Part shown: positions 1 to 64,000 of the stretch, piece after piece
Layout: the number at the start of each line of letters is the position of its first letter
Position numbering within the stretch: the stretch's first letter is position 1
NCBI GenBank assembly: GCA_964501135.1
Contig: CAZCRI010000001.1
Location: forward strand, 192,393-256,392
Reading direction: 5' to 3'
Length of the DNA: 64,000 bases
Source: an uncultured Candidatus Saccharibacteria bacterium
GTDB lineage: Bacteria > Patescibacteriota > CPR2 > UBA1875 > CAIMLA01
Notes under the pieces: model-generated
Told to the model about the DNA's origin: nothing
Seen by the model: only the letters and a program-made list of their open reading frames with translations
The model's database searches: none
Translations under genes and position numbers: made by a program

Positions 1-1798
1 CATTGCCCACGTTGACCACGGTAAAACTACACTGGTTGATGGTTTCTTAAAACAGACAAAGCTTTTCCGAGAAAATGAAGCTCTTATGAGTCAGTCTCTT
101 ATTATGGACTCTGGGGATCAGGAACACGAACGCGGCATTACAATCACCGCGAAGAATACGGCCGTGGTTTATAACGATATCAAAATCAACATTGTTGATA
201 CACCAGGTCACGCGGACTTTGGTGGCGAAGTAGAGCGAACGCTGAATATGGCCGACGGCGCTATTCTGGTTGTTGACGCTCAGGAAGGCCCAATGCCGCA
301 GACCAAGTTTGTGCTGCGCAAAGCCCTAGAGCTTGGCCTCAAGATGATTGTGGTAATAAACAAGATCGATAAGCGCGATGCTCGTGTAGGTTATGTAATT
401 GATAAGATTCATGATCTTTTTCTCGATATGGCGACCGATATGGACCAGCTCGAATTTCCAATTTACTATGCGATTGCCAAAGAGGGTAAATCTTGGGCCG
501 AAATGCCAAAAGATTTCTCTGAAGATGCAGACCTTTCGCCGATTTTTGAAGCGATTGTAAAATACATTCCTGCTCCAGACGCCGATAAGAACAAACCTTT
601 CCAGATGCTGGTTACTACCCTCGAACGCGATAGCTATCAGGGTAAGTATGCCATCGGTCGTATCACCCGTGGTTTTGCCAAGCCCGGCATGTCCCTCGTT
701 CTTATAGATCGTGATGGCAACCAAGAGAATGTCCGCGCCGAAAAGGTATTTGTGAGCCAAGGTCTCAAGAAAGTAGAAGTCGCTACCGCAGAGCCTGGTG
801 ATATCGTGGCCCTTACCGGTATCAAGAATGCTCATATTGGTGACACACTTGCTGATCCTGCGATGCCAGATGCACTTCCTACCATCGAGATTGAAGAGCC
901 AACTCTTAAGATGTCGATTGCCGTCAACACTTCTCCTTTTGCAGGAAAAGAAGGTAAGTTTGTAACCTCACGACAGATTCTAGACCGTATCAATCGTGAA
1001 CTCGAGACTAATGTTTCACTCAAGATGGAGCTTGGGACCGAGGCTGACTTTATCCTTTCTGGTCGTGGTGAACTTCACCTTTCAGTATTCATCGAGACGC
1101 TACGTCGCGAAGGTTTTGAAATTCAGGTCGGTAAACCTCAGGTTATCATCAAGGAAGTAAATGGCGTCAAGATGGAGCCAGTCGAAGAGCTTACAGTAGA
1201 CGTTGCTACCGAGTATGTCGGTGGAGTTACGGGCGAAGTCGGAAGACGTAAGGGTAATCTGATTCAACAGATCGAGAATGCCGACGGCACCACTCGTCTA
1301 ATGTTCGAGATCTCTACCCGTGGTATCCTGGGTCTCCGCAACCAGTTACTCACTCTTTCGCGCGGAACCGCTATCATGAACTCACTATTCAAAGAATTTA
1401 TCCCCTACACAGGCTCTATCCCTCGACTTCGAAATGGGGTGCTGATTGCCTCTGATACCGGTAAGGCAGTGACTTATGGCTTAAACATTGCCGAGGGTCG
1501 TGGTACTATTTTTGTAGCGCCACAGACCCAGGTATATGCAGGAATGATCATTGGACTTAATACTCGTGCAGAAGACATCGAGATTAATGTTTGTAAGGAG
1601 AAGAAACTTACCAATACTCGTGCCAGTGGTTCAGATGATACCGTTTCTCTGACTCCTGCCACAATCTTCAGTCTCGAGCAGTCACTGGATTTCCTTGAGG
1701 ACGATGAGCTTCTAGAGGTAACTCCAGTAAGTCTACGCCTTCGCAAGAAATTCCTCGATCCAAATGTTCGCAATCGAATGCGTAAACAAAAAGCCTAA
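1..1798 (+). CDS. typA: Translational GTPase TypA/BipA; the 5' end is truncated by the window edge, since the reading frame is open from position 2 with IAHVDHGKTTLVD upstream of the listed ATG
   Basis: G-domain motifs AHVDHGKTT (G1, upstream of the listed start), DTPGHADFGGEVER and NKIDK. Length and domain order match the EF-G-like TypA family. Stop is TAA at 1796-1798. Confidence 0.9.
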   Translation, partial: IAHVDHGKTTLVDGFLKQTKLFRENEALMSQSLIMDSGDQEHERGITITAKNTAVVYNDIKINIVDTPGHADFGGEVERTLNMADGAILVVDAQEGPMPQTKFVLRKALELGLKMIVVINKIDKRDARVGYVIDKIHDLFLDMATDMDQLEFPIYYAIAKEGKSWAEMPKDFSEDADLSPIFEAIVKYIPAPDADKNKPFQMLVTTLERDSYQGKYAIGRITRGFAKPGMSLVLIDRDGNQENVRAEKVFVSQGLKKVEVATAEPGDIVALTGIKNAHIGDTLADPAMPDALPTIEIEEPTLKMSIAVNTSPFAGKEGKFVTSRQILDRINRELETNVSLKMELGTEADFILSGRGELHLSVFIETLRREGFEIQVGKPQVIIKEVNGVKMEPVEELTVDVATEYVGGVTGEVGRRKGNLIQQIENADGTTRLMFEISTRGILGLRNQLLTLSRGTAIMNSLFKEFIPYTGSIPRLRNGVLIASDTGKAVTYGLNIAEGRGTIFVAPQTQVYAGMIIGLNTRAEDIEINVCKEKKLTNTRASGSDDTVSLTPATIFSLEQSLDFLEDDELLEVTPVSLRLRKKFLDPNVRNRMRKQKA

Positions 1799-1802
1799 GT
1801 TA

Positions 1803-1827
1803 AGCCCCCACTCGGGGGCTTTTTATT
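1803..1827 (+). terminator. Rho-independent terminator after typA
   Basis: Hairpin AGCCCCC-actc-GGGGGCT followed by TTTTATT. Confidence 0.7.
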
Positions 1828-1836
1828 ACAAAACAG

Positions 1837-1865
1837 TTGAATAAATGGCTCAACGGCACTATAAT
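1837..1865 (+). promoter_or_regulatory. Sigma70-like promoter, TTGAAT-17nt-TATAAT, driving GC-rich cassette 1
   Basis: TTGAAT at 1837-1842, 17-nt spacer, TATAAT at 1860-1865. The RBS AAGGAG lies 6 nt before the ATG at 1920. Confidence 0.55.
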
Positions 1866-1919
1866 GACCGAGCCAAAAGGAAATCTGCAGCCTATGCTGC
1901 CTGACCCGAAGGAGTACCG

Positions 1920-2204
1920 ATGGGAGTCCCGGTAGTAATGCCGGACGGTGAATCTCAGCAGTGGATGATGTCGACAGCTTGCTTCGACCCCGCTACTGGT
2001 CACCTTCACCTCCGCAGGCTCGACACGGTCTATGTGGAAATAGACTACGAGAAGCAGGTTTCGTTTGCTTGGGTTGACGATGTACTCACCCTCGTCTCGC
2101 CTGCTGAAGGTGCGCGCTCACGCTCGTTAGTGGTTGCTGACCAGGTTCTGGTAGATGGCGATGGCCGCTGGGGTATTTACCCACAAAATCGGCGAAGGAG
2201 GTAG
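1920..2204 (+). CDS. Hypothetical small protein (94 aa) in GC-rich cassette 1
   Basis: ORF with AGGAG RBS. GC content (~58%) is clearly above the neighbours. No recognisable domain. Arg-rich C-terminus. Confidence 0.35.
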   Translation: MGVPVVMPDGESQQWMMSTACFDPATGHLHLRRLDTVYVEIDYEKQVSFAWVDDVLTLVSPAEGARSRSLVVADQVLVDGDGRWGIYPQNRRRR

Positions 2205-2206
2205 CG

Positions 2207-2479
2207 GTGGCTATCTTGACGGGACGTTTTCTCACTATCGTCGCGTTGCACGACGTCCGACGTTGTCAGGTGAAGGAAGCTGTGACGAAGAGCCACAAAG
2301 GCTTGGCGGTGACAGAAGACGGCACCGAAGCGGTTCTGGACCATGAAATGAGGGTCGAGGCCATCGAGACTCCTGACGGGTTGTATCTCTTTGAGCCTCT
2401 TGAGGGTCACGAAGTCGCAGTACTGCCCGGACCCCATGTCCGGGTCCTCCAGTGCGGCTACTGGTATCCCGAGCGCTAG
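2207..2479 (+). CDS. Hypothetical small protein (90 aa), GTG start, in GC-rich cassette 1
   Basis: GGAGG RBS 5 nt before the GTG. Immediately follows the previous ORF. No recognisable domain. Confidence 0.35.
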   Translation: MAILTGRFLTIVALHDVRRCQVKEAVTKSHKGLAVTEDGTEAVLDHEMRVEAIETPDGLYLFEPLEGHEVAVLPGPHVRVLQCGYWYPER

Positions 2480-2509
2480 TCCCTACAAGCTCCACAGTGG
2501 AAGGCAATT

Positions 2510-2537
2510 GCCCCCGCGTGGGGCTTTTGTCGTTTTA
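2510..2537 (+). terminator. Rho-independent terminator closing cassette 1
   Basis: GCCCC-cgcgt-GGGGC followed by TTTTGTCGTTTT. Confidence 0.6.
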
Positions 2538-2585
2538 TTGGCTGTCCCATGGGTGTAAAATATAGCTATAAATAGGAGAAAGACC

Positions 2586-3119
2586 ATGGCAACAAATACT
2601 CATCCAATTATGCGAGACTTGATGTCTCATGTTTTGCAGGTTCTCTATATGCTATTTCTCGGAATTGTCATCGCGGCTCTTTTTGGGCTTGGAGTGGATA
2701 ATTTCTATCCTGCTCCAAAGGCTCCGGAATATCCCACTCTGCTGCAAGAGCAACAATACAAAACAGTGCCAACAACTACTCAGACCGATGCAGAGCTGGC
2801 AGCCCAGAAAAAGTTTGACGCTGATCAGAAACAATACACAGAGAAGTTGAAACCATATACCAGAAACGTTTCTATTGTAATCATGATTCTTGCCGTCCTG
2901 GCCCTCGTGGTATCACTCACTGTATTGTCGCATTGGGAGATTCTAGCCAACGGGTTTCTTCTTGGTGGCGTTTTCTCGATGGCATATAGTATTATTCAGG
3001 GCATGATATCTGAAGACACTAAGTTTCGTTTCTTGGTAATCTGTGTCGCGGCATTGGTTACTCTGGTACTTGGGTACATTAAGTTTATTCGCCCAAATGA
3101 GAAAAGTGTTAAATCTTAA
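2586..3119 (+). CDS. Hypothetical integral membrane protein (about 4 TM helices)
   Basis: Hydrophobic segments LGIVIAALFGLGV, IVIMILAVLALVVSLTVL, GFLLGGVFSMAYSII and FLVICVAALVTLVLGYI. RBS AGGAGAAAGACC precedes the ATG. Confidence 0.5.
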   Translation: MATNTHPIMRDLMSHVLQVLYMLFLGIVIAALFGLGVDNFYPAPKAPEYPTLLQEQQYKTVPTTTQTDAELAAQKKFDADQKQYTEKLKPYTRNVSIVIMILAVLALVVSLTVLSHWEILANGFLLGGVFSMAYSIIQGMISEDTKFRFLVICVAALVTLVLGYIKFIRPNEKSVKS

Positions 3120-3300
3120 AGTATTTTGGGTTGTAAATCGGAGTATTAATGGTCATAGATATCGAACTAACATTAAATAGATTTGGTTTTGGTAGGATCG
3201 CAAAGAATAAGTTTCAACTTGCTTGGTTGCGATTTTCAAAGTGGGAAATACCTGGCAAGCACTCCATCTCTTTTGAGATAAACTGGAAAGAGAAACAGAA

Positions 3301-3663
3301 ATGAATGTAGAAAAGGTTATTGAAAAGCTGAAATCAGAATATCCGGGGAAGAACATAGTTCAGAATTTCCCCGAGAACCCCACAGAGATTGTTTGCGAAA
3401 TAGAGCCAGAAAAGGGTGTTGCAGTCGCCGTTATTGACCGTTCCGAGCCACATCATCACACCAAAACGACCGAGAGCTACCGAGTGATTTCTGGCATGTT
3501 GACTCTCTATATCGATGGTAGCGAAAAAGAACTTGAAAAAGGTGACGAATTCGAGGTTTACCCTGGCGAGGTTCATTTTGCGATTGGTGATGAAACCTGG
3601 GTCGAAGTGACATCAACCCCGCCTTGGACGGCAGACGATCACAATCTTGAAGGAGTCCAATAA
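3301..3663 (+). CDS. Cupin-domain protein
   Basis: Two cupin motifs: HHHTKTTESYRVISGMLT..., then GDEFEVYPGEVHF. Size 120 aa. Confidence 0.55.
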   Translation: MNVEKVIEKLKSEYPGKNIVQNFPENPTEIVCEIEPEKGVAVAVIDRSEPHHHTKTTESYRVISGMLTLYIDGSEKELEKGDEFEVYPGEVHFAIGDETWVEVTSTPPWTADDHNLEGVQ

Positions 3664-4116
3664 ATGCCGATTATAAAATATGAAAACCTTGGGGACATCA
3701 AGACTTCTGCAACTTTTGTCATCGGTACTTTTGACATTCTCCATGTTGGGCATCTACATTTTTTGGAGGAAGCCAAGAAGGCAGGGAACGATAACAAGCT
3801 TCTCGTTGGAATAATCTCGGATAAATTGGTGCGAGAACGCAAGGGTGATGGGCGTCCAGTAAATCATGCCGAGGATCGCGCCGAGATGGTAGACGCGCTG
3901 GGGGTTGTGGATTATGTCTTTGTCGCACCAGAAATACCGATAGGAGAAATTGCAGCAGAAGTAATTAAAGCTGTGCATCCAGAGTTTGCAGTAGCAAGCC
4001 GAGAAGACTGGGAAAATCGCACCGAAGATTGGCATGCCGAAGGTACGAAGCTAGTGCTGATTGATAAAATACCCGATCGTTCGACTACAAAAATTGTTCA
4101 AAAAATAAGGGGATAA
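3664..4116 (+). CDS. Cytidylyltransferase-family nucleotidyltransferase (TagD / HldE-C / RibL-like, HxGH motif)
   Basis: GTFDILHVGHLHFLEEAK matches the (T/H)xGH nucleotidyltransferase signature. The ISDKLVRERKG...PVNHAEDRAEMV region resembles glycerol-3-phosphate cytidylyltransferase. The start overlaps the stop of the cupin gene (TAAATG). Confidence 0.65.
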   Translation: MPIIKYENLGDIKTSATFVIGTFDILHVGHLHFLEEAKKAGNDNKLLVGIISDKLVRERKGDGRPVNHAEDRAEMVDALGVVDYVFVAPEIPIGEIAAEVIKAVHPEFAVASREDWENRTEDWHAEGTKLVLIDKIPDRSTTKIVQKIRG

Positions 4117-4117
4117 G

Positions 4118-4672
4118 ATGGCTCTACTGGATGTACTGGACGAAGCGGGAATACCCACCGGTGACACTAAAACCAAGGCTGAAATTCATGAACAGGGGTT
4201 GTGGCATCGCTCCTCTCATGTTTGGGTTTACGATTCTACTGGAAATATTCTTTTGCAACTCCGCGCGAAAAATAAAGATAGCAGCCCAGGTCTTTGGGAT
4301 ATATCTGCAGCTGGCCATGTAGATGCCGGTGAAACCCCTGAATTTGCCGCTGTGAGGGAGGTAGAAGAGGAGATCGGACTTTCTACCACCGAAGATAATC
4401 TGAAAAAGGTCTGGGAAAGACGAGAGTCTACATTTGACCCGGCTAATGGCTGGACAAACAATCAGATTAGCTGCGAATATATTCTTCTTTATGACGGTAA
4501 GCATGAAGAGCTGGTTTATCAGGAGGAAGAAATTGACGAACTTCGCTGGCTTACCATCGAGGAACTTAAAAACGAATTCGCAGACCCTAGGACATTTAGT
4601 TTCTACGTTGATCATGGGGATGGTTATTATGAGAGAATTATTTCCGAGATTCAGAAAGCGCTCTGTAGATGA
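4118..4672 (+). CDS. NUDIX hydrolase
   Basis: Nudix box GHVDAGETPEFAAVREVEEEIGL. Confidence 0.7.
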   Translation: MALLDVLDEAGIPTGDTKTKAEIHEQGLWHRSSHVWVYDSTGNILLQLRAKNKDSSPGLWDISAAGHVDAGETPEFAAVREVEEEIGLSTTEDNLKKVWERRESTFDPANGWTNNQISCEYILLYDGKHEELVYQEEEIDELRWLTIEELKNEFADPRTFSFYVDHGDGYYERIISEIQKALCR

Positions 4673-5466
4673 ACTACTCTGAGGTAATGAAGAGGTTAGA
4701 ATCTCTGGCTAGCCACGACCCCGCCGATCTCGCGGGGATGGCTCGGTTTGGAATAAATGTTGATAAGGCTTGGGTGATTAGCATCCCGAAGTTGAGGAAT
4801 TTGGCAAAGGAAATAAAGCGCTCTGTCATTTCGACCGAAATGGAGAAATCTGCTCCGGGAAAAGCAGGAAGATCTCTCGGCTACGCTCGAGATGACAATG
4901 GTGGTGCGAAAAAACTTCACAACCTCGCGTTACAGGTCTGGGCAAGTGGCGTCCATGAAGCAAGAATTCTAGCTGGATTTATCGACGACTCAAGTGAGGT
5001 TACTGAAAAACAGATGGAAAGCTGGGTTTCGGAGTTTGATTCTTGGGATGTAACCGACATGATCTGTGGCAACCTCTTTGATCGTACGGAATTTGCAGTA
5101 AAGAAAGCCATAGAGTGGTCTGCTCGCGAAGAAGAATTCGTTAAGAGGGCTGGTTTCGTGTTAATGGCTGGTCTTGCCGTGCATGACAAGACAATGTCTG
5201 ACGCACAATTTGTTCAATTTCTAGAGATAATCAAACGTGAGTCAGGGGATAAGCGCAACTTTGTGCGTAAGGCTATAAATTGGGCCTTGCGGGCAATTGG
5301 CAAGAGTCGCAACAAATATTTATATCTACAAGCAAAGGTGATGGCACAGGAAATTTTGGATTCGATTGGTAACAGCAAAGATGAATCTGCACGGGCTGCT
5401 CGTTTTATTGCTGGTGATGCCCTCCGAGAATTAGAAAAAGAATACATTCAAAAGCGATTTTGCTAG
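4669..5466 (+). CDS. DNA alkylation repair enzyme (AlkD/AlkC-like HEAT-repeat glycosylase family)
   Basis: Helical-repeat protein with ...ARFGINVDKAWVISIPKLRNLAKE...WASGVHEARILAGFI...RAGFVLMAGLAV...RKAINWALRAIGK, a pattern typical of PF08713-type DNA alkylation repair proteins. The start overlaps the NUDIX stop (ATGA). Confidence 0.5.
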   Translation: MNYSEVMKRLESLASHDPADLAGMARFGINVDKAWVISIPKLRNLAKEIKRSVISTEMEKSAPGKAGRSLGYARDDNGGAKKLHNLALQVWASGVHEARILAGFIDDSSEVTEKQMESWVSEFDSWDVTDMICGNLFDRTEFAVKKAIEWSAREEEFVKRAGFVLMAGLAVHDKTMSDAQFVQFLEIIKRESGDKRNFVRKAINWALRAIGKSRNKYLYLQAKVMAQEILDSIGNSKDESARAARFIAGDALRELEKEYIQKRFC

Positions 5467-5487
5467 AATCATTTATATAAAAAGCAG

Positions 5488-5531
5488 AAAGGGAGACGCG
5501 CTCCTCACCTTTCTGGTGATGCAAGTCTCCC
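5488..5531 (-). terminator. Compound GC-rich hairpin, downstream of the minus-strand cassette-2 ORF and also at the 3' end of the AlkD-like gene
   Basis: GGGAGAC...GTCTCCC outer stem with TCACC-tttct-GGTGA inner stem. On the minus strand it is followed by a T-rich run. Confidence 0.5.
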
Positions 5532-5945
5532 TTACCAGGATCTGGGCCTGTAGCTGTCACGAGACATCCCTCGTGTAGCTTGGTTTGCGGCAGCGAAAGA
5601 GGTGTTGATACGCCTGGTGTGATTGTGCGTTTCTAGTTCTCTTTCGGCGCGCCACGAGGCGCGTGCTTTGGCAAACCTGTCCTGTTCGACGTAGGACTCT
5701 AGCTCGTTCCGAACCTTGTCGTTCATCATCTGGCGCAGGTTCAGAGTGACCGTGTAGCGGGTACCATTGCGACTGAGCGGCGGATTGAGCCACTTACTCT
5801 TGTCGCTCAAAGAGCGCAAGATAGGATCTGGCAGACCCGCGTTATTCTTCTGTACCAGCCCTTTTGAGCTGTGGAACAGAAGGCAGAGCGCCAGAGCCAA
5901 GCGAAGCTCATGGTTTTCGACGTGTCTTATTATCTCTGGTACCAT
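5532..5945 (-). CDS. Hypothetical protein (137 aa) in GC-rich cassette 2
   Basis: Minus-strand ORF with AGGAG RBS (gagaggagctcgagATG) and its own promoter. GC content is raised. No recognisable domain. Confidence 0.4.
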   Translation of the reverse strand: MVPEIIRHVENHELRLALALCLLFHSSKGLVQKNNAGLPDPILRSLSDKSKWLNPPLSRNGTRYTVTLNLRQMMNDKVRNELESYVEQDRFAKARASWRAERELETHNHTRRINTSFAAANQATRGMSRDSYRPRSW

Positions 5946-5987
5946 CTCGAGCTCCTCTCGAAGTAGTGTGGATTAGGATGTGCGTGG

Positions 5988-6016
5988 ATTTTAGCACAGA
6001 ATTACAGATTTATCAA
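5988..6016 (-). promoter_or_regulatory. Minus-strand sigma70-like promoter, TTGATA-17nt-TAAAAT, for cassette 2
   Basis: Reverse complement of 5986-6016 reads TTGATAaatctgtaattctgtgcTAAAAT. -35 at 6011-6016, -10 at 5988-5993. Confidence 0.5.
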
Positions 6017-6051
6017 TCAGGGAGTTGTTGTCGATTTGCCGCAAAAAAGAT

Positions 6052-6080
6052 TTGACGTCAATTCCAACGGGGGCTAAAAT
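6052..6080 (+). promoter_or_regulatory. Sigma70-like promoter, TTGACG-17nt-TAAAAT, upstream of pyrG
   Basis: TTGACG at 6052-6057, TAAAAT at 6075-6080. RBS GAAGGGGG precedes the GTG start at 6143. Confidence 0.5.
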
Positions 6081-6142
6081 AATTGTAGTAAATGAGGTGG
6101 CGGTCCCAATATTTGGGACTTTTTAAGAGATAGAAGGGGGTC

Positions 6143-7750
6143 GTGTTGGGTAAAGATACCAAATACATTTTTGTTACTGGTGGTGTAATCTCGGGTCTCG
6201 GCAAGGGGATATTTGGAGCCTCTATTGGCAACATCCTCAAAAGTCGGGGCTTTTCTGTAAATATGCAAAAATGTGATCCGTATCTAAATGTTGATGCTGG
6301 AACCCTAAATCCTGGGGAGCACGGTGAGGTGTTCGTTACCGACGATGGCGCCGAAACCGATTTAGATTTGGGCCACTATGAACGTTTTATCGATACTCCA
6401 ATGACGAAACTTTCTTCTGTGATGACAGGGAAGATTTATACTCAGGTTCTTGAGGATGAGCGTAAGGGTAAGTACCTTGGCAAGACTGTACAGGTGATTC
6501 CGCATATTACCAATAAGATTCAGGACAACATCATAAATGCCGCTGGCGACTTTGATATTCACATCGTGGAGATCGGTGGTACCGTAGGTGACTATGAGGG
6601 ACTTCATTTTATTGAGGCTATCCGTCAAATGCGTCGCAAGGTTGGCCGGGAGAATGTCCTCTATGCGCACCTTGTTTACTTACCTTTTATTGAGGCTTCG
6701 AAGGAGCTCAAGACCAAGCCAGCACAGAACAGTGTTCGTGATCTTCTGCAGCTTGGAATTCACGCAAACATTGTAGCTTGCCGTGCCGATCATGCTATCG
6801 AGCAGGAACACCTAGCAAAAATTGCGCTCTATGCAGATGTGGACGAGAAGGCAGTAGTTCCGTTACCTACCATCAATAGTGTCTATAAGGTACCACGCAA
6901 TTTAGAGAAGGTCGGACTAGGAGATTATATCTGCGAGCAGCTGAATCTTCCAATCCGTAAACCTCAGGAAAATGGCTTGGTCAAGTACCTATTAGATCTG
7001 GAAAAGTCGGACAAGGAAGTTCGAATTGGTTTAATCGCCAAGTATATGTCAAACGAAGATACCTATAAGAGCGTCAACGAGGCTATCCAGGCAGCAACAG
7101 TAAACAATGGCGCTTGTGCTAAAATCGTTTGGGTCGATGCCGAGAAGATTGAGAAACAGGGCGTCGATATTCTAAAGGATCTCGATGGCATCGTTGTTCC
7201 GGGTGGTTTTGGAAATCGTGGAACCCTCGGTAAAGTTTTGGCAGCACAATACGCACGTGAGAACAATGTGCCTTATCTTGGGCTCTGCCTCGGTATGCAG
7301 ATTGCTACCATTGAATTTGCACGTAACGTTCTCGGCTGGAAAGATGCCGACAGTGAAGAATTCCGTCCAGAGGGCAAGTGTAATGTGATTCACATCATGC
7401 CAGAGCAAAAGGCAATTATGGACAAGGACGACTATGGTGCTACCATGCGACTCGGTGCCTACCCGTGTGTGCTTGATAAGAAATCACGTTCGTTCAAGCT
7501 TTATGGTGAAGAGAAGATTAGCGAGCGACATCGTCATCGCTTTGAGTTTAATAACGATCACAGGGAAGAGTTTACGGCTGCAGGACTGCTGTTTGCTGGA
7601 CTCTCACCGAATCATCACCTGGTGGAGATTGTGGAAATCCCAGAACATAAATTCTATGTTGGGGTGCAATTCCATCCAGAGTTCAAGAGTCGTCCAGGGA
7701 AGCCACATCCACTATTTGATGGTTTTGTAAAAGCGATTTTAGAAAAGTAA
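6143..7750 (+). CDS. pyrG: CTP synthase (GTG start)
   Basis: N-terminal synthetase domain YIFVTGGVISGLGKG. C-terminal glutamine amidotransferase domain GLCLGMQ plus the FHPEF motif. Length 535 aa. Confidence 0.95.
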   Translation: MLGKDTKYIFVTGGVISGLGKGIFGASIGNILKSRGFSVNMQKCDPYLNVDAGTLNPGEHGEVFVTDDGAETDLDLGHYERFIDTPMTKLSSVMTGKIYTQVLEDERKGKYLGKTVQVIPHITNKIQDNIINAAGDFDIHIVEIGGTVGDYEGLHFIEAIRQMRRKVGRENVLYAHLVYLPFIEASKELKTKPAQNSVRDLLQLGIHANIVACRADHAIEQEHLAKIALYADVDEKAVVPLPTINSVYKVPRNLEKVGLGDYICEQLNLPIRKPQENGLVKYLLDLEKSDKEVRIGLIAKYMSNEDTYKSVNEAIQAATVNNGACAKIVWVDAEKIEKQGVDILKDLDGIVVPGGFGNRGTLGKVLAAQYARENNVPYLGLCLGMQIATIEFARNVLGWKDADSEEFRPEGKCNVIHIMPEQKAIMDKDDYGATMRLGAYPCVLDKKSRSFKLYGEEKISERHRHRFEFNNDHREEFTAAGLLFAGLSPNHHLVEIVEIPEHKFYVGVQFHPEFKSRPGKPHPLFDGFVKAILEK

Positions 7751-7761
7751 TATTTCCACAA

Positions 7762-7787
7762 GAACCTCTTCGGAGGTTCTTTTTTTA
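7762..7787 (+). terminator. Rho-independent terminator after pyrG
   Basis: GAACCTC-ttcg-GAGGTTC followed by TTTTTTT. Confidence 0.8.
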
Positions 7788-7860
7788 TTGACACTATAAA
7801 TATCCAGCGGGTGTATAATATGAGTAGGTCGACAAGTAGTGAAAACTATAGGGGGATGTT

Positions 7861-8040
7861 ATGACAAAGAACTTTTTGTTAGTTCTCGGGGTGCTCATAC
7901 TTCTCATGGGCGTTTGGGGCCTGCTAGCTGCATATTCTACAGATCTAGCTTTTGGTCTACCTGTTGACCCATGGTGGCATGCACTCGTAAAGGTCGTTCT
8001 GGGTGGCGCTGCAACATATGTAGCCTATACAGAAAAATAA
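7861..8040 (+). CDS. Small membrane protein (59 aa, 2 TM)
   Basis: ATG preceded by AGGGGG. MTKNFLLVLGVLILLMGVWGLLAAY...VVLGGAATYVAYTEK. Below the 60-aa cutoff of the supplied ORF track. Followed by a terminator. Confidence 0.35.
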   Translation: MTKNFLLVLGVLILLMGVWGLLAAYSTDLAFGLPVDPWWHALVKVVLGGAATYVAYTEK

Positions 8041-8062
8041 TCTCTAGTTGATCTGTCTTGAT

Positions 8063-8090
8063 AGGAAGGGCAATATAGCCCTTCCTTTTG
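8063..8090 (+). terminator. Rho-independent terminator
   Basis: AGGAAGGGC-aatata-GCCCTTCCT followed by TTT. Confidence 0.65.
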
Positions 8091-8154
8091 TATGGTATGA
8101 AAAGTATGTATTGACATACTTGATGCTTTTTGAGAAAATATATTAGCAAAAATA

Positions 8155-9852
8155 ATGATAACTTTAGGGGGAATTTTGGCAAAAAAAGTCGATAAATCAT
8201 GTGTCGAAACACAGAAAGAGGGTTTTTTCCACAAGTGGGGCCCGGTATTCATACTTAGTCTTGCGCTCGCAATTATTCTAATAGATGCCACACTGCTGAA
8301 TGTTTCGCTCTCCACTTTGGTAAAAGATTTAAATACTGACATTCAGAGCTTGCAGTGGGTAATCACGGCATATTCGCTGACAATTGCCGCCCTTACCATC
8401 ACCGGCGGTCGTCTCGGCGATCTCTTTGGGCGCAAGAAAATGTTTATTGCTGGCGCGGCTCTATTTGCGGTAGGCTCATTTATCGCCAGTATTGCGGGCA
8501 ATGTAAGCACTATGATCATCGGTGAATCTATTATCGAAGGTGTTGGAGCCGCACTTATGATGCCGGCTACCTCTTCGCTTTTGGTTTCCAAATACAAGGG
8601 CCGAGATCGTGGCATCGCCTTTGGTATTTGGGGTGGTGTCGCTGCCGCTTCTACGGCTATAGGGCCGTTGCTTGGCGGCTGGCTCACGACGAATTATAGC
8701 TGGAGATATGGCTTCCGGATTAATGTTGTCGTGGCTGCACTCCTTATTCTTGGTTCATATGTTATCACTGAGTGCCGCGATACCGAGGAGAAGCCTTTGC
8801 TCGACTGGACAGGAGTACTTCTTTCATCGATGGGTATGTTTGCACTAGTCTTTGGAATTATCGAATCCTCAACCTACGGTTGGTGGGGCGCAAAGAAAGC
8901 TTTTGAATTTGCAAACAAAACCTATAATTTTGCCTGGGGACTTTCTATCGTACCGTTTTCACTCCTTATTGGGGTATTACTCCTTACCCTCTTCTTAATT
9001 TGGGAGCGCAGAATTGAACGTATAGGTAAAACCCCATTGGTTTCACTTCAGATTTTCCGAAACAAACAATTTGTTTCCAGCGTGATAACAACAGCAATTC
9101 TTTCGCTCGGTCAGTCGGGGTTAATCTTCTCGATACCAGTGTTTCTGCAGGCCGTCCGGGGCGAAGATGCTTTCCATACTGGTCTTGCGATGGTCCCCAT
9201 GTCTATCACCGCTCTTATTGTGGCACCGATTGGTGGTTTCCTCGCACATAAATATTCACCAAAGTTGTTGGTTCAGCTTGGGCTAGCTTCAACTACGATT
9301 GCCTACATCGTGCTCTATTACACCTTACAGGTTAGTAGCGTAGCGGCTGATTTTATACCAGCCTTCGTAATTATGGGTCTGGGTATGGGCCTAACCATGG
9401 CAACGATCAGTAATATGGCGCTCTCGGCAGTCTCAGTAGAGCAGTCTGGGGAAGCCTCCGGGGTCAACAATACTTTTCGACAAGTTGGATCTACCCTGGG
9501 AACGGCGATTATTGGTGCCATTATGCTAACAGCGATTTCGACCAACCTATCTGCCGGAATTCAGGATAGTAAAGTCATACCTCAGAAATTAAAAGCTACT
9601 GCCGATGAAATGGTTTCGAAGCAAACTTCGGCTGTAGAGTTTGGCGGCGGCGCTAAGCTCCCTGGCTTTATACCAAAACCAATTACGGATGAAATCACCG
9701 TAATTAGCAAGAAAGCGATTACCGATGCCAACAAGGAAGCTTTGAGCTATGCGATTATCTTTGCCTTCGTCGGTCTACTCTCTTCTTTCTGGCTACCGAA
9801 GGGTAATAATGTCGAGACCGAGAAAAGCTTGGCCGCGGCAAAGGTAAGCTAA
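8155..9852 (+). CDS. MFS transporter, DHA2 (EmrB/QacA-like, 14-TM) drug:H+ antiporter family
   Basis: MFS motifs GGRLGDLFGRKK and MMPATSSLLVSKYKGRDRGIAFGIWGG. About 14 hydrophobic segments in 565 aa. Confidence 0.85.
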   Translation: MITLGGILAKKVDKSCVETQKEGFFHKWGPVFILSLALAIILIDATLLNVSLSTLVKDLNTDIQSLQWVITAYSLTIAALTITGGRLGDLFGRKKMFIAGAALFAVGSFIASIAGNVSTMIIGESIIEGVGAALMMPATSSLLVSKYKGRDRGIAFGIWGGVAAASTAIGPLLGGWLTTNYSWRYGFRINVVVAALLILGSYVITECRDTEEKPLLDWTGVLLSSMGMFALVFGIIESSTYGWWGAKKAFEFANKTYNFAWGLSIVPFSLLIGVLLLTLFLIWERRIERIGKTPLVSLQIFRNKQFVSSVITTAILSLGQSGLIFSIPVFLQAVRGEDAFHTGLAMVPMSITALIVAPIGGFLAHKYSPKLLVQLGLASTTIAYIVLYYTLQVSSVAADFIPAFVIMGLGMGLTMATISNMALSAVSVEQSGEASGVNNTFRQVGSTLGTAIIGAIMLTAISTNLSAGIQDSKVIPQKLKATADEMVSKQTSAVEFGGGAKLPGFIPKPITDEITVISKKAITDANKEALSYAIIFAFVGLLSSFWLPKGNNVETEKSLAAAKVS

Positions 9853-9858
9853 GGAGAA

Positions 9859-10083
9859 GTGATGTTTCATAAAAAACCAAAAATGTATGGCGTGTCTTCT
9901 CTCGGAGAACGAGGTCAAATCGTTATTCCGGCAAAGATGCGAGAAGAAATGGGGCTAGAGAAGGGAGACAACTTTGTCTTCGTCTCCAAAGGGAACTTTA
10001 TCGGCATGATTCGTGAGGATGATATGACTGGATTCCTCAAGGAAATGTTGGGTCAGATAGAGGACTTCAAAAAAGATAAATAG
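9859..10083 (+). CDS. AbrB/MazE/SpoVT-type DNA-binding protein
   Basis: GQIVIPAKMREEMGLEKGD matches the swapped-hairpin AbrB/SpoVT fold motif. AGGAG RBS. Confidence 0.55.
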   Translation: MMFHKKPKMYGVSSLGERGQIVIPAKMREEMGLEKGDNFVFVSKGNFIGMIREDDMTGFLKEMLGQIEDFKKDK

Positions 10084-10085
10084 CA

Positions 10086-10111
10086 AAAAGCCGGGTTTAC
10101 CCGGCTTTTTG
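10086..10111 (+). terminator. Rho-independent terminator
   Basis: GCCGGG-ttta-CCCGGC followed by TTTTT. Confidence 0.8.
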
Positions 10112-10124
10112 CTATAATGAATAT

Positions 10125-10598
10125 ATGAGACGTGACGAAAAGTGGCTTTTCCAGCAATTAGATGAAGTGTGGGACACTTATTTTTCTGATGTCCCTCAAG
10201 ATAACGACGTAAAGATTGTTTGGGGACGTCGGGCGCGGCAGCGGCTGGGCAGTATCAAGCAGGGGGAAAAGATACGAGGAAAGCACCCAGAAACTATTAT
10301 AACGATCAATTCTTTGTTTAAAGACATGACAATCCCGGAGTTTGTGGTCACGGCAACAATTGCCCATGAACTCGCTCATTATGCTCACGGTTTTCATTCG
10401 CCGTTGGAGCGGAAGTTTGATAAACCCCATGAGGGTGGCATTGTGCATAAGGAGTTGGCAGTGCGAGGGGTGGACAAGCTCGAAAAGATGCAAAAGAAAT
10501 GGCTCAAAGAGAACTGGCGAGAGTATCTGGAGAAGAACTTGCCGCGAAAGACGGCACCACGAAAACTTAAAAGAAAAGTGATTATTCGCTGGATTTGA
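10125..10598 (+). CDS. HExxH zinc metallo-hydrolase (SprT-like / DUF45-like)
   Basis: TATIAHELAHYAHGFHS contains HExxH plus a downstream His. Basic C-terminus. Confidence 0.5.
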   Translation: MRRDEKWLFQQLDEVWDTYFSDVPQDNDVKIVWGRRARQRLGSIKQGEKIRGKHPETIITINSLFKDMTIPEFVVTATIAHELAHYAHGFHSPLERKFDKPHEGGIVHKELAVRGVDKLEKMQKKWLKENWREYLEKNLPRKTAPRKLKRKVIIRWI

Positions 10599-10604
10599 GT
10601 GTTA

Positions 10605-11576
10605 CTAGAGGTGTGGTAGGGTAAAGTCTTGGTTCGAGTAGGCGATAGATTCGGCTAAAGCTTTGGCGTAGTCTGCATCGAGGTGGCTGAGCTGAGTTAA
10701 TTTACCATTAATTTGAATCGGTGGATCAACATAACGAGCTTTCTTCTGGATAGTTCGAATATCTTTAATCCTAGGATTTACCGAACCAAGCTGTTCGAGA
10801 CAGAAGGCTATTTCCTCATCGGAGCTGGATGAGATTCTCCGCAGAATCCACACCTCATCTTTATTCCAGAAATCGGATTTATGTAGGATTCCAAGCTCCA
10901 TTCCTCTGCGCAGAGCATCTCCGAGCAAGGTAAAGCGCACCTTTGAGAGGTCGGAGCCCCAGTTCGTGCGCTGTAGCTCCAGATAGATGTCGGCAAAAAG
11001 CCTGGCCGCATCTTGGTTATTGAATACGATTCCTCTGGACGTTGCTTCCATCGAATTGACGATGAATTCAAGGTCTATCTTTGTGCCGTCAGTGGCAATC
11101 TCTCGTAGAGTATAGTCGATGCGATCAGCGCAAAGGTCTGGAAGGTCGAGCTCGAGCAGGATGTGGTCAGGATTATGATCGATATCGGTAAGCTCAGAAT
11201 CATGCTTTTTTAATAGTGCTGGCAGGCTGCTTTGCTCCAGGTAACTTTTTTGGATATTGTCTTGGTAGTCTTCATTGCCCGATTTACCTTCTCCAAAGAC
11301 CCAGTCCGAGACATGGGAGAAAGCCGAGTGTGAGGCGTCGTGAATGAGACCCGCGGCTTGCTCTTCGAGACTCGCACCAAGGCGGCGAAGCAGAAGCATT
11401 ACGCCGATACTATGATCATAGCGGCTAAAGTTTTTCTTGTGATGATACTGGTCGGGGATACCGTACTGAGAAACCCTTTTAAGGCGCTCAATTTCCGATG
11501 AATTAATCAGATCGAGCAGCAGCGGCTCGGTAATTTCGAAATTTCCATATACTAAATCATCAATTATCATGCTCAT
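10605..11576 (-). CDS. HD-domain phosphohydrolase, dNTP triphosphohydrolase (dGTPase/SAMHD1)-like
   Basis: RYDHSIGV, LIHDASHSAFSH and DRIDYTLRE correspond to the H..HS.GV, HD.GH.PFSH and DR.DY..RD motifs of dGTPase-family HD enzymes. Start taken at MSMIIDD (11576) rather than the longest ORF. Confidence 0.6.
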   Translation of the reverse strand: MSMIIDDLVYGNFEITEPLLLDLINSSEIERLKRVSQYGIPDQYHHKKNFSRYDHSIGVMLLLRRLGASLEEQAAGLIHDASHSAFSHVSDWVFGEGKSGNEDYQDNIQKSYLEQSSLPALLKKHDSELTDIDHNPDHILLELDLPDLCADRIDYTLREIATDGTKIDLEFIVNSMEATSRGIVFNNQDAARLFADIYLELQRTNWGSDLSKVRFTLLGDALRRGMELGILHKSDFWNKDEVWILRRISSSSDEEIAFCLEQLGSVNPRIKDIRTIQKKARYVDPPIQINGKLTQLSHLDADYAKALAESIAYSNQDFTLPHL

Positions 11577-11634
11577 ATTATAGCAGGATAGTGGGGTAAA
11601 AGTATTATCCACAGTTTTCCACATAACAAAAGTG

Positions 11635-11663
11635 TTGTGCTTTTTAAAAATCCCGATTATAAT
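11635..11663 (+). promoter_or_regulatory. Candidate promoter, TTGTGC-17nt-TATAAT, for tsaC in the divergent intergenic region
   Basis: TTGTGC at 11635-11640, TATAAT at 11658-11663. A second TATAAT lies at 11686-11691. Confidence 0.4.
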
Positions 11664-11697
11664 CCGTCGCAAACTCAATTTCTGGTATAATGACAGT

Positions 11698-12276
11698 ATG
11701 GTTATCTATAATTCATTCAAAAATCCAAAGCTTACGGATCTTATAAAAGCTGGTGGGATTGGAGTAATCCCAACAGACACCATTTACGGCATTGTTTGTT
11801 CGGCGTTTGATGCTGAAGCGGTGGATGCCCTGTTTGCCATTAAGGGGCGCAGTAAGGGCAAACCACCAATTATTCTGATCTCGCAGCTGAGCGATATCGG
11901 CCGTTTTGGGGTGAAGCTTACTCCAGAGAATCGCGCTGTACTAGATAGGCTCTGGCCAGGACGAGTCAGTGTGGTACTTCCTTATGCCGGAAGTAAATTA
12001 GGTTACCTGTCTCGCGGTCAGGGTTCACTTACCTTTCGCCTACCTGACGATGCAAAGTTACTGGAACTAATACGAAAAACAGGACCGCTCGTGGCGCCAA
12101 GTGCGAATCCTGAGGGGTTGGATCCAGCTACGGATATCGATGAAATCATGACTTATTTTGTGGGGAAAATTGACTTTGCAGTCGACGGGGGACATATCGA
12201 GGGCAACTCTTCTACCTTAGTCCGTTTGACGGACGGTAAAACCGTAGTATTGAGACAGGGTGATGTCCAAGTCTGA
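11698..12276 (+). CDS. tsaC: L-threonylcarbamoyladenylate synthase (YrdC/Sua5 family)
   Basis: GGIGVIPTDTIYGIVCSA...KGRSKGKPPIILI...GPLVAPSAN motifs of the YrdC fold. Start taken at MVIYNSF. Confidence 0.8.
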   Translation: MVIYNSFKNPKLTDLIKAGGIGVIPTDTIYGIVCSAFDAEAVDALFAIKGRSKGKPPIILISQLSDIGRFGVKLTPENRAVLDRLWPGRVSVVLPYAGSKLGYLSRGQGSLTFRLPDDAKLLELIRKTGPLVAPSANPEGLDPATDIDEIMTYFVGKIDFAVDGGHIEGNSSTLVRLTDGKTVVLRQGDVQV

Positions 12277-12568
12277 ACTTTTTGATCAGGTCTATGAGCT
12301 CGTTTCCCAGGTTCCTTATGGTCGGGTAGTTACATATGGTGATCTAGCCAGGGCGGTAGGGGTAAACCCACGTTATATCGGTTATATTTTGCATCACAAT
12401 CCCGCCCCTGGGCGGGTTCCTTGTCATCGGGTAGTAAATGCACAGGGCAGGGTGGCAGCAAACTTTGCGTTTGGAGGAGGGCTGGCTCAACAAAAACTTC
12501 TCGAAGCGGAAGGAGTTGTTTTTAGTAATTCCAAGCTTGCTCTTAGGGAATATCAGTATCCTCTCTAG
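12260..12568 (+). CDS. Methylated-DNA-protein-cysteine methyltransferase (MGMT/Ogt) catalytic domain only, minimal 102 aa
   Basis: PYGRVVTYGDLARAVG...PCHRVV carries the PCHR active-site motif of the MGMT C-terminal domain. No N-terminal domain. Overlaps the tsaC end by 17 nt. Confidence 0.75.
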   Translation: MMSKSELFDQVYELVSQVPYGRVVTYGDLARAVGVNPRYIGYILHHNPAPGRVPCHRVVNAQGRVAANFAFGGGLAQQKLLEAEGVVFSNSKLALREYQYPL

Positions 12569-12631
12569 TGAGCACAGGGTGGCTAGAAAGAGTATAATAT
12601 AGATAGGTTGATCTAATGGAAAGGAGCACAA

Positions 12632-12787
12632 ATGAAAGTAACCAAAGGTAGGGGGATTCAGTTCTTTAAACAGCCTTTCTTTAGTAATCACAAGAAGTAT
12701 TTTGCCGAGATTTATAAGAGTGGTAGGCAGGGAATTGGGAATGTCTTTAGTTTTACAAGTAAACAAAATAAGGAGAAGAAGAAGTGA
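12632..12787 (+). CDS. Possible small Lys-rich ORF (51 aa) translationally coupled to mscL
   Basis: AGGAG RBS 7 nt upstream. The stop TGA overlaps the mscL GTG start (GTGA). No homology recognisable, so it may be a non-coding leader. Confidence 0.25.
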   Translation: MKVTKGRGIQFFKQPFFSNHKKYFAEIYKSGRQGIGNVFSFTSKQNKEKKK

Positions 12788-13086
12788 AAGGATTCGTTGC
12801 ATTTATTAGGGAGCAAGGAGTAGTAGGTCTGGCGGTTGGTTTTATCCTAGGAGGTGCGGTTTCTAAATTAGTGGCGTCATTTGTCTCCGATATTGTTGGG
12901 CCTTTTCTTTCGGTGATTCTTGGTGTCGGTGGCGGAATTGCGGGCGCCAAATTTACCCTAGCTTCGGTGGTGGTTCCGTATGGTAGTTTCCTGGCAACTC
13001 TCATTGATTTTTTGGTCGTTGCGGCAGTCGTCTATTTTGGTGTCAAACTACTTCGCTTGGATAACTTAGACAAGAAGCCAGAGTAG
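12784..13086 (+). CDS. mscL: Large-conductance mechanosensitive channel
   Basis: FIREQGVVGLAVGFILGGAVSKLVASFVSDIV matches the MscL N-terminus and TM1. A second TM and a charged C-terminal helix follow. 100 aa. Confidence 0.85.
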   Translation: MKGFVAFIREQGVVGLAVGFILGGAVSKLVASFVSDIVGPFLSVILGVGGGIAGAKFTLASVVVPYGSFLATLIDFLVVAAVVYFGVKLLRLDNLDKKPE

Positions 13087-13553
13087 TGGAAGAGCGCCAC
13101 CTTACCTTGGCCGTAATAGAGCGAGAAGGGAAGTTGCTTCTTGGCCTCAAGAAACGGGGTTATGCCGAAGGTGTTTGGAATGGTTATGGTGGCAAGGTGG
13201 AGAAGGGTGAGAGTGTCGAAGATGCAATGGCACGGGAGCTACTGGAAGAATCTTCACTCCAAGCATTACGGATGGAAAAGGTTGGCCATCTTGAGTTTAC
13301 CTCAAACATTGAGGATGAAATTTCTATTTGTCACCTATTTTTAATTCATGAGTACCTAGGTGAGCCGGTGGAAACCGAGGAGATGCGACCGCAGTGGTTT
13401 AGTGTTGACTCGCTACCTTATGATCAAATGTGGCCGGACGATCCGTATTGGATACCACTGGTACTTTCCGGAAAAAAAGTCCGAGGCAGTTTTGTGCTGC
13501 GAGATAACAAGACCGTCGAGAAGCATTCCCTTACCGAGGTGGACTCGTTCTAG
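13086..13553 (+). CDS. NUDIX hydrolase (MutT-like)
   Basis: Nudix box GGKVEKGESVEDAMARELLEESSL. Confidence 0.7.
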   Translation: MEERHLTLAVIEREGKLLLGLKKRGYAEGVWNGYGGKVEKGESVEDAMARELLEESSLQALRMEKVGHLEFTSNIEDEISICHLFLIHEYLGEPVETEEMRPQWFSVDSLPYDQMWPDDPYWIPLVLSGKKVRGSFVLRDNKTVEKHSLTEVDSF

Positions 13554-13559
13554 GGCTTT

Positions 13560-13568
13560 TGATATAAT
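13560..13568 (+). promoter_or_regulatory. Extended -10 element (TGaTATAAT) upstream of the ferric-reductase-like gene
   Basis: ttTGaTATAAT at 13558-13568. No clear -35. Confidence 0.3.
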
Positions 13569-13591
13569 TGGCGGACTACTTGGAGGGATTC

Positions 13592-14248
13592 ATGGAATTT
13601 TTAAAGAAATATCGTTTTGATTTGCTTGTCCTAGGGGTCGTCATATTGATTCCTATTTTTACTTGGGCCACTATGAGGCCGCTGACCAGTCGTTTCGATT
13701 CAGTTATGATGATTCTTACTAGCATTGGGCAGCTGACAGCGCTACTAGGGACGGTGCTAGTGGCAATTTCGATGATTTTTCAGATCAAGCTTTGCCGATA
13801 TTTTAGGTTTTTGTCAAAACCGACTACGGGACTCAATATCCATCACTACACCGGCTTTTGGGGTTTATTACTTTTGATGGTTCATCCGCTGGTTTTGGCG
13901 GCGAGAATGTTGCCAACATCCCTACAATCTGCCTTTAGTTTTCTCTACACAACCCAGCTGACAAACCTGATTGGGTTAGTTGCTATGATTGTCATGATTC
14001 TCTCTATGTATACCGCTCTATTTTTGGAGCGAAGTTTCCGTTTTTGGAAACTATTGCACCAAATAATGCTCGTGGCTTACTTGGGTATCCTTTATCACAC
14101 GATATTCGTATATAGCGACACTAGCAATAGCGCCTTCCTAAAGGGGTATCTCTTGGGCTTGTTACTTTTGGGCGGTATTATGTTTTCGATTCAAAAAATA
14201 CAAGGCTATCTATGGCCAAAGGCAACTAGAAATGAAGATTCTTGCTAG
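13592..14248 (+). CDS. Ferric-reductase-like transmembrane heme-binding domain protein (MsrQ/YedZ-like, 6 TM, no flavin domain)
   Basis: HHYTGFWGLLLLMVHP (His-x13-His) and HQIMLVAYLGILYH (His-x12-His) in two TM helices, the bis-heme ligand spacing of the ferric reductase / NOX / MsrQ family. GGAGGG RBS before the ATG at 13592. The longer ORF starts at TTG 13568. Confidence 0.6.
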   Translation: MEFLKKYRFDLLVLGVVILIPIFTWATMRPLTSRFDSVMMILTSIGQLTALLGTVLVAISMIFQIKLCRYFRFLSKPTTGLNIHHYTGFWGLLLLMVHPLVLAARMLPTSLQSAFSFLYTTQLTNLIGLVAMIVMILSMYTALFLERSFRFWKLLHQIMLVAYLGILYHTIFVYSDTSNSAFLKGYLLGLLLLGGIMFSIQKIQGYLWPKATRNEDSC

Positions 14249-14540
14249 TTTTACAATTTTTGTTTTTGCGGTTTTGATTGGCAGTACGCTTCTGGCTAGT
14301 GGAATCTTGGAACGCTTTGGGAATGTCCGTAAACTTACCGAAGTAACTAGGATTCACGAGGAGAAAGAGGCTGCAGTTCGAAAAGAGGCGGCAACTACTA
14401 GTCAAAGCACCGGTACAAATGCCGGCTCACAAGCCGTCTCTGGAAATACAACGGCGCCGGTGGTCCAGTCCACAAAAAGCACGGTAGTAAACAATGACAC
14501 CGAGGAAGATGAAGATAACGAAGAGGAGAATGATGACTAA
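14232..14540 (+). CDS. Hypothetical membrane-anchored protein with S/T-rich linker and acidic tail
   Basis: N-terminal hydrophobic segment ILASFTIFVFAVLIGSTLLASG, then low-complexity S/T/Q, then an EEDEDNEEENDD tail. Overlaps neighbouring genes at both ends. Confidence 0.4.
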   Translation: MKILASFTIFVFAVLIGSTLLASGILERFGNVRKLTEVTRIHEEKEAAVRKEAATTSQSTGTNAGSQAVSGNTTAPVVQSTKSTVVNNDTEEDEDNEEENDD

Positions 14541-15033
14541 AAAATGGACCAAAATAGTATTTGTGATTAGCCTCTATCTTTTTTGTGTAGCTTTTGCCGG
14601 AGTTGGTGTTGCCTACCTTTTCGATAAGAGCATCACGCAGAAAACCGTAAAGACGGTGACAAAAAAAGTGACCGAGGAAGTTCCGGCAGCGGCAACAAAC
14701 TCTACGGCGACGGATACAAGCACAGCGTCATCTGGTAACACGACGTCTTCGTCTTCGGCAAACACTGGTTCAAATACAGCCACTTCTACAAATCAAACAC
14801 CGACAACTACTACTCTAACCGCTGCTTTGGTTGCTCAGCATAACACCTCGGGAAATTGTTGGATTATTTTATCTGGCTATGTCTACAATATTTCTTCTTA
14901 CTCTCATTCAGGCGGGGCCAGTCATATCGGTTGTGGTACTGATCAGACAGCAGCGATACATGCCAAGCATGGTAGTCAGTATGATTCATATTTTAGTTCC
15001 TTTGGGGTAGGAGCACTCGGGTCTCAAATTTAA
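14530..15033 (+). CDS. Membrane-anchored cytochrome b5-like heme-binding domain protein 1
   Basis: TM anchor IVFVISLYLFCVAFAGVGVAYL, an S/T-rich linker, then LVAQHNTSGNCWIILSGYVYNISSYSHSGG, which resembles the b5 core (HN..+.CW..i.G.VYDVT.+..HPGG). Confidence 0.5.
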   Translation: MMTKKWTKIVFVISLYLFCVAFAGVGVAYLFDKSITQKTVKTVTKKVTEEVPAAATNSTATDTSTASSGNTTSSSSANTGSNTATSTNQTPTTTTLTAALVAQHNTSGNCWIILSGYVYNISSYSHSGGASHIGCGTDQTAAIHAKHGSQYDSYFSSFGVGALGSQI

Positions 15034-15092
15034 ATTTTCTCAGCGCAATCTCAGCTTATTCTTTGAAAATAGGCTTTATAAAGGAGAGAATC

Positions 15093-15491
15093 ATGTCAAA
15101 CACTTTAAAAGCCTTATTTATCGCTGTGGTTACAGTCGTAATAATCGTTTTGGTTGGTTTTGGGATTTATCAGTCGGGGAAGAGTACCGGGACAAGCGGT
15201 GCCAGTACTTCTCAAGCCACCTCGACAAATACACAGTCGACGGCGAGTACAGCTAGTACTACCCAGAGCATACAGACGGTTACAGCGGCGCAGCTAGCAA
15301 CGCATAGTAGCTCGGGTTCTGATTGTTGGGTGGCCATTAACGGCGGCGTTTATGATGTCACGAATTATAGCCATCCTAAGCTAGATCCCTTTACTTGCGG
15401 AGCAGATAATACCAGTGGTTGGGATAGTGTTAGCAGGCACTCGACATCCTTGCTAGACTTGGTAGAATATATGGGTAAGCTAGTAAACTAA
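15093..15491 (+). CDS. Membrane-anchored cytochrome b5-like heme-binding domain protein 2
   Basis: AGGAG RBS. TM anchor ALFIAVVTVVIIVLVGFGIY, an S/T-rich linker, then LATHSSSGSDCWVAINGGVYDVTNYSHP, a b5-like core. Confidence 0.5.
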   Translation: MSNTLKALFIAVVTVVIIVLVGFGIYQSGKSTGTSGASTSQATSTNTQSTASTASTTQSIQTVTAAQLATHSSSGSDCWVAINGGVYDVTNYSHPKLDPFTCGADNTSGWDSVSRHSTSLLDLVEYMGKLVN

Positions 15492-15500
15492 GGAGCAAAA

Positions 15501-15776
15501 ATGAGCGAACATGGAAACTTTACTGCCGATGAGGCACAGAGAATTGGCGAAGTCCTAGGTATCGATTGGAGTAAGTGGGACGTGGAGCAGTTTCGGATGG
15601 GGATGGATGTAGAGCTCGAGCACGGCAGTGTGGATCCACACACCAATGTTACCGATAATGATCCGTTGCTCACTGGCAAGATTGCCCTTGCTCACCTAAA
15701 TGAGATTCCTGATTATTACACTCGCCTGGCCGCGATGGAAGAGGAAGGCGAAGCCTACTGGGACGCCCAAAAATAG
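15501..15776 (+). CDS. Conserved hypothetical protein, DUF5661-like
   Basis: FRMGMDVELEHG...KIALAHLNEIPDYYTRL resembles the DUF5661 family pattern as recalled from memory, not database-verified. Confidence 0.4.
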   Translation: MSEHGNFTADEAQRIGEVLGIDWSKWDVEQFRMGMDVELEHGSVDPHTNVTDNDPLLTGKIALAHLNEIPDYYTRLAAMEEEGEAYWDAQK

Positions 15777-15790
15777 TCTAATTATTTCTT

Positions 15791-15830
15791 AAAACCATTC
15801 TAATATTCTTAAGAATATTAGAATGGTTTT
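15791..15830. terminator. Perfect 40-bp palindrome (20-nt arms), a probable bidirectional terminator or operator
   Basis: AAAACCATTCTAATATTCTT|AAGAATATTAGAATGGTTTT, flanked by T-runs. Confidence 0.55.
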
Positions 15831-15889
15831 ATATTAGAAATACTTCGCCCGTAAGTGGTAAAATAATCCTAATGAAGAACGGAGGAACT

Positions 15890-16402
15890 ATGAAAGCGTT
15901 CATGCCAGAACTAGTAAAACTACTTGACCGAAATATGGTCACTGTTACCTCGTATGGTGACCCGAATATGGTAATGGAGCCGTATATGAAAGCTCTCTAT
16001 GGTGGCGTTTACTCAGCGAAAATGGGAGTCTATAAACCACTGGGAATTAAGATGGAGCTTGGAAAACTTACGGCTATGTGGCCTGATGCCCACCTGAAGC
16101 CAAAGAGTGAGTAGACGGGAATCTGGGCGGTACCGGTGCCTGACTATGTGAAGCAAGGGGATATTACCCAAAAGGACCCAGAGAAACCTGTAAAAGTTGA
16201 GGTCTGGCCTGGTGGCACTTATGCTCAGATATTACACCTTGGTGGTTATGTCGAAGAAGCTCCCACGATTGCAACCCTTCATAAATTTATCGAGGAACAG
16301 GGCATAGAAATGAAGGATGTCATCGGTTTACACGAAGAAGAGTATCTGACTAAGCCAGATGCCAAGGTGGTAAAAACCATTATTCGATATCGGATAAAAT
16401 GA
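15890..16402 (+). pseudogene. GyrI-like (AraC effector-binding / SbmC-like) small-molecule-binding domain gene interrupted by an in-frame TAG at 16112-16114
   Basis: ORFs 15872-16114 and 16136-16402 are in the same frame, separated only by TAG plus 21 nt. The second half, GGTYAQILHLGGYVEE...TLHKFIEEQGIEMKDVIGLHEEEYLT, matches the GyrI-like fold, and the domain needs both halves. GGAGG RBS before the ATG at 15890. Confidence 0.45.
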
Positions 16403-16427
16403 TATAATTACCCCACAAGGAGGATCA

Positions 16428-16973
16428 ATGAAAAAAGCATTAATTATTGCAAGTTCCCTGGGGTTACTGCTCGCAAGTGTGGCAGTTGCAAAGGTGGACA
16501 CCACAGCCCTTAGGGCACAACGCGCGGCAAATGCGCAGGCAAAGTGTGACCTGATTGAGGCAAACGTAACCCGTAAAATTACCAACTTTGAGGCAAACCG
16601 CAACAAGCACGTGGCATCGTACATTCGAACGAAAGAGAAGGTAGCAGCTATGGTTACAAAGCTCGAGGCTAAGGGCTATGACGTTACTAAGCTAAAGGCT
16701 GATCTCATCGAGTATGATGCCAAAATCAAGAAATTCTCTGACGATCACGCTGCTTATATTGCGGCACTTACCAGTACCCAGGAATTTGCGTGTGGTAAAA
16801 GCGAAGGAGAGTTCAAAACTCAACTCATCGCAGCTAGGGGGATATTAAAAGCAGTTCACGATGACTCGGTTGCCATCCGTACTTACTGGGCGGAAACTGT
16901 AAAGCCAGATCTTTTGGCCCTGAAGGCACAGACTATAACTGAAAAAGCAACGACAACAGGAGGGACAGAGTAA
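16428..16973 (+). CDS. Hypothetical secreted protein (signal peptide, helical)
   Basis: N-terminal MKKALIIASSLGLLLASVAVA signal-like segment. AAGGAGG RBS. An extended -10 (TGaTATAAT) lies at 16401-16409. Confidence 0.5.
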   Translation: MKKALIIASSLGLLLASVAVAKVDTTALRAQRAANAQAKCDLIEANVTRKITNFEANRNKHVASYIRTKEKVAAMVTKLEAKGYDVTKLKADLIEYDAKIKKFSDDHAAYIAALTSTQEFACGKSEGEFKTQLIAARGILKAVHDDSVAIRTYWAETVKPDLLALKAQTITEKATTTGGTE

Positions 16974-17305
16974 TGGCAGAGGTTACCCCACTTCATAAAC
17001 ATGAACATCCTGTATATCAGTGGATAGCGCTATTTGCTTCGGTGGCTATCATTCTATCTCTCGCCGGCTGGTATGCCTTGACCTACCAGGCTAGTGTGGA
17101 AGATGATGCTTTGGCTGCGGTGGAATCAGCCTATAGTGCCACTCTACATAAGAGTGCGAAGACTACCAAGTCAACAACTGCGACAACTAGCACCACTGGA
17201 AGCGAGATTGATGCCCAGGTTTCAGCAATTAATGGTGAAATTAATTCGGTTTCTAGTGATGATTTCTCGGAAAATAAACTGGATAATACTAGTCTCGGAC
17301 TATAG
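16973..17305 (+). CDS. Hypothetical membrane-anchored protein
   Basis: TM WIALFASVAIILSLAGWYAL followed by a T/S-rich segment. Start overlaps the previous stop. Confidence 0.4.
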   Translation: MAEVTPLHKHEHPVYQWIALFASVAIILSLAGWYALTYQASVEDDALAAVESAYSATLHKSAKTTKSTTATTSTTGSEIDAQVSAINGEINSVSSDDFSENKLDNTSLGL

Positions 17306-17326
17306 TCAGAGAAACTCATAATTACT

Positions 17327-17353
17327 AAAAAAGCGGCAGTAAGCCGCTTTTTT
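17327..17353 (+). terminator. Rho-independent terminator
   Basis: GCGGC-agtaa-GCCGC followed by TTTTTT. Confidence 0.75.
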
Positions 17354-17363
17354 AGTAAAAGTG

Positions 17364-17391
17364 TTGACAAAAATAGAGAAAGGTGTATAAT
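17364..17391 (+). promoter_or_regulatory. Consensus sigma70 promoter, TTGACA-16nt-TATAAT, reading into GC-rich cassette 3
   Basis: TTGACA at 17364-17369, TATAAT at 17386-17391. Confidence 0.55.
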
Positions 17392-17478
17392 AATCGGATA
17401 GTTCACAAAGAACATCGCACCGCGGCCAAGAGTCGCATACAATCCACGTACAATGCCTAGGAGGCTGCTGTGAAACGT

Positions 17479-17616
17479 ACTATCTTGGATGATTACTTCC
17501 AGGAACGCCTGAAGGTGTTTCTTGGAGCGCTCTACTTCATCGGTCTCTTCCTCTATTTCATCGGGGAAGCGCTTGTAGAGGACGCGATGCGTCCTTTCCA
17601 GCTGTAGTCCAGCGGG
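17479..17616 (+). CDS. Possible small hydrophobic peptide (45 aa, GTG start) in GC-rich cassette 3
   Basis: Perfect AGGAGG 6 nt before the GTG. VKRTILDDYFQERLKVFLGALYFIGLFLYFIGEALVEDAMRPFQL carries one hydrophobic helix. Speculative. Confidence 0.25.
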
Positions 17617-18088
17617 GACAAAAGGCTCTTAGGGCCCCGTAGACACCGTAGCCGGACGGATTCCGGATGTTCCCTTCATGACGAAGGGTCGAGCAAGGAG
17701 GTATCTCCATGAAGATCGCTCGCACTGCAGTCGCCGTTCGCGGCACCCCGGTCGTCAGCTCGTCCATCCTTATGAGTTCTGAATTCGGCATCCGCGGCGC
17801 GCGCGCCGGCACCGGGCCGCACAACTAGGGCCCGGTCGTCTCGCTTCGGGTAGCAACTCCTCAGGCGGGGAGATCCGAAGCGTCAGCACTAGCCTCGCGT
17901 TTCTGACCAGGAATCCTCTCGCGAGGTTGCTCTAACAGCTTGTGCTAAAATGTACGTGGAAATGGGGTCGGGACGATCACACATGGCCGCGCCAAAGGCG
18001 CCGCGTAGTGTTGGCCGTACCGGCCCTTCTCCTTTTAAGGATACGATGTATACTTGTTTCTTTGCCTTCGGCAATCTAGAATATCTAT

Positions 18089-19138
18089 ATGGATACAAAT
18101 ACTTTAATTATTTCGGGAATTTTAATAGCTGGTTTTGCTGCTCTTTTTTACTATCTCAAAACTCAGGTTGTCGAGCGACCTCAACCGAAGGAAGATGATA
18201 AGTCGTTATTACTCTTGCAACAGCAACTAGCCCAGGTATCTGAGCAGCTGAGCAAGGGAATGGTAGAGTCCAATCGTTCTGTACAGGAACAGTTCCGGGC
18301 CAGTAGTAACATTATCAAGGACGTTACTGAAAAGCTCAGTAACCTGGAGAACACCAACAAACAAGTTTTGGGGATAGCTGACCAGCTACAGGGTCTTGAA
18401 AATGTGCTCAAGAATCCAAAACAGCGTGGCATCCTCGGTGAATACTACCTGGAAACATTGCTCAAGAACATGTTTGGACCCAAGGATTATCAGATGCAGT
18501 ATCCGTTTAAAAACGGGGACATTGTAGATGCGGTAGTGTTTATCAAGGATAAGATCTTGCCGATAGATTCTAAGTTCTCACTAGAGAATTACAACAAGAT
18601 TGTTGCCGAAAAAGACATGACCAAGAAGGAACAGCTAGAGAAGCTCTTTAAGCAGGATCTAAAGAATCGTATCGATGAAACCGCCAAGTACATTAAACCC
18701 AAGGAAGGCACTATGGATTTTGCTTTTATGTTTATTCCTTCCGAGGGGATTTACTATGACCTTTTAGTAAATCAGGTCGGGGCGCTTAAGGTAAACACCA
18801 GGGATCTTATAGATTATGCTTTTCGTGAGAAGAGGGTAATAATTGTGTCGCCGACCTCCTTTGCCGCCTATCTTCAGACCGTGATGCAAGGTTTGCGGGC
18901 CTTGCAGGTTCAGGATTCGATAAAGGAGATTGTGGTCAATGTAAATAAGTTGTCTAGCCACCTTAATGCGTATCAAACCCATATGACCAAGTTGGGGAAC
19001 TCGCTAGGGACCACCGTAAACGCTTACAACACAGCAAGCAAGGAATTTGTGAAGATAGACAAGGATGTTACCAAGATTTCTGGTAAATCCATAGATTCGG
19101 AACTTTTACAGCTCGACAAACCTAGCACTGACGAGTAG
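18089..19138 (+). CDS. rmuC: DNA recombination protein RmuC
   Basis: N-terminal TM, a coiled-coil region, then the conserved RmuC C-terminal region (LGEYYLETLL...PIDSKFSLENY...VIIVSPTSFAAYLQTV). Confidence 0.8.
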   Translation: MDTNTLIISGILIAGFAALFYYLKTQVVERPQPKEDDKSLLLLQQQLAQVSEQLSKGMVESNRSVQEQFRASSNIIKDVTEKLSNLENTNKQVLGIADQLQGLENVLKNPKQRGILGEYYLETLLKNMFGPKDYQMQYPFKNGDIVDAVVFIKDKILPIDSKFSLENYNKIVAEKDMTKKEQLEKLFKQDLKNRIDETAKYIKPKEGTMDFAFMFIPSEGIYYDLLVNQVGALKVNTRDLIDYAFREKRVIIVSPTSFAAYLQTVMQGLRALQVQDSIKEIVVNVNKLSSHLNAYQTHMTKLGNSLGTTVNAYNTASKEFVKIDKDVTKISGKSIDSELLQLDKPSTDE

Positions 19139-19161
19139 TTGCTGTTCCTCCTTTTGAGGAA

Positions 19162-19560
19162 ATGTTCTATAATACCTATATGAATAAAAGTACTTTTTCA
19201 TACAAAGCGCTAGTGGCGGCTATTATTTCGGGAGGGATTTTTGTTTACGCACTTTATCGCCTGGATCCTAGGGCTGGTGGGATGAATGTAACTATCTTTT
19301 TGGTCTCTCTCTTTGTGGTAGTGATGAGTGTATCTGCGTTACTCAATTTTCTACTTTTGCGATTACGTAGTAATAACGAAAGTCATTTCTTGGCTTCCAA
19401 GGGTTCTCTGCGGAGGGGATTTCTCCTTGGTTTATACATAGTCGGCGTTCTCGGTCTTTCAGCATTAGAGCTGCTAACTTGGTGGGACGCACTGCTTTTG
19501 GCTTTGAGTCTGGTGTTATTTGAGCTATACTTTATTTCAGGTAAGGAGAAAACTTCTTGA
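19162..19560 (+). CDS. Hypothetical membrane protein (3-4 TM)
   Basis: Hydrophobic segments. Start overlaps the stop of the next gene (ATGA-like coupling). Confidence 0.4.
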   Translation: MFYNTYMNKSTFSYKALVAAIISGGIFVYALYRLDPRAGGMNVTIFLVSLFVVVMSVSALLNFLLLRLRSNNESHFLASKGSLRRGFLLGLYIVGVLGLSALELLTWWDALLLALSLVLFELYFISGKEKTS

Positions 19561-19922
19561 GCCACATTTTTTATATTATTTTGGGATTGACCCTTGTTAC
19601 CGCGACAAATTTCGGCGTGACTGCAGGCGTTGTCTTCTTTTACTTTTATCTCGCAAAGATTAAAGAAAGTGCTGTTTATCGTCTAAAACTCGCTGCCTGG
19701 CTCTCACTCTCGAATGTCGTGGCGCAATTTTTGGGACTCGTGGTTTTTTCTTCACTTGGCGGGGTGGTTTTCTCTGGCGTAACCTTCGTCCTATCAGTCA
19801 CGGGTTATCTAGGGGTAATGAAGTATGGTTATAAATATCACATACTGGAAAATCTAGTTATTGCGGGAGCTTTGGCTGTAGTTCTAAATCCAGCTTGGTT
19901 GCTACTATTCGGATTGATGTAA
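19557..19922 (+). CDS. Hypothetical membrane protein (4 TM)
   Basis: Hydrophobic segments. The stop overlaps the pheS start by 1 nt. Confidence 0.4.
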   Translation: MSHIFYIILGLTLVTATNFGVTAGVVFFYFYLAKIKESAVYRLKLAAWLSLSNVVAQFLGLVVFSSLGGVVFSGVTFVLSVTGYLGVMKYGYKYHILENLVIAGALAVVLNPAWLLLFGLM

Positions 19923-20911
19923 TGAATAAAAATATTGAACAAATAAAAGTAAATTTTACTAAAGATCTCGCTTCTCTTGAGCTTTCTGCGGTTCGCACCA
20001 AGTATCTGGGGCGCAAGAGCGAGCTTTCAGCATTGCTGAAGGGGATTAAGGATGTTGAACCCTCGGAGCGTAAACAATTTGGCGCCGACGCCAATGCGCT
20101 TCGGGTTTATATCGAAGCAGAAATTGCAAAGAAAGAGGCTGCTACGGTAGACACAGCCGAAAAGCCTTTTGACGTTACGGCTCCCGGCACCCTTTATCCT
20201 GTAGGTCACATTCATCCTGTGCATCAAACTTTAGAAAAATTAACAGATATTTTTACCTCGATGGGATACGAAATTGCCTCAGGTCCTGAAGTAGATGATG
20301 ATTGGCATAACTTTGAAGCGCTCAATATGGGGCCTGAACATCCCGCCCGAGATATGCAGGATACCTTTTATCTTCTAGACGGTTTTCTGCCCAGAACTCA
20401 TACCTCTACCGTGCAGATTCGCTATATGGAAGAGCACAAGCCGCCAATCAAGATTATTGCTCCTGGTAAGGTACATCGGAATGAGAATGAAGACGCTACC
20501 CACAGCTGGATTTTTCATCAATTTGAAGGCCTTGTGATTGATGAGGGTATTACATTCGCTAATCTCAAGGGAACATTGGAGCATGTGGCTAAAGAGATTT
20601 TTGGCCCCAATACCAGGACACGTTTCCGTCCCAACTTCTTCCCTTATACTGAACCAAGCGCCGAGATGGATGCAAGCTGTCCTCAGTGTGATGGCAAGGG
20701 TTGCCGTTCTTGTGGCGGTACAGGATGGTTAGAGCTTTTAGGCTCTGGAATGGTACATCCGCAGGTCTTGCGCAATATGGGGATAGATCCCGAGAAGTAT
20801 AGTGGTTTTGCCTTCGGCCTTGGAGTTGATCGTATCGCAATGATAAAACATCAGATTCCGGACGCCCGTCTTCTTTGGCATCCTGACGTAAGATTTTTGG
20901 AGCAATTTTAA
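19922..20911 (+). CDS. pheS: Phenylalanine--tRNA ligase alpha subunit
   Basis: Class II aaRS motifs FRPNFFPYTEPSAEMD and GFAFGLGVDRIAMIKHQIPDARL. A Zn-ribbon-like CPQCDGKGCRSCGG insert. Start taken at MNKNIEQ. Confidence 0.9.
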   Translation: MNKNIEQIKVNFTKDLASLELSAVRTKYLGRKSELSALLKGIKDVEPSERKQFGADANALRVYIEAEIAKKEAATVDTAEKPFDVTAPGTLYPVGHIHPVHQTLEKLTDIFTSMGYEIASGPEVDDDWHNFEALNMGPEHPARDMQDTFYLLDGFLPRTHTSTVQIRYMEEHKPPIKIIAPGKVHRNENEDATHSWIFHQFEGLVIDEGITFANLKGTLEHVAKEIFGPNTRTRFRPNFFPYTEPSAEMDASCPQCDGKGCRSCGGTGWLELLGSGMVHPQVLRNMGIDPEKYSGFAFGLGVDRIAMIKHQIPDARLLWHPDVRFLEQF

Positions 20912-20931
20912 CCCCCACCGTCATCCTGAGG

Positions 20932-20952
20932 AGTCCCGACGTAACGTCGGGG
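20932..20952 (+). repeat. Copy 1 of a recurring hairpin motif, TCCCGACG-taa-CGTCGGGG, in the pheT leader
   Basis: The same CCCGAC...GTCGGG stem recurs at 57396-57416 and 63935-63954, each just upstream of a gene or tRNA. Confidence 0.5.
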
Positions 20953-21005
20953 CGACGTGAGGATCTAGATCTTTCGACTTCGCTCAAGATGACATACGGA
21001 GAAAC

Positions 21006-23384
21006 ATGAAACTTTCATATAAATGGCTAAAAGAATATGTAAATACTAGGTTTTCCGCAGACGAGATTGCGGAGAAACTTACTATGTCTGGACTTGAAGT
21101 AGACGAAGTAGTTTCTGGCCACAATTTCAGCGGGGTTGTCGTTGGTAGGGTTGTTTCCCTTGAGAAACACCCTAATGCAGATAAGCTGCGAGTGGCAAAA
21201 GTGGATATTGGCACCGAGGTATTGCAGATAGTTTGTGGTGCTGCGAATTTAGAAAAAGGGCAGATCGTTCCGGTCGCTATCGTTGGTGCCAAGCTCGGTG
21301 ATTTTGAGATTGGCAAGGCGAGCCTGCGCGGAGTGGATTCTTACGGCATGATCTGTAGCGAGAAAGAGCTCGGGCTGGGCGAGGACCATAGCGGCATCAT
21401 GATTTTAGATAAGGCAACAAAGATTGGGGAAGTTTTTGTCTCCGACAAAGGAGCCGACTCGATTATTGACGTCAAGGTTTTGGCGAACCGCCCTGATTGC
21501 ATGAGTGTGATCGGTCTGGCGCGTGAGGTTTCGGCCCTAACAAATGAGAAGTTAGTATTACCCAAGATAGCACTTTCGGAAAGTAAATCTGCGACTGAAG
21601 TTCAGGTCGAGGTTGCGGATCCGAAACTTTGCTCGCGCTATATGTCTCGGGTCGTCACTGGTGTCAAACGAGCGGAAACTCCACAGTGGATGAGGGACCG
21701 TCTGCTGGCCTCTGGAGTGCGTTCGATCGATCTATTTGTTGATATTTCCAATTATGTCATGCTTGAGTATGGGCAACCTCTTCACTTTTTTGATCTCGAC
21801 AAGGTGAGTAAAAAGGGAATTGTGAAGATTGGTGTTCGCCTCGCAAAAACGGGCGAACAGCTGACAACACTAGATGGCAATAAACGCAAACTGACTGCAG
21901 AGATGCTGGTGATTACGGATGGCAAGGAGCCGATTGCCTTGGCCGGTGTGATGGGTGGCGCAACTACCGAGATTGATGAAAGTACTCAGAACATCTTTAT
22001 TGAAGCGGCGGTTTTTGATAAAGCCAGTATTCGTCGCACGTCGAGGGCGCTGGGTCTTCGTTCGGAAGCGGTGGCAAGGTACGAAAAGGGTATCGGGATC
22101 TCATCACCAGCACTTGCGATTGATAGAGCGGCGCAGCTGCTTGCGGAACTTGCCGGGGGAACGGCGGCTGGTAAGGCGACAGATACCCTTAAATTGATAC
22201 CAAAAAGCAAGAAAATCTCCCTGAACCCCTCCAAGTTAAATGGCTTCCTTGGATCAAGTTACTCTGATAAACAGATTCAGTCAGTCCTAACTAAGCTTGG
22301 ATTTACTATTACTGTGCGTACAAAGTACCTTTACGAGGTTACGGTACCGACTTGGCGCGTAGATATCGATGAACCGGTGGATCTTTACGAAGAGGTAAGT
22401 CGGGTAATTGGTTTTGATAGCATTCCTAGTACTTTACCTTACGGAGTGAAGATTGTTTCAGTGCGAAACGAGGGCTTTGAATTCGCGAGGCGATTACGGC
22501 ATGGCCTCGCTGCTATCGGACTTACAGAGATTATGACCTACTCTTTTGCTGGTGAGTCAGAACTAAGGGCGGTGAGTGCCAATATTAGAGACGCTTTTGA
22601 GCTGGCTAATCCCCTCGTAAAAGAACAGCGCTATATGCGTACCAGCTTGGTGCCAAAGATGTTGGAGGCCTTGGCAGCTAACCAGTACTTACGGGAAACG
22701 GTTAGGTTCTTTGAGATTGGAAAATCCTTTCATCGAAAGGGTAAGGGATTGCCACAAGAAAGAAATTGGCTCTCGATTGGTGTTATTGGAGGCAAGGCTT
22801 GGCCAATTACTTATACCGAGGGAGCGGAATATTATGACACTAAAGGTATCGTTGAAAACTTTTTTTCGTCCTTAGGTATCTCAGACCTTCACTTTAAATT
22901 GGCAGTAAACCCTCTTTTTGCAGCTGGTAGGGCCGCAGAGGTGTACGTCGGTAACTCAAAAGTGGGCGAAATTGGGATTGTTCGGTTTTCGCTTGCTGCG
23001 ACCTTTGGCCTAAAGAGAGAAGCATCTATTGCCGAGCTTGATTTAGACAAGATAATGCCGCTCGTTTCTGGTGACATCAAAGTAACCGTAATTAGCCGCT
23101 ATCAGCATTCACTACGCGACATCTCCTTTGTAGTTTCGGATCAGCTTCAGGTTGCCAAAATAATGGCAGCACTTTCCTCTATTGATAAACTAGTAGATAA
23201 GGTCGAAGTAGTTGATATTTATAAGGGTAAAATGTTGTCCCCGGATGAAAAAAGCATTACAATTCGACTTACTATTGTCAGCTACGGGAAGACATTGACA
23301 GAAGAAGAGGTCGAAAAGGTAGTGCAGAAGGCAATACAGAAAATTGTTGGGCTTGGAGGGAAAGTGCGTGGTAGCCAAAAGTAA
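21006..23384 (+). CDS. pheT: Phenylalanine--tRNA ligase beta subunit
   Basis: N-terminal tRNA-binding (EMAP/OB) domain, B3/B4, B5 and C-terminal anticodon-binding-like domains, 792 aa. Motifs GVVVGRVVSLEKHPNADKLRVAKVDIG and KIGVRLAKTGE. Confidence 0.9.
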   Translation: MKLSYKWLKEYVNTRFSADEIAEKLTMSGLEVDEVVSGHNFSGVVVGRVVSLEKHPNADKLRVAKVDIGTEVLQIVCGAANLEKGQIVPVAIVGAKLGDFEIGKASLRGVDSYGMICSEKELGLGEDHSGIMILDKATKIGEVFVSDKGADSIIDVKVLANRPDCMSVIGLAREVSALTNEKLVLPKIALSESKSATEVQVEVADPKLCSRYMSRVVTGVKRAETPQWMRDRLLASGVRSIDLFVDISNYVMLEYGQPLHFFDLDKVSKKGIVKIGVRLAKTGEQLTTLDGNKRKLTAEMLVITDGKEPIALAGVMGGATTEIDESTQNIFIEAAVFDKASIRRTSRALGLRSEAVARYEKGIGISSPALAIDRAAQLLAELAGGTAAGKATDTLKLIPKSKKISLNPSKLNGFLGSSYSDKQIQSVLTKLGFTITVRTKYLYEVTVPTWRVDIDEPVDLYEEVSRVIGFDSIPSTLPYGVKIVSVRNEGFEFARRLRHGLAAIGLTEIMTYSFAGESELRAVSANIRDAFELANPLVKEQRYMRTSLVPKMLEALAANQYLRETVRFFEIGKSFHRKGKGLPQERNWLSIGVIGGKAWPITYTEGAEYYDTKGIVENFFSSLGISDLHFKLAVNPLFAAGRAAEVYVGNSKVGEIGIVRFSLAATFGLKREASIAELDLDKIMPLVSGDIKVTVISRYQHSLRDISFVVSDQLQVAKIMAALSSIDKLVDKVEVVDIYKGKMLSPDEKSITIRLTIVSYGKTLTEEEVEKVVQKAIQKIVGLGGKVRGSQK

Positions 23385-23403
23385 AAAAGTGGACAGTATA
23401 GCG

Positions 23404-25161
23404 ATGAAACCCCAAAAGGGAGATCCTGGATATCTGGAAGATTTAGCCGCTAAAACAGATGAGCCGATCGAGGAGCTGTTGAAGCCGAATCTGCCTCCGG
23501 ATGATGGTAAGAATTTCGTTTTGCCTACCAAGAAATGGTACATCTGGTCTCGTACCCCGAAAACAGGGGTAAAAGACACTTCAGCAGCAAAAAGTAGACA
23601 GTCTCAAAAAGGTGCTTCAAAACCCAAGAAGGTTGAAAGTGCCGAAACAGTACCGGAAGTCATCAAGGCAGAAAGAAAATTCTTCAAGAATCATCGCAGG
23701 ATTGCTCTTGTAGTAACAATAGTAACCTCGGCTTTTATTGTTTTGGTCGGACTTATTGGTGGGGCGGTGTACGCTCACCAGGCAATTTATCAGAACAAGG
23801 TCTTCCCCGGTGTTGTGGTTTGGGGTGAGGACGTAGGTGGCAAAAGCGTTACCGATGTTCAGAAGCTGATAACTGCGAAAGCTAAAGATTACAATATAGT
23901 CATCAAGGGTCCAGACCAGGACTATAAGGCCAATGTTCAGGATTTGGGCATAATTTTCAATACAGATAGCATGGCCCTTTCGGCTTATTCAAGGGGCAGG
24001 TCAGGCGTTTGGTATGACGATTATCTGACACGCGGACGTTTGTTGCTCACCGAAATCAAGTGGACTCCATGGCAACAGTTCATTCGTTCTAATGATTTGG
24101 CCATTTCACCTAGCTATACGATCAATAAACAGAAACTCGATGCATACCTTGCAAAAATTGCGGATAACATTAAGATTCAAGCCCAGGATTCGCAGGTCAC
24201 AGTCGATGGCGGAACTACCCAATTGAAGCCCGCTATCTTTGGACGGGAAGTACTCTTGGAGGAGCTGAAAAGTAGCGTCCTTGGCAGTATTAATGCTTTG
24301 CGGGCGGAGAAGATTGAGGTCAAGACTACGGTTGTAAAACCGGCTATTGTTGATAATGCCGCTCAAGAGGTAATGCTTCAAGCGCAGAATGTTATGGCAC
24401 GACCGGTAACTCTTACTTACCAGGGCGTGGAGTATAGACCCAATCAGGATACAGTGGGCTCATGGATCACTTTCACTAAAAATGAAGGGGATACGAAATA
24501 CACACTAGCGATTGATCGCGCAAAGATGAACAGTTATTTTGCATTTCTCGGATCCAAGATCAATATTTATTCTACAGAGCGAATTGTTCGTGTTGAAAAT
24601 GGTGTTAAGCAGACTGAAACCCAGGCTGGTGTGGATGGTACGCTAGTTGATAATGATGTTTTAGGCGCGCAGATAGCTGCGGTATTGCCTGTACAGCCAA
24701 GCGTCCGCTTAGAGATACCTACTTACGTTGACAAATACAAAACGAGATACGAAAACGTGGTAATTGCGGATTGGGACAAGTATATTGATATCAATTTGTC
24801 GGCACAGACGATGACCGCCTGCGAAAAGGGCGGGGTGAACTGTCACCAGTGGAGTGTGACAACTGGGGACGATAACCATTCAACGCCGGTAGGAACATTC
24901 TTGGTACTGGGGCGAAATGCAAGTTTTTACATGACAGGCGGTACGCCGGGTGTTGATTATTACAAGGTTTGGGTCGATCGTGCCATTTGGTTTACAGCAG
25001 CAGGCCACGCGATACACGATGCACACTGGAGAAATGGTTCTTTTGGAGGCCAAGACTATCATTGGAACGGTTCCCATGGCTGCGTAAACAGTCCAGACGA
25101 TGCAGCAACATACATCTACAACTGGGCCGCTGTCGGTACGCCAGTAATAGTACACTACTAG
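23404..25161 (+). CDS. Membrane-anchored L,D-transpeptidase (YkuD domain) with a putative peptidoglycan-binding middle domain
   Basis: TM helix IALVVTIVTSAFIVLVGLIGGAVYA. C-terminal catalytic domain with HDAHW...NGSHGCVN (His...SHGC, the LDT catalytic motif). Start taken at ATG 23404 after the pheT stop. Confidence 0.65.
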   Translation: MKPQKGDPGYLEDLAAKTDEPIEELLKPNLPPDDGKNFVLPTKKWYIWSRTPKTGVKDTSAAKSRQSQKGASKPKKVESAETVPEVIKAERKFFKNHRRIALVVTIVTSAFIVLVGLIGGAVYAHQAIYQNKVFPGVVVWGEDVGGKSVTDVQKLITAKAKDYNIVIKGPDQDYKANVQDLGIIFNTDSMALSAYSRGRSGVWYDDYLTRGRLLLTEIKWTPWQQFIRSNDLAISPSYTINKQKLDAYLAKIADNIKIQAQDSQVTVDGGTTQLKPAIFGREVLLEELKSSVLGSINALRAEKIEVKTTVVKPAIVDNAAQEVMLQAQNVMARPVTLTYQGVEYRPNQDTVGSWITFTKNEGDTKYTLAIDRAKMNSYFAFLGSKINIYSTERIVRVENGVKQTETQAGVDGTLVDNDVLGAQIAAVLPVQPSVRLEIPTYVDKYKTRYENVVIADWDKYIDINLSAQTMTACEKGGVNCHQWSVTTGDDNHSTPVGTFLVLGRNASFYMTGGTPGVDYYKVWVDRAIWFTAAGHAIHDAHWRNGSFGGQDYHWNGSHGCVNSPDDAATYIYNWAAVGTPVIVHY

Positions 25162-25175
25162 AAGTTATTCTTTTG

Positions 25176-25206
25176 TGAAAACAAGCACTTTTGTGCTTGT
25201 TTTAAG
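25176..25206 (+). terminator. Terminator hairpin AAACAAGCAC-tttt-GTGCTTGTTT, also present after giant gene 1
   Basis: 10-bp stem, followed by TTTAAGTTT. Confidence 0.65.
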
Positions 25207-25253
25207 TTTGGAAAAAGCCTAAAATTAATACATAAATGTAAGAGGGAGGGACC

Positions 25254-28200
25254 TTGGCCAAAAAGCCACGATTCCTGAAAGCTAGAAGCTATTGCAAGAA
25301 GGCAGTAAGTGCATGTTCTGCTATTTTTGGCTTGGCTATCGTTCGCGCTCTTACCTTCTTTATTGATAGGGCCAGAATCTGGCGGTTTGAGCTGATGTAT
25401 AAACTTCATCTCAAAGTTCGTTCGGTCCATGACAACTTGGTAATTAAGAATGTAATCTATAGAAAAGTCACTGAAAATAGGTATGCCATACCGGTGCGAA
25501 ACGCCTCGGTCTCGGCTTTCCTAGTTTCTCTGCTTCTCTTTACCTCTTTGCAGTACTTGTTGCCACTTCTAAATCCATTTAAGGCGACAGGGGTACAAGC
25601 TGGCAGTACAACTTATAATTGGCCGACAAACTCACCTTTTTCAAGCGCAGTTACCACCCCTAATATGGATTTTTCTACAACACCCAATAGCGCACAGCTT
25701 ACCAGAGGTTTGGATCACTATCTCGAAACCGGTACTGGTACAGATGGTTCTCTGACTGTCTCTAACCCCATGACAGTATGGAGAAATGGCGTTCAAGTCA
25801 CTAACGTTACAAGCTACAACATTAATACAGACAAATCTACTCCTAGTAGGGTTTGTAGTGAAGGCGGAGATGCTGTCAATTATTCTGTGACTGCGATTAC
25901 TCCTACAAGTGCAACACTATTAAATACTCCTGCGGCAAACTGTTTGGCAATGGGTGACGAAATACTACTTATTAATCTTAAGGGTACGCCCACTAATTAT
26001 GCCAATGTAGGTAATTATGAAACTTTTACTATTTCAAGTATATCGAGTAATGTAATAAACTTCTCAAGCGTAAAGACAAAATACTATGGAAATGATGGTG
26101 GTGATGCGAATATAGGCTCCACCATAAATGTCAATCAAATTGTAATGCTGCAAAGAGTACCAAATTATAGTTCTGTAAATGTTACTGGTACGTTAACTGG
26201 TAGCTCCTGGGACATAACTTATAAGAAAAACGGTGTTTTATTCTTTAGAAATACGGGTACAACTACAGTGAGTGGTGTTATCACTATGGATGGCAAAGGG
26301 TATTCTGGAGGTACGGTTGTAAATGGAGGCGAGGGATATAATGGAACTGGCGGTAATGGGGGCATTTATAATAGTGTTGGAAATATTGGTCAAGGCGGCG
26401 GGGGAGGAGGAGGTGGAAATACAAAAGCTGGTGGTCAAGGCACTACTGGATCAGGAGGTGGTGGGGGTGGTATAGGTCAAAATAGTTCCACCTGGTTTGG
26501 CGGCGGCGGCGGCGGTGGTGGCTATGGCACAGTGGGAACAGGTGGTTATTATAGTAATAGAATAGGTTCGCCTGGAAGTGGGAATCAGGGTGGTGCAGGA
26601 GTGTCAAGTAATAGTGGAATTGGCGCCAGTGGCGGTGGCGGAGGAATTTATGGTTCCTCAAGTACATTGAATAGTAAAATCTATTTTGGTTCGGGTGGCG
26701 GTGGAGGAGGAACTAGTGGTACCAGTGGGGGTCCCGGATACCCTGGTGGTTCGGGTGGTGGTATCATTCATATCGGTTCAAACAATATTACTGTTTCTGC
26801 TTCTGGGAATATTTCTGCAAAGGGAAGTAAGGGGGGTGATAATGGCACGGCCTATTGGTATGGTTCAGGAGGCGGGGGCGCTGGTGGGTCAGTTTATTTT
26901 TCTTCAAATTCTGTTAATAATTCTGGTACCGTGTCTGCTTCTGGTGGTACTGGGGGCGTAGGAAGTGCTGCTGCTAGTGCTGGTGGCACCGGTGGTTCAG
27001 GAAGAATTGGGATACAACATATTTCCACATCAACTTTCGGGACAATTTCACCCACCCCTACAAATATACAAATTGGTTCATTCACGGGTGTATACCAATA
27101 TGCGTCAAGCGGCAATATTGGAACGGCAGCAACAGATGCTGGTGGGTTGGTTCTTGATGCTGGTATTGGTAGGGCAATAAAGCCCTTTTCTCTCGATTGG
27201 TCTGCCGATACTACTATTAGCGGACAAAAAATATATTTTAAAGTTAGAACTGCGGCCCAATCTTCGGATCTTCACTCGGCGTCGTGCTATGGACCTGCGG
27301 GTAGTGATCCTACCTGCTCAGACTGGTCTACAGTTGGCACATATTTCTCTCAGGTAAACAGCGATGGTTCTATAACTACAAGCCCGTCTGAATTACCGGG
27401 ATCAATTTTAAGTACAATATTGCCGAATAGATATGTTGAAATATTAGTGTATATGGAGGTCGCAGAACGCTCTAGTAGTCCAGTTTTAACTAATCTTACA
27501 CTTTCCTATGATTCGTTAGATTACCCGTCTTATGACAAGTTATTACTATATAAATCTGATGCTTCTACGGTGCTTAAAAATTCATCTGGCTCAAATATTT
27601 CACTAGGTGCCGCAAATTCTGTTGGTGGGTATAACAATGAGTCGACAGTGGTACTTAAGGCTACAGATCTTACGTGTGGTACTGCTGCAAATGATAATTA
27701 TTGTTCAGGTTCAGTTTCTGGCTCTACATCACGTAAGCCCCAGGTTGAAGTGAGGGAAGTAGGTGCTGCCTTTGATGACACAACACTAGTAGAAGGGGCA
27801 AATTACTTTGCATCCGAAAGCACTTCCACTACCTCTACAGGCGAGCTTCAGTCTGGTCAAGTCTCTATAACAGGACTACAAACAGGCAAGCAATATCATG
27901 TAAGAGTTAGAATAGTAGATGCACAAAGCCGTGTATCTGCTTGGACGGCCTATGGAAATAATGCCGAGAGCGTAGCGGACTTTAGTATAGAACAGGATTC
28001 ACCCACACTGTCGACATTCACGATCAATTCAGGAGCATCCTACTCTAGCTCCTCCAATGTAACGCTAAACATTTCGGCTACCGATTCTGGTGGCTCAGGC
28101 CTTTCTCAAATGCAGTTCTCCAATAACGGAACAGACTGGGGTAAAACCGCTGATATTGACGGCAATATCACTGATACTGGCTGGGCAACTTATGCTACCA

Positions 28201-31200
28201 GTTACTCCTGGAATGTGGCAAAGGGTGTGGTAGATGGAGGTAGTGACACGGCTAGGACTGTGTATGCGAGAGTGAGAGATAATGCTGGGAATGTGAGCGG
28301 AAGGTTACACAACACAAAAGCTGATTTTGAGGGTAGTGGGTATCAAAAAGGCTTAGGAACAATAATAGCCGCAAACGGCACTCTCAGTTTACAAACCTTT
28401 AGCGGCTCGGAATCGGTTTCGTTAACAGGAACAGATGGGACAACTCGGACATATACGGGTGCTTCGGAGGTTAATGTTGGTTGGTCGGGTAGTTGTCCAA
28501 ATATTTCCATTAACATTGGCGGTGCCAGTGCTTACTCTGGGGGCGATGGTTCGGGCGCAACTGGGTGGATGAGTGGATCAACAACAACGGTTAGTTGCTA
28601 TGACGATACAGGTGAAAATAGTGCTTCAATAACCTTTAATATCTCGTTTAGGTCAACTCAGCTTCCTGTTTTTGATACCTATTCTTCACCAACAATAGCC
28701 TTGGGTACAGGGTCAACAGCAACCCAAATCGGTTGGGTTAACACTTCCGTTCCCGGTGATTCCTCGGTGAAATTTAAAGTCGCTACAAAAGACTCGGATA
28801 CCGGTTGGCAGACCTCCGACTTTATCGGCCCCGACGATACCGAAAACACCTTTTACGATATAAGTAGCGGCCAGAATCTTTCAACTCAGCATTTGAATAA
28901 AAGATATTTACGCTACAAAGCATTCTTATATTCGACATCAGATCGACTCCAAACACCTATCTTAGATTCAGTCAGTATTTACCAAGCTTTAGTCGCCACC
29001 ACTATTCTTGATACGCAGACACCTACAGGCACGGTGGCTATACGAGATTCTTCGTCTGGTTACGCCTTGAGCAAGAATGTGACCCTGAATCTTGAACCGA
29101 GTGACGCCGCACCATCATCGGGGCTAAAGGATTTTGCTCTTTCTAATGACGGAATCACTTGGTCCGGTTGGACAAATTGGAGTGAAACTTATCGGGCTGC
29201 AGGTGTGGGATATTCATGGACTTTAGCCGCTGGTGCTGATGGAACTCGAAATGTTTATGTGAAATATCGTGATAATGCTGGAAATGTAGGAGGTGTTAAT
29301 ATACCTGGGGATAATTGGACGCCTGGACAAGCTGAAACAGGGTACGCTACGGAGTTAGTGGGAAAATATGTTTACAATTTTGATGACCAATCATATCCGT
29401 ATCTTAAATGGAAATCGGATAGAGCTGATTGTAGCGGCAATCAATGTAGCAAGACAGCTTACCCTGCTCCTGATAGTTTTAATTCTCAAGCCAATGTACT
29501 TGTAAGTCCTCAGTTTAATCCAGGGGTTACATTTGGGACGGAATACCCAGCGCAGGAGGCTTGTAGTCTGATTGGTGGCCGTTTACCGAAGGTTAATGAA
29601 CTCAGGGCAATTTATGCAGGCAAGGTTGCTGGTCACTATAGTAACCTTGACGATTATTCATATTGGACTGCGACAGAGGTCCCTTGGAGCAGTGGCAATA
29701 GAACTTCGGCCTACTTGGTTCAATTTTATAATAACGGGAATCTTAGTTTCGATGTTAAAGATAGTACTATAGCAAGAACTAGGTGCGTTGCAGACGTTAC
29801 TCCTACAATAGGGGTTTCTGTCACACTTGACGTTTCCGGACCTGCCACCACTCTAAATATCAACCCGGCCACCCCAAATGGTGACAACGCTTGGTATAAA
29901 ATTGGTAAACCTACGGTTGCCTTTTCGTCCTCGGACAGTGCCTCGAAAACCGATAAAACATATTATGAATTTGTAACAACTGGCGCAGCTGCGCCAACGG
30001 TAGGTGCTTACACCAACACCCTAACCAACTCCGGGCAGGTTGACCCATATCAACCGTCTATACCTGTTGGTAATATACCAGAGGGGGATAACACACTGTA
30101 CTGGTATGCCGTAGACAAGGCGGGTAATGTAGAGAGCGTTCATAATCAGCAAATAAAGGTTGATATCCAAACACCTGCCACCACATATGTAATAGATCCT
30201 GAATTACCAAATGGCGACAACAACTGGTATACACTTACGGCGCCTACAATTACACTGAGCAGTAACGATCCCGGCACACCTAATTATTCTGGAGTGGCGA
30301 CACTTTACTACGCCTGGGAAACAGATACCAACCAAGCAGGTTGTACAGCACCGAAGTACTGGGAATCAAATGTAGGACGTTGCTTTAACGTCTACGCGGG
30401 AGCTTTTTCTCCGAATGATGGGAGCCACACACTGTATTATTTTTCGAAGGATAATGCTGGAAATGCCGATGCCGTTACTACAGAACAAATTTCCTACATT
30501 TCTCAGTTACCAAGCGTACCTTCGAATTTTCGGGCACCTGTGGGCGATCCAGAGACGGACGGCTCACACATTAAACTTTATTGGAATGCTTCAAGCTCGG
30601 TATCTGGCATTGTGGCTTATCAAATATTGAGGAAAAGGGAGATTGATAGCTGGGGCCAGCGCGATGCTACAATTGACTTACCGCTTCCGTTGAGTAATAC
30701 GATATACTTAGACTCGAACGAAACAACCACCCCAAATGGCTTGAATATTTTGGAAACTGGGCAACGGTATAACTATAAGATAAGGGCGCGTGATAATGCG
30801 GGGAACTGGGGCTCTTTCTCTACAGATAAACTGGGGTATACTGCAGACTTTATATCTCCGACACCAGTTACTGGAGTTTTGGCGGAAGCCTGTGACGGGA
30901 CACTTTATGACTCTCAAAATAGCCCAAATGGAAAATGTAGCGATATTGGCAACGAAGGGTTTGAGGTCAAGCTTACTTGGAATAGCTCAAACGACACTGG
31001 AGTTGGTATGTCCAAGTATATCATTTATCGTTCTACAACCAATTCGGCAGATGAAGCTGAGTGGCCAGTAGTGGGGGTGTTGGAATACGCTTCTGGGCAG
31101 GAGACCATTTGGTTTGATAATGACACCAATAACGCTGCTACTTTTACTACTGACAAACCTTCTGCTACCCCGATACTGAACGATTCAACCGATTATTATT

Positions 31201-34200
31201 ATCGTATCAGAGCTTTTGATAATACTGAATCAGGAAACCCAACAGCATTATTTCCGTCTGATCCTGGGCTCTTTCTTTCTAACTTTAGCTCTACTACAAC
31301 CCCTGATGTTACTGCACCGACCGTTCCAAGTAATGTTGTTGCTTCACCGCTTGGTCTTGACTCATCGGGCAGCCATCAGAAGGTTCATCTTACTTGGAGT
31401 GAGTCGAAGGATTACAGGCGACGCTCTAGTGATGAGGTAGCAGGGATTGTAAACTATAACGTTTACCAAGCTACCAATCCCGCAGGACCATATACCTTGG
31501 CGAGAACAACATCTGAGATTGTCATTGACCTAGATGGGTTAGATGAATTTACTAACTACTATTATGCAGTGGAATCATATGACAGTGTTCCGAATACCTC
31601 AGCTCGTTCTGACTCCGCTACGGCCCGGACAGCTTCCAACTCGGTACCAACAACTCCGACTGATGTAACAGTGACAACTAAGACGGGTGACCCTGCGACG
31701 GATTCACAGATCGGCCACAAAAACACCATTAGTTTTAATGGGTCTTATGCTAAAAATTGCCTGAACTCAGTTGGTTGTTTGACAAAGTATGAAGTCTATC
31801 GCTCCACGAATAATTATTCTGATTATCAGACATGGCTTACGAATGGAACAAAAATTGCTGAAGTAGCACCAGCTGATCTTCGGGATGACCGCACGGCGAC
31901 AGTACAGAACAATCAGGGTAATGTGGTTAGGAGCGAGCCTTATCAGGTGGTAGATACCGGCCAGATTTATCCGGCAACTTCTGCGAATGGGCTTACCAAC
32001 GCCACTACTTATTACTACAGGGTTTGGGCGCTGGATAATACACCTGATCCAGTAACTGGCGGAGTTTGCCCCGTGACCCTAGTAGGGGTTCAGTGTAATT
32101 ACCATTCACCAATGACGACAGTAGAAGTTGGTACACCACACGCTGGTTGGGACACGACTGCAGATGATGAAGCTCCTGCCTTACCGACCGAACTCAAGGT
32201 GAAGGACATTCATGATGACGGATACGCCTTTAAGCGCAATATTATTACCTGGGCGCGTATCGAAGACCCTCTCAGGAATGGCACGAATGACTTTTATGAA
32301 TACCGAATTTACCGATCAGATGATGGAGTTACTTGGGAACAAATATGTACCGATGGCACCAATCAATACCTGCAAGCAGAATGCGGCCTGCCGAATGAAA
32401 GTCATTACAATCCTCTTTTTAATGCGGATCAAGAACTAGGGCTCGCCACGAACTATTATATGGATTTGATACCAAATTCGTTGGCAAACCAATATTATTA
32501 TTATCACGTAACAGCAGTTGATAATGCTGGATCTAGTTTTCGCTATTCAAACGGCCAGGTGATAAATAAAGTTGGTAATGTGACTTACTCGAACGAGTCT
32601 GAACCTGCAAGAGACGGAAATGGTAACATCGTCTCTGAGTCGCTAAATCCGGCAATCGCAAAGCCTACGATTACAACAACGGGTGCCTTTGCACCAAGGA
32701 TGGTGAATGTAGGAGTCTCCTCGGCGAGTCTTCAGTGGTATGCCGATCAGCCGACAGACTCAGTGGTAGAGTTCAAGGCGGTATCAGATACAGAATGGAT
32801 TACGATAGGTGAGCGAGAGAAAAAGAACCCAGATACACCTCACGTTGTAAATCTTTTCGGTCTTAGACCAGCTACGGAATATGAATATAAACTCATTTCT
32901 AGAAATAGTTTAGGCAACGAGGACGTTCTCGGTGACCGGCAAGAAGAAAAGGTGACGGTCCCGAACTTTACAACCAATTCATTCACAGTCAACTATCAGG
33001 CCGATAAGATAGAGAAGTCCACAGTATCTATTAAGCTTTTCTGGACCACGAATATGCCTGCAAATACAAACATTGTCGAGTATAAGCTTAGCAACGGTGA
33101 CCAGACTGGTTCGACAGCGGAGACGCCAGTGAATCTAGATGCAATACCTAGTAACGGACGAAATTGTGCAGCGACGCCGTCGTTGTGTAATCACACCGTT
33201 ACTCTATCTCCACTCCGCGGAGCTAGTGAGTATACTTTCAAGATAAGGGCGATGTCACTTGATGGGTTCAATACCGAAACCTCTTTTCTTTCGTTTATCA
33301 CTGATAACGCCGATACTAGGCAATTTACGATGGTGCCCTCATCTTCGAACGTAGCTGATCGCAACATCACTGCTACTTCGGCACAGATTGTATGGCAAAC
33401 TGCAGTTCCGACCACGGCAATTGTTCACTTTGGGACTTCTAAATCTGGTCCATATGCTAGCACCGCTACAGACAGCGTCTTTAGCTCCTCACACGTGGTT
33501 GTTCTCGAGGGGTTAACCCCGGGCGAGACATATTACTATTGGGTGGAAGCTAAGGACATCAATAACTTGGTTTACTCTTCTCCGGAATACTCCTTTAAGG
33601 CTGTGCTTAAGCCAAAAATCTCTAACATGCAGCTCAAGAATGTAACACCATACGCCGTAACGATTGCCTGGGACACCAATATTGAGACAGAGACAGTTAT
33701 AAACTGGGGCAAGACAGCTGTTTATGGCGAGAAACGAGGGGTTTCTGGTCTAAGTAAAGTACATCAAGTGGTGATAGACAATCTGGAAGACAATCAGGAA
33801 TATCATTATCAGATCCTGGCTAAGGATGAGACGGGCAATGAAGTTGCAGATACTGACAAGATTGTTCGTACCCCCCTCGACACCGAGGGACCAAAGATTA
33901 CCAATGCCAAGACTGATATTCTCCCTATGGGTGAGAATGACACAACCGCATCAGTGATCATCTCTTGGAATACCAATAAACCAGCTACCACGCTCGTCGA
34001 GTATGATGAAGGTATCATCGGCGGCGGCTATGGTAACAGGTCTGTGGAGGACACTTCGCTAAATACTTCACACACCGTTATCATAAAGAACCTAAAGCCA
34101 GCATCCTCATTTCACTATCGTATGGTCTCTGCTGACAAGCGTAACAACATCACGCAGTCGCAGGACTACACCTTCGTCACACCGACGAAAGAAAAGTCCA

Positions 34201-34304
34201 TCCTACAGCTCATCTTAAAGTCACTCGAGGAAACCTTCGCTTGGACAAAGAACCTCAATCAATTCTTTGGAAATATTGGCAAAAGAATCACTGGTAAAAA
34301 GTAA
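25254..34304 (+). CDS. Giant cell-surface protein 1 (3016 aa, TTG start). It has an N-terminal membrane anchor, a Gly-rich region, Ig-like/Fn3 repeats, a DUF1566/C-type-lectin-like domain and a C-terminal Fn3 (purple-acid-phosphatase-N-like) array
   Basis: GGGAGGG RBS. TM VSAFLVSLLLFTSLQYLLPLL. Poly-Gly tracts (GGGGGGGG). A recurrent DNAGN motif at Ig-like domain ends. A lectin-like ...CSLIGGRLPKVNEL...YWTATE...RCVAD segment near nt 29530-29790. The C-terminal ~730 aa are paralogous to the next gene. Confidence 0.8.
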   Translation: MAKKPRFLKARSYCKKAVSACSAIFGLAIVRALTFFIDRARIWRFELMYKLHLKVRSVHDNLVIKNVIYRKVTENRYAIPVRNASVSAFLVSLLLFTSLQYLLPLLNPFKATGVQAGSTTYNWPTNSPFSSAVTTPNMDFSTTPNSAQLTRGLDHYLETGTGTDGSLTVSNPMTVWRNGVQVTNVTSYNINTDKSTPSRVCSEGGDAVNYSVTAITPTSATLLNTPAANCLAMGDEILLINLKGTPTNYANVGNYETFTISSISSNVINFSSVKTKYYGNDGGDANIGSTINVNQIVMLQRVPNYSSVNVTGTLTGSSWDITYKKNGVLFFRNTGTTTVSGVITMDGKGYSGGTVVNGGEGYNGTGGNGGIYNSVGNIGQGGGGGGGGNTKAGGQGTTGSGGGGGGIGQNSSTWFGGGGGGGGYGTVGTGGYYSNRIGSPGSGNQGGAGVSSNSGIGASGGGGGIYGSSSTLNSKIYFGSGGGGGGTSGTSGGPGYPGGSGGGIIHIGSNNITVSASGNISAKGSKGGDNGTAYWYGSGGGGAGGSVYFSSNSVNNSGTVSASGGTGGVGSAAASAGGTGGSGRIGIQHISTSTFGTISPTPTNIQIGSFTGVYQYASSGNIGTAATDAGGLVLDAGIGRAIKPFSLDWSADTTISGQKIYFKVRTAAQSSDLHSASCYGPAGSDPTCSDWSTVGTYFSQVNSDGSITTSPSELPGSILSTILPNRYVEILVYMEVAERSSSPVLTNLTLSYDSLDYPSYDKLLLYKSDASTVLKNSSGSNISLGAANSVGGYNNESTVVLKATDLTCGTAANDNYCSGSVSGSTSRKPQVEVREVGAAFDDTTLVEGANYFASESTSTTSTGELQSGQVSITGLQTGKQYHVRVRIVDAQSRVSAWTAYGNNAESVADFSIEQDSPTLSTFTINSGASYSSSSNVTLNISATDSGGSGLSQMQFSNNGTDWGKTADIDGNITDTGWATYATSYSWNVAKGVVDGGSDTARTVYARVRDNAGNVSGRLHNTKADFEGSGYQKGLGTIIAANGTLSLQTFSGSESVSLTGTDGTTRTYTGASEVNVGWSGSCPNISINIGGASAYSGGDGSGATGWMSGSTTTVSCYDDTGENSASITFNISFRSTQLPVFDTYSSPTIALGTGSTATQIGWVNTSVPGDSSVKFKVATKDSDTGWQTSDFIGPDDTENTFYDISSGQNLSTQHLNKRYLRYKAFLYSTSDRLQTPILDSVSIYQALVATTILDTQTPTGTVAIRDSSSGYALSKNVTLNLEPSDAAPSSGLKDFALSNDGITWSGWTNWSETYRAAGVGYSWTLAAGADGTRNVYVKYRDNAGNVGGVNIPGDNWTPGQAETGYATELVGKYVYNFDDQSYPYLKWKSDRADCSGNQCSKTAYPAPDSFNSQANVLVSPQFNPGVTFGTEYPAQEACSLIGGRLPKVNELRAIYAGKVAGHYSNLDDYSYWTATEVPWSSGNRTSAYLVQFYNNGNLSFDVKDSTIARTRCVADVTPTIGVSVTLDVSGPATTLNINPATPNGDNAWYKIGKPTVAFSSSDSASKTDKTYYEFVTTGAAAPTVGAYTNTLTNSGQVDPYQPSIPVGNIPEGDNTLYWYAVDKAGNVESVHNQQIKVDIQTPATTYVIDPELPNGDNNWYTLTAPTITLSSNDPGTPNYSGVATLYYAWETDTNQAGCTAPKYWESNVGRCFNVYAGAFSPNDGSHTLYYFSKDNAGNADAVTTEQISYISQLPSVPSNFRAPVGDPETDGSHIKLYWNASSSVSGIVAYQILRKREIDSWGQRDATIDLPLPLSNTIYLDSNETTTPNGLNILETGQRYNYKIRARDNAGNWGSFSTDKLGYTADFISPTPVTGVLAEACDGTLYDSQNSPNGKCSDIGNEGFEVKLTWNSSNDTGVGMSKYIIYRSTTNSADEAEWPVVGVLEYASGQETIWFDNDTNNAATFTTDKPSATPILNDSTDYYYRIRAFDNTESGNPTALFPSDPGLFLSNFSSTTTPDVTAPTVPSNVVASPLGLDSSGSHQKVHLTWSESKDYRRRSSDEVAGIVNYNVYQATNPAGPYTLARTTSEIVIDLDGLDEFTNYYYAVESYDSVPNTSARSDSATARTASNSVPTTPTDVTVTTKTGDPATDSQIGHKNTISFNGSYAKNCLNSVGCLTKYEVYRSTNNYSDYQTWLTNGTKIAEVAPADLRDDRTATVQNNQGNVVRSEPYQVVDTGQIYPATSANGLTNATTYYYRVWALDNTPDPVTGGVCPVTLVGVQCNYHSPMTTVEVGTPHAGWDTTADDEAPALPTELKVKDIHDDGYAFKRNIITWARIEDPLRNGTNDFYEYRIYRSDDGVTWEQICTDGTNQYLQAECGLPNESHYNPLFNADQELGLATNYYMDLIPNSLANQYYYYHVTAVDNAGSSFRYSNGQVINKVGNVTYSNESEPARDGNGNIVSESLNPAIAKPTITTTGAFAPRMVNVGVSSASLQWYADQPTDSVVEFKAVSDTEWITIGEREKKNPDTPHVVNLFGLRPATEYEYKLISRNSLGNEDVLGDRQEEKVTVPNFTTNSFTVNYQADKIEKSTVSIKLFWTTNMPANTNIVEYKLSNGDQTGSTAETPVNLDAIPSNGRNCAATPSLCNHTVTLSPLRGASEYTFKIRAMSLDGFNTETSFLSFITDNADTRQFTMVPSSSNVADRNITATSAQIVWQTAVPTTAIVHFGTSKSGPYASTATDSVFSSSHVVVLEGLTPGETYYYWVEAKDINNLVYSSPEYSFKAVLKPKISNMQLKNVTPYAVTIAWDTNIETETVINWGKTAVYGEKRGVSGLSKVHQVVIDNLEDNQEYHYQILAKDETGNEVADTDKIVRTPLDTEGPKITNAKTDILPMGENDTTASVIISWNTNKPATTLVEYDEGIIGGGYGNRSVEDTSLNTSHTVIIKNLKPASSFHYRMVSADKRNNITQSQDYTFVTPTKEKSILQLILKSLEETFAWTKNLNQFFGNIGKRITGKK

Positions 34305-34327
34305 CAATCAAGAATCTCTAAAATAGA

Positions 34328-34364
34328 GCTAAAACAAGCACGTTTTGTGCTTGTTTTAGCTCGG
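34328..34364 (+). terminator. Terminator hairpin GCTAAAACAAGCAC-gtttt-GTGCTTGTTTTAGC, same core as 25176-25206
   Basis: 14-bp stem plus a T-run. Confidence 0.7.
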
Positions 34365-34398
34365 GCAAAGTATTACAATTTATCTATAACTTGCGAGG

Positions 34399-37300
34399 GT
34401 GATGAAACCTAAAAAAGCTCAGCTAAATTCAGTGTGGAAACGAGCTACAAAGCTACTATCGAAAAGTAGTAATTTTAGGTTACGCAAAAGTTTTTTTACT
34501 CAAATTCCGTTGCGTTCACTATCCTTCGTCTGGTCACTCTTCAAACATATTATTTCTTTCCTAGCGAAGAACGTTATCTTGGTCCTTATAAATTTTATTG
34601 ATTATCTAGTAAAACTGCTCCAGATATTACGCTATGAGCTGACCTATAAATTCCACCTCAAGGTTCGCTCGGTACATGACACTTTGGTAATACGTGTGCC
34701 GGTTTACAAGAAGGTTACAGAACATCAGCTAGCTGTCCCAGTACGCAATGCAACTGTATCGGCTTTCTTCTGCTCATTAGCAATCTTTTTATCTCTCCAG
34801 TATGTACTGCCTCTTTTTAATCCGTTTGCCCCACAGGGAGCTCACGCGGGATCAAATAGTGCGACCTGGACCACAGATTCTGACTTTAATAACAATACAA
34901 TTACAACAAACACACCTACAACCAAGAATACAACAAATTTTGCAGGTACAGTTCTTGCCACAACCGGTAGTACTTCAGTTGTGGGCACGGGTACATCTTT
35001 TGCAGATTATCTGGATCCTTTTAATACTCCTAAGGCTATTAATATAGACGATGTTTCTTATGGTGTGGCTAGTGTGACCGACAATACCCATCTGACACTT
35101 ACTGCAAACTATCAAGGGACTACTGGCTCGGGGAAAACATTCACCTTTGATAATGTTGTAGTGAATGATGATGCCATAAGTCTACGTAAATATGGTCTCC
35201 CTGTAACTAAAACTTCAACTTTTACAGTTCCTAGCGGTGTCACGAAAATATATATTGACATGAAGGGTGGCGGAGGCGGTGGTGGTTCTACTGTTTATTC
35301 TGGAGGGAATTGCGGACAAGCCGGAGGCGCCGGGGGATACTCAGCGCTTAAGATTGATAACGGACTAGAATACTGGGCATTCGGCGGCGGCGGAGGTGGA
35401 GGAGGTTGCCCTAACTTTGTTGGGGCAACAGGCTCTCCTGGAACCTATAATCACCGAAACGTTCCCACCTTAATACCCGTTGATGGAGGGGCAAATAATG
35501 GAGGTATAGGGGGTTACTATGCAAGTACTAGCCGTGGAGGTAATGGTGGTGCGGGGGGCAGGATCACGGGCACATTGGCAGTCACTGGGGGTCAAGTTGT
35601 CACAATAACAAATGGTGCTGCAGGGGTTGGTGCTACTGGCCCAAGCGGATGGCCAAAGGTAAACGGAGCGAATGGATCCGCAGGCTCTGTAGAGGTACTG
35701 TATTACATCCCTGCATTTGCAGGAAATGGTAATATAACTGGCTTTAAAATTGATGCAGGGGCAGGACTTAAATATAAGTGGAGTTCCTTATCATGGGTTA
35801 CTGATGCCTTACCAAGTAATACATCGGTGAGGTTTAAATACAGAACATCAGACGACGGTTCCAGCTGGTCTGATTCTACCTGGTCACAAACAGGAACGGC
35901 ACAAATAACTGGTAGTTCAGGAGGAGCTTCTTTGACCAGTTTGAGTGCTTCCAGATACTTGGAACTTCAGCTGCTGCTGTATTCCGTAGACGGAGTCTAT
36001 TCCCCTAAGCTAAATGAGTTTATAGTACAGTACGATACCTTGGAAGCACCCTTAAATGAAAACCTATCGTTAACTGACATAAGTAATAACTCATTAAGAA
36101 CCACAACGGGTATGATTACAGACGTTCCGATCGAGACCACTTCTATACCGGCGGGGCATTCCAGATATGGAACTCCAAACACTTGGACAAATCAAGCTAC
36201 AGTAAGGCTTAAGGCAAACAACCTTACCTGCGGGAGTGGTGTGACGGCATGTACTGTTACTTCTACAAACCTAAGACCAGAAGTGGAGATAAAGCCTATT
36301 GTTAATGGGGTTCCAACGGCATTTACGGGCAGTGGAGTGACGGCAGATGAAGGCAAGACCTATGTCGATATTTCTGGTTTAGCTACAAACTCAGCCTACC
36401 ATATCCAAGTAAGAGCCGTGGATGGTCAGGCCAGAGCATCTGCCTGGGTGTCGTATGGAAATAACGGAGAGTCGGAACCAGATGTTACGGTAGAACAAAC
36501 GTCTCCCACCCTTCAGCTTAATGGTTTTGCGGATCAAGCTGGCAGTGATATTTTGGAAAAAGGAGGTGTGCTATACACCAGGAGTAATCAGGTAAAGATG
36601 AAGATTGGAACCTCTGACAATGGGGGTATACGTTCGAACCTTGCAAAAGTAATGATAACTAACAACCTCGACGACACAGGGTGGCAGGATGTTACGAATC
36701 AAATTACAAACTATCAGACACAGTATCTTGGACAATCATCGTTTACTGGGCTAGTACCCTGGACTCTTGAGGGCACGGACGGAGTAAAGACCGTTACTGT
36801 CAAAACTGTAGACAATGCTGGCAACGTCAGTGGACAGAGCATTGTGACTTCAACGGAGCTATCTACTACCGATAGTACTTTTGTGGTTTCTCCTGCAGGT
36901 AATGCGGGCGGCGCTGTAGTTGTAGATAATAAACTTCAGTTATCATCGACAACTAGTGGCGGAGTGGGTAGTTCGACTACCTCTGTATACCCAACAAATG
37001 ATGAAACTACATACTGGGATGAATGGTGCGGAGGCTGGTCATTGGATGAAAACCCAATGGGCACCAATTCTGGCTACGATAATGACTGTGGGAGTTGGGG
37101 GCAAGATGCGCACATTACCTTCAATAACGGTTTAGTTTCTGGTCTAACAAATGCAAGTATAAGGATTACCAGTAATGGTGATGCACTTACCTGGGTCTGG
37201 CATGATACGACAGGTACTTCTAATAGTGTTAATCTGACTACTAATACACCAAATTCACTAGATATCACGGCAATGGTCCAGGCAGATATTGCGAATGGTG

Positions 37301-40300
37301 ATACCTACACTGACGTGTGGGTAAACAACGGAATGGGTGTATATTCAATGGAGGATCCGATTCCTAGTTATAGGCCCCAATTAACACTAACAGCAAGTAC
37401 TCCAAGTACAACTACCTTTGACACACCAGAAACATTTACCTCTCGTATTCTCTATAGCGGTGCCACAAGTCCAGACTATAGTGCATTTACCACTAGTCAG
37501 ACAAATAACGGACAAACCATTTCATATCAGATGCGCTCGGGTAATAATGCCACTACTATCGATGGTTCGTGGGGCAGTTGGTACTCGGTAACGCCTGGTA
37601 GCTCTATAAATGCAAATCTTAGTGGCACGAACAGGGGTTATTTCCAGTACAAGGCAACTCTATCCACATCTAATCCGGCAGTTACACCAACTATCAGCAG
37701 TGTAACTGTGGCTGGTGCATATACGCCTCCTTCTGAAGGTACGGTGTATTCGGCGAATATCACTCTTGATCTTATTGGTCCGGCAACTTTTGATGTTTCT
37801 CTGCCAGCCGACAATACTTGGAGTGGCTCCAATAAGCCGACCCTAACCTGGACGGCCTCCCAGGATAATCCAGGGTCGGGACTGTATAAATATGAACTCT
37901 ACATGGATGGGGTACTTAAGAAAACCATTGATGACACTACCGTGGGGGCAACGGCAAACATCCTTAGCGCTACTCCTGGGAGTGACGTGTCATATACCTT
38001 ACAAACTGGCGAGGAATTATCGGAAAAGATGCATACTTGGTATGTGAAAGCATATGACAAGGCACTAAATACCGCCGATTCTACCAGGGGAGTCAGCAAC
38101 CCTTTCCATATTGGTTATGATAGCTCGCTTCCGAATACCGTGCCAACTACAGATATCTCGGCTCAGGCGTCTGGGTGGTTTACCACGAGCCCGCAAATCA
38201 CTCTTACGGCTACAGATCCAGGCGCAGGTGATGGTTCTGGTATCTCCGAGATTAAATATCGTTGGGATAATAGCGATCTGTCAACCGGTGCCACTACTTA
38301 TGCTTCGGCGATAAACATGTCGGCCACTATTGGAGACGGCACGCACGTTTTATATTTCCGCTCCAAGGATACTGCAGGAAACTATGAATCAGTAAAACAG
38401 CAGACCTACAAACTCGATACTATTAACCCAAACACAGATTATTCTATAAGTAACACTCCGCCGAACGGTGACAATGACTGGTACGTAGGAACTGCGCCTA
38501 CTATTTCGCTTACCCCGCATGATGAAGGAAGTGCGAACGCTTCGGGTGTGGCCACTACAAAATATCAGTGGGTCAACCATGGTGCTCAGCCAGGGGCAAC
38601 ATGGCTTACTGGCACTAGCTTTGCCGCATCGCTTGGGGATAAGACACTTTACTACTACTCTACAGACGTAGCTGGGAATGATGGTGCACAGTATGAGCAA
38701 CAACACGTAAAATTTGACAATGTGAGCCCTATTTCTCCGACTGGCTTTGATGCTCCCACAGATAGAGCGTATACGGATTCGATCTACCTCAAATGGAACG
38801 GCGTTACTGACACTTCAGGTGTCCAGACCTATCAGTTGAGAAGAAAAAAAGATAGCGATACCTGGAGCGGTTTGTCCGTTGTTGATTTGGGAGCTGTCGG
38901 GAATATAACCACCTATACAGATGCTAATGGTCTAGAAGCTGGCTATAAATATACTTATCAAATAAAAACCCAGGATAATGCAGGCAATTGGAGCGACGGC
39001 TGGTCGAGTGGTAACCCAGACCAGGTAGTTGGCTATACTATCGATACCGTAACGCCGACAGTCCCTAGTGGCGTCGTCGCGGCAGCTTGTGATGGATCCG
39101 GGGCTACGCTTGCGATCCCAGATACTGACCCGGCAGTGACCACGCCAATATGTACTAGTATTAGCAATAAGGGCTATGAAATCACGTTATCTTGGAAGCA
39201 AGCGGGTGATACGGGTGTGGGCCTTGGCGGATACAAGATCTACCGTTCGGCTGACGGCGATACTGCCGATGAGACCAAGTGGGTGATGGTAGGTGTGCTT
39301 CCTTGGACTGGCGCCGAGGTACTCAAGTGGAATGATAACAATACAAACAACTTAGCAACCTGGGACATTGGAACGTACCCAAGTACGCATCAGAAATCCG
39401 GACAACAGGCAGGGAAGACGGATCCTTCAGATCCATTGAGCGACTCTACCACTTACTACTATCGAGTCACCGCCTACGACGCTGTTAATAACGAGAGCGC
39501 ACTGTTCCCACCAATTTTCCCAGATCCAGACATGAACAGGACGGCTGCTGTGACCCCAGACGTTACCGCGCCTGGCTGGTTTGATGTACAGGGAAACCGA
39601 ATCAGTGACGCTGGCGTTTCTGCTGTGGCACTCGGCCTTGATGGTAGTAACCTCGATGACGAAAACATTGGTCATCAGCGAATAGTAGTAAGCTGGAACA
39701 CTGCTATCGACAAAAAACACAACGGGGATGTTCTCGAAGGTTCGGTACCTAGCTACGAACTATACCGCTCAGCGACTAGCTACCAAACTGACGGTGAGTG
39801 GCTTGCGAGTGCTACCAAACTTACACTGAGCCCAACTACGGCCGTGACCTACGAGGACAACGGGCTCGCTGACTCGACAGTTTACTATTATCGAGTGCTT
39901 ACCTATGACGTGAGCGCCAACAAATCAGACCTCTCCAGTCGGGAGGGGAGTGACCACGCCACTACCTATGATTCTAATATCCCATCAGCTCCGAGTGAGG
40001 TCCGTGTGTCGACGGCAAAGGGAGATCCTAACGTCGCAGACTCCCAAGTGGGAAACACGATAAACATTAGCTTTAAGGGAAGTAACTCCAAATATCGTGA
40101 AATTGTGAAGTACGAGGTTTATCGTTATGAAGCGGATACTAATAATCTTAGTAACAGCCAGTGGCTTGATAGTACGCAGACCACGAAACTCAAGATTTCC
40201 CACTCAGATAGTTGTGGTAGCAAGTGCGAGACCTATACGGCTGGGTCCTCAGGCGGCGACATCGAGATTACGGCGAATCAGGATGACCGCGATAATGAGT

Positions 40301-42621
40301 ACCGGATCCTAGATACGGGGCTTTCCGACGCTCATACCTACTTTTATCGAGTGAGAGCTCAGGACAACGCCTATGTTCCAAACGAACCAGAGCAAAGCTA
40401 TCGTTTCGGGCCACTTTCAAACATTTCTCCGCTGGATTCGAACGAAGCGGCTAGATTCGGTTGGGACACGACTCCTGACGCCACTGCTCCAGACATCAGT
40501 GCGAGCGACCTTGCTCTTTCCGTAAAAGACACACACCCTAGTGACACTTGGCTCCGTAACGTTGTCACTTGGAGAGTGGCAGACAAGACAAAAATCATTC
40601 GCCGGAAACAACTTGGCTCAGGATGCACGACCGTACTCACCGTTGGTAGCACGGAGTATTGCACAGATTTTGCTAGATATGAAATTCATCGTGAGGTTTA
40701 CGATCAAACCGATGTTCTTATCCCTGAGATGAATGAGACCTTTACATTTACCGATATTAATACCAATATTTTGGTGGATTCCGTTGCGGTGGCATATAAA
40801 TCTGACAAATTTAAGTATTATATGGTAATAGTCGATAATGCAGACACAGAATATAGGTACGCAAACGGTACGGTGATTAATAAGAGTGGGTCTACAACGA
40901 ATGTTCCAAATATGACCAGTAAAATATATTGGAATGGTTCTATTACTCCTGAGAAGTCCCATGCCGTGATTGACAGTGTTGCTCTAAGTGGTGTTGGGGT
41001 ATCAAGCGCCACGGTTACCTGGCATACTGATCAAAGTACGGACTCGTTGGTTGAATATAGGCCAATGAAAAAAGTTTCGGGCAATTGGGTCGTAGATGAT
41101 AGCTCGAGTAACCAGTTTGTAGCAGTAGGCCATAGGGAGACTGATGTAAACCATTCGGTATATATTTTTGGGATGAAACCGGAAACTAGATACGAATATC
41201 GGGTAATCTCGAAGAACTATCCATTTGCCAACGAAACGGTGGTTTCTACTGGTTTACCAGAGCTAGTGACGAAGGGATTTATCATTACCTATATTCCTTC
41301 GCCAGAGAATGTTTCTACTGTATCGGCTGACATTCGTTGGACGACTAATATGCCTTCGAATTCGAATATGGTAGAGTATCGCGAAAGTAATGGTAGCCAG
41401 AATGGCGCCATGGCAGAGACTCCTCTCAAGTCCGAAGAGATTACGAATGAGATGAAGGATTGTGTAGCAAATCCGGCCTCGCCGCTCTGTACGCACTCTG
41501 TAACGTTGTCACCTTTGAAGAAAAATACTGAATATACAATAAATATTGTCTCGATTTCGCTTGATAATTATACTTCAACTTCTGGTTTACAGCGTTTTAC
41601 TACCGCCAATTCTGATTCAAAACAATTTACAATTGCTCCATCTGCTTCTAATGTTGCTGAACGAAACATCACCTCTACATCAGCCCAGATTGTCTTCCAG
41701 ACTTCAGAGGCAACGACAGCGACTCTGTATTATGACACAGACAGTGGTGCACCAAACTATGATCCAAAAGACTACAAACAGACCGCTACAGATGCAATGA
41801 AGGGAACTACTCATGCAATTCTGCTAGATGGTCTAGAGCCGGGGAAGAAATACTTCTACGTTGTTAAAGTAGATAATGGTCTCTTGTCTTACACCTCTCC
41901 AGAGGCCTCATTTACCGCCGTCCTTAAACCGAAGATTTCGAACCTAAAGATTTCTGATGTGAAGCCATACTCCTTTAGTATCACCTGGGATACCAATATT
42001 GATACCGAGACCCTGATAAACCTAGGTACAAGTGCTAACTACACCGAAAAGCGCGGCAAATCTGGCCTTACCAAGGTTCACGAACTCTTAGTTGACGGCC
42101 TACAGGATAATACTGAGTACCACTACCAAATTCTAGCCAAGGATGAGACGGGTGAAGAGGTAGCTAGTGGTGATTCAGCAGTCCGTACGCCACTTGATAC
42201 CGAAGGCCCTAAGATTACTGGAGTGAAGGTGGATATCTTGCCAATGGGAGAGAGTGACGCCACTTCTTCAATCATTGTTTCATGGCAGACTAACAAACCG
42301 GCCTCAACACTGGTAGAATATGACCAGGGTATCATTGGCGGTACCTATAATAGTCGCTCGGTAGAAGATAGCACTTTGAATAATTCCCACACTGTAATTA
42401 TCAAAGGTCTCGCACCAGCCTCCTCTTATCGCTATCGTCTGATATCGAAGGATAAACGGCAGAATACCACTATTTCACAGGACTACACCTTCGTAACGCC
42501 GACAAAAGAAAAATCCATCCTACAGCTCATCTTAAAGTCACTCGAGGAAACCTTCGCTTGGACGAAGAACCTCAATCAATTCTTTGGTAATGTTGGTAAA
42601 AGATTAACAGGTGGGAAGTAA
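34399..42621 (+). CDS. Giant cell-surface protein 2 (2740 aa), a paralog of giant protein 1 with a divergent central region
   Basis: Shared N-terminal block (ELTYKFHLKVRSVHDTLVI...PVRNATVSAF...LQYVLPLFNPF) and shared C-terminal Fn3 array ending ...TPTKEKSILQLILKSLEETFAWTKNLNQFFGNVGKRLTGGK. Gly-rich region and Ig-like repeats. Confidence 0.8.
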   Translation: MMKPKKAQLNSVWKRATKLLSKSSNFRLRKSFFTQIPLRSLSFVWSLFKHIISFLAKNVILVLINFIDYLVKLLQILRYELTYKFHLKVRSVHDTLVIRVPVYKKVTEHQLAVPVRNATVSAFFCSLAIFLSLQYVLPLFNPFAPQGAHAGSNSATWTTDSDFNNNTITTNTPTTKNTTNFAGTVLATTGSTSVVGTGTSFADYLDPFNTPKAINIDDVSYGVASVTDNTHLTLTANYQGTTGSGKTFTFDNVVVNDDAISLRKYGLPVTKTSTFTVPSGVTKIYIDMKGGGGGGGSTVYSGGNCGQAGGAGGYSALKIDNGLEYWAFGGGGGGGGCPNFVGATGSPGTYNHRNVPTLIPVDGGANNGGIGGYYASTSRGGNGGAGGRITGTLAVTGGQVVTITNGAAGVGATGPSGWPKVNGANGSAGSVEVLYYIPAFAGNGNITGFKIDAGAGLKYKWSSLSWVTDALPSNTSVRFKYRTSDDGSSWSDSTWSQTGTAQITGSSGGASLTSLSASRYLELQLLLYSVDGVYSPKLNEFIVQYDTLEAPLNENLSLTDISNNSLRTTTGMITDVPIETTSIPAGHSRYGTPNTWTNQATVRLKANNLTCGSGVTACTVTSTNLRPEVEIKPIVNGVPTAFTGSGVTADEGKTYVDISGLATNSAYHIQVRAVDGQARASAWVSYGNNGESEPDVTVEQTSPTLQLNGFADQAGSDILEKGGVLYTRSNQVKMKIGTSDNGGIRSNLAKVMITNNLDDTGWQDVTNQITNYQTQYLGQSSFTGLVPWTLEGTDGVKTVTVKTVDNAGNVSGQSIVTSTELSTTDSTFVVSPAGNAGGAVVVDNKLQLSSTTSGGVGSSTTSVYPTNDETTYWDEWCGGWSLDENPMGTNSGYDNDCGSWGQDAHITFNNGLVSGLTNASIRITSNGDALTWVWHDTTGTSNSVNLTTNTPNSLDITAMVQADIANGDTYTDVWVNNGMGVYSMEDPIPSYRPQLTLTASTPSTTTFDTPETFTSRILYSGATSPDYSAFTTSQTNNGQTISYQMRSGNNATTIDGSWGSWYSVTPGSSINANLSGTNRGYFQYKATLSTSNPAVTPTISSVTVAGAYTPPSEGTVYSANITLDLIGPATFDVSLPADNTWSGSNKPTLTWTASQDNPGSGLYKYELYMDGVLKKTIDDTTVGATANILSATPGSDVSYTLQTGEELSEKMHTWYVKAYDKALNTADSTRGVSNPFHIGYDSSLPNTVPTTDISAQASGWFTTSPQITLTATDPGAGDGSGISEIKYRWDNSDLSTGATTYASAINMSATIGDGTHVLYFRSKDTAGNYESVKQQTYKLDTINPNTDYSISNTPPNGDNDWYVGTAPTISLTPHDEGSANASGVATTKYQWVNHGAQPGATWLTGTSFAASLGDKTLYYYSTDVAGNDGAQYEQQHVKFDNVSPISPTGFDAPTDRAYTDSIYLKWNGVTDTSGVQTYQLRRKKDSDTWSGLSVVDLGAVGNITTYTDANGLEAGYKYTYQIKTQDNAGNWSDGWSSGNPDQVVGYTIDTVTPTVPSGVVAAACDGSGATLAIPDTDPAVTTPICTSISNKGYEITLSWKQAGDTGVGLGGYKIYRSADGDTADETKWVMVGVLPWTGAEVLKWNDNNTNNLATWDIGTYPSTHQKSGQQAGKTDPSDPLSDSTTYYYRVTAYDAVNNESALFPPIFPDPDMNRTAAVTPDVTAPGWFDVQGNRISDAGVSAVALGLDGSNLDDENIGHQRIVVSWNTAIDKKHNGDVLEGSVPSYELYRSATSYQTDGEWLASATKLTLSPTTAVTYEDNGLADSTVYYYRVLTYDVSANKSDLSSREGSDHATTYDSNIPSAPSEVRVSTAKGDPNVADSQVGNTINISFKGSNSKYREIVKYEVYRYEADTNNLSNSQWLDSTQTTKLKISHSDSCGSKCETYTAGSSGGDIEITANQDDRDNEYRILDTGLSDAHTYFYRVRAQDNAYVPNEPEQSYRFGPLSNISPLDSNEAARFGWDTTPDATAPDISASDLALSVKDTHPSDTWLRNVVTWRVADKTKIIRRKQLGSGCTTVLTVGSTEYCTDFARYEIHREVYDQTDVLIPEMNETFTFTDINTNILVDSVAVAYKSDKFKYYMVIVDNADTEYRYANGTVINKSGSTTNVPNMTSKIYWNGSITPEKSHAVIDSVALSGVGVSSATVTWHTDQSTDSLVEYRPMKKVSGNWVVDDSSSNQFVAVGHRETDVNHSVYIFGMKPETRYEYRVISKNYPFANETVVSTGLPELVTKGFIITYIPSPENVSTVSADIRWTTNMPSNSNMVEYRESNGSQNGAMAETPLKSEEITNEMKDCVANPASPLCTHSVTLSPLKKNTEYTINIVSISLDNYTSTSGLQRFTTANSDSKQFTIAPSASNVAERNITSTSAQIVFQTSEATTATLYYDTDSGAPNYDPKDYKQTATDAMKGTTHAILLDGLEPGKKYFYVVKVDNGLLSYTSPEASFTAVLKPKISNLKISDVKPYSFSITWDTNIDTETLINLGTSANYTEKRGKSGLTKVHELLVDGLQDNTEYHYQILAKDETGEEVASGDSAVRTPLDTEGPKITGVKVDILPMGESDATSSIIVSWQTNKPASTLVEYDQGIIGGTYNSRSVEDSTLNNSHTVIIKGLAPASSYRYRLISKDKRQNTTISQDYTFVTPTKEKSILQLILKSLEETFAWTKNLNQFFGNVGKRLTGGK

Positions 42622-42623
42622 TT

Positions 42624-43055
42624 ATGCAGCTCGATTCTAGTAACATACAGCCACAAAATATCGAAACCCCTGTAGTGAGTGGGGAAAATAATGTAGATCG
42701 ACCCCTAGGGACACAGGTAACCCCAGAGATAGCTGCCGAAGCAATACCGGCCACACCGGCGCCAGTAAATCCGGCTGCGGCCGCAGCTCCTATGGACGAT
42801 GCAGCCATATTGGCGAGTGATGACATTAACCCGAGTGACGACACTGCTGCTATTCCTCCAGTTGCCGAGCCTCAGGAGTTTGATGACACGGTGGAACTTA
42901 AGGGGGATGAACAGTATATCTCGGCGATCAAGAAAGTGATTCAAGAAGAGGCCGAAGAGCCTTTTCGAGAAGAAATGGATTCCGAAAAATTGCAAAAAGG
43001 TTATTTGAAGGAACGTTTTGGGGTCGATGTTGATATCGAGGAGGAGGCGAAGTAA
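42624..43055 (+). CDS. Hypothetical acidic low-complexity protein (143 aa)
   Basis: Starts 3 nt after giant gene 2. Pro/Ala/Glu/Asp-rich. No TM. Confidence 0.45.
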   Translation: MQLDSSNIQPQNIETPVVSGENNVDRPLGTQVTPEIAAEAIPATPAPVNPAAAAAPMDDAAILASDDINPSDDTAAIPPVAEPQEFDDTVELKGDEQYISAIKKVIQEEAEEPFREEMDSEKLQKGYLKERFGVDVDIEEEAK

Positions 43056-43057
43056 CT

Positions 43058-45520
43058 TTGGGAGTAGCTATACAATTTCTGTTATTTGTAATAGTTGGCG
43101 GTTTGGCCTTGTGGGGGGTATTTTTTATGGTGAAACATACCACTTACTGGAAGAAACAGATGGAGCGCTCACTCAAGATGGTTCCTCTCCTTTTGACCAT
43201 TCCTAGAGATTCTGGGTCCAAGGATTACGAAGCTAAAAATCGTGATGATCGTGATATGATGCGCGAGGTTATTTCGGTGGCAGAGACTTTTTACTCCAAT
43301 ATGACAGTGCTCTATAATAAGTATAAGTTTGTAAAAAACCTGATTGTTGGGCCACCTCACCTTGCGGCAGAAATTGTTGCTAAGGACAAGGAAATATTTT
43401 TCTATCTTGCAGTACCCTATGCTTTTCTCGAAATGACCGAAAAGGCGCTTTCCGCACAATATCCCGAGTGTAATCTAGAGCGTGCCGAGGAGCACAATAT
43501 TTTTAGTGAAAAGTGGGGGATAGAGAACATCGCTGGCGGTGAGATAAGGGCTAGTAACTCATATTTCTTCCCTTTTAAATCATATGCAGAGCTTGACTCG
43601 GAGCCTCTGGAGAATATTACAAATGCTTTTGCCAAGATGCATCCCGAGGAAGGCGCTGCGTTGCAAATCCTTTTCCGTCCCGCAAAGCCCAGTAAGGCGA
43701 AGAAGGTTAATCATGTCGCTAAAGAGATGCATCATGGGAAGAGCCGAGATCTCTTTAGTGCGCTATGGCGAATAATTGATGCCATGAATGCCAAGGGGGA
43801 TCAGGCTGAGGCCAATCGCCTGACGCCGATGGAAGAAGATGCGGTGAAGGCGGTGGAGAAAAAGGCTGCAAAGCCACTTTTCGATACGATGATACGCATC
43901 GTTGCCTCTACCGACAGTAAGCAGCGTTCAGAAATGTTTGCCAAGGAGATTGCGAGCACTTTCGTTCAGTTTAATGATCAGAACTTAAATTCCTTCCAAT
44001 ACGTACCGGCTCGCGATACAGAAGAACTAGTTACGGATTATATTTTCCGTTTCTTCGCCCACAAGATATTCAGCATGAATCGTCTTTTTCGTTTACACCG
44101 TGGGCACGAAATCGTCTTAAATACGGAGGAGCTCGCTTCGGTTTTTCATTTACCAAACTATTTGGTCAAGACCCCAGGAATTCGTTGGTTACCATCAAAG
44201 AAAGCGGCGCCTCCTACCTTTATCTCTGAAAACGGAGTTGTTATTGGACACAGTCAGTACCGAGGGGATGACAATATTATCCGAATCGACGAAAACGATC
44301 GACGAAGACATCTCTATATCCTGGGTCAAACTGGTACCGGTAAGTCGACCAGTATGATTAACATGATTATCTCGGACATCCGCGAAGGTAAGGGGGTTTG
44401 CTACATAGACCCACACGGCCAGGATTTGGAAGAGCACGTTTTACCATATATTCCCAAGGAGAGAGCCGAGGACGTGATTATCTTTAATGCCTCGGACACA
44501 GAGCGTCCGATAGGCCTTAATCTCTTTACGGCCAAAACCCAGGAAGAGAAAGACTTCGTAATCCAAGAGGCGATTGCGATGCTTTATCGACTTTACGACC
44601 CAGGTCACACCGGTATCATGGGGCCGCGTTTTGAGCACTGGTTCCGTAATGCAGCGCTTACTCTAATGGCAGGGCCAATACCAGGAACCTTTATCGAGGT
44701 ACCAAGAATATTTACCGATGACAAGTTCCTGGCCGAAAAGCTGCAGTACGTAACAGATCCTGTAGTTCGTAATTTCTGGATTAACGAAATGGGACAGACT
44801 AGCGATTATCATAAAAGCGAAATGCTTGGATGGTTTGTCGGCAAGTTTGGCGCTTTCATGACTAACATGACGATGCGAAATATCTTGGGGCAGCCAGAAT
44901 CGGCAATCGACATTCGCAAGATTATGGATGAGGGTAAAATCTTGCTCGTTAATCTTGCCAAGGGTCAGACCGGTGAGATGAATATGCAGCTTCTCGGCAT
45001 GATGCTGGTGGCAAAGATTCAAATGGCAGCAATGAGCAGAGTAGATATGCCGGAAAATGAACGGCGTGACTTTTACCTTTACGTGGATGAGTTCCAGAAT
45101 TTTGCTACCGATTCGTTTGCTTCAATTCTTTCCGAAGCTCGCAAATTCCGTCTGAACCTTATTGTGGCGAATCAGTTTATTGGCCAGCTCAAAGATGAGA
45201 TTCGCGACGCCGTCTTTGGTAATGTTGGTAGCCTGATGTGTTTTCGTGTCGGCAATGACGACGCCGAGTACATGGCAAAGCAGTTTGTGCCTCTTTTTAA
45301 TCAACAGGACCTCATCAATATTGAAAACTATAACAGTATTGCAAAGATTCTGGTGGATGCGAAACCGTCTCGACCTTTCAGTCTAGAAGGATACAATTAC
45401 CCACCTAACAAAAGTGTTGAGATTGGGGAAGCGATAGAGCAATTGTCTCGTTTGAAGTACGGTAGACCGCGTGATATAGTAGATGCAGAAATACAAGAAA
45501 GAATGAGTATAAAACTTTGA
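43058..45520 (+). CDS. FtsK/HerA-superfamily type IV secretion / conjugation ATPase (VirD4/TraG coupling-protein-like or VirB4-like)
   Basis: N-terminal TM. Walker A HLYILGQTGTGKST followed by CYIDPHGQ (compare TrwB HLLVNGATGTGKS...VIVDPNGD). Walker B FYLYVDEFQNF. ARKFRLNLIVANQFIGQL matches the RK...Q motif of T4SS ATPases. 820 aa. Confidence 0.65.
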   Translation: MGVAIQFLLFVIVGGLALWGVFFMVKHTTYWKKQMERSLKMVPLLLTIPRDSGSKDYEAKNRDDRDMMREVISVAETFYSNMTVLYNKYKFVKNLIVGPPHLAAEIVAKDKEIFFYLAVPYAFLEMTEKALSAQYPECNLERAEEHNIFSEKWGIENIAGGEIRASNSYFFPFKSYAELDSEPLENITNAFAKMHPEEGAALQILFRPAKPSKAKKVNHVAKEMHHGKSRDLFSALWRIIDAMNAKGDQAEANRLTPMEEDAVKAVEKKAAKPLFDTMIRIVASTDSKQRSEMFAKEIASTFVQFNDQNLNSFQYVPARDTEELVTDYIFRFFAHKIFSMNRLFRLHRGHEIVLNTEELASVFHLPNYLVKTPGIRWLPSKKAAPPTFISENGVVIGHSQYRGDDNIIRIDENDRRRHLYILGQTGTGKSTSMINMIISDIREGKGVCYIDPHGQDLEEHVLPYIPKERAEDVIIFNASDTERPIGLNLFTAKTQEEKDFVIQEAIAMLYRLYDPGHTGIMGPRFEHWFRNAALTLMAGPIPGTFIEVPRIFTDDKFLAEKLQYVTDPVVRNFWINEMGQTSDYHKSEMLGWFVGKFGAFMTNMTMRNILGQPESAIDIRKIMDEGKILLVNLAKGQTGEMNMQLLGMMLVAKIQMAAMSRVDMPENERRDFYLYVDEFQNFATDSFASILSEARKFRLNLIVANQFIGQLKDEIRDAVFGNVGSLMCFRVGNDDAEYMAKQFVPLFNQQDLINIENYNSIAKILVDAKPSRPFSLEGYNYPPNKSVEIGEAIEQLSRLKYGRPRDIVDAEIQERMSIKL

Positions 45521-47547
45521 AAAAAATAGATGACACAAGAGAAAAAGCAAAGGTTAAACAAGCTAGAGAGTGTTATTTAGAATTGGCCAAAGTTTACGCT
45601 GCAAAACTTTCTGCTGCCGCAAAGCTTGACCCCAAAGTACTCTCAATAGCTCACGATATCGCAAATATTGGCGTCAACCTCGCTGCCATTGATTCGAAGG
45701 CAGTAACCGATTTTTATTCCAAACTATTAGCAACCTCAAGAATCGACAAGAGATACCACGACGTAGTAATAGAGACCAAGAAGGCTAAAAATGCGCTCGA
45801 TATAGCATCGCATAAGCTTTTCAATGCTCAGGTGGACCTAGCGCTCGCGACTAGCGGACTGCCCAAAAAGAAGCATAATCTAGGAGTCGCCAAAACTGCC
45901 GACTACATAAACGATAAGAAGACTACTCTGATCGAGAAAATTGCCTACGCCTCCTCCTATATCCAGGACGAAATCCTTGCACTTTCAGCAATGGCATCTC
46001 GAGGTGAAGTGGTGATTGATAACGGAAATATTGAAGGTACTTCCAAACCAGCAAGGGCATATTTAAAAAATTTGGGGAAACTCATTGTTGAACGAGTTAA
46101 TGATCATTATTTTGGTCCGAAATCACTTGACATCAAGCGAATATATATTGATTCAAATAATTCAGGGATGGGACCGTTGCAGCTAATAACTCATCTAGGT
46201 GATGCAGAGCACCGCAGAGAGCTAGAGAGACGAATTGCTGACGGCGATGTAGTGATGCGTCTTGGGGAGATCGAGCCCATTACTACAAAAGGTGAAAAAT
46301 ACTTGCAGCTCCTCTCCGAGGAATTGACAGCAATACTTGATAAGAACCTCGAAGAGCAGCTTCTAAATTCTAGCCAAGAAGCCCTAAGGGGGGATGACTT
46401 ACTCAATACAATATTTGGGGTAGTGGATCAGTTCGAGGACAGACTTGCGAAACACTTACAAATTACCGCAAGGTATGATTTTGAGGGTGACTATTCGGGC
46501 GCAGTCGAAAATTACAGAGAGAACATTTCCCGGTTTGTGAGTGATAAGAAGCAAATACAGGAAGACATTGACCATATTTCTCGAGCAGCTCTATCGATCC
46601 GAAAGAAGCTTATAATTCTCGCTGGGCATGATGAGGTCTTGGTGGAAGATTCTTTGCCGGTCCTTACGGCTCTAAATTTACTATCTAAATACGAGCAACA
46701 ACTAGACCAGAGAATCGCAGCTTTGGCGGCACGGGCTAGCCTTCGCTTACCAAATACCCACCACGCCGCTGCTAGTCTTTCTGACATTTTAGAAACCTAT
46801 AGTAGTAAAGACGATGCGGATTCACTAGCTGTTTTAGAGTCTGAGATTTCGAGTATTCTTTCGTCTCGTGTAAACACTAGTGATGATCTTGAGGCAACGA
46901 TTCGTTGGGTTCTGGGTCATTCGGAGAACATCCAGGCATACCTTTCAGCTGCCAACGAACTCGATTCTCTTAGGGCATATCTTTCTAGCTATGTAGGTCG
47001 TGAAGACCGTCTATATAGAGGGAATGAAATTGTTGAGACCGTGCTCTCGGAAATTGTTGAGAAGGAAATTGAACGCCGTGAGTTACTCTCAGAGATTATT
47101 CATGAAGTGCAACTTTGTCACAAGAAGTTGTGGCTTGCAAATATTCGAAGTGGAAACAATGAATATCTGGACAGAAATTATTCAGGGAAGAAATTACCAC
47201 TTAAGCAAGCCCGGGATATAAATATTCAAATTATCAAAGAAATCGAGGGCGAAATTTCGGCGATGATTCAGTCTTATCGAGAGCGTCATGACGCACACGC
47301 GAAGGAGTTTCTTACCACACTAAAGCAACTTTCAGCCAAGGTCGCAAGTGGTCAGGACGTCTCAGTAATCGGTGCAGAATTACGACGTGAATACCGTGAA
47401 ATGGAGCAAGCACATCGTGAGGACTTATCTCGCTTGGAGCTAGAAATGAAGCGACTTGATAGGCAGCTTATAATGCTCCCAGAAAAGTCACGAAAAGCAA
47501 TCGAAAAAAGCCTAATTTCAGACATCAAAAAAAGGGTAATTTCGTAG
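45517..47547 (+). CDS. Hypothetical alpha-helical / coiled-coil protein (676 aa)
   Basis: Start overlaps the ATPase stop (ATGA). No TM. No recognisable domain. Confidence 0.5.
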   Translation: MKKIDDTREKAKVKQARECYLELAKVYAAKLSAAAKLDPKVLSIAHDIANIGVNLAAIDSKAVTDFYSKLLATSRIDKRYHDVVIETKKAKNALDIASHKLFNAQVDLALATSGLPKKKHNLGVAKTADYINDKKTTLIEKIAYASSYIQDEILALSAMASRGEVVIDNGNIEGTSKPARAYLKNLGKLIVERVNDHYFGPKSLDIKRIYIDSNNSGMGPLQLITHLGDAEHRRELERRIADGDVVMRLGEIEPITTKGEKYLQLLSEELTAILDKNLEEQLLNSSQEALRGDDLLNTIFGVVDQFEDRLAKHLQITARYDFEGDYSGAVENYRENISRFVSDKKQIQEDIDHISRAALSIRKKLIILAGHDEVLVEDSLPVLTALNLLSKYEQQLDQRIAALAARASLRLPNTHHAAASLSDILETYSSKDDADSLAVLESEISSILSSRVNTSDDLEATIRWVLGHSENIQAYLSAANELDSLRAYLSSYVGREDRLYRGNEIVETVLSEIVEKEIERRELLSEIIHEVQLCHKKLWLANIRSGNNEYLDRNYSGKKLPLKQARDINIQIIKEIEGEISAMIQSYRERHDAHAKEFLTTLKQLSAKVASGQDVSVIGAELRREYREMEQAHREDLSRLELEMKRLDRQLIMLPEKSRKAIEKSLISDIKKRVIS

Positions 47548-47698
47548 CGCTTTTTGCTTGTATTTGTGCTTAAAGTAAACTAAAATATTAGTATAGAAAC
47601 TCACTGTTTCTGGTCTTTAAATAAATCAGTTTTTGGGTAGCTAGTACTGGAAGTATTTCTAGTGCATTTTATTGAGTATTTCAAAGAAAAGGGAGCAT

Positions 47699-49771
47699 AT
47701 GGTTGATAAATCCAAAGGCACTTATGACGCCTCCTCGATCCAGGTCCTAGAGGGCCTACAGGCCGTCCGCAAACGTCCGGGTATGTATATCGGTGGTACC
47801 GGTAAAGAGGGTCTACATCATCTTATCTGGGAAATTGTTGACAATGCTATCGACGAAGCGATGGCCGGGTTTGCTGACACCATTGGTGTCATAATCCATG
47901 CCGACGGAAGTGTCTCTGTCGCCGACAATGGTCGTGGTATCCCGATCGATAAACAGAAGCAGACGGGCAAGAGTGCTCTAGAAACAGTGATGACTATTCT
48001 CCACGCCGGTGGTAAATTTGGCGGCGGCGGATATAAAGTTTCTGGTGGACTCCATGGTGTGGGTGTCTCGGTTGTGAATGCCCTTTCTACTCATGTCCGG
48101 GCAGAGGTTCGTAAAGACGGTAAGATTTGGGTTCAGGAATACAGGGATGGTGGTGTTCCGGTTGGGCCACTAAAGAGTGTTGGAGAAACCAAGGAAGACG
48201 GTACGACAATCACCTTCACTCCAGATGCTAGTATCTTTGACACCACTGAATTTGACTACAACGTGGTTTTGGACCGTATTCGACAGCAGGCTTACCTTAC
48301 TAAGGGCGTAAAGATTAAGCTCACCGATGAGCGTGTCGATAAAAGCTACGGGTTCTACTTCGAGGGCGGTATTAAATCGTATGTAGACCATTTGAATCGT
48401 AGTAAGAATTCGGTAAATGAACCGATATTTTATGTCGATAAATCGGCAGATAACGTTAATGTAGAGCTTGCAGTTCAGTATACGGACGGCTATACCGATA
48501 ATGTCCAAACTTTTGCCAATAACATTCATACACCAGAGGGTGGTACACACCTTACTGGTTTTAGAACTTCACTTACTCGTACGCTCAACGATTACGCTCG
48601 TAAAAATAGCTTACTCAAAGACAACGAAGGTAATCTCACGGGGGATGATGTTCGCGAAGGTCTTACGGCAGTAATCTCGGTAAAGCTCGCTGACCCACAA
48701 TTCGAAGGCCAGACAAAGGCCAAGCTTGGTAACCCAGAGATTGCAAACATTGTGCAGACTATTTTTACTGAATATTTCTCATACTATTTAGACGAGAATC
48801 CAACCGAAGCAAAGAAAATCATCAATAAATGCTCCCTCTCTGCTCGTGCTCGTATGGCCGCTCGGGCCGCACGCGACACCGTGATTCGAAAGGGCGTACT
48901 AGAAGGGATGACACTTCCTGGTAAGCTCGCTGACTGTTCTAGTAAGAATGCCGAGATTTCAGAAATCTATATTGTAGAGGGAGATTCGGCTGGTGGCTCT
49001 GCAAAGCAGGGACGCGATCGCCGCTTCCAGGCAATTTTGCCTCTTCGCGGAAAAATTCTTAACGTTGAGCGAGCGCGTATGGATCGTATGCTTGCTTCTG
49101 ACGAGGTGAAGAATCTTATCATCGCTCTCGGTACTGGTATTGGCGAGCAGTACGACCCGGGCAAATTACGATATCATCGCATCATCATAATGACTGACGC
49201 GGACGTTGACGGTGCACACATTCGGGCATTGCTACTCACTCTTTTCTATCGTCACTTCCCTGAGCTTATTCTAAACGGTAACGTTTATATTGCTCAGCCA
49301 CCACTATATAAGATCCAGAAGGGCAAAACCAAATTATATGCACACGATGATGCCGAGAAGGAAGAAATTCTCGCTGAGATGGCGCAAACCATGAAGGATA
49401 AAGCGCAGAAAACCGAGGATGGACTCTTCGCAATCACCGAGGTTGGCGCTGAGGGTGAGGTTCTAGAAGGCGAGAATGAAGAACCAGAGGAAAATAATGA
49501 TCTTTCGGAATCACACAGTGACGACGGAGTAGATTCTGATCTTAAGATTCCTGGGGTTTCAATCCAGCGCTACAAGGGTCTCGGTGAGATGAACCCAGAG
49601 CAACTCTGGGAGACCACTATGGATCCAGAAAATCGCGTTCTTTTGCAGGTCACTGCAGATGACGCCGAAAAAGCCGATGAAATATTTACTATCCTTATGG
49701 GTGACGAAGTAGAACCTCGTAAAAGATTTATCCAGACTCACGCTACAAACGTGAAAAATCTGGATATCTAG
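47699..49771 (+). CDS. gyrB: DNA gyrase subunit B
   Basis: GHKL ATPase motifs ([32 protein letters not shown]), the Toprim EGDSAGGS and [10 protein letters not shown] motifs, and an acidic insertion before the C-terminus. AAAAGGGAG RBS. Confidence 0.95.
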
Positions 49772-49783
49772 GAAGGCGAAAAG

Positions 49784-52375
49784 ATGGCAGGAGAAAGCCA
49801 GAGTCCTATCAGATTTGAAGAAATTAAGTTCAAAGACAGCCCGAAGAAGACAGGCAGTAAATCTGTGCCAACCTCTTCGAATACTACAACTTCTCGTATG
49901 CCATATACTTCCGCGACAGTCCATGAAGGCACTGGTACGGGTGGAGGTTCAGGAAGTGTCACAGAGACATCAGGTGGAGGTAAACGGGATGGAGACAAGC
50001 CAGAGGAAGAACAGGCACCGGTAATTCCAACTCCAACCAATGAAGAATTAGGACTTTTGGCAGAAGATAGATATGTAGATAATGAAGGCCGCATGGCTTA
50101 CGATGTCGAAACAGCTCGTAAATACGCAGATCGAGTTGCCGAAAGAGCAAACTCGTACTACGAACAGAGAGCGCAGGGCAGTAGTGATGAAGTTCATGGA
50201 TTTGCAGACCAGGTTGCCGCTAGAGCCGCAGAAATTGCTTCTGCTCGTGTTAGTGAAGAAGACCAGACCGATGAGGGTAAAACCATATCTAGTGCTGCTG
50301 AATTCCAAGAGGCTTCTAGGCAAATTAGTCGTGAAGCTTGGAAAATATTCAAGTCGAAAGCCAAGGAGCGCAAAGGCGAGAAGAAACCTAGCCTAGAAGA
50401 TTACGAAGCCGCCAGGGCTAGCTATTTTGCAGCTACTGAGAATCAGGAAAAAAGCTTGGATATCACAGCGGCCGATTATATGGAAGCCGATACTGAGCTT
50501 GGAGACGAATTCGATGCTTTAAACCAGCCAGAAAACCTAAACCTAGATGGAGGCCCTACCACTGCCGATTATGCCCGTGCTGAAGCGGAGCTTAGGCCAT
50601 TATTCGAGTCGGAGGCGAGAGCAAATGCTGAAAATCACGCTGAAACCCTAAAGGCAGCAAAACGTGCGGGCATCGAATATCGTGACGCAGATATGCTTAG
50701 TGATGCCGAATCCATAGACCACGGTAAAATGCGCGTGGAGAATGCCTTGCCAGTGGAGGAAATGTTAAGACGGGTTGGAATCAGTGAGGCTAGTATTCCT
50801 GGTATTGTTGAACAGATAGAAAAGGGAACACTTAGTGCTGATTTTTACGATAAAATGCCAGAGACGATCCCCATTCCCCCCGAGAATGCCTTGCTTGCTG
50901 AGCTAGACCGTCGAAATGCCCTCAGGACAGTCGATGAGAATGACGAAAACTCTGAAGACCGTTGGTCCGAAGAGATTATTCGTCTTCATGGTATTGCTTT
51001 ACAGAGAATTGAAGACTCTGGGCTGGGGCAGACATTAAACGCAAAGATAGTGGCCGAAAGAGAAGCCGGCGCAAAGAGAAAACGTGCAGAAGCTCTAAAA
51101 ACAGACTGGCAAACTACCGAGGAGCTTTTGCTTGAGACCCTAGCAGATGCAAGGGATGTTTTAGGGGAATTGCAGAGGACCCAGAATAGCAGTACAGAAA
51201 GAGCGGAGCTAGAATCTAAACTCTTAGGACTCGCGGCCTTGCTTAAATCCAGGGAAACGGAAGTCAAAAAGGCAAGAGCTAACGTAGCAAGCTATCTTGG
51301 TGTCGAACCTGGAGCTTCCCAATCTCCAAGCGCTGAAGTCGAGAGTAGGATTTCCACAGAGATTGATAGGGCTATTGCTGGGCGTCATTATGATGCCGTA
51401 TTACGCAGCCTCGGTGAGGCTTCTCTAACTCAGGAGACCTTAGACTTCTTTGAACAAGCCGGCGTCTCGGGGCAGGTAGAGGCAGCATTTAAGCGCATGC
51501 AAGGCAAGAACTTGTTAGCGCGTTTAGGTGAAGCTGTTCAGACGCTTGGCCCTGTAGGAGGTGAAGGCAACGAATACGATATCAATCAGTTAGTCAGTGA
51601 TCCAGATTTGTTACGTAATTTTGCCAAAAGTGAAGCCGGTAAAGAAATCCTGGAATCCCTAGTGAAGAATATGAGGGAATATGAACGCTCCGCAATGAAA
51701 TTAAATAGGGTTGGAGCAGGAGACATTGGCAACCTAGACGGAAACCAGCTGGCTGATCTTATTTATCAGAGGCAAGCATCTAGACTAGACCTAGTTTCTA
51801 ATACTCATCGACTTGCTATAGAAGTACGTCGTGGCGGTGCGCGAAGGTCTTGGGCGGTCGCAGGCCAAGAGATTGTCAGGCAGCTAAAAACTCAGGTCGC
51901 AGCGCGATTCGTAGGTTCTGACGTAGACGGCAGGGGTATGGACGATGAAGCTCGAGTAAGTTACGACACAAGTATTGGTGAGATTGTTGAGAACGGTAGT
52001 AATCGTCGTGCATTAGCCCTTCAATCTCTGCGGGTTGCTGGTTCATATCTAGGAGGTGCAGTAATCCCTGGAGTAATAGTCGGCAGAGACATCTTGCGTC
52101 ATTTTGGGATAGAGCTCGATCGCTCTCTACTGGATGAAAATCGAGCTATGAACGCAGAACATACTGTCATTGGGCTAGAAGAAGGCAGAGACAGTGAGAG
52201 ATTTAGAAACGTTGAAGCCAGAGCCGAGCGCCAGAAGCAATACGAAAACATTGGTTTGATCCGCAGTAAAATAAGGGCGAGGGCTGACAAAGAGTATGCA
52301 GATTGGTCGGACACCCATTACCAAACTATACGGGATCTAGATATGAGGCCGGAGGATAATGATGGAGCTGAATAA
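49784..52375 (+). CDS. Hypothetical highly acidic helical protein (863 aa) located between gyrB and gyrA
   Basis: Long ORF with coding-like composition. No TM. Low-complexity acidic N-terminus (GTGTGGGSGS...). No recognisable domain. Confidence 0.5.
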   Translation: MAGESQSPIRFEEIKFKDSPKKTGSKSVPTSSNTTTSRMPYTSATVHEGTGTGGGSGSVTETSGGGKRDGDKPEEEQAPVIPTPTNEELGLLAEDRYVDNEGRMAYDVETARKYADRVAERANSYYEQRAQGSSDEVHGFADQVAARAAEIASARVSEEDQTDEGKTISSAAEFQEASRQISREAWKIFKSKAKERKGEKKPSLEDYEAARASYFAATENQEKSLDITAADYMEADTELGDEFDALNQPENLNLDGGPTTADYARAEAELRPLFESEARANAENHAETLKAAKRAGIEYRDADMLSDAESIDHGKMRVENALPVEEMLRRVGISEASIPGIVEQIEKGTLSADFYDKMPETIPIPPENALLAELDRRNALRTVDENDENSEDRWSEEIIRLHGIALQRIEDSGLGQTLNAKIVAEREAGAKRKRAEALKTDWQTTEELLLETLADARDVLGELQRTQNSSTERAELESKLLGLAALLKSRETEVKKARANVASYLGVEPGASQSPSAEVESRISTEIDRAIAGRHYDAVLRSLGEASLTQETLDFFEQAGVSGQVEAAFKRMQGKNLLARLGEAVQTLGPVGGEGNEYDINQLVSDPDLLRNFAKSEAGKEILESLVKNMREYERSAMKLNRVGAGDIGNLDGNQLADLIYQRQASRLDLVSNTHRLAIEVRRGGARRSWAVAGQEIVRQLKTQVAARFVGSDVDGRGMDDEARVSYDTSIGEIVENGSNRRALALQSLRVAGSYLGGAVIPGVIVGRDILRHFGIELDRSLLDENRAMNAEHTVIGLEEGRDSERFRNVEARAERQKQYENIGLIRSKIRARADKEYADWSDTHYQTIRDLDMRPEDNDGAE

Positions 52376-52796
52376 GAACGATATTGACGAAATACAGAGG
52401 GTTATCGGAACCTTAAATTTAAATGAGGCGCAGCAAGAAGAGTTGAATGACTTGTTACGTGAGAAGGACTATCTGGGTGCTATTGATAAGATTGATTTTT
52501 ACCTCCAGTTAGAGATTCGCAACCTAGACACGCTTGAGAGGTTTAGGGTAGAGGCGGCGGATAAGGTTCCAAGGGATATCGAAGACGGTAATGCGGTCGT
52601 TCAGAATGTCCAGAAAGCAGCCAAGCTAGCAAATTACTATCTTGAAAATGCGTTGCAACAAGAAGAAGAGGCCGAAGACCAGGCAATTGTTCTGGCGACA
52701 GAGCAGGTGGCGGCTGACTACCTCAAGTTACGAGAAAAGATATTCAGAGATGCGGATGAGGCTGAAATTGAAAAAGTTAAAGATAAGTTAAGATAG
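52359..52796 (+). CDS. Hypothetical acidic coiled-coil protein (145 aa)
   Basis: Overlaps the upstream gene by 17 nt. Followed by the gyrA RBS. Confidence 0.45.
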   Translation: MMELNKNDIDEIQRVIGTLNLNEAQQEELNDLLREKDYLGAIDKIDFYLQLEIRNLDTLERFRVEAADKVPRDIEDGNAVVQNVQKAAKLANYYLENALQQEEEAEDQAIVLATEQVAADYLKLREKIFRDADEAEIEKVKDKLR

Positions 52797-52803
52797 GTGA
52801 GTT

Positions 52804-55311
52804 ATGGCAAAAGAGAAGAAACTGTTAGACGAAAAAATGTTTGGTGAAGAGATCGGTTACGTTCGTGAGCGAGATCTTCGGACTGAAATGCAAGAGAGCT
52901 TTCTCGACTATGCAATGTCGGTTATTGTATCCCGCGCACTACCTGATGTCCGCGATGGCCTAAAGCCGGTACATCGTCGTATTTTATATGCAATGAATGC
53001 CCTGGGCATTCGCTCCAATACTAAATATCGTAAGTCTGCGATGGTCGTCGGTGAAGTGCTCGGTAAATATCATCCTCACGGCGATACTGCGGTTTACGAC
53101 TCTATGGTCCGTATGGCCCAGTACTGGTCAATGCGTTATCCGATGATTGACGGTCAAGGTAACTTTGGCTCGATGGACGGAGACGGTGCTGCCGCGATGC
53201 GTTATACCGAGGCTCGTATGGCAAAGATGGCAGATGAAATGCTCGCCGACATCGATAAAGACACTGTGGACTTTATGCCAAACTATGATGGTAGTCAGAA
53301 GGAGCCAGCGGTTCTTCCTGCTAAGCTTCCGTTACTACTACTCAACGGTCAGCTCGGTATTGCTGTGGGTATGGCAACTAACATCCCGCCGCACAACCTA
53401 GGAGAGTTGGTTGACGGTATTACCACCCTTATCGACAAGCCAGAATCTACGGTCGAGGATCTAATGGAGTTTATCAAAGGCCCTGACTTTCCTACTGGTG
53501 CTCAAATTTATGACCCCGAAGTAATTAAGCAGGCGTATGCTACGGGTCGTGGCTCGATTATTATGCGTGCGGTTGCAGAAATCGAGGAAGATAAACGTGG
53601 CCAGCAGCGCATTGTAGTTGCTGAAATTCCATATCAGGTAAATAAGGCCACTCTTATTACTCGTATCGCAGAGCTAGTAAAAGAGAAAACCATTGTCGGA
53701 ATCTCTGACATTCGTGATGAATCTGACCGCAAGAACCAGGTTCGTATTGTGATAGAGCTCAAAAAGGAAGCCTTTGCGAGTAAGATATTGAATCAGCTTT
53801 ACAAGCTCACGCAAATGCAAAGCAACTTTGGCGTCAATATGATTGCCCTTGTTGATGGTATTCAGCCACGAATTATGACACTCAAGTCTATCCTAGAGGA
53901 GTTTATCAAGCACCGCCAAGTAGTGGTTACGCGGCGGACCCAGTTTGAACTCAAGAAGGCCAAGGATAGAGCTCACATCCTAGAAGGATTACTGAAGGCC
54001 CTCGATAATATCGACGAAGTTATCGCTACAATCAAGAAATCAGCGACTCAAGACGAGGCAAGACAGAACCTGATCAAGAAGTTTGGTTTATCCGAAGTCC
54101 AGGCGAATGCAATTCTTTCTATGCAGTTACGCACCCTCGCTGGGCTTGAGCGTAAGAAGATCGAAGACGAATTTGCTGAGCTCATGAAACTTATTGCTTA
54201 CCTCGAGGATCTGCTTGCACACCCAGAGAAAGTCCTCGGTGTTATCAAGGGTGAACTTCTGGAAATCAAAGAGAAGTATGCAGATGAACGCCGCACCAAA
54301 CTTGTTGGTCACGCTCTAGGGAAGTTTAACGAAATTGATCTGATTCCAAATGAAGATGTGATCGTCACAATGACCGAAGGTGGCTACATCAAGCGTATCC
54401 TCAGCTCTACCTATCGAGCACAGGGCCGTGGTGGCAAGGGAATCTCTGGCACCAGCCTCAAGGAAGAGGACGTCGTAGAGCATCTTCTGCACGCAAGTAA
54501 TCATGACACAATTCTTTTCTTTACCAATCAGGGTAGGGTATTCGCCAATAAGGTCTACGAGCTTCCAATGGCATCGCGTATTGCCAAGGGTTCCCCAGTG
54601 ATTAATGTTGTCCAGCTAGCTCCAGAGGAGAAGGTAACGGCAATCTTGACTCTTGCGAAATTCGAAGGTGAAGGCAATCTCTTTATGGCCACGAAGCTTG
54701 GTACTGTAAAGAAGACGCCACTTTCAAACTTTGCAAACATACGTAAGACCGGCATTATCGCCATCGGTCTGGACAAGGGCGATGAGCTCAAGTGGGTCGA
54801 GGCTACCAGTGGTAGTGATGACGTGATTATGTCCACCAAGCAATCGATGGTGATGAGATTCAACGAAAAAGACGTCCGCCCAATGGGACGTAATGCTCGT
54901 GGCGTGCGTGGAATCCGACTAAAGAAGGACGATGAAGTAGTCGGAATGGACATTGTCGTTGAGAAGAGTGAGCTGATGGTAATCATGGAAAATGGTTATG
55001 GTAAGCGTACTGCGATAGAGCAATTCACCCCTCATCATCGTGGTGGCGTCGGCATCAAGGGCGGCGTTGTGACCGCAAAGACCGGAAGCTGTGTTGATGT
55101 TCGGGTAATTACCTCTACCGAGGATGATTTAATGATCATTAGTAACGGGGGACAGATTATCCGTGTTCCACTCTCAAGTGTTTCCAAGATCGGACGTGCT
55201 ACCCAGGGAGTTCGAATCATGAAGCTTCCAGATGGCGAAACAGTTTGTTCCGTAGCTCTGGTACATGAACCAGAAGAAGAAAACGAACAACTCACTATAG
55301 CAACCGAATAA
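52804..55311 (+). CDS. gyrA: DNA gyrase subunit A
   Basis: [28 protein letters not shown], the active-site Tyr region, the QRD-like region [17 protein letters not shown], and a C-terminal beta-pinwheel. 835 aa. Confidence 0.95.
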
Positions 55312-55320
55312 CCAATAAAA

Positions 55321-55345
55321 AGAGACCCTACAGGGTCTCTTTTTA
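55321..55345 (+). terminator. Rho-independent terminator after gyrA
   Basis: AGAGACCCT-aca-GGGTCTCT followed by TTTTT. Confidence 0.8.
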
Positions 55346-55375
55346 TTACCGTGAAACAAAAATGTTTCACGGTAA
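55346..55375. repeat. Perfect 13-bp-arm palindrome, TTACCGTGAAACA-aaaa-TGTTTCACGGTAA
   Basis: Directly follows the gyrA terminator. May be a second hairpin or a protein-binding operator. Confidence 0.5.
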
Positions 55376-55412
55376 TGTATATTATTTAGCCATAAAAGGG
55401 TAAAATATAGCT

Positions 55413-56258
55413 ATGACATGGCAATTATTGGTATTAATAAGTGTTATTGCGGGATCCTCATCGGTGATCTTGCAAAAACGATTAGCAGATAAGCGGCTGG
55501 ATCCAATAGCCTATGCAATTGCCGTACAATTTCTCTCAGCTGTAATATTAGCCGTAGTCCTGGGCTTTACCGGTTTTGATTTTGGTGGAATGCTACGTTT
55601 CTGGCCAAATCTGATATTAATGGTGCTTTTGTGGTCTGGCTTCAATGCCTTAAACCTTTTTGCTCTAAAAAAGGTTGAAGCTTCTCACTTTATAATCCTT
55701 TTTCAGACTAGGGTTTTCTGGACATTGCTTGTCTCGTTGCTCATTATGAACGCAAAGTTCACCGCTCTCAACCTAGCAGGATTAGTTTTGATCACGGTCG
55801 CAGTTATTATTGCAACACCGAAGGCAAATTTTGGCACCCTAAATCGTAACGATTTCTATGTATTTTTAGCTGCGATGTTCTTTGGCCTTGGGATTGCCAA
55901 TGACGTCGTTGTCCTAAAGGGTGTAGCTAGTCCGATTACCTATTCATTTTTGACTTTGATTTTACCCGCAATTTTCTTGGCAGTTGCTTTCCCAAAGGCG
56001 CTTAAGAAGTTTGGATTTTTGACAGACAAAAAAGTAGCGGTAGAGTTTTACGTTACGACAGCCTTGGCTGCCCTGACTCTAATGGCAACTTACACCTCTT
56101 TCAAGATTGGTAACCCGGCGATTATTACATCAATTTCACAGATAGGTTCCGTGGTAGTGGTTCTGCTTAGTATAGTCTTTTTAAGAGAAAGAGATCGGAT
56201 CCCGCTAAAGATATTCGCGGCCCTGGTTTCTTTTTTTGGTTTATTACTACTAGTTTAA
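55413..56258 (+). CDS. EamA/DMT-family transporter (10 TM)
   Basis: Two EamA-like halves with GSSSVILQKRL and hydrophobic repeats. 281 aa. Confidence 0.7.
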   Translation: MTWQLLVLISVIAGSSSVILQKRLADKRLDPIAYAIAVQFLSAVILAVVLGFTGFDFGGMLRFWPNLILMVLLWSGFNALNLFALKKVEASHFIILFQTRVFWTLLVSLLIMNAKFTALNLAGLVLITVAVIIATPKANFGTLNRNDFYVFLAAMFFGLGIANDVVVLKGVASPITYSFLTLILPAIFLAVAFPKALKKFGFLTDKKVAVEFYVTTALAALTLMATYTSFKIGNPAIITSISQIGSVVVVLLSIVFLRERDRIPLKIFAALVSFFGLLLLV

Positions 56259-56267
56259 TTAAAAGGC

Positions 56268-56316
56268 TGTCCAGTGCCGCGCATATCATGCGCGGCACTG
56301 GGTCTTGGACAGCAGC
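56268..56316 (-). terminator. Long GC-rich hairpin between the EamA gene and cassette 4
   Basis: CTGTCCAGTGCCGCGCAT-atc-ATGCGCGGCACTGG..GGACAG. Confidence 0.5.
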
Positions 56317-56717
56317 TACTTGATGGCAGCCTCGTAGAGATTGCCGATACCTACGGCTTCCATGATGGAACGGAGAGCGAGCATCTGCGTCGCGGAGGTC
56401 ATCTCCTCTTTGCGCCAAGATGCCGGGAACTCCGAGTAGAGCCGGGAAGCATTGATCCCGTCTGCGATAGAGCCTACGGCACAGGCGGCGATAGCACAGG
56501 TGTCGTAACGCCCGAGGAGTGCAATCACCGGACGAGTGTTCGCGCTGGCGATTGCATCCCCGATTACGAGGCCAAGCATGAAGCCGTCTTCGTCTTTGCT
56601 GTAGCTCTTCTCGTGGATGTGCAGTTTCTTGTAGGTGTCCAGCTTCTGCTTGTAGTACTCGCTGATGCTTGCGTAAAGCTCATGGATCTCGGCTTGCAGC
56701 CTTACAAGTCTCTGGTT
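56316..56717 (-). CDS. Hypothetical protein (134 aa) in GC-rich cassette 4
   Basis: Start taken at MNQRLV with a GAGAGGGG RBS. Contains LGLVIGDAIA...GRYDTCAIAACAVGSIADGI, only faintly reminiscent of ADP-ribosylglycohydrolase motifs. Too short to assign. Confidence 0.35.
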   Translation of the reverse strand, partial: NQRLVRLQAEIHELYASISEYYKQKLDTYKKLHIHEKSYSKDEDGFMLGLVIGDAIASANTRPVIALLGRYDTCAIAACAVGSIADGINASRLYSEFPASWRKEEMTSATQMLALRSIMEAVGIGNLYEAAIK

Positions 56718-56977
56718 CATTGCAACCCCTCTCGTGAAAGCCGGTCGGCTTGTCTCCACTGTCCAAAGCCCTTTCGATTTACGACGTAAATCAAAAAGGC
56801 TTTCCAGCGGAAAGCCTTTGTAATAGTTGTGAAAATTCAGCAAATACTAACTAGACTCTCCGAGAAGAAAGCGGCGGCGTGGGCGACGAGTTGTTGACGT
56901 AGTATTTTGCATTTGATTTAGTCTATCAAAGTTTGGCGGAGAGGTCAATATTAAGTTAGAAACACTGGATAATACTG

Positions 56978-57005
56978 TTGACATGCCTCACTCCTTTGCT
57001 ATAAT
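56978..57005 (+). promoter_or_regulatory. Consensus sigma70 promoter, TTGACA-16nt-TATAAT, about 420 nt upstream of the surface protein gene
   Basis: TTGACA at 56978-56983, TATAAT at 57000-57005. Confidence 0.55.
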
Positions 57006-57364
57006 TTCACTACGCCTTTTGCGAAAGTAAGGGGTACGGAATCCGAAATCCTGTTTATGCCAAATCAGCATAGAGGTTACAAAACAAACAAACTATTCTG
57101 ATACGAACAAAGTAAGGGAGTGAATGCTTTGACCTATGGGTGCGCACACAGTACTGCTACACGGTTGACACAAGTGCCTATGGGAAACAGCAAATGGTGA
57201 AGCCGGTCACATTTCCTCGAAGTTTTTTATGGTAATAAATATCAAACTTGGAGGGAGGGTGATCGGTTTTTGTTTTGTCAAAATTATGGCAACACCGATC
57301 AGAACTCTCATAACACAAACACAGAATGACAGAAGCGTAATTAATCAGTAATAATAAACGTAAG

Positions 57365-57416
57365 CCCCGACGTTTCGTTGTTCGAAAGTCGGGATCCCGA
57401 CCGCAAGCGTCGGGGG
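57365..57416 (+). repeat. Tandem hairpins (copy 2 of the CCCGAC...GTCGGG motif) overlapping the RBS of the surface protein gene
   Basis: CCCCGACGTTTCG-ttgtt-CGAAAGTCGGG, then AT, then CCCGAC-cgcaag-CGTCGGGGG. The RBS GGGGGAGG shares the 3' arm. Confidence 0.5.
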
Positions 57417-57425
57417 AGGTAAAAA

Positions 57426-59090
57426 ATGTTTCAAAAGTTAAAGAAAAATTTTGCAAAGGTAGCGCTTGTGGCGCTCACTATGCAAGTGGTAGCAATGTTA
57501 GCTCCAGCTGGCGCTATGGCGGCTTTTAACCCAAGCGTTGCTGTCGACAAAACAGAACTCTACAAAGACGAGCAATTGACCATTACTGCGAACCTGGAGA
57601 ATACCGGGGATTTTGCTACATTTTTTGTATCGAACGATGGTACAAATTATAGTTTTGTAAAGTCGTATCAGGATGGTGGTTCCGATGACCAGGATGGTTT
57701 AGCAAATGGCACCTTCGTAGGTGAAGTTGATTACTCACAGTTTCCTGCGACAGCTACACCAGTAGAATATACAACCCATGTGTATGGCTCTAGCGCTGCA
57801 CTAACGGCCGTAAGTGACCTCACTGGCTTAATCTTTGGTAGTACAAAGGTTACTGTCGAGGTTGGGTATCGAGCTCCAATTGCTACAATCACTCCGAATG
57901 TGATTGACCAGGTAACAACCAGCGACCTTACAGTAAAATTAACAACTCCAGGAAATTACCTTTCTTTTTGGGGGAGCAATGATGGGACAAACTACAACTT
58001 CATTGGTTCTTATCAGGAAGGCGGGGTTGATGATTTAGACACCCTAACCGATGGGGTCTTCACTGAGCAATACAGTTTTGCTTACTTTACGGCAGCGGGT
58101 GATTATCGTTTCCACATTTACGAATCTGCGGCTCCAATGACAGCGGTTTCCGATCTGCAGTATCTTGCATTTGCAAGTACTGAACAGGTTGTAATTATGG
58201 ACGTTGCTGCTCCAGAAGTAACCACTACTTTTGCTCCTGTAATTGTCAACAATCTCGGCAAAAGCATCAATGTATTCTTCTCTGCAAATGAAAATATGAC
58301 CGTAGATTCTTTTACCTACGAAGTTGATGGCGCACCTTTTGTGCCAGCGGACCCAACCTTGGTAAAAGCGGATACCACTGATTTTGCACTTTTCCACTCT
58401 GTACAGATTCCTGCAAATTTCTTTGCCGGTGCTACTACAAGCCTGACCCTAAATTACGTTGCCAAAGACAAAGTTGGTAACCCATATGTTGGAAAGGTGG
58501 TAATCCCAGTAGACTTAGTCGCCCCAGGAAAAGTAGAAAATCTAGTAGCTACCACAAACGCCGATGGATCGGTTGTCCTTTCTTGGACAAACCCAGCGGG
58601 TGATTATACCGGTCTTCAGGTAAAACGCGATGGCGTCTTCCTTACTACTTTGCCAGTAGGAACAATTACTTATACCGATACCTCTGTCACTCGTGGAACA
58701 ACCTATAGCTATACCGTTACAGCTTTCGATGCTGCTGGCAACGAGACAGTGACGGCTCCTGTTCAGATCACAGTGCCTGGGCTTCAGGTTGCAGCTGCTG
58801 TTTCTGACTCAACAAACTACACTACCGATTCTACAGGCAAAGATGCTGGCACCGTTACCTCTGCTGCAAACTCGGTAGATACAAAGGGTGACAAGGACGA
58901 AGATAAGGAAAATGGCTTGCCTTTCTGGGCGATCGTCCTTCTAGTCGTACTTGCAGCCGTCGGCGGATATCTGATCTATAATCAGAAGCCAGTAGCTACT
59001 CCAGTAGTAGCAGCTCCAAAGAAAGAAAAGGCAGTAGCTCCTAAGAAGACTACACCAAAGAAAAAACCTACTACAAAAACCAAAAAATAA
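57426..59090 (+). CDS. Cell-surface protein with signal peptide, two tandem ~90-aa repeats, an Fn3-like domain, and a C-terminal TM plus Lys-rich tail
   Basis: Signal VALVALTMQVVAMLAPAGAMAA. Repeats ...SNDGTNYSFVKSYQDGGSDD... and ...SNDGTNYNFIGSYQEGGVDD.... Fn3 ...VVLSWTNPAGDYTGLQVKRDG...TAFDAAGNE. C-terminal WAIVLLVVLAAVGGYLIY followed by a KKxK tail. Confidence 0.7.
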   Translation: MFQKLKKNFAKVALVALTMQVVAMLAPAGAMAAFNPSVAVDKTELYKDEQLTITANLENTGDFATFFVSNDGTNYSFVKSYQDGGSDDQDGLANGTFVGEVDYSQFPATATPVEYTTHVYGSSAALTAVSDLTGLIFGSTKVTVEVGYRAPIATITPNVIDQVTTSDLTVKLTTPGNYLSFWGSNDGTNYNFIGSYQEGGVDDLDTLTDGVFTEQYSFAYFTAAGDYRFHIYESAAPMTAVSDLQYLAFASTEQVVIMDVAAPEVTTTFAPVIVNNLGKSINVFFSANENMTVDSFTYEVDGAPFVPADPTLVKADTTDFALFHSVQIPANFFAGATTSLTLNYVAKDKVGNPYVGKVVIPVDLVAPGKVENLVATTNADGSVVLSWTNPAGDYTGLQVKRDGVFLTTLPVGTITYTDTSVTRGTTYSYTVTAFDAAGNETVTAPVQITVPGLQVAAAVSDSTNYTTDSTGKDAGTVTSAANSVDTKGDKDEDKENGLPFWAIVLLVVLAAVGGYLIYNQKPVATPVVAAPKKEKAVAPKKTTPKKKPTTKTKK

Positions 59091-59199
59091 ATTCTCAATA
59101 TAGAAATAAAAATAAAGGGTGGCCAAAATAGCCATCCTTTTCGTTTCGCTTAAGGTAAAAGAACTTTTTACTTTTCCTCTTTTCCTTTATACTGTAGCT

Positions 59200-59778
59200 A
59201 TGGAAACAGTTGATTTTTCGAGAGTAAAACCAAAGTTTATCTCACCAGCAAAAGTCCTGGACGATCTAGGCCTGCATGCAGGAGAGTCCGTAATTGACTT
59301 TGCAAGTGGTGCTGGCCACTGGTCGCTCGCAGCTGCTGAGATCGTCGGTCCTAGTGGCTCTGTGTTGGCGCTAGAGGACGATATCGAAATGCTTCGCCTG
59401 CTACAAGGCAAAGCAGAAATTCAGAAATTTACAAATATTGACGTTGAAGAGATAGATTTTCTAAAAGGGCCCAAGAAACAATTGGAACCGGTAGACTTGG
59501 TGATTGTGGCTAATGTTTTTCATCTTATATCGGACAAGGCGACCTTTGCTCAAAGGGCAGCTGGGCTCGTTGGTCCGGATGGGAAACTGTTATTTATCGA
59601 CTGGCTACCGCGGAATACCCTTATCGGGCCGCCTCTGAGACTCCGAGTTACCGAGGAGCAGGTGATTAAATATTTTGAAGACGCAGGCCTTAAGCTAGCT
59701 TGCACGGTTGATACCGGATGGCAACACTTTGGTTTAGTCTTTGACCGAGTAGGAGAAGGTTGTGGCTGGAAAAAGTAG
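59200..59778 (+). CDS. Class I SAM-dependent methyltransferase
   Basis: Motif I VIDFASGAGHWS, an acidic post-I residue (LALEDD), and motif IV-like VIVANVFHL. Confidence 0.65.
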   Translation: METVDFSRVKPKFISPAKVLDDLGLHAGESVIDFASGAGHWSLAAAEIVGPSGSVLALEDDIEMLRLLQGKAEIQKFTNIDVEEIDFLKGPKKQLEPVDLVIVANVFHLISDKATFAQRAAGLVGPDGKLLFIDWLPRNTLIGPPLRLRVTEEQVIKYFEDAGLKLACTVDTGWQHFGLVFDRVGEGCGWKK

Positions 59779-59782
59779 TGAA

Positions 59783-59917
59783 GTGGAACCGATTATAGAA
59801 CCAGAGGATCTCTGCCCAAAGTGTGGTAGTAAAATGGTCTACGAGGATGGCGAATTAGTCTGTCCGCATTGTGATGGTGAAATTGATTATTTTGGAGAAG
59901 ATGAAGATGAATCTTAA
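59783..59917 (+). CDS. Possible small zinc-ribbon protein (44 aa, GTG start)
   Basis: CPKC...17...CPHC in another frame, overlapping the MTase stop and the next gene's start. Confidence 0.3.
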   Translation: MEPIIEPEDLCPKCGSKMVYEDGELVCPHCDGEIDYFGEDEDES

Positions 59918-60341
59918 ACCTATTTCTGATTTTTTCGGAGCCTTATTTGATCGTTTTGGGATAAGCTACTTTTTTGGGCAGCCAGCCGATACTATTACCT
60001 TTTGGTTTTTGCTCGCTTTCTTTGTGGTGGCCCTTGTATTTGTAGTTGCCTTTTACCTTTCACTTAAGATAAAGGCACGCTCTGTAAAGCCGTACAAGGC
60101 TTATGGTAAAGTCTTTTTTTGGCCAAACCTGACCATCTGCCTCTTGGGCTTTGTGAACCTTTTTGGACGCTATGAGAATCTTACCTTGATTTCGTGGCGT
60201 TTCTGGATGTATCTAGCCCTTGCTATTTTGGTAGCCTATAACGGTTGGTTTTTTGTGAAGCGCAAGGAGCAACTAGACGAAGAGCTTCTGATTCTTGCAG
60301 ATACTAAACGTAAGCAAAAATGGTTAAAACCTAGGAGGTAA
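59901..60341 (+). CDS. Hypothetical membrane protein (3 TM)
   Basis: Hydrophobic segments. Basic C-terminus. Confidence 0.45.
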   Translation: MKMNLKPISDFFGALFDRFGISYFFGQPADTITFWFLLAFFVVALVFVVAFYLSLKIKARSVKPYKAYGKVFFWPNLTICLLGFVNLFGRYENLTLISWRFWMYLALAILVAYNGWFFVKRKEQLDEELLILADTKRKQKWLKPRR

Positions 60342-60343
60342 AC

Positions 60344-60604
60344 ATGAACGTTTGTCCAGCGGTTTGCACGACAACCTACGAGATAGTATTGAACTTTTAT
60401 GTCTTAGGGGCACTTGCGGTTGGATTGGTTGCGGGTACGCTTATGTTTCTAAAGAAGATTAAGCCATGGCTGGGGATTTTGCTGGTTGTTGTTGCGTTTG
60501 TTTTCACCTTTTTGGTAGCCATAAAGATCAATGCCTGCGACTCGGGATGTGCCAAGGATGGTAGCATAAAGTTTGAAAACGAACTTTTCGGAGATAAAGA
60601 CTAA
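60344..60604 (+). CDS. Small hypothetical membrane protein (86 aa) with Cys pairs
   Basis: Two TM segments. CPAVC and CDSGC motifs. Confidence 0.4.
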   Translation: MNVCPAVCTTTYEIVLNFYVLGALAVGLVAGTLMFLKKIKPWLGILLVVVAFVFTFLVAIKINACDSGCAKDGSIKFENELFGDKD

Positions 60605-60611
60605 AAACTTG

Positions 60612-60640
60612 TTGACAGCGCCCTCGAAAATTGTTAAGAT
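60612..60640 (+). promoter_or_regulatory. Probable rRNA promoter, TTGACA-17nt-TAAGAT
   Basis: TTGACA at 60612-60617, TAAGAT at 60635-60640, about 190 nt upstream of 16S. Confidence 0.45.
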
Positions 60641-60829
60641 ATTGAGGCTTTTTACAAAGCGGAATCATGCGTGAAAATTAAGCGCCTTCTAGGAGCTTAG
60701 AGATTTTCTTTGCGCAAAGTTCAAAGTTCTTTGACAGCAGAATAATAGCAGAAACAAAACCAAACCCTTAAATTTCTTTAGTAGAACATAACTACTCAAA
60801 AAAAATGAAAACAGAGCATTAAAACTCTA

Positions 60830-62288
<1,459 letters not shown>

Positions 62289-62488
62289 CTAAGGAGTAAG
62301 ATGTTGTTTATTCAACAATCTAGGCCGAATCGAGACTTACGTATGTTAGATATACCCTCAGGGTTGATAATATATTAAATTATCTTGAAGGTTTGGTTCC
62401 CTGTTCTGCTATTATTCGGCTGTCAAAAGTCGGCAAGAGACTCCACTTCGGTGGTGTTTTTTGTTTCTATAAAGTAAGATTGAGTGTG

Positions 62489-63208
62489 ATGAAGATAGAA
62501 GCCATAAAAACTGAGATTATCACCCCTTCCTCTATTTCGCTGGAAGCATTTTTGGATAAGTACATTACTGAACTTCACGAGGAAGTTATTGTCGTATTCT
62601 CGTCAAAAGTAATATCGCTCATCGAGGGCAGGGTATCTCGGGAGCTAGAAAAGCGAGAAGAGCTGGTTCGCAAAGAAGCGGATTTTATTTCTCGAGAAGA
62701 GACCAAGAATGCACATCACATAATCATTAAGGAACATGCATTTATCTTTGGCGCTGGCATTGACCTTTCAAATGCTGCTGGCACCCTGGTTTTGTTACCG
62801 GAGAACGCGATGCAAACTGCCCGAGAGATACAACAATATTTGGCTAACAAATTTAAGTTAAAGCAGTTTGGGGTAATTATTTCGGACAGTAGGTCGTTGC
62901 CGCTTCGCAGAGGCACCGTTGGCGTTGCCCTCGGGTTTAGCGGGTTCTCCCCACTCTTGGATTATCGCGGAACCCCGGATATTTTCGGTAGGAACTTTGA
63001 AGTAGAGGTTTCGAACATCGTTGATTCCATAGCAATTGCCGCGAATTTGGCGATGGGCGAGGGCACAGAACAGACGCCGATAGCTGTGGTTTCTGCCGTG
63101 CCTTCCGTTAAGTGGGACGACTCCTTCCCCACCGAGGAACAGCTGAATGAGCTCTTCTTGGATCTAGAGGAAGACCTCTTCTATCCTTTTTATAAAAACA
63201 TATTTTGA
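62489..63208 (+). CDS. CofE-family protein (F420-0:gamma-glutamyl ligase-like)
   Basis: VIVVFSSKVISLIEGRV, GAGIDLSNA, VIISDSRSLPLRRGTVGVALGFSG and FGRNFEVEVSNIVDSIAIAANLAMGEGTEQTPIAVV align block by block with archaeal CofE. Start taken at MKIEAIK. Confidence 0.8.
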   Translation: MKIEAIKTEIITPSSISLEAFLDKYITELHEEVIVVFSSKVISLIEGRVSRELEKREELVRKEADFISREETKNAHHIIIKEHAFIFGAGIDLSNAAGTLVLLPENAMQTAREIQQYLANKFKLKQFGVIISDSRSLPLRRGTVGVALGFSGFSPLLDYRGTPDIFGRNFEVEVSNIVDSIAIAANLAMGEGTEQTPIAVVSAVPSVKWDDSFPTEEQLNELFLDLEEDLFYPFYKNIF

Positions 63209-63217
63209 GGTGAGACC

Positions 63218-63787
63218 ATGAAAGACATTGAGATTGAAATTCAGGTACGTGTTCAAAACGTAAAACCGCTTATCGAGAGGTTGGAACGCGAGGGAACCTT
63301 CGTTTTGGATGATCACCAGAAGGACGAGTACTTTACACCCCTACATCGTGATTTCTTTAGTAAAAAGCCAATAGATGAATGGCTACGAGTACGTGAATCA
63401 GGAAAGAATTCTATCACCTACAAGAATTGGCACCATCGAGAAGATGGAAAATCTAATCATTGCGATGAATATGAAACAGAGGTTGTTAGTCCCGAACAGG
63501 TGAGAAATATCTTTCGCGTTCTAGACATTGAGCCACGGATTGTTGTAGATAAACACCGACGTAGCTGGAACCATGGCAAATACGAGGTATCAATTGACGA
63601 GATAAAGGGGTTGGGTACTTTCGTGGAAGTAGAATATAAAGCAGCAGGTTTAGTAGACCCCGACCAAGTTGCTCGGGAAATGATTGAATATTTAAAAGAG
63701 ATAGGGGTCGGAAAGATTGAGATGAACTATGTTGGGTATCCATATCTCATACTCTATGGCACAGAGGGATATTTTCAAGAAGTTTAG
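63218..63787 (+). CDS. CYTH-domain protein (class IV adenylyl cyclase / triphosphate tunnel metalloenzyme-like)
   Basis: N-terminal EIEIQVRV (ExExK-type start), then the CYTH-like ...GTFVEVEYK end. Confidence 0.7.
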   Translation: MKDIEIEIQVRVQNVKPLIERLEREGTFVLDDHQKDEYFTPLHRDFFSKKPIDEWLRVRESGKNSITYKNWHHREDGKSNHCDEYETEVVSPEQVRNIFRVLDIEPRIVVDKHRRSWNHGKYEVSIDEIKGLGTFVEVEYKAAGLVDPDQVAREMIEYLKEIGVGKIEMNYVGYPYLILYGTEGYFQEV

Positions 63788-63796
63788 CCAAAATTA

Positions 63797-63825
63797 TTGA
63801 TAATATCAGGGAAATCTGGTAGAAT
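63797..63825 (+). promoter_or_regulatory. Sigma70-like promoter, TTGATA-17nt-TAGAAT, upstream of tRNA-Ile (and presumably 23S)
   Basis: TTGATA at 63797-63802, TAGAAT at 63820-63825. Confidence 0.45.
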
Positions 63826-63914
63826 ATTGTCTGTTAGTTGCTTGTTATTTGTTTTTGGTTCTTAGCTAAAAACGAATAGCCAATAACTAAGAACGGGTTG
63901 CGGGCGATTAGCTC

Positions 63915-63954
63915 CCCGATGCTTCGATCGGGATCCCGACTGTATACGTCGGGG
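63915..63954 (+). repeat. Tandem hairpins (copy 3 of the CCCGAC...GTCGGG motif) 19 nt upstream of the tRNA
   Basis: CCCGAT-gcttcg-ATCGGG, then AT, then CCCGAC-tgtata-CGTCGGGG. Confidence 0.5.
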
Positions 63955-63972
63955 CAGATGGTTGGTTCGCTA

Positions 63973-64000
63973 GGGCGATTAGCTCAGATGGTTAGAGCGC
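63973..64000 (+). tRNA. tRNA (probably tRNA-Ile), 5' portion only, cut by the window end
   Basis: GGGCGATTAGCTCAGATGGTTAGAGCGC. The D-arm GGTTAGAGCGC is typical of tRNA-Ile(GAU) in rRNA operons. Confidence 0.6.

Follow-up and report, generated by a model that had tools for sequence, protein, structure and literature searches.

Hairpins upstream of pheT, a surface-protein gene and tRNA-Ile are probably copies of a short, structured repeat family of Patescibacteria

The same G/C-rich stem occurs shortly upstream of pheT, of a surface-protein gene and of tRNA-Ile in the window, i.e., the whole stretch of 64,000 nt analyzed here. This raises the question of whether the three hairpins are a conserved 5′-leader element, as proposed in the initial annotation, or whether they came to lie at these positions in another way. 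The pattern CCCGAC-N{4,10}-GTCGGG has exactly three matches in the window (Table 1). The recurrence of the stem was thereby confirmed, since dinucleotide-preserving shuffles contained 0.02 matches on average and none of 100 gave three. With the relaxed pattern CCCGAY-N3-25-RTCGGG five matches were found against 0.15 expected, the additional ones being partner hairpins at sites 2 and 3. The signal disappeared when the stem was cut to 5 bp (eight matches compared to 3.3 expected), and a scan of the window allowing one mismatch per hairpin returned five further weak candidates, with about 1.9 expected. The gene context had been named correctly. Site 1 is flanked by pheS and pheT, and a 554-aa fn3/Big-type secreted protein begins 10 nt past site 2.

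The anatomy of the elements required correction. A second, related hairpin had been described in front of each copy; it exists at sites 2 and 3, but site 1 has no such partner. In addition, CCCGAC at site 1 is preceded by a G/T context (GAG-TCCCGAC) and not by ATCCCGAC. The AT found at sites 2 and 3 is a 2-nt junction that joins two hairpins, and each of these sites forms one unit of the type Y-CCCGAY-loop-RTCGGG-AT-CCCGAC-loop-GTCGGG-G. The centre of this double hairpin, GTCGGGATCCCGAC, is a perfect 14-bp palindrome. Folds of the window elements are moderately more stable than those of shuffled sequences (z about -2.2), and the hairpins are followed by GCGACG, GAGGTA and CAGATG. The corrected limits are listed in Table 1, in which E denotes the element.

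Table 1. Positions of E copies, LP palindromes and tRNA-Ile pieces in the window.
Feature	Positions	Strand	Description
Site 1	20934..20952 (19 nt)		Single hairpin TCCCGACG-TAA-CGTCGGGG, two outer 8-nt arms only; in pheS-pheT spacer; pattern match 20935-20951
Site 2	57365..57415 (51 nt)		Complete double-hairpin E; hairpin 1 57366-57393, AT, hairpin 2 (pattern match) 57396-57414; between 5′ leader and Shine-Dalgarno sequence of the 554-aa surface-protein gene, ATG 57426
Site 3	63914..63954 (41 nt)		Complete double-hairpin E; hairpin 1 CCCGAT/ATCGGG 63915-63932, hairpin 2 (pattern match) 63935-63953
LP copy 1	20920..20993		GTCATCCTGAGGAG[site 1]CGACGTGAGGATCT|AGATCTTTCGACTTCGCTCAAGATGAC; site-1 hairpin nested in left arm after GGAG
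LP copy 2	4825..4896		In frame within ORF 4669-5466, peptide ..SVISTEMEKSAPGKAGRSLGYARDD..
Pseudo-tRNA-Ile fragment, nt 1-12	63902..63913	+	GGGCGATTAGCT, directly 5′ of E; identical to true tRNA start at 63973
Pseudo-fragment continued, tRNA nt 13-21	63955-63963	+	CAGATGGTT, 3′ of E
9-nt spacer	63964-63972	+	GGTTCGCTA, before intact tRNA
Intact tRNA-Ile(GAT), 5′ part	63973..64000	+	Ends at window edge; identical to ARAGORN-called tRNA-Ile start in L162

The single hairpin of site 1 is itself nested in a longer palindrome, LP, whose outer stem folds as GUCAUC/GAUGAC. The right arms of the two LP copies in the window are alike at about 23 of 27 positions, as counted by eye. The pheS-pheT spacer of three relatives (loci L113-L115) carries a different long GTCAT...ATGAC palindrome, GTCATTCCTGGTCGCAAGCCAGGAATC...GATTCCTGGCTTGCGACCAGGAATGAC, with a DNA fold of -36.6 kcal/mol (z = -12). 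Arms of the LP type also flank an ORF for a GIY-YIG nuclease in another locus (L172, 2897-3190). LP is a second palindromic repeat family, distinct from E, that hosts site 1.

That the hairpins represent insertions rather than a leader signal was first suggested by site 3, where E sits within a duplicated 5′ end of the tRNA. The order is GGGCGATTAGCT[E]CAGATGGTT-ggttcgcta-GGGCGATTAGCTCAGATGGTTAGAGCGC. With p = 12, x = 21 and 9 nt of spacer, it fits a general layout [tRNA nt 1-p][E][tRNA nt p+1-x][ORF or spacer][intact tRNA], which 12 other loci share. The intact tRNA-Ile at 63973 is missed by ARAGORN because the gene is cut by the end of the window. A tRNA intron or a permuted tRNA was considered and rejected, as an intact tRNA follows and the whole structure is missing in relatives. 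A simple target-site-duplication model does not fit the tRNA-linked duplication either: tRNA nt p+1-x stand directly after E, and the duplication of about 30 nt at site 3 is not symmetric around the element. Two protein genes lie between the 16S gene of the window and this tRNA-Ile.

The same loci were then compared in relatives whose flanking proteins are 70–77% identical to those of the window (L113-L115 for site 1; L162, L164 and L165 for sites 2 and 3). The CCCGAC hairpin of site 1 is absent from the pheS-pheT spacer of L113-L115, three metagenome relatives with PheS 70–72% identical. The E copies of sites 2 and 3 are missing in L162, L164 and L165, where the empty sites can be read base by base. 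In the syntenic L164 (same gene order, CYTH protein 77% identical), site 2 reads ...ccgtaag|gaggaataATG, whereas the window has ...acgtaag[51-nt E]gaggtaaaaaATG. Site 2 is thus an exact 51-nt insertion at the boundary between leader and Shine-Dalgarno sequence, without target-site duplication. At site 3, the promoter before tRNA-Ile (TTGATA-17-TAGAAT in the window) is common to the window and all three relatives, and the leader is found in L162 as well. In the relatives, the promoter region runs directly into tRNA-Ile, with neither E nor a duplicated 5′ fragment. As for the CYTH protein of the window, its named homologues are mostly from Patescibacteria; in this and in the separation of 16S from tRNA-Ile by protein genes, the window itself resembles Patescibacteria.

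Set against these empty sites, the three window copies show themselves in the alignments as lineage-specific insertions. Insertion and loss in all relatives are inseparable at any single site, because the relatives are only 70–77% identical at the protein level, but loss is unlikely given three independent sites and the copies within coding sequences described below. The proposal of a conserved 5′-leader element does not hold, as E is missing from the same leaders in the closest relatives available even though promoter, leader, Shine-Dalgarno sequence and genes are conserved. More specific functions that had been suggested (RNase processing site, attenuator, translational riboregulator) are unsupported in view of the empty sites, the lack of T-runs and the lack of an Rfam family. 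The sharing of the 3′ arm of site 2 with the ribosome-binding site is real; it arises from the landing spot, as the relative without E has cgtaag|gaggaataATG. The suggestion that did prove correct is that of a small dispersed repeat family, which extends throughout Patescibacteria and is much larger than could be seen in the window.

Other readings of the window hairpins were discarded. A search for terminator-like sites found no T-tract after any E hairpin in the window, and intrinsic termination was rejected for want of a T/U tract; ordinary bidirectional terminators do occur elsewhere in the window. Rfam gave no match at the gathering score and chance-level matches at E<=1. The resemblance of site 1 to a hammerhead ribozyme (CUGAGGA...) was not borne out, as no GAAA core was seen by eye after stem II and Rfam returned nothing.

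The extent of the family was determined by scanning one genome per species (185,579 species) with the 20-base pattern TCGGGATCCCGAC-N4-10-GTCGGGG. The scan returned 112 loci, roughly 75 of which are low in GC, and the low-GC loci are almost all from Patescibacteria. Groups carrying E include Saccharibacteria, Nomura-, Paceibacteria, Parcubacteria, Kaiser-, Jorgensen-, Taylor-, Vogel-, Specht-, Kerfeld-, Levy-, Gottesman-, Kuenen- and Doudnabacteria. We suspect that the few low-GC loci in bins labelled as other taxa are mis-binned. High-GC loci (Actinomycetota and similar) were dismissed as chance matches in coding sequence, and three pattern matches in viral contigs, two of them high-GC chance matches, were not convincing as E. 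Since this census was seeded by an exact pattern, the conservation of the stem among its copies is partly imposed by the search.

The full element can be written as (AG)Y-CCCGAC-G-loop-GTCGGG-AT-CCCGAC-loop-C-GTCGGG-R(CT), with hairpin units of 17–28 nt; including the single-hairpin form, E is 19–59 nt long. The consensus at 144 element ends, read from the outside inward, is A (61%), G (59%), Y (100%), CCCGAC and G (81%). In 45 of 55 copies the loop of hairpin 1 begins with G, and in 47 of 55 that of hairpin 2 ends with C. Where the loops fold into an upper stem (e.g., CC-UUCG-GG), these bases become single-nucleotide bulges on the outer strands. Owing to the same conserved G and C, the outer arms CCCCGACG and CGTCGGGG are perfect complements of 8 nt; written as (AG)YCCCGACG and CGTCGGGR(CT), the arms are perfect complements over 8–10 nt. 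Loops are variable but belong to a recognizable set, GNAAR in hairpin 1 and C(n)-GAAA/AGAA-G(n)-C in hairpin 2, and the closing pair of each hairpin is C-G or T-A.

Two side-by-side hairpins describe the pairing best: Watson-Crick pairs are kept at the variable stem position in 108 of 110 cases, compared to 86 of 110 under a model pairing arm 1 with arm 4 and arm 2 with arm 3. Compensatory variants of the outermost pair also exist (TCCGAC/GTCGGA and GCCGAC/GTCGGC). The retained pairing and the compensatory changes therefore indicate that the hairpins are real structures, in either single-stranded DNA or RNA. In L172, both half-sites of the central palindrome are altered symmetrically to TCGAGGATCCTCGA. 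The stems are conserved in sequence, unlike those of typical RNA motifs, which points to recognition by a protein. These data establish E as a dispersed, phylum-restricted, structured repeat.

Preferential location in 5′ leaders is not a property of the family. Within Patescibacteria, 36 of 85 copies lie in frame inside ORFs of at least 100 aa, and the others are found in tRNA pseudo-fragments, spacers and leaders, or between convergent or divergent genes. Peptides encoded by E occur in all three frames (...P(D/T)xxVGIPTxxVG..., ...SGSR... and ...RDPD...). From their translations, we take the host genes to be NusA, uS9, LeuRS, LigA, a RecG-like helicase, RNase R, PCMT and a NifS-like desulfurase. 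In the RecG-like, PCMT, NifS-like and NusA sets, orthologues are gapped exactly at the E peptide (L039 vs. L081, L077 vs. L035, L073 vs. L015, and L100 vs. L014 and L053). One insertion is common, in diverged form, to two NusA genes that are 76% identical (L100 and L007).

The coding copies are clean in-frame inserts of 39–45 nt that add 13–15 hydrophilic residues. Their core length is 1 mod 3, i.e., divisible by three when the bases Y and R at the ends are counted, in 17 of 24 cases, compared to 20 of 46 non-coding copies. This bias implies that the inserts are translated and not spliced out. Of 24 coding copies, 22 have the strand with the A-rich loops as their sense strand (p = 4e-5), and the same orientation is seen for 14 of 19 co-directional intergenic copies. 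Possible reasons for the strand bias are selection for a hydrophilic peptide, selection at the RNA level, or strand-specific insertion. Taken across loci, copies survive wherever they are tolerated, namely in spacers, leaders, duplicated 5′ tRNA fragments and in-frame coding sites.

Upstream of about 12 tRNA genes in E-bearing loci (for Phe, Arg, Lys, Ile, Val and Glu), the first 10–14 nt of the respective tRNA are duplicated and split by E, always in the layout [t1-p][E][t(p+1)-x][spacer][intact tRNA]. The spacer between E and tRNA is filled by a GIY-YIG ORF in seven loci (L078, L094, L091, L169, L170, L171 and L172). The ORF encodes 85–92 aa in L078 and L094 (tRNA-Glu) and L091 (tRNA-Phe), and its last codons together with the TAG stop are nt 1–15 (Glu) or 1–10 (Phe) of the intact tRNA. 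At the 5′ ends of tRNA genes, E and UPF0213-type GIY-YIG genes are thus physically linked.

The ORF products match Pfam GIY-YIG PF01541, their only PDB relatives being 1ywl and 1zg2 (UPF0213). They belong to the Slx1-like proteins that stand alone, a group defined by Dunin-Horkawicz et al. (2006; PMC1564403). Among the 120 homologues listed of 262, nearly all end in GPIV, AAFV, GAIV, AAIV or the like, C-termini that we read as translated tRNA 5′ ends similar to that of tRNA-Glu. In the same 120 of 262, 18 of 21 homologues with an over-called N-terminus read through E peptides (...IGIPT...VGASG..., SGSR). Three homologues were traced to DNA and led to four loci, L169-L172, each with the full arrangement.

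Other GIY-YIG ORFs are flanked by inverted repeats of roughly 20 bp (L064, L002 and L009). In L009 the ORF lies in frame inside trmD, between GC-rich inverted repeats. This parallels reported cases in which Slx1-like domains were recently inserted into HsdR or fused to a tRNA methyltransferase (TrmH) (Dunin-Horkawicz et al., 2006; PMC1564403). If the duplication had come before E, pseudo-fragments without E might be expected; they are rare in the Patescibacteria loci (L052, and a tRNA-Ala with a GIY-YIG ORF in L009). Pseudo-fragments of tRNA-Arg with different inserts were seen in other bacteria. No transposase, recombinase or RAYT/Y1 gene was identified near the 85 copies; within 2.5 kb, no transposase-like neighbour recurred, and recurrent neighbours were housekeeping families and GIY-YIG. 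A profile search found no GIY-YIG ORF in the 64-kb window, which therefore carries solo elements that can at most be related to GIY-YIG cassettes.

Altogether, the hairpins are most probably copies of a short, structured, selfish DNA repeat family, E, that is specific to Patescibacteria (CPR bacteria). With about the same assurance, and as part of the same reading, the positions of the window copies near a start codon, a Shine-Dalgarno sequence or a tRNA would result from tolerated insertion combined with a preference for ...AG|Y or tRNA D-arm-like targets, not from a leader function. The copies probably have no role for pheT, the surface-protein gene or tRNA-Ile, apart from the incidental effects of a stable hairpin that adjoins a Shine-Dalgarno sequence or lies in a discarded tRNA leader. 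We infer that E propagates as non-autonomous DNA that is recognized through its hairpin feet and bulges, in the manner of REP/REPIN or IS200/IS605-type elements. At tRNA genes, its occurrence only in duplicated 5′ fragments would be explained by the lethality of copies in real tRNA genes.

A candidate trans-acting partner is the small UPF0213/Slx1-like GIY-YIG nuclease, the gene of which lies directly downstream of E at tRNA 5′ ends. Site 3 of the window looks like such a cassette lacking its ORF. The nuclease is the lead candidate for the mobilizing enzyme, a plausible but unproven one. The precise, duplication-free insertion is not explained by a GIY-YIG enzyme alone, because a hydrolytic nuclease cannot ligate. 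Formally, the tRNA-side layout would be produced if the chromosomal tRNA recombined, by a single crossover left of E, with a circular or other donor [t1-p]-E-[t(p+1)-x]-ORF.

It is possible, and we put it forward only tentatively, that E and LP are the cis-acting or non-autonomous parts of an undescribed class of mobile cassettes built around the 80–95-aa nuclease, with ORF-less derivatives that spread in trans. A full cassette would colonize a tRNA 5′ end, leaving the old fragment split by E and supplying a new 5′ end, so that the tRNA stays intact. ORF-less palindromes would then spread in trans to spacers and leaders, and in frame to essential genes, across Patescibacteria. Since the ORF ends on a TAG inside the tRNA D arm, the nuclease mRNA would be non-stop after processing by RNase P. 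In a bolder variant, the transcribed [tRNA 1-11]-E-[tRNA 12-26] might act as a hairpin-scaffolded guide or decoy for the nuclease.

The selfish-repeat reading has to be weighed against the conservation of E itself, since feet of 6 bp that stay the same in very deep lineages of Patescibacteria could mean a host function. E might then be a domesticated module (a site for a nucleoid or segregation factor or for an RNA-binding protein, a DNA-uptake signal, or a 5′/3′ mRNA stabilizer), kept by selection and not by mobility. The identity of feet, bulges and central palindrome across these lineages is consistent with such a role, and so is the joint change of the two half-sites in L172. The orientation bias relative to transcription fits selection at the RNA or protein level no less than insertion in a strand-specific way. 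A role in DNA uptake is conceivable, as natural competence is reported for cultivated Saccharibacteria (PMC10187176; see also PMC10633639). However, the sites are not conserved between relatives, and the copies look like insertions that break tRNA-like sequences and occupy variable loops of essential proteins. The uptake signals known to us are linear motifs of one species or family, not phylum-wide hairpins, and we know of no host protein associated with E. We thus regard domestication as unlikely.

Site 3 suggests still another origin, since it has the exact layout of a GIY-YIG cassette with 9 nt in place of the ORF. If so, E could be immobile by itself, and solo copies would be scars of decayed or deleted cassettes consisting of E, ORF and tRNA patch. 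The inverted repeats flanking other GIY-YIG ORFs also fit, and the ORF-less LP resembles a collapsed cassette. This origin is put into question by the coding copies, which carry neither ORF remnants nor tRNA pieces, and by site 2 with its exact insert. Repeated exact loss of a 250-nt ORF is improbable, and we consider the scar model quite unlikely.

Finally, a conserved cis-acting leader RNA (an RNase III/Y site, attenuator or riboregulator) for the three window genes is largely refuted and very improbable: the copies do stand on the coding strand 10–54 nt before a start codon or tRNA, one of them with its 3′ arm adjoining a Shine-Dalgarno sequence, and they combine moderate fold stability with often GNRA- or UUCG-like loops and compensatory stem changes, but this is outweighed by the empty leaders of relatives, the many copies inside ORFs or between convergent or divergent genes, the lack of T-tracts and Rfam matches, and stems that are conserved in sequence instead of covarying freely.

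Among known systems, REP/BIME/REPIN sequences of Proteobacteria, associated with RAYT (TnpA-REP, HUH-Y1) transposases, share several traits with E. In both, short imperfect palindromes have stems of conserved sequence and a bulge that is likewise conserved, form inverted doublets, and lack target duplication; both are present in many copies per genome, E with three sites in 64 kb and further copies in other loci. REPs carry a GTAG motif outside the hairpin foot. The motif of E at this place, (T/A)AG-Y with the end frequencies given above, is similar without being identical, and is literally GTAG in tRNA contexts only. The sequences are unrelated and belong to different phyla, no RAYT gene was found near any of the 85 copies, and REPs are extragenic by definition, unlike E.

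E resembles MITEs (e.g., Correia elements) and IS200/IS605-derived PATEs in being small, non-coding, dispersed, bounded by inverted repeats and presumably mobilized in trans. The terminal inverted repeats of MITEs have their counterpart in the 8–10-nt outer arms of E. Classical MITEs, however, have a target-site duplication, and E has none in the comparison of filled and empty site 2, being in this respect like IS200/IS605 elements, which insert beside a short motif without duplicating it. The hairpin feet of E are at its very ends and not subterminal, and the search for a transposase gave no parent IS, of either the DDE or the HUH type, for E.

Rickettsia palindromic elements (RPEs), reportedly described by Ogata and colleagues in 2000, are known to live in frame inside protein genes, where they are tolerated, and also occur between genes. 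We know of no mobilizing enzyme for them. E behaves like an RPE but is not a member of that family: RPEs are 100–150 bp long and confined to one genus, whereas E is much shorter, spans a superphylum and is tied to duplicated tRNA 5′ ends and to GIY-YIG ORFs.

The ORFs next to E are of the same type as the UPF0213 GIY-YIG proteins 1ywl and 1zg2. A stand-alone nuclease with a comparable location is T4 SegB, which, according to a passage of PMC2330249, is a site-specific endonuclease encoded among tRNA genes and needed for preferred inheritance of the T4 tRNA region. The E-linked proteins differ from SegB and other stand-alone GIY-YIG enzymes in their small size and in having no DNA-binding domain. 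Their genes differ from known GIY-YIG genes in lying between a hairpin-split tRNA fragment and the intact tRNA, with the stop codon in the tRNA.

The palindrome GTCGGGATCCCGAC had no occurrence in 8 million full texts, and topic searches of the same texts found no description of E. Neither the GIY-YIG/tRNA cassette nor its palindromic companion was found described in that literature, and Rfam holds no model of E. The family is thus apparently undescribed.

Patescibacteria have tiny, streamlined genomes and are usually considered poor in mobile DNA. A phylum-wide, sequence-conserved hairpin element inserts cleanly into their leaders, tRNA-like sequences and essential genes (NusA, uS9, LeuRS, LigA and RNase R). 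The interest lies in the breadth of the family, in its copies within essential genes and in the nuclease and tRNA architecture, and less in the window copies. In annotation, E copies give rise to “hypothetical” peptides that are spurious, to apparent “leader motifs” and, in at least 18 database proteins, to over-extended gene calls. In evolutionary terms, E would be an independent second case, beside the RPEs of Rickettsia, of selfish palindromes living within protein genes. What is new compared to RPEs is a concrete candidate enzyme and a testable insertion architecture at tRNA genes. If the link to the GIY-YIG nuclease is causal, it would represent a new mode in which an essential RNA gene is occupied by a nuclease gene without an intron.

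The small GIY-YIG nuclease ORFs of 80-97 aa found at four of the compared loci (L172, L064, L002 and L009) have close-in inverted repeats of ~20 bp on both sides. At L172 these repeats are arms of the type seen in the LP palindromes, GTCATTTCGA...TCGAGATGAC, and LP palindromes without an ORF may therefore be collapsed GIY-YIG cassettes. The second LP copy of the window lies within an ORF, to whose product it contributes the peptide SVISTEMEKSAPGKAGRSLGYARDD; judged from its own sequence, this product looks like a DNA-alkylation-repair protein. By eye, the right arm of this copy is identical to the right arm at 20967-20993, in the pheS-pheT spacer, at about 23 of 27 positions. Inverted repeats also border a whole GIY-YIG domain inserted in frame into trmD of L009 (962-1960), where they are GC-rich (GCCTACCTGCGCCGCGGCCGG / CCGGCCGGACGCGGCAGGCAGGC). 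The TrmD orthologues of L015 and L079 are without this insert.

Some of the GIY-YIG ORFs terminate within a tRNA gene. At L078 (2984-2998), L094, L091 and L169-L172 the stop codon is a TAG in the D arm, located at nt 13-15 in tRNA-Glu and at nt 8-10 in tRNA-Phe. Because of this position, cleavage by RNase P at the tRNA 5' end would leave the nuclease mRNA without a stop codon, which could be a built-in brake on nuclease expression.

Within the window, two promoters precede the surface-protein gene. Since the weaker one ends just before the E hairpin repeat, the surface-protein mRNA may start at this E copy or close to it. Between the 16S rRNA gene and the tRNA-Ile gene lie two protein genes, one CofE-like (F420 ligase family) and one for a CYTH protein. 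The tRNA-Ile gene is served by a promoter of its own at 63797-63825 (TTGATA-17-TAGAAT), and relatives share this promoter. The two giant ORFs have in common a C-terminal repeat of 300 nt (33864-34163 / 42181-42480), and the sequences upstream of them are similar (25189-25235 / 34343-34389).

Positions of features in the window and in the compared loci
Feature	Location	Position	Strand	Remarks
LP copy no. 2	window	4825-4896		in frame within ORF 4669-5466; arms GTCATTTCGACC...AGATCTCTCGGCTACGCTCGAGATGAC
Giant ORF	window	25254-34304		3016 aa; glycine-rich GGN repeats
Giant ORF	window	34399-42621		2740 aa; glycine-rich GGN repeats; adjacent to 25254-34304
Perfect consensus promoter	window	56978-57005		TTGACA-16-TGnTATAAT; ~420 nt upstream of surface-protein gene
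Weaker promoter	window	57326-57355		ends 10 nt before E (site 2)
16S rRNA gene	window	60830-62288		region considered: 60830-64000
GIY-YIG ORF between inverted repeats	L172	2897-3190	minus	
GIY-YIG ORF between inverted repeats	L064	6509-6793		
GIY-YIG ORF between inverted repeats	L002	7078-7356		
GIY-YIG ORF between inverted repeats	L009	6450-6728		
RNA-like locus carrying E	L035	~6790-6870		
RNA-like locus carrying E	L037	~1820-1900		
RNA-like locus carrying E	L064	~6950-7040		

Whole or partial copies of E also occur elsewhere in the compared loci. In three genomes (L035, L037 and L064) E occupies the same position of a locus that is conserved and resembles an RNA, CGGCAGGTCTTA...GCCTGT[E]CTGTCTGCGGAT. 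Rfam calls no family there, and E may have interrupted an RNA gene. At L052 (55-176 and 928-953) a unit of ~96 nt is present in three copies, two of them in tandem, each terminating in hairpin 2 of E and carrying a different and longer hairpin 1, CGACTTTC...GAAAGTCG. Half an E is among the several different hairpins that make up a 34-aa in-frame insert in the NifS-like gene of L073 (4800-4900). Unlike clean E insertions, this insert has an 8-bp direct repeat, CTCACTAT, on either side.

Other arrangements were found at tRNA genes. In Doudnabacteria (L097, 3780-4330) an intact tRNA-Val is surrounded by tRNA 5' and 3' halves, the latter repeated, with complementary tails (CCCCGTTAGATTTTC / AAAATCTAACGGGG); the halves may be remnants of integration sites stacked on one another, or belong to a tRNA that is split or contains an intron. 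The tRNA-Arg(GCG) genes of metagenome contigs L120, L121, L142, L146 and L148 (GC 0.46-0.62) are preceded by a duplicate that covers the first 12 nt of the gene together with ~20 nt of the flank upstream of it, and a hairpin-rich insert of 60-80 nt, unrelated in sequence, lies between duplicate and gene. This suggests that insertion with duplication in the 5' portion of tRNA genes extends beyond E.

Follow-up and report, generated by a model that had tools for sequence, protein, structure and literature searches.

What do two giant genes standing in tandem on the genome of a presumably episymbiotic bacterium encode, and do their products act together with the type IV secretion-type ATPase encoded behind them? 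The window, i.e. the whole stretch of DNA that was analysed, comprises 64,000 nucleotides of an uncultured Candidatus Saccharibacteria bacterium. From its sequence the genes had been predicted to code for diversifying host-attachment proteins with conserved ends and variable centres. According to our best reading they encode Sec-exported, adhesin-like fibres with recombining heads, whose function we infer, and belong to a lineage-restricted, multi-copy family of giant surface fibres in a Saccharibacteria-type Patescibacterium. For this explanation as a whole we estimate a probability of about 60%.

Gene structure and family

The open reading frames were found exactly as claimed, with 3016 and 2740 aa, together 17.3 kb or 27% of the window (Table 1). 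Both are intact. Their description as paralogues was confirmed by mutual comparison, in which they are collinear along the full length. GGGAGGG is located five nucleotides upstream of the TTG start codon of gene 1. For gene 2 the ATG at 34402 is probably the true start, because the orthologue JTS_3 begins with MKPRKAQLN. The genes neighbouring the giants are pheST, ldt, the ATPase gene and gyrBA. The hairpin element between ldt and gene 1 also precedes JTS_1 in L001, and a 47-nt repeat (D5) spans 25189-25235 and 34343-34389.

Table 1 Features of the two giant genes and their surroundings (positions in the window; aa, amino acid positions in the protein)
Feature	Position	Strand	Remarks
Hairpin AAAACAAGCAC-TTTT-GTGCTTGTTTT	25177-25206	+	Between ldt and gene 1; two-way stem resembling a terminator, with A and T runs on either side
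Gene 1	25254-34304	+	3016 aa; TTG start
Gene 1, pre-sequence, aa 1-116	25254-25601	+	Ends VQA/GS
Gene 1, head module, aa ~155-610	25716-27083	+	Beta-rich domain, then Gly-rich beta-helix-like region
Gene 1, neck, aa 641-1020	27174-28313	+	Common to all family members; one Fn3 and one Ig-like (Big_7) unit
Gene 1, DUF1566/C-type-lectin-like module, aa 1351-1500	29304-29753	+	Weak significance
Gene 1, Ig-like repeats, aa 1501-1770	29754-30563	+	Bear D-x-A-G-N motifs
Gene 1, Fn3 stalk	30561-34178	+	4-5 Fn3 at aa 1770-2270; five purple-acid-phosphatase-N-type Fn3 at aa 2485-2975
Gene 1, C-terminal tail, aa 2980-3016: KEKSILQLILKSLEETFAWTKNLNQFFGNIGKRITGKK	34191-34301	+	Amphipathic, not transmembrane
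Hairpin, second copy	34326-34362	+	Between gene 1 and gene 2; 16-bp stem
Gene 2	34399-42621	+	2740 aa
Gene 2, pre-sequence, aa 1-150	34399-34848	+	Ends AHA/GS
Gene 2, head cassette, aa ~166-1120	34894-37758	+	Replaced relative to JTS_3; Gly-rich at aa ~285-470, family neck at aa ~463-813
Gene 2, conserved stalk, aa 1137-2699	37807-42495	+	Big_13/Ig-like units and nine Fn3; 80-99% identity to JTS_3
Gene 2, C-terminal tail, aa 2704-2740	42508-42618	+	
Neighbouring operon, judged to be outside the system	42624-47547	+	143-aa acidic protein, 820-aa ATPase, 676-aa helical protein

Members of the giant family were detected at nine loci in four Saccharibacteria-type MAG species, with three to five or more copies in each genome. 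The most closely related MAGs bear the label Candidatus Saccharibacteria or Patescibacteria. The TM7905 probe site does not match the 16S gene at the two discriminating bases, and no conclusion on taxonomy was based on it. The 256-kb contig of the window probably carries a third member (P0003). Common to all members are a pre-sequence of 100-185 aa, about ten Fn3 domains and a nearly invariant C-terminal tail of 37 aa; relatives carry RCC1 heads. A second conserved site of family members adjoins a type IV pilus cluster. In a metagenome scan with the stalk of gene 2 no relative above 35% identity was detected. bAvd-like genes precede P0020 (L015), a distant giant bearing the tail.

Domain content of the stalk

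The predicted C-terminal array of purple-acid-phosphatase-N-type Fn3 domains is real. Pur_ac_phosph_N (PF16656) matched four to five stretches in gene 1 and gene 2 with E values of 6e-28 and 7e-34, and fn3 (PF00041) matched with 1e-14 and 7e-21, respectively. With a family-specific HMM about ten Fn3 units were detected per protein, five of them within the last ~500 aa. A high mutual similarity had been claimed for the whole array of ~730 aa. This applies to the last ~240 aa (68-73% identity), including 92% in the last 37 aa, but not to the remainder, which is 32-51% identical.

As expected from the original prediction, the content is of adhesive or structural type, with Fn3, Ig-like and lectin-like domains in the two proteins and RCC1 in relatives. 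No peptidase, glycoside hydrolase or other enzyme domain was found in the domain searches, and Pfam scans revealed neither RHS/YD or FHA repeats nor toxin domains. RTX repeats gave no Pfam match and T1SS genes are not present nearby.

N-terminal pre-sequence

Both genes were described to start with the same unusual N-terminal block, regarded as a shared anchor. The block is indeed shared, with 49-53% identity across 103-118 aa, and no further copy exists elsewhere in the window. Its role as an anchor is doubtful, because the residues at -3 and -1 form a small-x-Ala site in all 14 aligned members (V, A, S or T at -3, Ala at -1). The site lies ~10 aa past the hydrophobic core and is directly followed by a conserved mature N-terminus. 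In gene 1 a basic N-terminus comes first; an optional initial hydrophobic stretch, the conserved block ELxYxxHLxxRxxHD...VYKK, the core at aa ~86-106 and the site itself follow in this order. Likewise, the basic n-region and the hydrophobic h-region, the latter long with about 18-21 aa, occur in 14/14 members. Furthermore, a Peptidase_S26 signal peptidase is encoded by a related genome. Judged from this residue pattern, the block has the appearance of a long Sec signal subject to cleavage and need not be an anchor.

With the first 130-167 aa no match to Pfam and NCBIfam was obtained at E<=0.1-0.5, and the models for the ESPR, YSIRK and KxYKxGKxW signal regions did not match the pre-sequences of either gene. 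The resemblance to these extended signals would be one of function only, drawn by analogy.

The topology would be reversed if, as the term shared anchor implies, the pre-sequence remained uncleaved as a type II signal-anchor. The head would then be membrane-proximal, and the Fn3 array and the tail would be distal and bind a partner. An uncleaved anchor is possible, therefore, given a core longer than a typical signal-peptide h-region and a c-region of about 10 aa. Conservation of the cytoplasmic part of the pre-sequence, as observed, would be unusual if the peptide were discarded, membrane-anchor features are missing from the tail, and docking onto a conserved partner is conceivable for an invariant distal tip. 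However, the small-x-Ala residues are kept precisely where cleavage by signal peptidase I is expected, and it is hard to see why a stalk of 1,600 aa should be conserved outside a variable base. The ligand-binding, fast-evolving parts of fibrous adhesins are normally distal. In addition, the first hydrophobic stretch is missing in some members, so that only one membrane segment is constant. We regard the signal-anchor as possible, if somewhat unlikely, and prefer export by a cleaved signal.

Invariant C-terminal tail

Across in-register pairs 26-37 of the 37 tail residues are identical. The codon identity between genomes, 0.34-0.64, equals that of the flanking sequence, i.e. synonymous sites are saturated. 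Purifying selection on the tail at the protein level is thus indicated. A nucleotide-level element in the tail was ruled out by the same saturation. Only gene 1 and gene 2 share codons here (29 of 34 identical, versus 0.35 upstream), which therefore points to a short conversion tract; the tract of JTS_1 and JTS_2 is longer.

At least 51 of the best 150 cluster representatives end in the tail motif. It is amphipathic (muH 0.32-0.52), its mean hydrophobicity is low at about 0, and its end is rich in K/R. Searches with the motif in Pfam, NCBIfam and PDB yielded nothing significant. An anchoring role of the tail is a guess, since it contains neither a transmembrane segment nor LPXTG or another known sorting motif.

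Heads, Gly-rich regions and lectin-like module

The Gly-rich segments of GGGGGGG type described for both genes were recovered as runs of G5-G8 at aa 381-486 of gene 1 and aa 290-336 of gene 2. Similarity between the two Gly-rich regions is not significant after composition correction. The DNAGN-type motifs are present as well; D-x-A-G-N occurs six times in gene 1 and five times in gene 2.

None of the other 14 family members possesses the head module of gene 1. Its identity to the 144 copies in the 120 giant Patescibacteria, RHS and LamG proteins listed is ~45%. Judged by these matches, the head is a Gly-rich module foreign to the family and common in ~100 unrelated giant Patescibacteria proteins. 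An AF2 model (pLDDT 75.5, pTM 0.82) showed its best fold match to a prasinovirus 'PA14 domain' protein (TMq 0.53, E 2e-19). In the PDB the matches were weak: phage tailspikes and depolymerases reached TM ~0.14 over 146-222 columns, too low to be meaningful. A phage origin of this head was rejected, as no tblastn match was found in 50,697 phage records. The head of gene 2 (aa 151-480) gave no database match at E<=1e-5 and nothing useful in Pfam or PDB, and the cassette around it is nearly free of Pfam matches.

These head matches bear on the question whether the giants are weapons or enzymes, that is, contact-dependent polymorphic toxins (RHS/CdiA-like) or stalked depolymerases of host cell walls or capsules. 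Proteins with RHS repeats and LamG giants share the head module of gene 1, tailspike depolymerases are its best PDB fold matches, and a role in degrading cell walls has been associated with giant proteins of other ultra-small bacteria (bioRxiv 10.1101/2023.11.21.568195). Nevertheless, the tailspike scores are too low to count, and the domain searches described above found no RHS, toxin, peptidase or glycoside hydrolase domain in either protein. In polymorphic toxins the C-terminus is variable and followed by an immunity gene, whereas in the giants it is the most conserved part. Such a toxic or degrading activity is very unlikely, and we prefer the reading as adhesin-like fibres.

A DUF1566/C-type-lectin module was reported for gene 1 only. 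Gene 2 has no counterpart, but the assignment of the module to Lcl_C (PF07603; aa ~1351-1500) is weak, with 17 bits against a cut-off of 34.9 (E 0.007-0.008), i.e. below the gathering score. Lcl_C matched two of the seven copies of the lectin-like module in the family. With a profile of the family copies, PDB matches to 8q4e 'HbP1' (E 5e-4) and to intimin (1e5u/1f00, E 2-3e-3) were obtained, and the alignment runs through the motif C..GGRLP..EL..Y...YW..TE. An AF2 model built from three sequences was unusable (pLDDT 35).

Variation between genomes

For gene 2 and its positional orthologue JTS_3 the identity is 72-75% in the pre-sequence, 19-41% at aa ~166-1120 and 80-99% at aa 1137-2740. The head is replaced between sharp boundaries at aa ~165 and ~1120 of gene 2; so clean a cassette swap was seen in one orthologue pair, gene 2 and JTS_3. 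Between gene 1 and JTS_1 the identity amounts to 85% in the first 100 aa; it is 19-56% in the middle and reaches 75-96% in the last 240 aa.

Both comparisons bear out that the central regions are not as conserved as the termini. Of the expected layout with conserved ends and a variable centre, the ends and the variability of the interior hold across genomes, but the variable part is the N-proximal third. On the alignments, the variation appears as an N-proximal head undergoing cassette replacement and not as diffuse central hypervariability. A DGR as driving force of the diversification was considered, in view of the bAvd-like genes in front of P0020, and rejected, since neither a template/variable repeat nor a reverse transcriptase was found in the window: the scanned ORFs contain no reverse transcriptase, and no long imperfect repeat involves the lectin-like region.

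Neighbouring ATPase operon

The position of the giants directly upstream of a type IV secretion-type ATPase had been emphasized. The 820-aa membrane-anchored protein encoded downstream is indeed a VirD4/TraD/HerA-type ATPase (TrwB_AAD_bind E 1.7e-8, TIGR03743 E 2e-11), and DUF8128 was found in its homologues. A functional link is not supported, because in three related genomes (L012, L013 and L014) the operon of small protein, ATPase and ~678-aa protein occupies the same site between ldt and gyrB without a giant gene. L012 is on the same contig as the family member P0002, about 100 kb apart. Conversely, seven family loci have no adjoining ATPase. The giants and the operon thus occur independently of each other.

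A type IV secretion-like machine, powered by the adjacent VirD4-like ATPase, could be imagined to export the giants as substrates or to contain them as components, with the basic tail as secretion signal. C-terminal signals are frequent on known type IV substrates, and the tail ends in K/R-rich residues. The 143-aa ORF begins only 2 nt past the stop codon of gene 2, the ATPase gene follows directly, and four genomes retain the arrangement giant, small protein, ATPase. Against this stand, besides the separate occurrence, the probable Sec-type signals on the giants. Pfam scans of 36 ORFs of the window revealed neither VirB4, VirB6 or VirB2 nor any further type IV component. Patescibacteria possess the ATPase family almost universally (>3,400 matches); it is mostly unlinked to virB4 and non-essential for epibiotic growth of S. 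epibionticum (PMC12102498). We consider a type IV route extremely improbable, and a tempting but unsupported link of the giants to type IV secretion is now removed.

Proposed mechanism

In the preferred reading, that of Sec-exported fibres, the long pre-sequence would steer the unfolded chain through Sec and signal peptidase I would probably cut it off. The mature chain would begin with the motif S-N-x-K-T-W-T-T-x-x-D-F-x-N-N, followed by a variable head of ~500-1,000 aa. Behind the head would come the family-wide neck, changing Ig-like and lectin-like modules, a stalk of roughly ten Fn3 domains and the amphipathic tail of 37 aa. The tail may hold the fibre at the cell envelope or join several fibres to a common partner. 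Consequently, the variable head would be the distal end that contacts the ligand. Diversity may arise by tandem duplication and by recombination in which the conserved 5' and 3' ends stay in place and the head, or almost the entire interior, is exchanged, so that each genome would gain its own repertoire of tips. The likeliest role would be attachment to glycans or proteins of the host-cell surface.

A multi-copy family with variable exposed tips and a conserved base also fits evolution as phage receptors or decoys. The fibres might then form a non-adhesive coat, an S-layer- or glycocalyx-like brush whose outer part is shaped by avoidance of phages or predators. Yet heads of the lectin-like, RCC1 and Ig-like types are modules that typically bind ligands, and genes of 3,000 aa in low copy number are unlikely means of building a complete coat. 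Moreover, the second conserved site of family members adjoins the type IV pilus cluster, and a link of pili to host contact is reported for Saccharibacteria (PMC11623550). A coat function is unlikely, and attachment remains our preferred role.

As a tentative and rather doubtful extension, the pre-sequence and the tail (T-P-x-K-E-K-S-I-L-Q-L-I-L-K-S-L-E-E-T-F-A-W...) might be two halves of an undescribed export-and-anchoring route and at the same time serve as homology arms. Naturally competent cells could use them to pass head cassettes or entire interiors from one paralogue or strain to another, which would result in a switch of host specificity.

The family provides concrete candidates for the way in which ultra-small Patescibacteria recognise and hold particular hosts. 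The presumably distal modules differ between sister genomes, and the parts for export and the base are fixed.

Comparison with known systems

Several known systems share parts of this architecture. Serine-rich repeat proteins with KxYKxGKxW signals, YSIRK proteins such as Ebh/Embp and large autotransporters with ESPR are likewise huge fibres; as proposed for the giants, they combine a long signal peptide whose N-region is conserved with a distal region for binding and a stalk of repeats. The giants differ from these Gram-positive adhesins and autotransporters in lacking a signal-motif match, LPXTG and a C-terminal transmembrane anchor, and their pre-sequence is longer (100-185 aa). The RTX/T1SS adhesins SiiE, LapA and MpIBP also possess a stalk of many beta-sandwich domains and, at one end, ligand-binding modules including lectin-like ones. 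In contrast to them, the giants lack RTX repeats as well as neighbouring T1SS genes, carry a probable N-terminal Sec-type signal and come from a monoderm-like organism.

The lectin-like module of gene 1 has C..GG(R/K)LP..EL in common with intimin/invasin and Legionella Lcl, whose C-type-lectin-like or DUF1566 binding domains stand on stalks of Ig-like or collagen-like type. It aligns to the intimin CTLD and to 8q4e and is placed on an Ig-like stalk. In gene 1, however, the module is internal instead of terminal, and with a score below the Pfam threshold its fold is putative. Omnitrophota giant 'dockerin-type' proteins (West-Roberts et al. 2023, preprint) fall into classes of >10,000-30,000 aa with dockerin, discoidin or SecA-like domains and many transmembrane segments, and no sequence relationship to gene 1 or gene 2 was seen. 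Like the latter they are giant multi-domain extracellular proteins of ultra-small host-dependent bacteria, for which attachment was proposed.

A further comparison, made by description only, is with the surface proteins SEML1_0890/0891 of Ca. Southlakia epibionticum (Wang et al. 2023, PMC10633639), which bear Fn3 and VCBS/lectin-like domains. The portion of that paper available to us describes no long conserved pre-sequence, invariant tail, tandem giants or head swapping for these proteins. They match the giants in phylum, presumed lifestyle and envelope modules of Fn3 and lectin type, and are proposed as adhesins for host glycans. The bacterium is naturally competent, and surface proteins with Fn3 and lectin-like domains are reported there to be essential for its epibiotic growth (PMC10633639).

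Genes and genomic setting

The tandem giant surface-protein genes g1 and g2 are uninterrupted ORFs (see table). Comparison with the orthologue points to the ATG at 34402 as the probable true start of g2. The GC content of the g1/g2 region (44-50%) is similar to that of the remaining window, which is chromosomal DNA of a small-genome bacterium and includes typA, pyrG, rmuC, pheST, ldt, gyrB, gyrA and a complete bacterial 16S rRNA gene (Rfam RF00177, 1522 bits). The nearest public genomes are MAGs labelled 'Candidatus Saccharibacteria' or 'Patescibacteria group'. No 23S gene follows the 16S gene within the window, the next gene being an F420-ligase-like ORF, and no tRNA gene was found across the whole 64 kb, which indicates an unlinked rRNA gene. 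Two acidic, helical ORFs (863 and 145 aa) without transmembrane segment and without Pfam or NCBIfam match lie between gyrB and gyrA; in the related genomes L004, L008 and L012 gyrA directly follows gyrB. A 30-nt GC-rich palindromic repeat, TCGGGATCCCGAC...GTCGGGG, is present in two intergenic copies (83% identical).

The 94-nt gap between g1 and g2 contains a 16-bp hairpin, and another copy is located between the upstream L,D-transpeptidase gene (ldt) and g1. This hairpin, AAAACAAGCAC-N4/5-GTGCTTGTTTT, precedes every tandem-array giant in two genomes and is extended by a 47-nt repeat (72% identity). It may represent a terminator that was carried along in each duplication, or else a recombination landmark.

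Coordinates of the features in the window and in loci of related genomes (L001-L015)
Feature	Sequence	Position	Strand	Remarks
g1	window	25254-34304	+	3016 aa; TTG start preceded by GGGAGGG Shine-Dalgarno
g2	window	34399-42621	+	2740 aa
Hairpin copies	window	25177-25206, 34326-34362
Hairpin copies	L001	9926-9948, 18786-18807		locus of JTS_1
Hairpin copy	L003	~11140-11170
47-nt repeat	window	25189-25235, 34343-34389
863- and 145-aa ORFs	window	49784-52796	+
Palindromic repeat	window	57389-57418, 63928-63957
554-aa Fn3 surface protein	window	57426-59090	+
16S rRNA gene	window	60830-62288	+
F420-ligase-like ORF	window	62393
Small protein + ATPase unit	L012, L013, L014	about 9300-14500 in each
Split family member	L006	2428-10963		MAG ELA653
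Second chromosomal site	L007	11587-20630
bAvd/23S_rRNA_IVP-type genes	L015	1165-4037		precede P0020

Conserved ends

In a global alignment g1 and g2 are collinear from end to end. Identity amounts to 42-48% over the first ~150 aa and 16-47% in the interior, with a minimum of 16-29% at g1 aa ~1024-1600. The initial portion of the C-terminal Fn3 array is 33-51% identical, and the values reach 68-73% over the final 240 aa and 92% over the final 37 aa, the tail. The high mutual similarity originally ascribed to the ~730-aa array holds for its last ~240 aa, but not for its full length. Within the tail 29 of 34 codons are common to both genes, against a fraction of 0.35 upstream, which indicates a gene-conversion tract of ~110 nt. 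A longer tract was found between JTS_1 and JTS_2, two giants of the sister genome JTS-AC303 (GCA_041738615.1). Between genomes, the tail residues are identical despite codon identity at background (0.34-0.64). Hence, the tail is conserved at the protein level. Its nearly invariant sequence, T-P-x-K-E-K-S-I-L-Q-L-I-L-K-S-L-E-E-T-F-A-W-T-K-N-L-N-Q-F-F-G-x-x-G-K-R-x-T-G, is amphipathic, not a transmembrane helix, and has no match in Pfam, NCBIfam or PDB. The tail may retain the fibre by association with the membrane surface or by docking to a conserved partner.

The pre-sequence comprises a basic start, an optional first hydrophobic stretch, the conserved block E-L-x-Y-x-x-H-L-x-x-R-x-x-H-D ... 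V-Y-K-K, a hydrophobic core of ~18-21 aa and, about 10 residues on, a small-x-Ala site (Ala at -1 and V/A/S/T at -3 in 14/14 members). Next to this site stands the conserved motif (G/S)-S-N-x-K-T-W-T-T-x-x-D-F-x-N-N, beyond which similarity collapses. Judged by its sequence, the pre-sequence is built like a Sec signal peptide carrying a signal-peptidase-I site, but has a length of 100-185 aa. It would guide Sec-dependent, probably co-translational export, with cleavage at small-x-Ala; a Peptidase_S26 is encoded in a related genome. In contrast, the 554-aa Fn3 surface protein of the window combines a classical signal peptide of ~30 aa with a C-terminal transmembrane helix and Lys-rich anchor. 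This protein shows the ordinary anchoring mode of the organism, which the giants do not use.

Domain content

Purple-acid-phosphatase-N-type and generic Fn3 domains were identified in g1 and g2 with Pfam. A family-trained HMM detected ten Fn3 units in each protein: one in the neck, a family-wide segment, four in the mid-stalk and five at the C-terminus. D-x-A-G-N motifs are borne by Ig-like units (Big_13, Big_7). This Fn3/Ig stalk would fold outside the cell. Sequence searches against Pfam, NCBIfam and PDB gave essentially no match for the first 780 aa of g1 and aa 150-1136 of g2, and no enzymatic domain in either protein.

A lectin-like module had been noted in g1 only. A weak DUF1566/Lcl_C match was obtained at g1 aa 1351-1500 (17 bits, cut-off 34.9); the module has no copy in g2, and several relatives have it in up to three copies. 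Via the motif C..GGRLP..EL, a profile built from seven family copies matched both PDB 8q4e (E 5e-4) and the C-type-lectin-like domain of intimin (E 2e-3). AF2 gave no usable model of the g1 module. Considering the score below cut-off, the profile matches and the AF2 result, we grade the module as probably lectin-like.

Variable heads

The locus of JTS-AC303 is syntenic with the window (flanking proteins 78-96% identical) and carries three tandem giants. Between g2 and its positional orthologue JTS_3, identity is 72-75% in the pre-sequence, 19-41% from aa ~166 to ~1120 and 80-99% from aa 1137 to the end. The swap boundaries are sharp: one lies where the mature N-terminal motif ends, the other where an Fn3-like domain starts. 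Thus, of the predicted layout with conserved head and tail and variable centre, the conserved ends and variable interior stand, but the part replaced between g2 and JTS_3 is N-proximal and cassette-like. For g1 and JTS_1 conservation is confined to 100 aa at the start (85%) and 240 aa at the end (75-96%). JTS_2 carries an RCC1 head, and the window contains no equivalent of it. These comparisons show that copy number and head content vary between close relatives, while export and base parts are kept. The sequence pattern is one of segments replaced through recombination rather than of diffuse hypermutation.

No DGR signature was found in the window. Two bAvd/23S_rRNA_IVP-type genes lie in front of P0020, a distant giant (4492 aa) with the tail. 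Some members of this gene family are accessory proteins of diversity-generating retroelements; the listing of this 23-kb contig shows no reverse transcriptase.

Residues 151-480 of g2 matched nothing in a large protein database at E<=1e-5. Within the family, aa ~150-290 match ELA_L011, and the Gly-rich part matches ELA_L008, JTS_2 and P0002. Hence, the g2 head shows a mosaic pattern. Residues ~155-370 of g1 and the Gly-rich stretch to ~610 have no match in any other family member. The g1 head is ~45% identical to 144 copies among 120 listed matches. These are giants (1.7-4.7 kaa) of Patescibacteria and, in a few cases, Chloroflexota; many contain RHS or LamG domains, and the module is often present two or three times per giant. 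The AF2 model (18-sequence alignment, pLDDT 75.5, pTM 0.82) predicts a beta-rich N-domain followed by a short-strand, beta-helix-like Gly-rich part. Foldseek against PDB returned trivial matches only (phage tailspikes, TM ~0.14). Among viral models the top match was a prasinovirus 'PA14 domain-containing protein' (TMq 0.53, E 2e-19), and no sequence match was found in phage genomes. The g1 head is a mobile, putatively ligand-binding surface module.

The variable head would be displayed and bind host surface structures, and duplication, together with recombination between the conserved ends, would renew the repertoire. Natural competence, documented for cultivated Saccharibacteria (PMC10633639), would make such renewal easy.

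Neighbouring ATPase

The original prediction noted the position of the giants directly upstream of a type IV secretion-type ATPase. A link to type IV secretion is not supported, the ATPase operon being present without giants in three related genomes (L012-L014). There, the order is rmuC, pheS, pheT, ldt, small protein, ATPase, large protein (not in L014), gyrB, gyrA. Thus, the window giants sit at an insertion point in a conserved housekeeping block, independent of the ATPase. One giant-less ATPase locus is on the same contig as the family member P0002. The 820-aa ATPase has a single N-terminal transmembrane helix and a VirD4/TraD/HerA-type P-loop domain; its family (DUF8128 and TrwB_AAD_bind domains) is very widespread in Patescibacteria with more than 3,400 matches. 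With a ~130-aa small protein it forms a unit conserved between ldt and gyrB in Saccharibacteria-type genomes, which appears to be a core module unrelated to virB4 clusters. The ATPase is followed by a large unannotated protein (587-678 aa) in L012 and L013 and by a Lyase_1 gene in L014. VirD4-like genes of Patescibacteria are mostly unlinked to virB4, and that of S. epibionticum is not essential for epibiotic growth (PMC12102498). Given the 2-nt gap, g2 is probably co-transcribed with the operon; this is not evidence of shared function.

Family and comparison with known systems

A scan of one genome per species, with patterns from the penultimate Fn3 domain only, revealed nine family loci in four MAGs, with several copies per genome. 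Only three relatives with the full architecture, P0001-P0003, emerged from the large-database search. Including P0003, the genome of the window probably has at least three members. When the last 250 aa were used for an exhaustive HMM search, the tail motif was found to terminate at least 51 of the best 150 cluster representatives; hence, the tail-bearing superfamily is much wider than four genomes. Family copies other than the window giants are found elsewhere in the genomes, several adjoining a type IV pilus cluster (pilM, pilB, pilT). A second conserved chromosomal site (L007; also L009, L010, L011) has the order giant, ychF (minus strand), 862-aa SurA_N/PKD protein, pilM, pilB, pilT. A frameshift divides one ELA653 member into ORFs of 2550 and 347 aa, which overlap; the shorter one carries the tail. 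This reflects either a pseudogene or an assembly error.

In kind, the family belongs to the giant modular adhesin-like surface proteins. Giant modular adhesins are known in Gram-positives (Ebh/Embp, SRRPs) and Gram-negatives (SiiE, LapA). Fn3/lectin surface proteins of this class are known in Saccharibacteria (PMC10633639). The family belongs neither to the LPXTG nor to the RTX adhesins, nor to the ESPR/YSIRK/KxYKxGKxW signal families, and g1 and g2 are members neither of the RHS family nor of the DGR-target families. Its distinguishing features are the long pre-sequence with its conservation, a tail that is both amphipathic and invariant, and the swap of heads seen between sister genomes.

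Follow-up and report, generated by a model that had tools for sequence, protein, structure and literature searches.

A small acidic protein and a membrane-anchored ATPase of the VirB4/VirD4 family form a widespread chromosomal two-gene module in Patescibacteria

Much of the diversity of uncultivated bacteria belongs to the Patescibacteria, whose essential type IV secretion system (T4SS) has no recognised coupling protein. In Candidatus Southlakia epibionticum the T4SS is essential, and its genes include neither recognisable coupling proteins nor relaxase proteins (PMC10633639). Homologues of the type IV coupling proteins (T4CPs) are present in 2,918 of 3,035 genomes, as against 2,417 of 3,035 for VirB4, and only 148 of the 5,713 Patescibacterial T4CP homologues lie close to virB4; the literature regards the T4CP-like genes of the phylum as scattered and, on the evidence of a single paralogue, as dispensable (PMC12102498). 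In the described T4CPs (TrwB of R388, VirD4, TraD, DotL/IcmO and Cag-beta) a transmembrane (TM) domain, usually of two helices, is directly followed by a nucleotide-binding domain which contains an all-alpha insertion. VirB4/TrwK (R388; PDB 7o42, 7o43, 8rtd) is built on a two-domain plan, with an N-domain and a C-terminal ATPase.

The ATPase described in this work was identified in the window, by which we mean the whole stretch of 64,000 nucleotides that was analysed; this DNA derives from a Saccharibacteria-like Patescibacterium. The region of the module comprises three ORFs, all on the plus strand, which encode a small acidic protein of 143 aa (42624-43055), an ATPase of 820 aa (43058-45520) and a soluble protein of 676 aa (45517-47547). 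An earlier note on this DNA had described these ORFs, and the motifs that it quoted for the ATPase (HLYILGQTGTGKST...CYIDPHGQ, YLYVDEFQNF and ARKFRLNLIVANQFIGQL) were all found. The three ORFs are genuine genes rather than chance ORFs, because over 3,400 homologues of the ATPase were found (E<=1e-5) and syntenic homologues of each of the three are present in other genomes. The 143-aa gene starts with ATG and both the 820-aa and the 676-aa gene start with TTG. The spacing is tight throughout: the ATG of the acidic gene follows the stop codon of the second of two giant genes after a gap of 2 nt, the start of the ATPase gene follows the stop of the acidic gene again after 2 nt (TAA-ct-TTG) and not after 3 nt as first given, and the overlap of the ATPase and 676-aa genes, which had been read as ATGA, is TTGA. 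A Shine-Dalgarno sequence, GGAGGAGG (43040-43047, plus strand), can be read 10 nt before the TTG of the ATPase gene.

The genes around the module in the window are housekeeping genes (pheST, L,D-transpeptidase, gyrBA and 16S rRNA), and a housekeeping context was found in all loci examined. Synteny was anchored on gyrB (47672-49771) and gyrA (52804-55311), both on the plus strand, which delimit a context block at 47672-55311 and enclose two fast-evolving ORFs in the window. In other lineages an XerC-like recombinase gene and an FtsB-like gene, both identified by reading the sequences without an HMM, are among the conserved neighbours. A scan of about 45 window ORFs found no integrase or other transfer gene and, in agreement with the earlier note, no relaxase, pilin or other T4SS gene. 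Base composition is even over the whole window, a tRNA scan of the window returned zero tRNAs, and a promoter and terminator scan of positions 41800-47800 gave the same counts as in shuffled sequence.

Within the FtsK-HerA superfamily, the 820-aa protein falls into the VirB4/VirD4 branch of type IV secretion ATPases, so that the family assignment of the earlier note is correct. A single N-terminal TM helix (residues 1-26; 43058-43135) had been claimed and is indeed present, with a hydropathy of 2.23 over residues 1-19 and a helix at residues 2-26 of the AF2 model; it is followed by a basic stretch, and most of the protein is probably cytoplasmic. The N-domain which comes next (residues 28-392, 365 aa; 43139-44233) corresponds to Pfam DUF8128 (PF26449), an annotation which is precomputed for P0001, a protein 98% identical to that of the window, and for almost every one of the 120 top homologues listed; the Pfam search of the window protein did not report this model. 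A profile of this domain identified 3,528 cluster representatives, in which the domain always starts about 30-80 residues from the N-terminus, and the order of features that marks DUF8128 proteins (N-terminal TM helix, DUF8128, VirD4/HerA-type P-loop domain) is present in the window ATPase. Structure prediction of the N-domain had been suggested together with the proposal that it is VirB4-like. When the domain was modelled alone (AF2; pLDDT 78, pTM 0.80), Foldseek matches 1 to 14 in the PDB were all TrwK/VirB4 (E 5e-7 to 2e-4, probability 1.00, TMq 0.40-0.45), whereas for the next matches the probability was at most 0.57 and the TM score 0.16; the proposal thus holds at the level of the fold.

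In the P-loop domain, the Walker A motif GQTGTGKS (residues 423-430; 44324-44347) has G423, Q424, T425, G426, G428 and K429 invariant in 41 homologues, and the same holds for the Walker B pair D677-E678 in YLYVDEFQNF (45086-45091) and, downstream of it, for R695, K696, N705, Q706 and Q710. With the Walker A lysine K429 and the acidic pair D677/E678 kept in all 41, the P-loop is predicted to be catalytically intact. Between the strands at residues 473-477 and 628-632, DSSP assigned helices only on the AF2 model, and this all-helical insertion (residues 495-624; 44540-44929) is a candidate equivalent of the all-alpha domain of T4CPs or of the helical bundle of VirB4.

The likeness of the P-loop domain to VirD4/TrwB had been noted from the sequence and is borne out by profiles, in which T4CPs provide the best matches. 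The Pfam model TrwB_AAD_bind scored 34.2 bits (gathering cut-off 20.5), and a sequence profile of the ATPase searched against the PDB placed TrwB and DotL at the top and did not reach TrwK. In NCBIfam the best matches were TraD (42.9 bits, cut-off 366) and VirD4-like (34.2 bits, cut-off 250), both far below the equivalog or subfamily cut-offs; VirB4_plasma gave 17.2 bits (cut-off 590), and there was a weak match to CedD, the DNA-translocating ATPase of Ced. The models which had been recommended for a check, PF03135 (CagE_TrbE_VirB), AAA_10 and PF02534, did not match the ATPase at E<=0.1 in the Pfam search. By fold, the full-length model matched TrwK/VirB4 best (E 5e-15), followed by TrwB (E 2e-11, TMt 0.6-0.66), with HerA also among the matches, and TrwK/VirB4 is the sole confident match of the N-domain.

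The window ATPase shares with T4CPs an N-terminal membrane anchor and a helical insertion in the nucleotide-binding domain, but it has one TM helix where they usually have two, and its 365-aa VirB4-type domain separates this helix from the nucleotide-binding domain, so that the direct succession of the two seen in T4CPs is not found. Its gene also differs from theirs in having no link to a relaxase or T4SS cluster, and in being chromosomal and widespread with an essential apparent counterpart. With VirB4 it has the two-domain plan in common, but it matches no VirB4 sequence model, and homologues of virB3, virB6 and virB8 were not found near the ATPase gene, either among the window ORFs or among the conserved neighbour families of 96 loci; moreover, a bona fide VirB4 is separately encoded in Patescibacteria (SEML1_0008 in strain ML1). 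The architecture is neither that of a canonical T4CP, in which there is no large N-domain, nor that of a canonical VirB4, given the lack of a PF03135 or AAA_10 match. FtsK/SpoIIIE proteins have the same type of P-loop, but the 4TM, alpha and gamma domains of FtsK are missing from the window ATPase, and a role as a replacement for FtsK was rejected since S. epibionticum separately encodes a canonical FtsK, which is essential.

The small acidic partner (42624-43055, plus strand) has a pI of 4.05, with 33 D+E against 10 K+R. Its N-terminal half is Pro/Ala-rich and of low complexity by composition; conservation resides in a C-terminal module of about 45 aa with the consensus DLIEKEWVDKAKKII..TK.DPY..E..V..LQ..YLKKRYG, which can be aligned over 26 loci whose ATPases are 40 to 100% identical. 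A small ORF on the same strand lies directly upstream of the ATPase gene in 65 of 77 loci (13 of 14 close loci and 52 of 63 distant ones). The acidic upstream protein reported in the earlier note is accordingly a conserved partner, and the conserved unit consists of the small protein and the ATPase. No Pfam family and no PDB relative were found for the 143-aa protein; its best PDB match, YoeB, had an E value of 0.07 and was read as chance. Small acidic partners of T4CPs have precedents in IcmS/IcmW, which act with DotL, and CagZ, which acts with Cag-beta. Two PDB entries among the fold matches of the window ATPase, 6sz9 and 8dol, belong to these precedents.

Together, the 143-aa and 820-aa genes constitute a chromosomal two-gene module that is widespread among Patescibacteria. 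Those ATPase homologues that carry an organism name, a minority of the matches, are all from Patescibacteria/CPR, and what distinguishes the family is that its N-domain resembles VirB4, its motor resembles T4CPs and it has an acidic partner of its own. In S. epibionticum ML1 the gene order is small-ATPase-193 aa(-)-DUF11(-)-gyrB-gyrA-PAP2. An identical order is found in two further loci, which carry upstream an RmuC-pheS-pheT-LDT block (L020) or a pheS-pheT block (L104), both of which also precede the window module. Because the gene order matches through these bridging loci, the window pair appears, from synteny and annotation, to correspond to SEML1_0141 and SEML1_0142 of ML1, in which likewise the small gene immediately precedes that of the ATPase; the 143-aa gene is the positional equivalent of SEML1_0141 and the 820-aa gene the positional orthologue of SEML1_0142. 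By Tn-seq, SEML1_0141 (139 aa) was scored GD/ES/ES with 0 insertions (PMC10633639, Tables S1 and S2), and SEML1_0142 (1019 aa), with 11 tolerated insertions, received ES/ES/ES; its family is marked as core and Patescibacteria-enriched (PMC10633639, Table S1). The counterpart pair is thus scored as essential in the only Patescibacterial Tn-seq dataset that we found. SEML1_0142 is annotated as "TraM recognition domain-containing", with the P-loop domain at residues 381-800, and it is longer than the window ATPase; in its relatives P0113 and P0116 the additional length is a Pro/Ala-rich C-terminal tail. The ML1 locus differs from the window in that no giants are annotated upstream and there is no 676-aa gene downstream. 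The pair is absent from the main-text discussion of Wang et al. 2023, Cell (PMC10633639), our literature search found no paper that names SEML1_0142 or DUF8128, and the supplements of PMC12102498 contain no SEML1 identifiers. Among the Saccharimonadia relatives listed by a homologue search that started from P0113, none was named S. epibionticum.

For the function of the module we tentatively prefer the reading that its ATPase may serve the Patescibacterial T4SS-like apparatus as the coupling ATPase or second ATPase that it is "missing", with the acidic protein as adaptor. Going by its family, the ATPase would form a membrane-associated hexamer, and would use ATP to recruit a substrate (protein or DNA) and to push it up to an envelope channel or through it. 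The C-terminal helical module that is conserved in the small acidic protein would mediate the binding of this protein to the ATPase, on which it could act as adaptor, chaperone or regulator, and the T4SS served would be one whose own gene cluster has no recognisable coupling protein. In the lineage of the window the module would now be co-transcribed with the giants upstream and the 676-aa gene downstream, both of them accessory. What counts against a T4SS role is that no examined locus has a T4SS gene beside the module, such genes being absent from the gene families conserved around the ATPase in the 96 loci where its ORF was called (flanks of +/-10 kb). The architecture of the ATPase, canonical neither for a T4CP nor for VirB4, also speaks against it.

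Since T4CP homologues are mostly unlinked to virB4 and commoner than VirB4, the module could also work without a T4SS. The essential two-gene unit would then be a self-contained membrane ATPase system, engaged for example in the import of host DNA or nucleotides like archaeal Ced, in the export or insertion of envelope proteins, or in processes linked to the envelope or to division; we regard this as possible, although somewhat doubtful. The figures of 96% of genomes with T4CP-like genes, which are almost never virB4-linked, and 80% with VirB4 (PMC12102498) are in its favour, but MAG incompleteness could account for the difference. The conserved neighbours are of a housekeeping kind (gyrBA, pheST and L,D-transpeptidase, and elsewhere the XerC-like and FtsB-like genes), but the linkage to gyrBA may be mere inherited gene order because it is held in only 10 of 32 distant loci. 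The weak match to CedD would be consistent with import, as would the finding that nucleotide import is obligatory in Patescibacteria and yet comEC is dispensable in S. epibionticum (PMC11665869). On the other hand, no dedicated channel protein is conserved beside the module, and one TM helix alone does not make a pore. A bolder version, in which the small protein and the DUF8128 ATPase constitute a widespread and essential T4SS-free translocation machine, an evolutionary intermediate between VirB4 and VirD4 that moves a substrate central to the epibiotic lifestyle (e.g., nucleic acid derived from the host, or an effector or envelope protein of key importance), seems to us unlikely. SEML1_0141/0142 are a concrete and genetically tractable candidate, be it for the missing T4SS ATPase, as we prefer, or for a separate essential translocation system.

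In the window, the module is directly preceded by two tandem genes for giant surface proteins of 3016 and 2740 aa with fn3/Pur_ac_phosph_N repeats by Pfam (25254-42621, plus strand), an insertion specific to this clade which separates the module from the L,D-transpeptidase gene. The giants have a hydrophobic anchor at the N-terminus and no LPXTG at the C-terminus; they share a C-terminal tail of 38 aa that hardly varies, and their N-terminal region is also conserved. The earlier note had suggested, as one possibility, that the 820-aa ATPase and its acidic and 676-aa neighbours are a minimal secretion motor which exports or displays these giants. The tight operon, with only 2 nt between the second giant and the acidic gene, fits this suggestion, as do the shared tail and N-terminal region and the fact that giants immediately precede the module in L102 and in 8 of the 17 close loci (at least 50% ATPase identity); in another clade there is a DUF11/CLIPPER surface protein just downstream of the module. 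However, the giants are upstream only in the clade of the window: where at least 9 kb of upstream sequence is available they are found in none of 26 distant loci and are missing in 4 of 10 close ones, and in L101 and L103 giant relatives are encoded apart from the ATPase. A search with the C-terminal region of the giants found only 30 proteins as against the thousands of the ATPase family, the N-terminal anchor is typical of Sec-inserted proteins, and the 676-aa protein is confined to five loci. In S. epibionticum, SEML1_0142 is essential and the adjoining surface-protein genes SEML1_0143 and SEML1_0144 are non-essential by Tn-seq. A motor dedicated to the giants is therefore improbable and, as a general function, largely refuted: the module is widespread in Patescibacteria and, in the single species examined by Tn-seq, the apparent counterpart is scored as essential, which does not fit a private motor, and the neighbouring giants are not key to the function of the ATPase. 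A likeness between the giant tail (KEKSILQLILKSLEETFAWTKNLNQFFG...) and the C-terminal ends of the small ORFs found upstream in another lineage (...ILQLILEWLKILPGVNRFFLEQE...) was dropped because the tail HMM, run against 1,156 ORFs, gave those ORFs a non-significant E value of 5.1.

The 676-aa protein (45517-47547, plus strand) has no TM segment, 49% of its residues are helix-favouring, and it matched nothing in Pfam, NCBIfam or PADLOC. Apart from the window it has homologues only in L003, L004, L017 and L005, with identities of 83, 41, 33 and 29%, respectively, where the ATPases are 98, 82, 70 and 79% identical. An HMM of the five homologues detected nothing more among 844 neighbouring ORFs, which include the genes of the ATPase-gyrB gap in other lineages; this gap holds unrelated genes or is empty. 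No relation to the 863-aa ORF between gyrB and gyrA was seen by blastp. The 676-aa gene, which had been taken for a partner of the ATPase, is a fast-evolving, lineage-specific accessory outside the conserved module.

It is highly improbable that the ATPase is a HerA/FtsK-type DNA helicase or translocase that serves in the repair of DNA or in defence against phages (HerA-NurA, SIR2-HerA or MADS-like). DUF87, the central domain of HerA, does score above its cut-off (27.3 versus 23.2 bits), PADLOC gave mad8 at 57.6 bits and several HerA models, and HerA structures are among the fold matches, but all of these are confined to the generic P-loop core. The protein is anchored by a TM helix and carries an N-domain of the VirB4 type instead of a HAS barrel, no nuclease, SIR2 or NurA gene was found among the window ORFs, and FtsK_SpoIIIE (PF01580) reached 18.2 bits under a cut-off of 24, with the separate essential FtsK of S. 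epibionticum also speaking against this reading. The gene is moreover core, syntenic and, by its apparent counterpart, essential, and not of the patchy island type. A defence system was rejected as well, PADLOC having yielded only generic HerA and mad8 P-loop matches. That the locus is the remnant of an integrated conjugative element, as its coupling-protein-like sequence and the record of some homologues as "conjugative DNA transfer family protein" might suggest, is scarcely credible given the absence of relaxase, integrase and other transfer genes among the window ORFs, the even base composition across the window, the same chromosomal position in very divergent genomes and the essential apparent orthologue.

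S. epibionticum also encodes a second T4CP-like paralogue, SEML1_0293 (921 aa), which resembles the window ATPase in size, has its P-loop start at about residue 400 and carries PF10412/PF12696/PF01935. It differs from the window module in being non-essential (NE/NE/NE) and in having no small upstream partner, and PMC12102498, which describes a "t4cp homologue" as dispensable, apparently refers to this gene. In three loci (L025, L027 and L033) a paralogue 36-37% identical to the window ATPase is present in tandem with the primary ATPase match; our guess is that it is of the SEML1_0293 type.

The module consists of a small acidic gene of 143 aa (42624-43055, ATG start) and the gene for the 820-aa ATPase (43058-45520, TTG start), and is followed by the gene for a 676-aa protein (45517-47547, TTG start); ORF calling placed all three where the earlier note had reported them, and every ATPase motif quoted there was found in the sequence. 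Reading of the junctions showed that the stop codon TAA of giant2, one of the two tandem giant surface-protein genes upstream, is separated by "tt" from the ATG of the 143-aa gene, and that the TAA of the latter is separated by "ct" from the TTG of the ATPase, with GGAGGAGG located 10 nt upstream of this start. The tight spacing of acidic gene and ATPase thus stands, at two nucleotides and not three, and the ATPase and 676-aa genes do overlap, the shared sequence being TTGA and not ATGA. The 143-aa protein is indeed acidic (pI 4.05), and the N-terminal TM of the ATPase was recovered as a single strongly hydrophobic helix.

Pfam models TrwB_AAD_bind (34.2 bits, cut-off 20.5) and DUF87 (27.3 bits, cut-off 23.2) matched the ATPase, FtsK_SpoIIIE remained under its cut-off, and the models whose use had been suggested, PF03135, AAA_10 and PF02534, gave no match at E<=0.1. 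The top NCBIfam matches were all coupling-protein models (SXT TraD, CD1115 VirD4-like and TrbC), with scores far under the curated cut-offs. The proposed VirD4/TrwB-like P-loop is supported by TrwB_AAD_bind and by TrwB and DotL being the only PDB matches above noise in single-sequence and profile searches. An alignment of 41 homologues showed invariant Walker A (G423...K429), Walker B (D677/E678), R695/K696 and N705/Q706, and a PF26449 (DUF8128) N-domain is precomputed on homologues in a large protein collection.

In the full-length AlphaFold2 model (pLDDT 84.9) a TM helix precedes an alpha/beta N-domain (residues ~40-360), and the P-loop domain that follows is interrupted by an all-helical insertion (495-624). 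The best Foldseek matches of this model were full-length TrwK/VirB4 (E 5e-15, ~900 aligned columns), then TrwB (E 2e-11, TM 0.6-0.66 normalised to TrwB), followed by HerA, Cag-beta and DotL. When the N-domain was modelled separately (residues 28-392, pLDDT 78, pTM 0.80), the best 14 PDB matches were all TrwK/VirB4 (E 5e-7 to 1.8e-4, probability 1.00, with a modest TMq of 0.40-0.45) and those of lower rank were low-probability noise, so that the suggested structure prediction agrees with the VirB4-like N-terminal domain of the earlier note. On these sequence-model and Foldseek results the ATPase combines a VirB4-type N-domain with a motor nearest to coupling proteins in sequence, on one TM anchor, and conforms to neither of the canonical families.

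Conservation was analysed across 96 loci with a callable ATPase ORF (15 genome contigs, 80 metagenome contigs and several further contigs), classed as close or distant by an ATPase identity to that of the window of at least 50% or below 50%. A small same-strand ORF (80-215 aa) lay directly upstream of the ATPase in 13/14 close loci, the lone exception being an ORF-filter artefact, and in 52/63 distant ones. gyrB was present in the available flank (at least 6 kb downstream) in 15/15 close and 10/32 distant loci; at other loci the module is flanked by different housekeeping genes (ribonucleotide reductase, IF-3, L20 and YifB) and by XerC-like and FtsB-like genes identified by reading. Small partners from 26 loci, with ATPase identities from 40 to 100% and a median pI of 4.8, share a C-terminal module of ~45 residues (DLIEKEWVDKAKKII..TK.DPY..E..V..LQ..YLKKRYG) preceded by a variable Pro/Ala-rich region; no Pfam or PDB relative of the small partner was found, and different small-ORF families occupy its position in other lineages. 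Giant genes were upstream in 6 of the 10 close loci with at least 9 kb of upstream sequence (8/17 overall) and in none of 26 distant ones. The 676-aa gene was detectable in only five loci, with identities of 83, 41, 33 and 29% where the ATPase keeps 98, 82, 70 and 79%, and on these figures its product diverges far faster than the ATPase. The gap between ATPase and gyrB holds unrelated genes or none in other lineages, and in Saccharimonadia a divergently transcribed pair encoding a ~190-aa membrane protein and a DUF11/CLIPPER surface protein. This 96-locus distribution identifies the small protein and the ATPase as the conserved unit, and the giants and the 676-aa protein as clade-specific additions; of the two partners attributed to the ATPase only the acidic one is retained.

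The giants (25254-42621) are fn3/Pur_ac_phosph_N repeat proteins; their N-terminal hydrophobic anchor is conserved, and a sortase motif was not found in them. Their anchor regions are 49% identical and their C-terminal ~1,400 aa 41%, while the middles differ; almost no variation is seen in the last 38 residues (KEKSILQLILKSLEETFAWTKNLNQFFGN.GKR.TG.K), also in loci whose ATPase identity is as low as 52%. A search with the C-terminal 400 aa of giant2 matched only 30 proteins in a large collection; of three looked up, L102 adjoins a DUF8128 ATPase and L101 and L103 do not.

The module can be linked to essentiality data of Southlakia epibionticum ML1. Two further loci, L020 and L104, have exactly the ML1 order, i.e., a 123-139-aa gene, a DUF8128 ATPase, a 185-193-aa gene and a CLIPPER/DUF11 gene (both on the minus strand), gyrB, gyrA and DUF212/PAP2. 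Upstream they carry RmuC-pheS-pheT-LDT and pheS-pheT, respectively, blocks that precede the module in the window too, and the L020 ATPase (P0113) is 47% identical to that of the window over its full length. In ML1, SEML1_0142 (T4CP-like) is followed by two minus-strand genes (582 nt; DUF11 protein), gyrB, gyrA, a divergent PAP2 and 16S rRNA (PMC10633639). Since L020 and L104 bridge the gene order, the pair of the window is, by synteny and annotation, the apparent positional orthologue of SEML1_0141/0142. Neither gene is discussed in the main text of that study, and its Table S1 scores SEML1_0141 (hypothetical, 420 nt, no insertions recovered) as GD/ES/ES and SEML1_0142 as essential with 11 transposon insertions tolerated (Wang et al., 2023). 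The Saccharimonadia orthologues P0113 (L020, 10001-13594) and P0116 carry Pro/Ala/Val-rich C-terminal tails of ~380-600 aa ending in (K/R)PGEIFVD(E/D)(N/D)GNV(I/V)QG, a motif absent from the 820-aa protein; the 11 insertions may fall in a tail of this type. The second T4CP-like gene of Table S1, SEML1_0293, is non-essential, and appears to be the ML1 t4cp homologue stated to be dispensable by Quinonero-Coronel et al. (2025; PMC12102498). A paralogous ATPase (856-961 aa, 36-37% identical to that of the window) in L025 (12445-15015), L027 (12676-15561) and L033 (3276-6143), in tandem directly downstream of the primary match or one gene further, may correspond to the SEML1_0293 type. The module is no substitute for FtsK, since ML1 possesses a canonical and essential one.

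Architecture, intact catalytic motifs, membrane anchor, a conserved acidic partner in tight translational arrangement and wide distribution across the phylum are established for the module, as is essentiality for its apparent orthologues. By analogy with the VirB4/VirD4/FtsK-HerA families, the ATPase would assemble as a hexamer at the membrane and use ATP to engage a protein or nucleic-acid substrate, and the small acidic protein could act as its adaptor, chaperone or regulator. Precedents for small partners of coupling ATPases are IcmS/IcmW with DotL and CagZ with Cag-beta. The most likely role, which we propose tentatively, is that of a coupling ATPase, or of a second ATPase, in the Patescibacterial T4SS; in ML1 the T4SS is essential and its cluster "lacks recognizable coupling and relaxase proteins" (PMC10633639). 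That the module works independently of any T4SS is a somewhat less probable but serious alternative, favoured by the occurrence of T4CP-like genes in 96% of genomes vs 80% for VirB4 (PMC12102498) and by the lack of any T4SS gene linked to the module at the examined loci; in the same survey only 148 of 5,713 T4CP homologues, from 2,918/3,035 genomes, were near virB4. A motor dedicated to the giants, as first proposed, is improbable given their absence from the 26 distant loci; at most it could be an additional role confined to this lineage. DNA-repair, defence and mobile-element readings are disfavoured by the housekeeping surroundings, even GC, lack of relaxase and integrase among the window ORFs scanned, and essential apparent orthologue.

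The ATPase family is already catalogued, as Pfam DUF8128 and under several NCBI names, and the 2025 survey presumably counted it with the T4CP homologues, but it is uncharacterised: we found no literature mention of SEML1_0142 or DUF8128, and the Patescibacterial T4SS literature examined describes neither the VirB4-like N-domain, nor the dedicated acidic partner, nor the essentiality of the apparent orthologue. The module is therefore no new type of system; it does offer a concrete candidate, amenable to testing, for an unanswered question in the biology of Patescibacteria.

The window is ordinary chromosome, with typA, pyrG, RmuC, pheS/pheT, a YkuD L,D-transpeptidase, gyrB, gyrA and a 16S rRNA gene, and a uniform GC content (0.42-0.50). 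Among the ~45 ORFs scanned no VirB4, VirB6, VirB8, pilin, relaxase or integrase was found, in accordance with the reported absence of relaxase, pilin and other T4SS parts. A 98%-identical ATPase is encoded on a 219-kb contig of the Patescibacteria MAG GCA_041738615.1, and the label uncultured Candidatus Saccharibacteria is borne by the remaining close relatives. At 13568-15491, two genes for cytochrome b5-like heme-binding domains come after one for a ferric-reductase-like membrane protein, which is unexpected for a genome of such reduced type. The complete bacterial 16S rRNA gene (60830-62288, 1521.7 bits) lies a few kb past gyrA, as in S. epibionticum, and is seemingly unlinked to a 23S gene because a protein-coding ORF, F420-0:gamma-glutamyl ligase-like (62393-63208), directly follows. 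gyrB and gyrA are split by two acidic ORFs (863 aa and 145 aa, 49784-52796) without any Pfam match, ~25-44% identical to those of the closest relative vs 96-98% for the flanking genes; gyrB adjoins gyrA directly in L004, L005 and L017, and this looks like a hypervariable insertion within the gyrase operon. The gyrB of L010 (Howlettbacteria-labelled; 1187 aa, 10795-14358) carries a ~420-480-aa insertion, possibly an intein, between parts matching window gyrB residues 18-443 and 428-699, and tblastn matches to pheT in two segments ~500 nt apart suggest an insertion in this gene in the lineages of L006, L007, L015 and L016.
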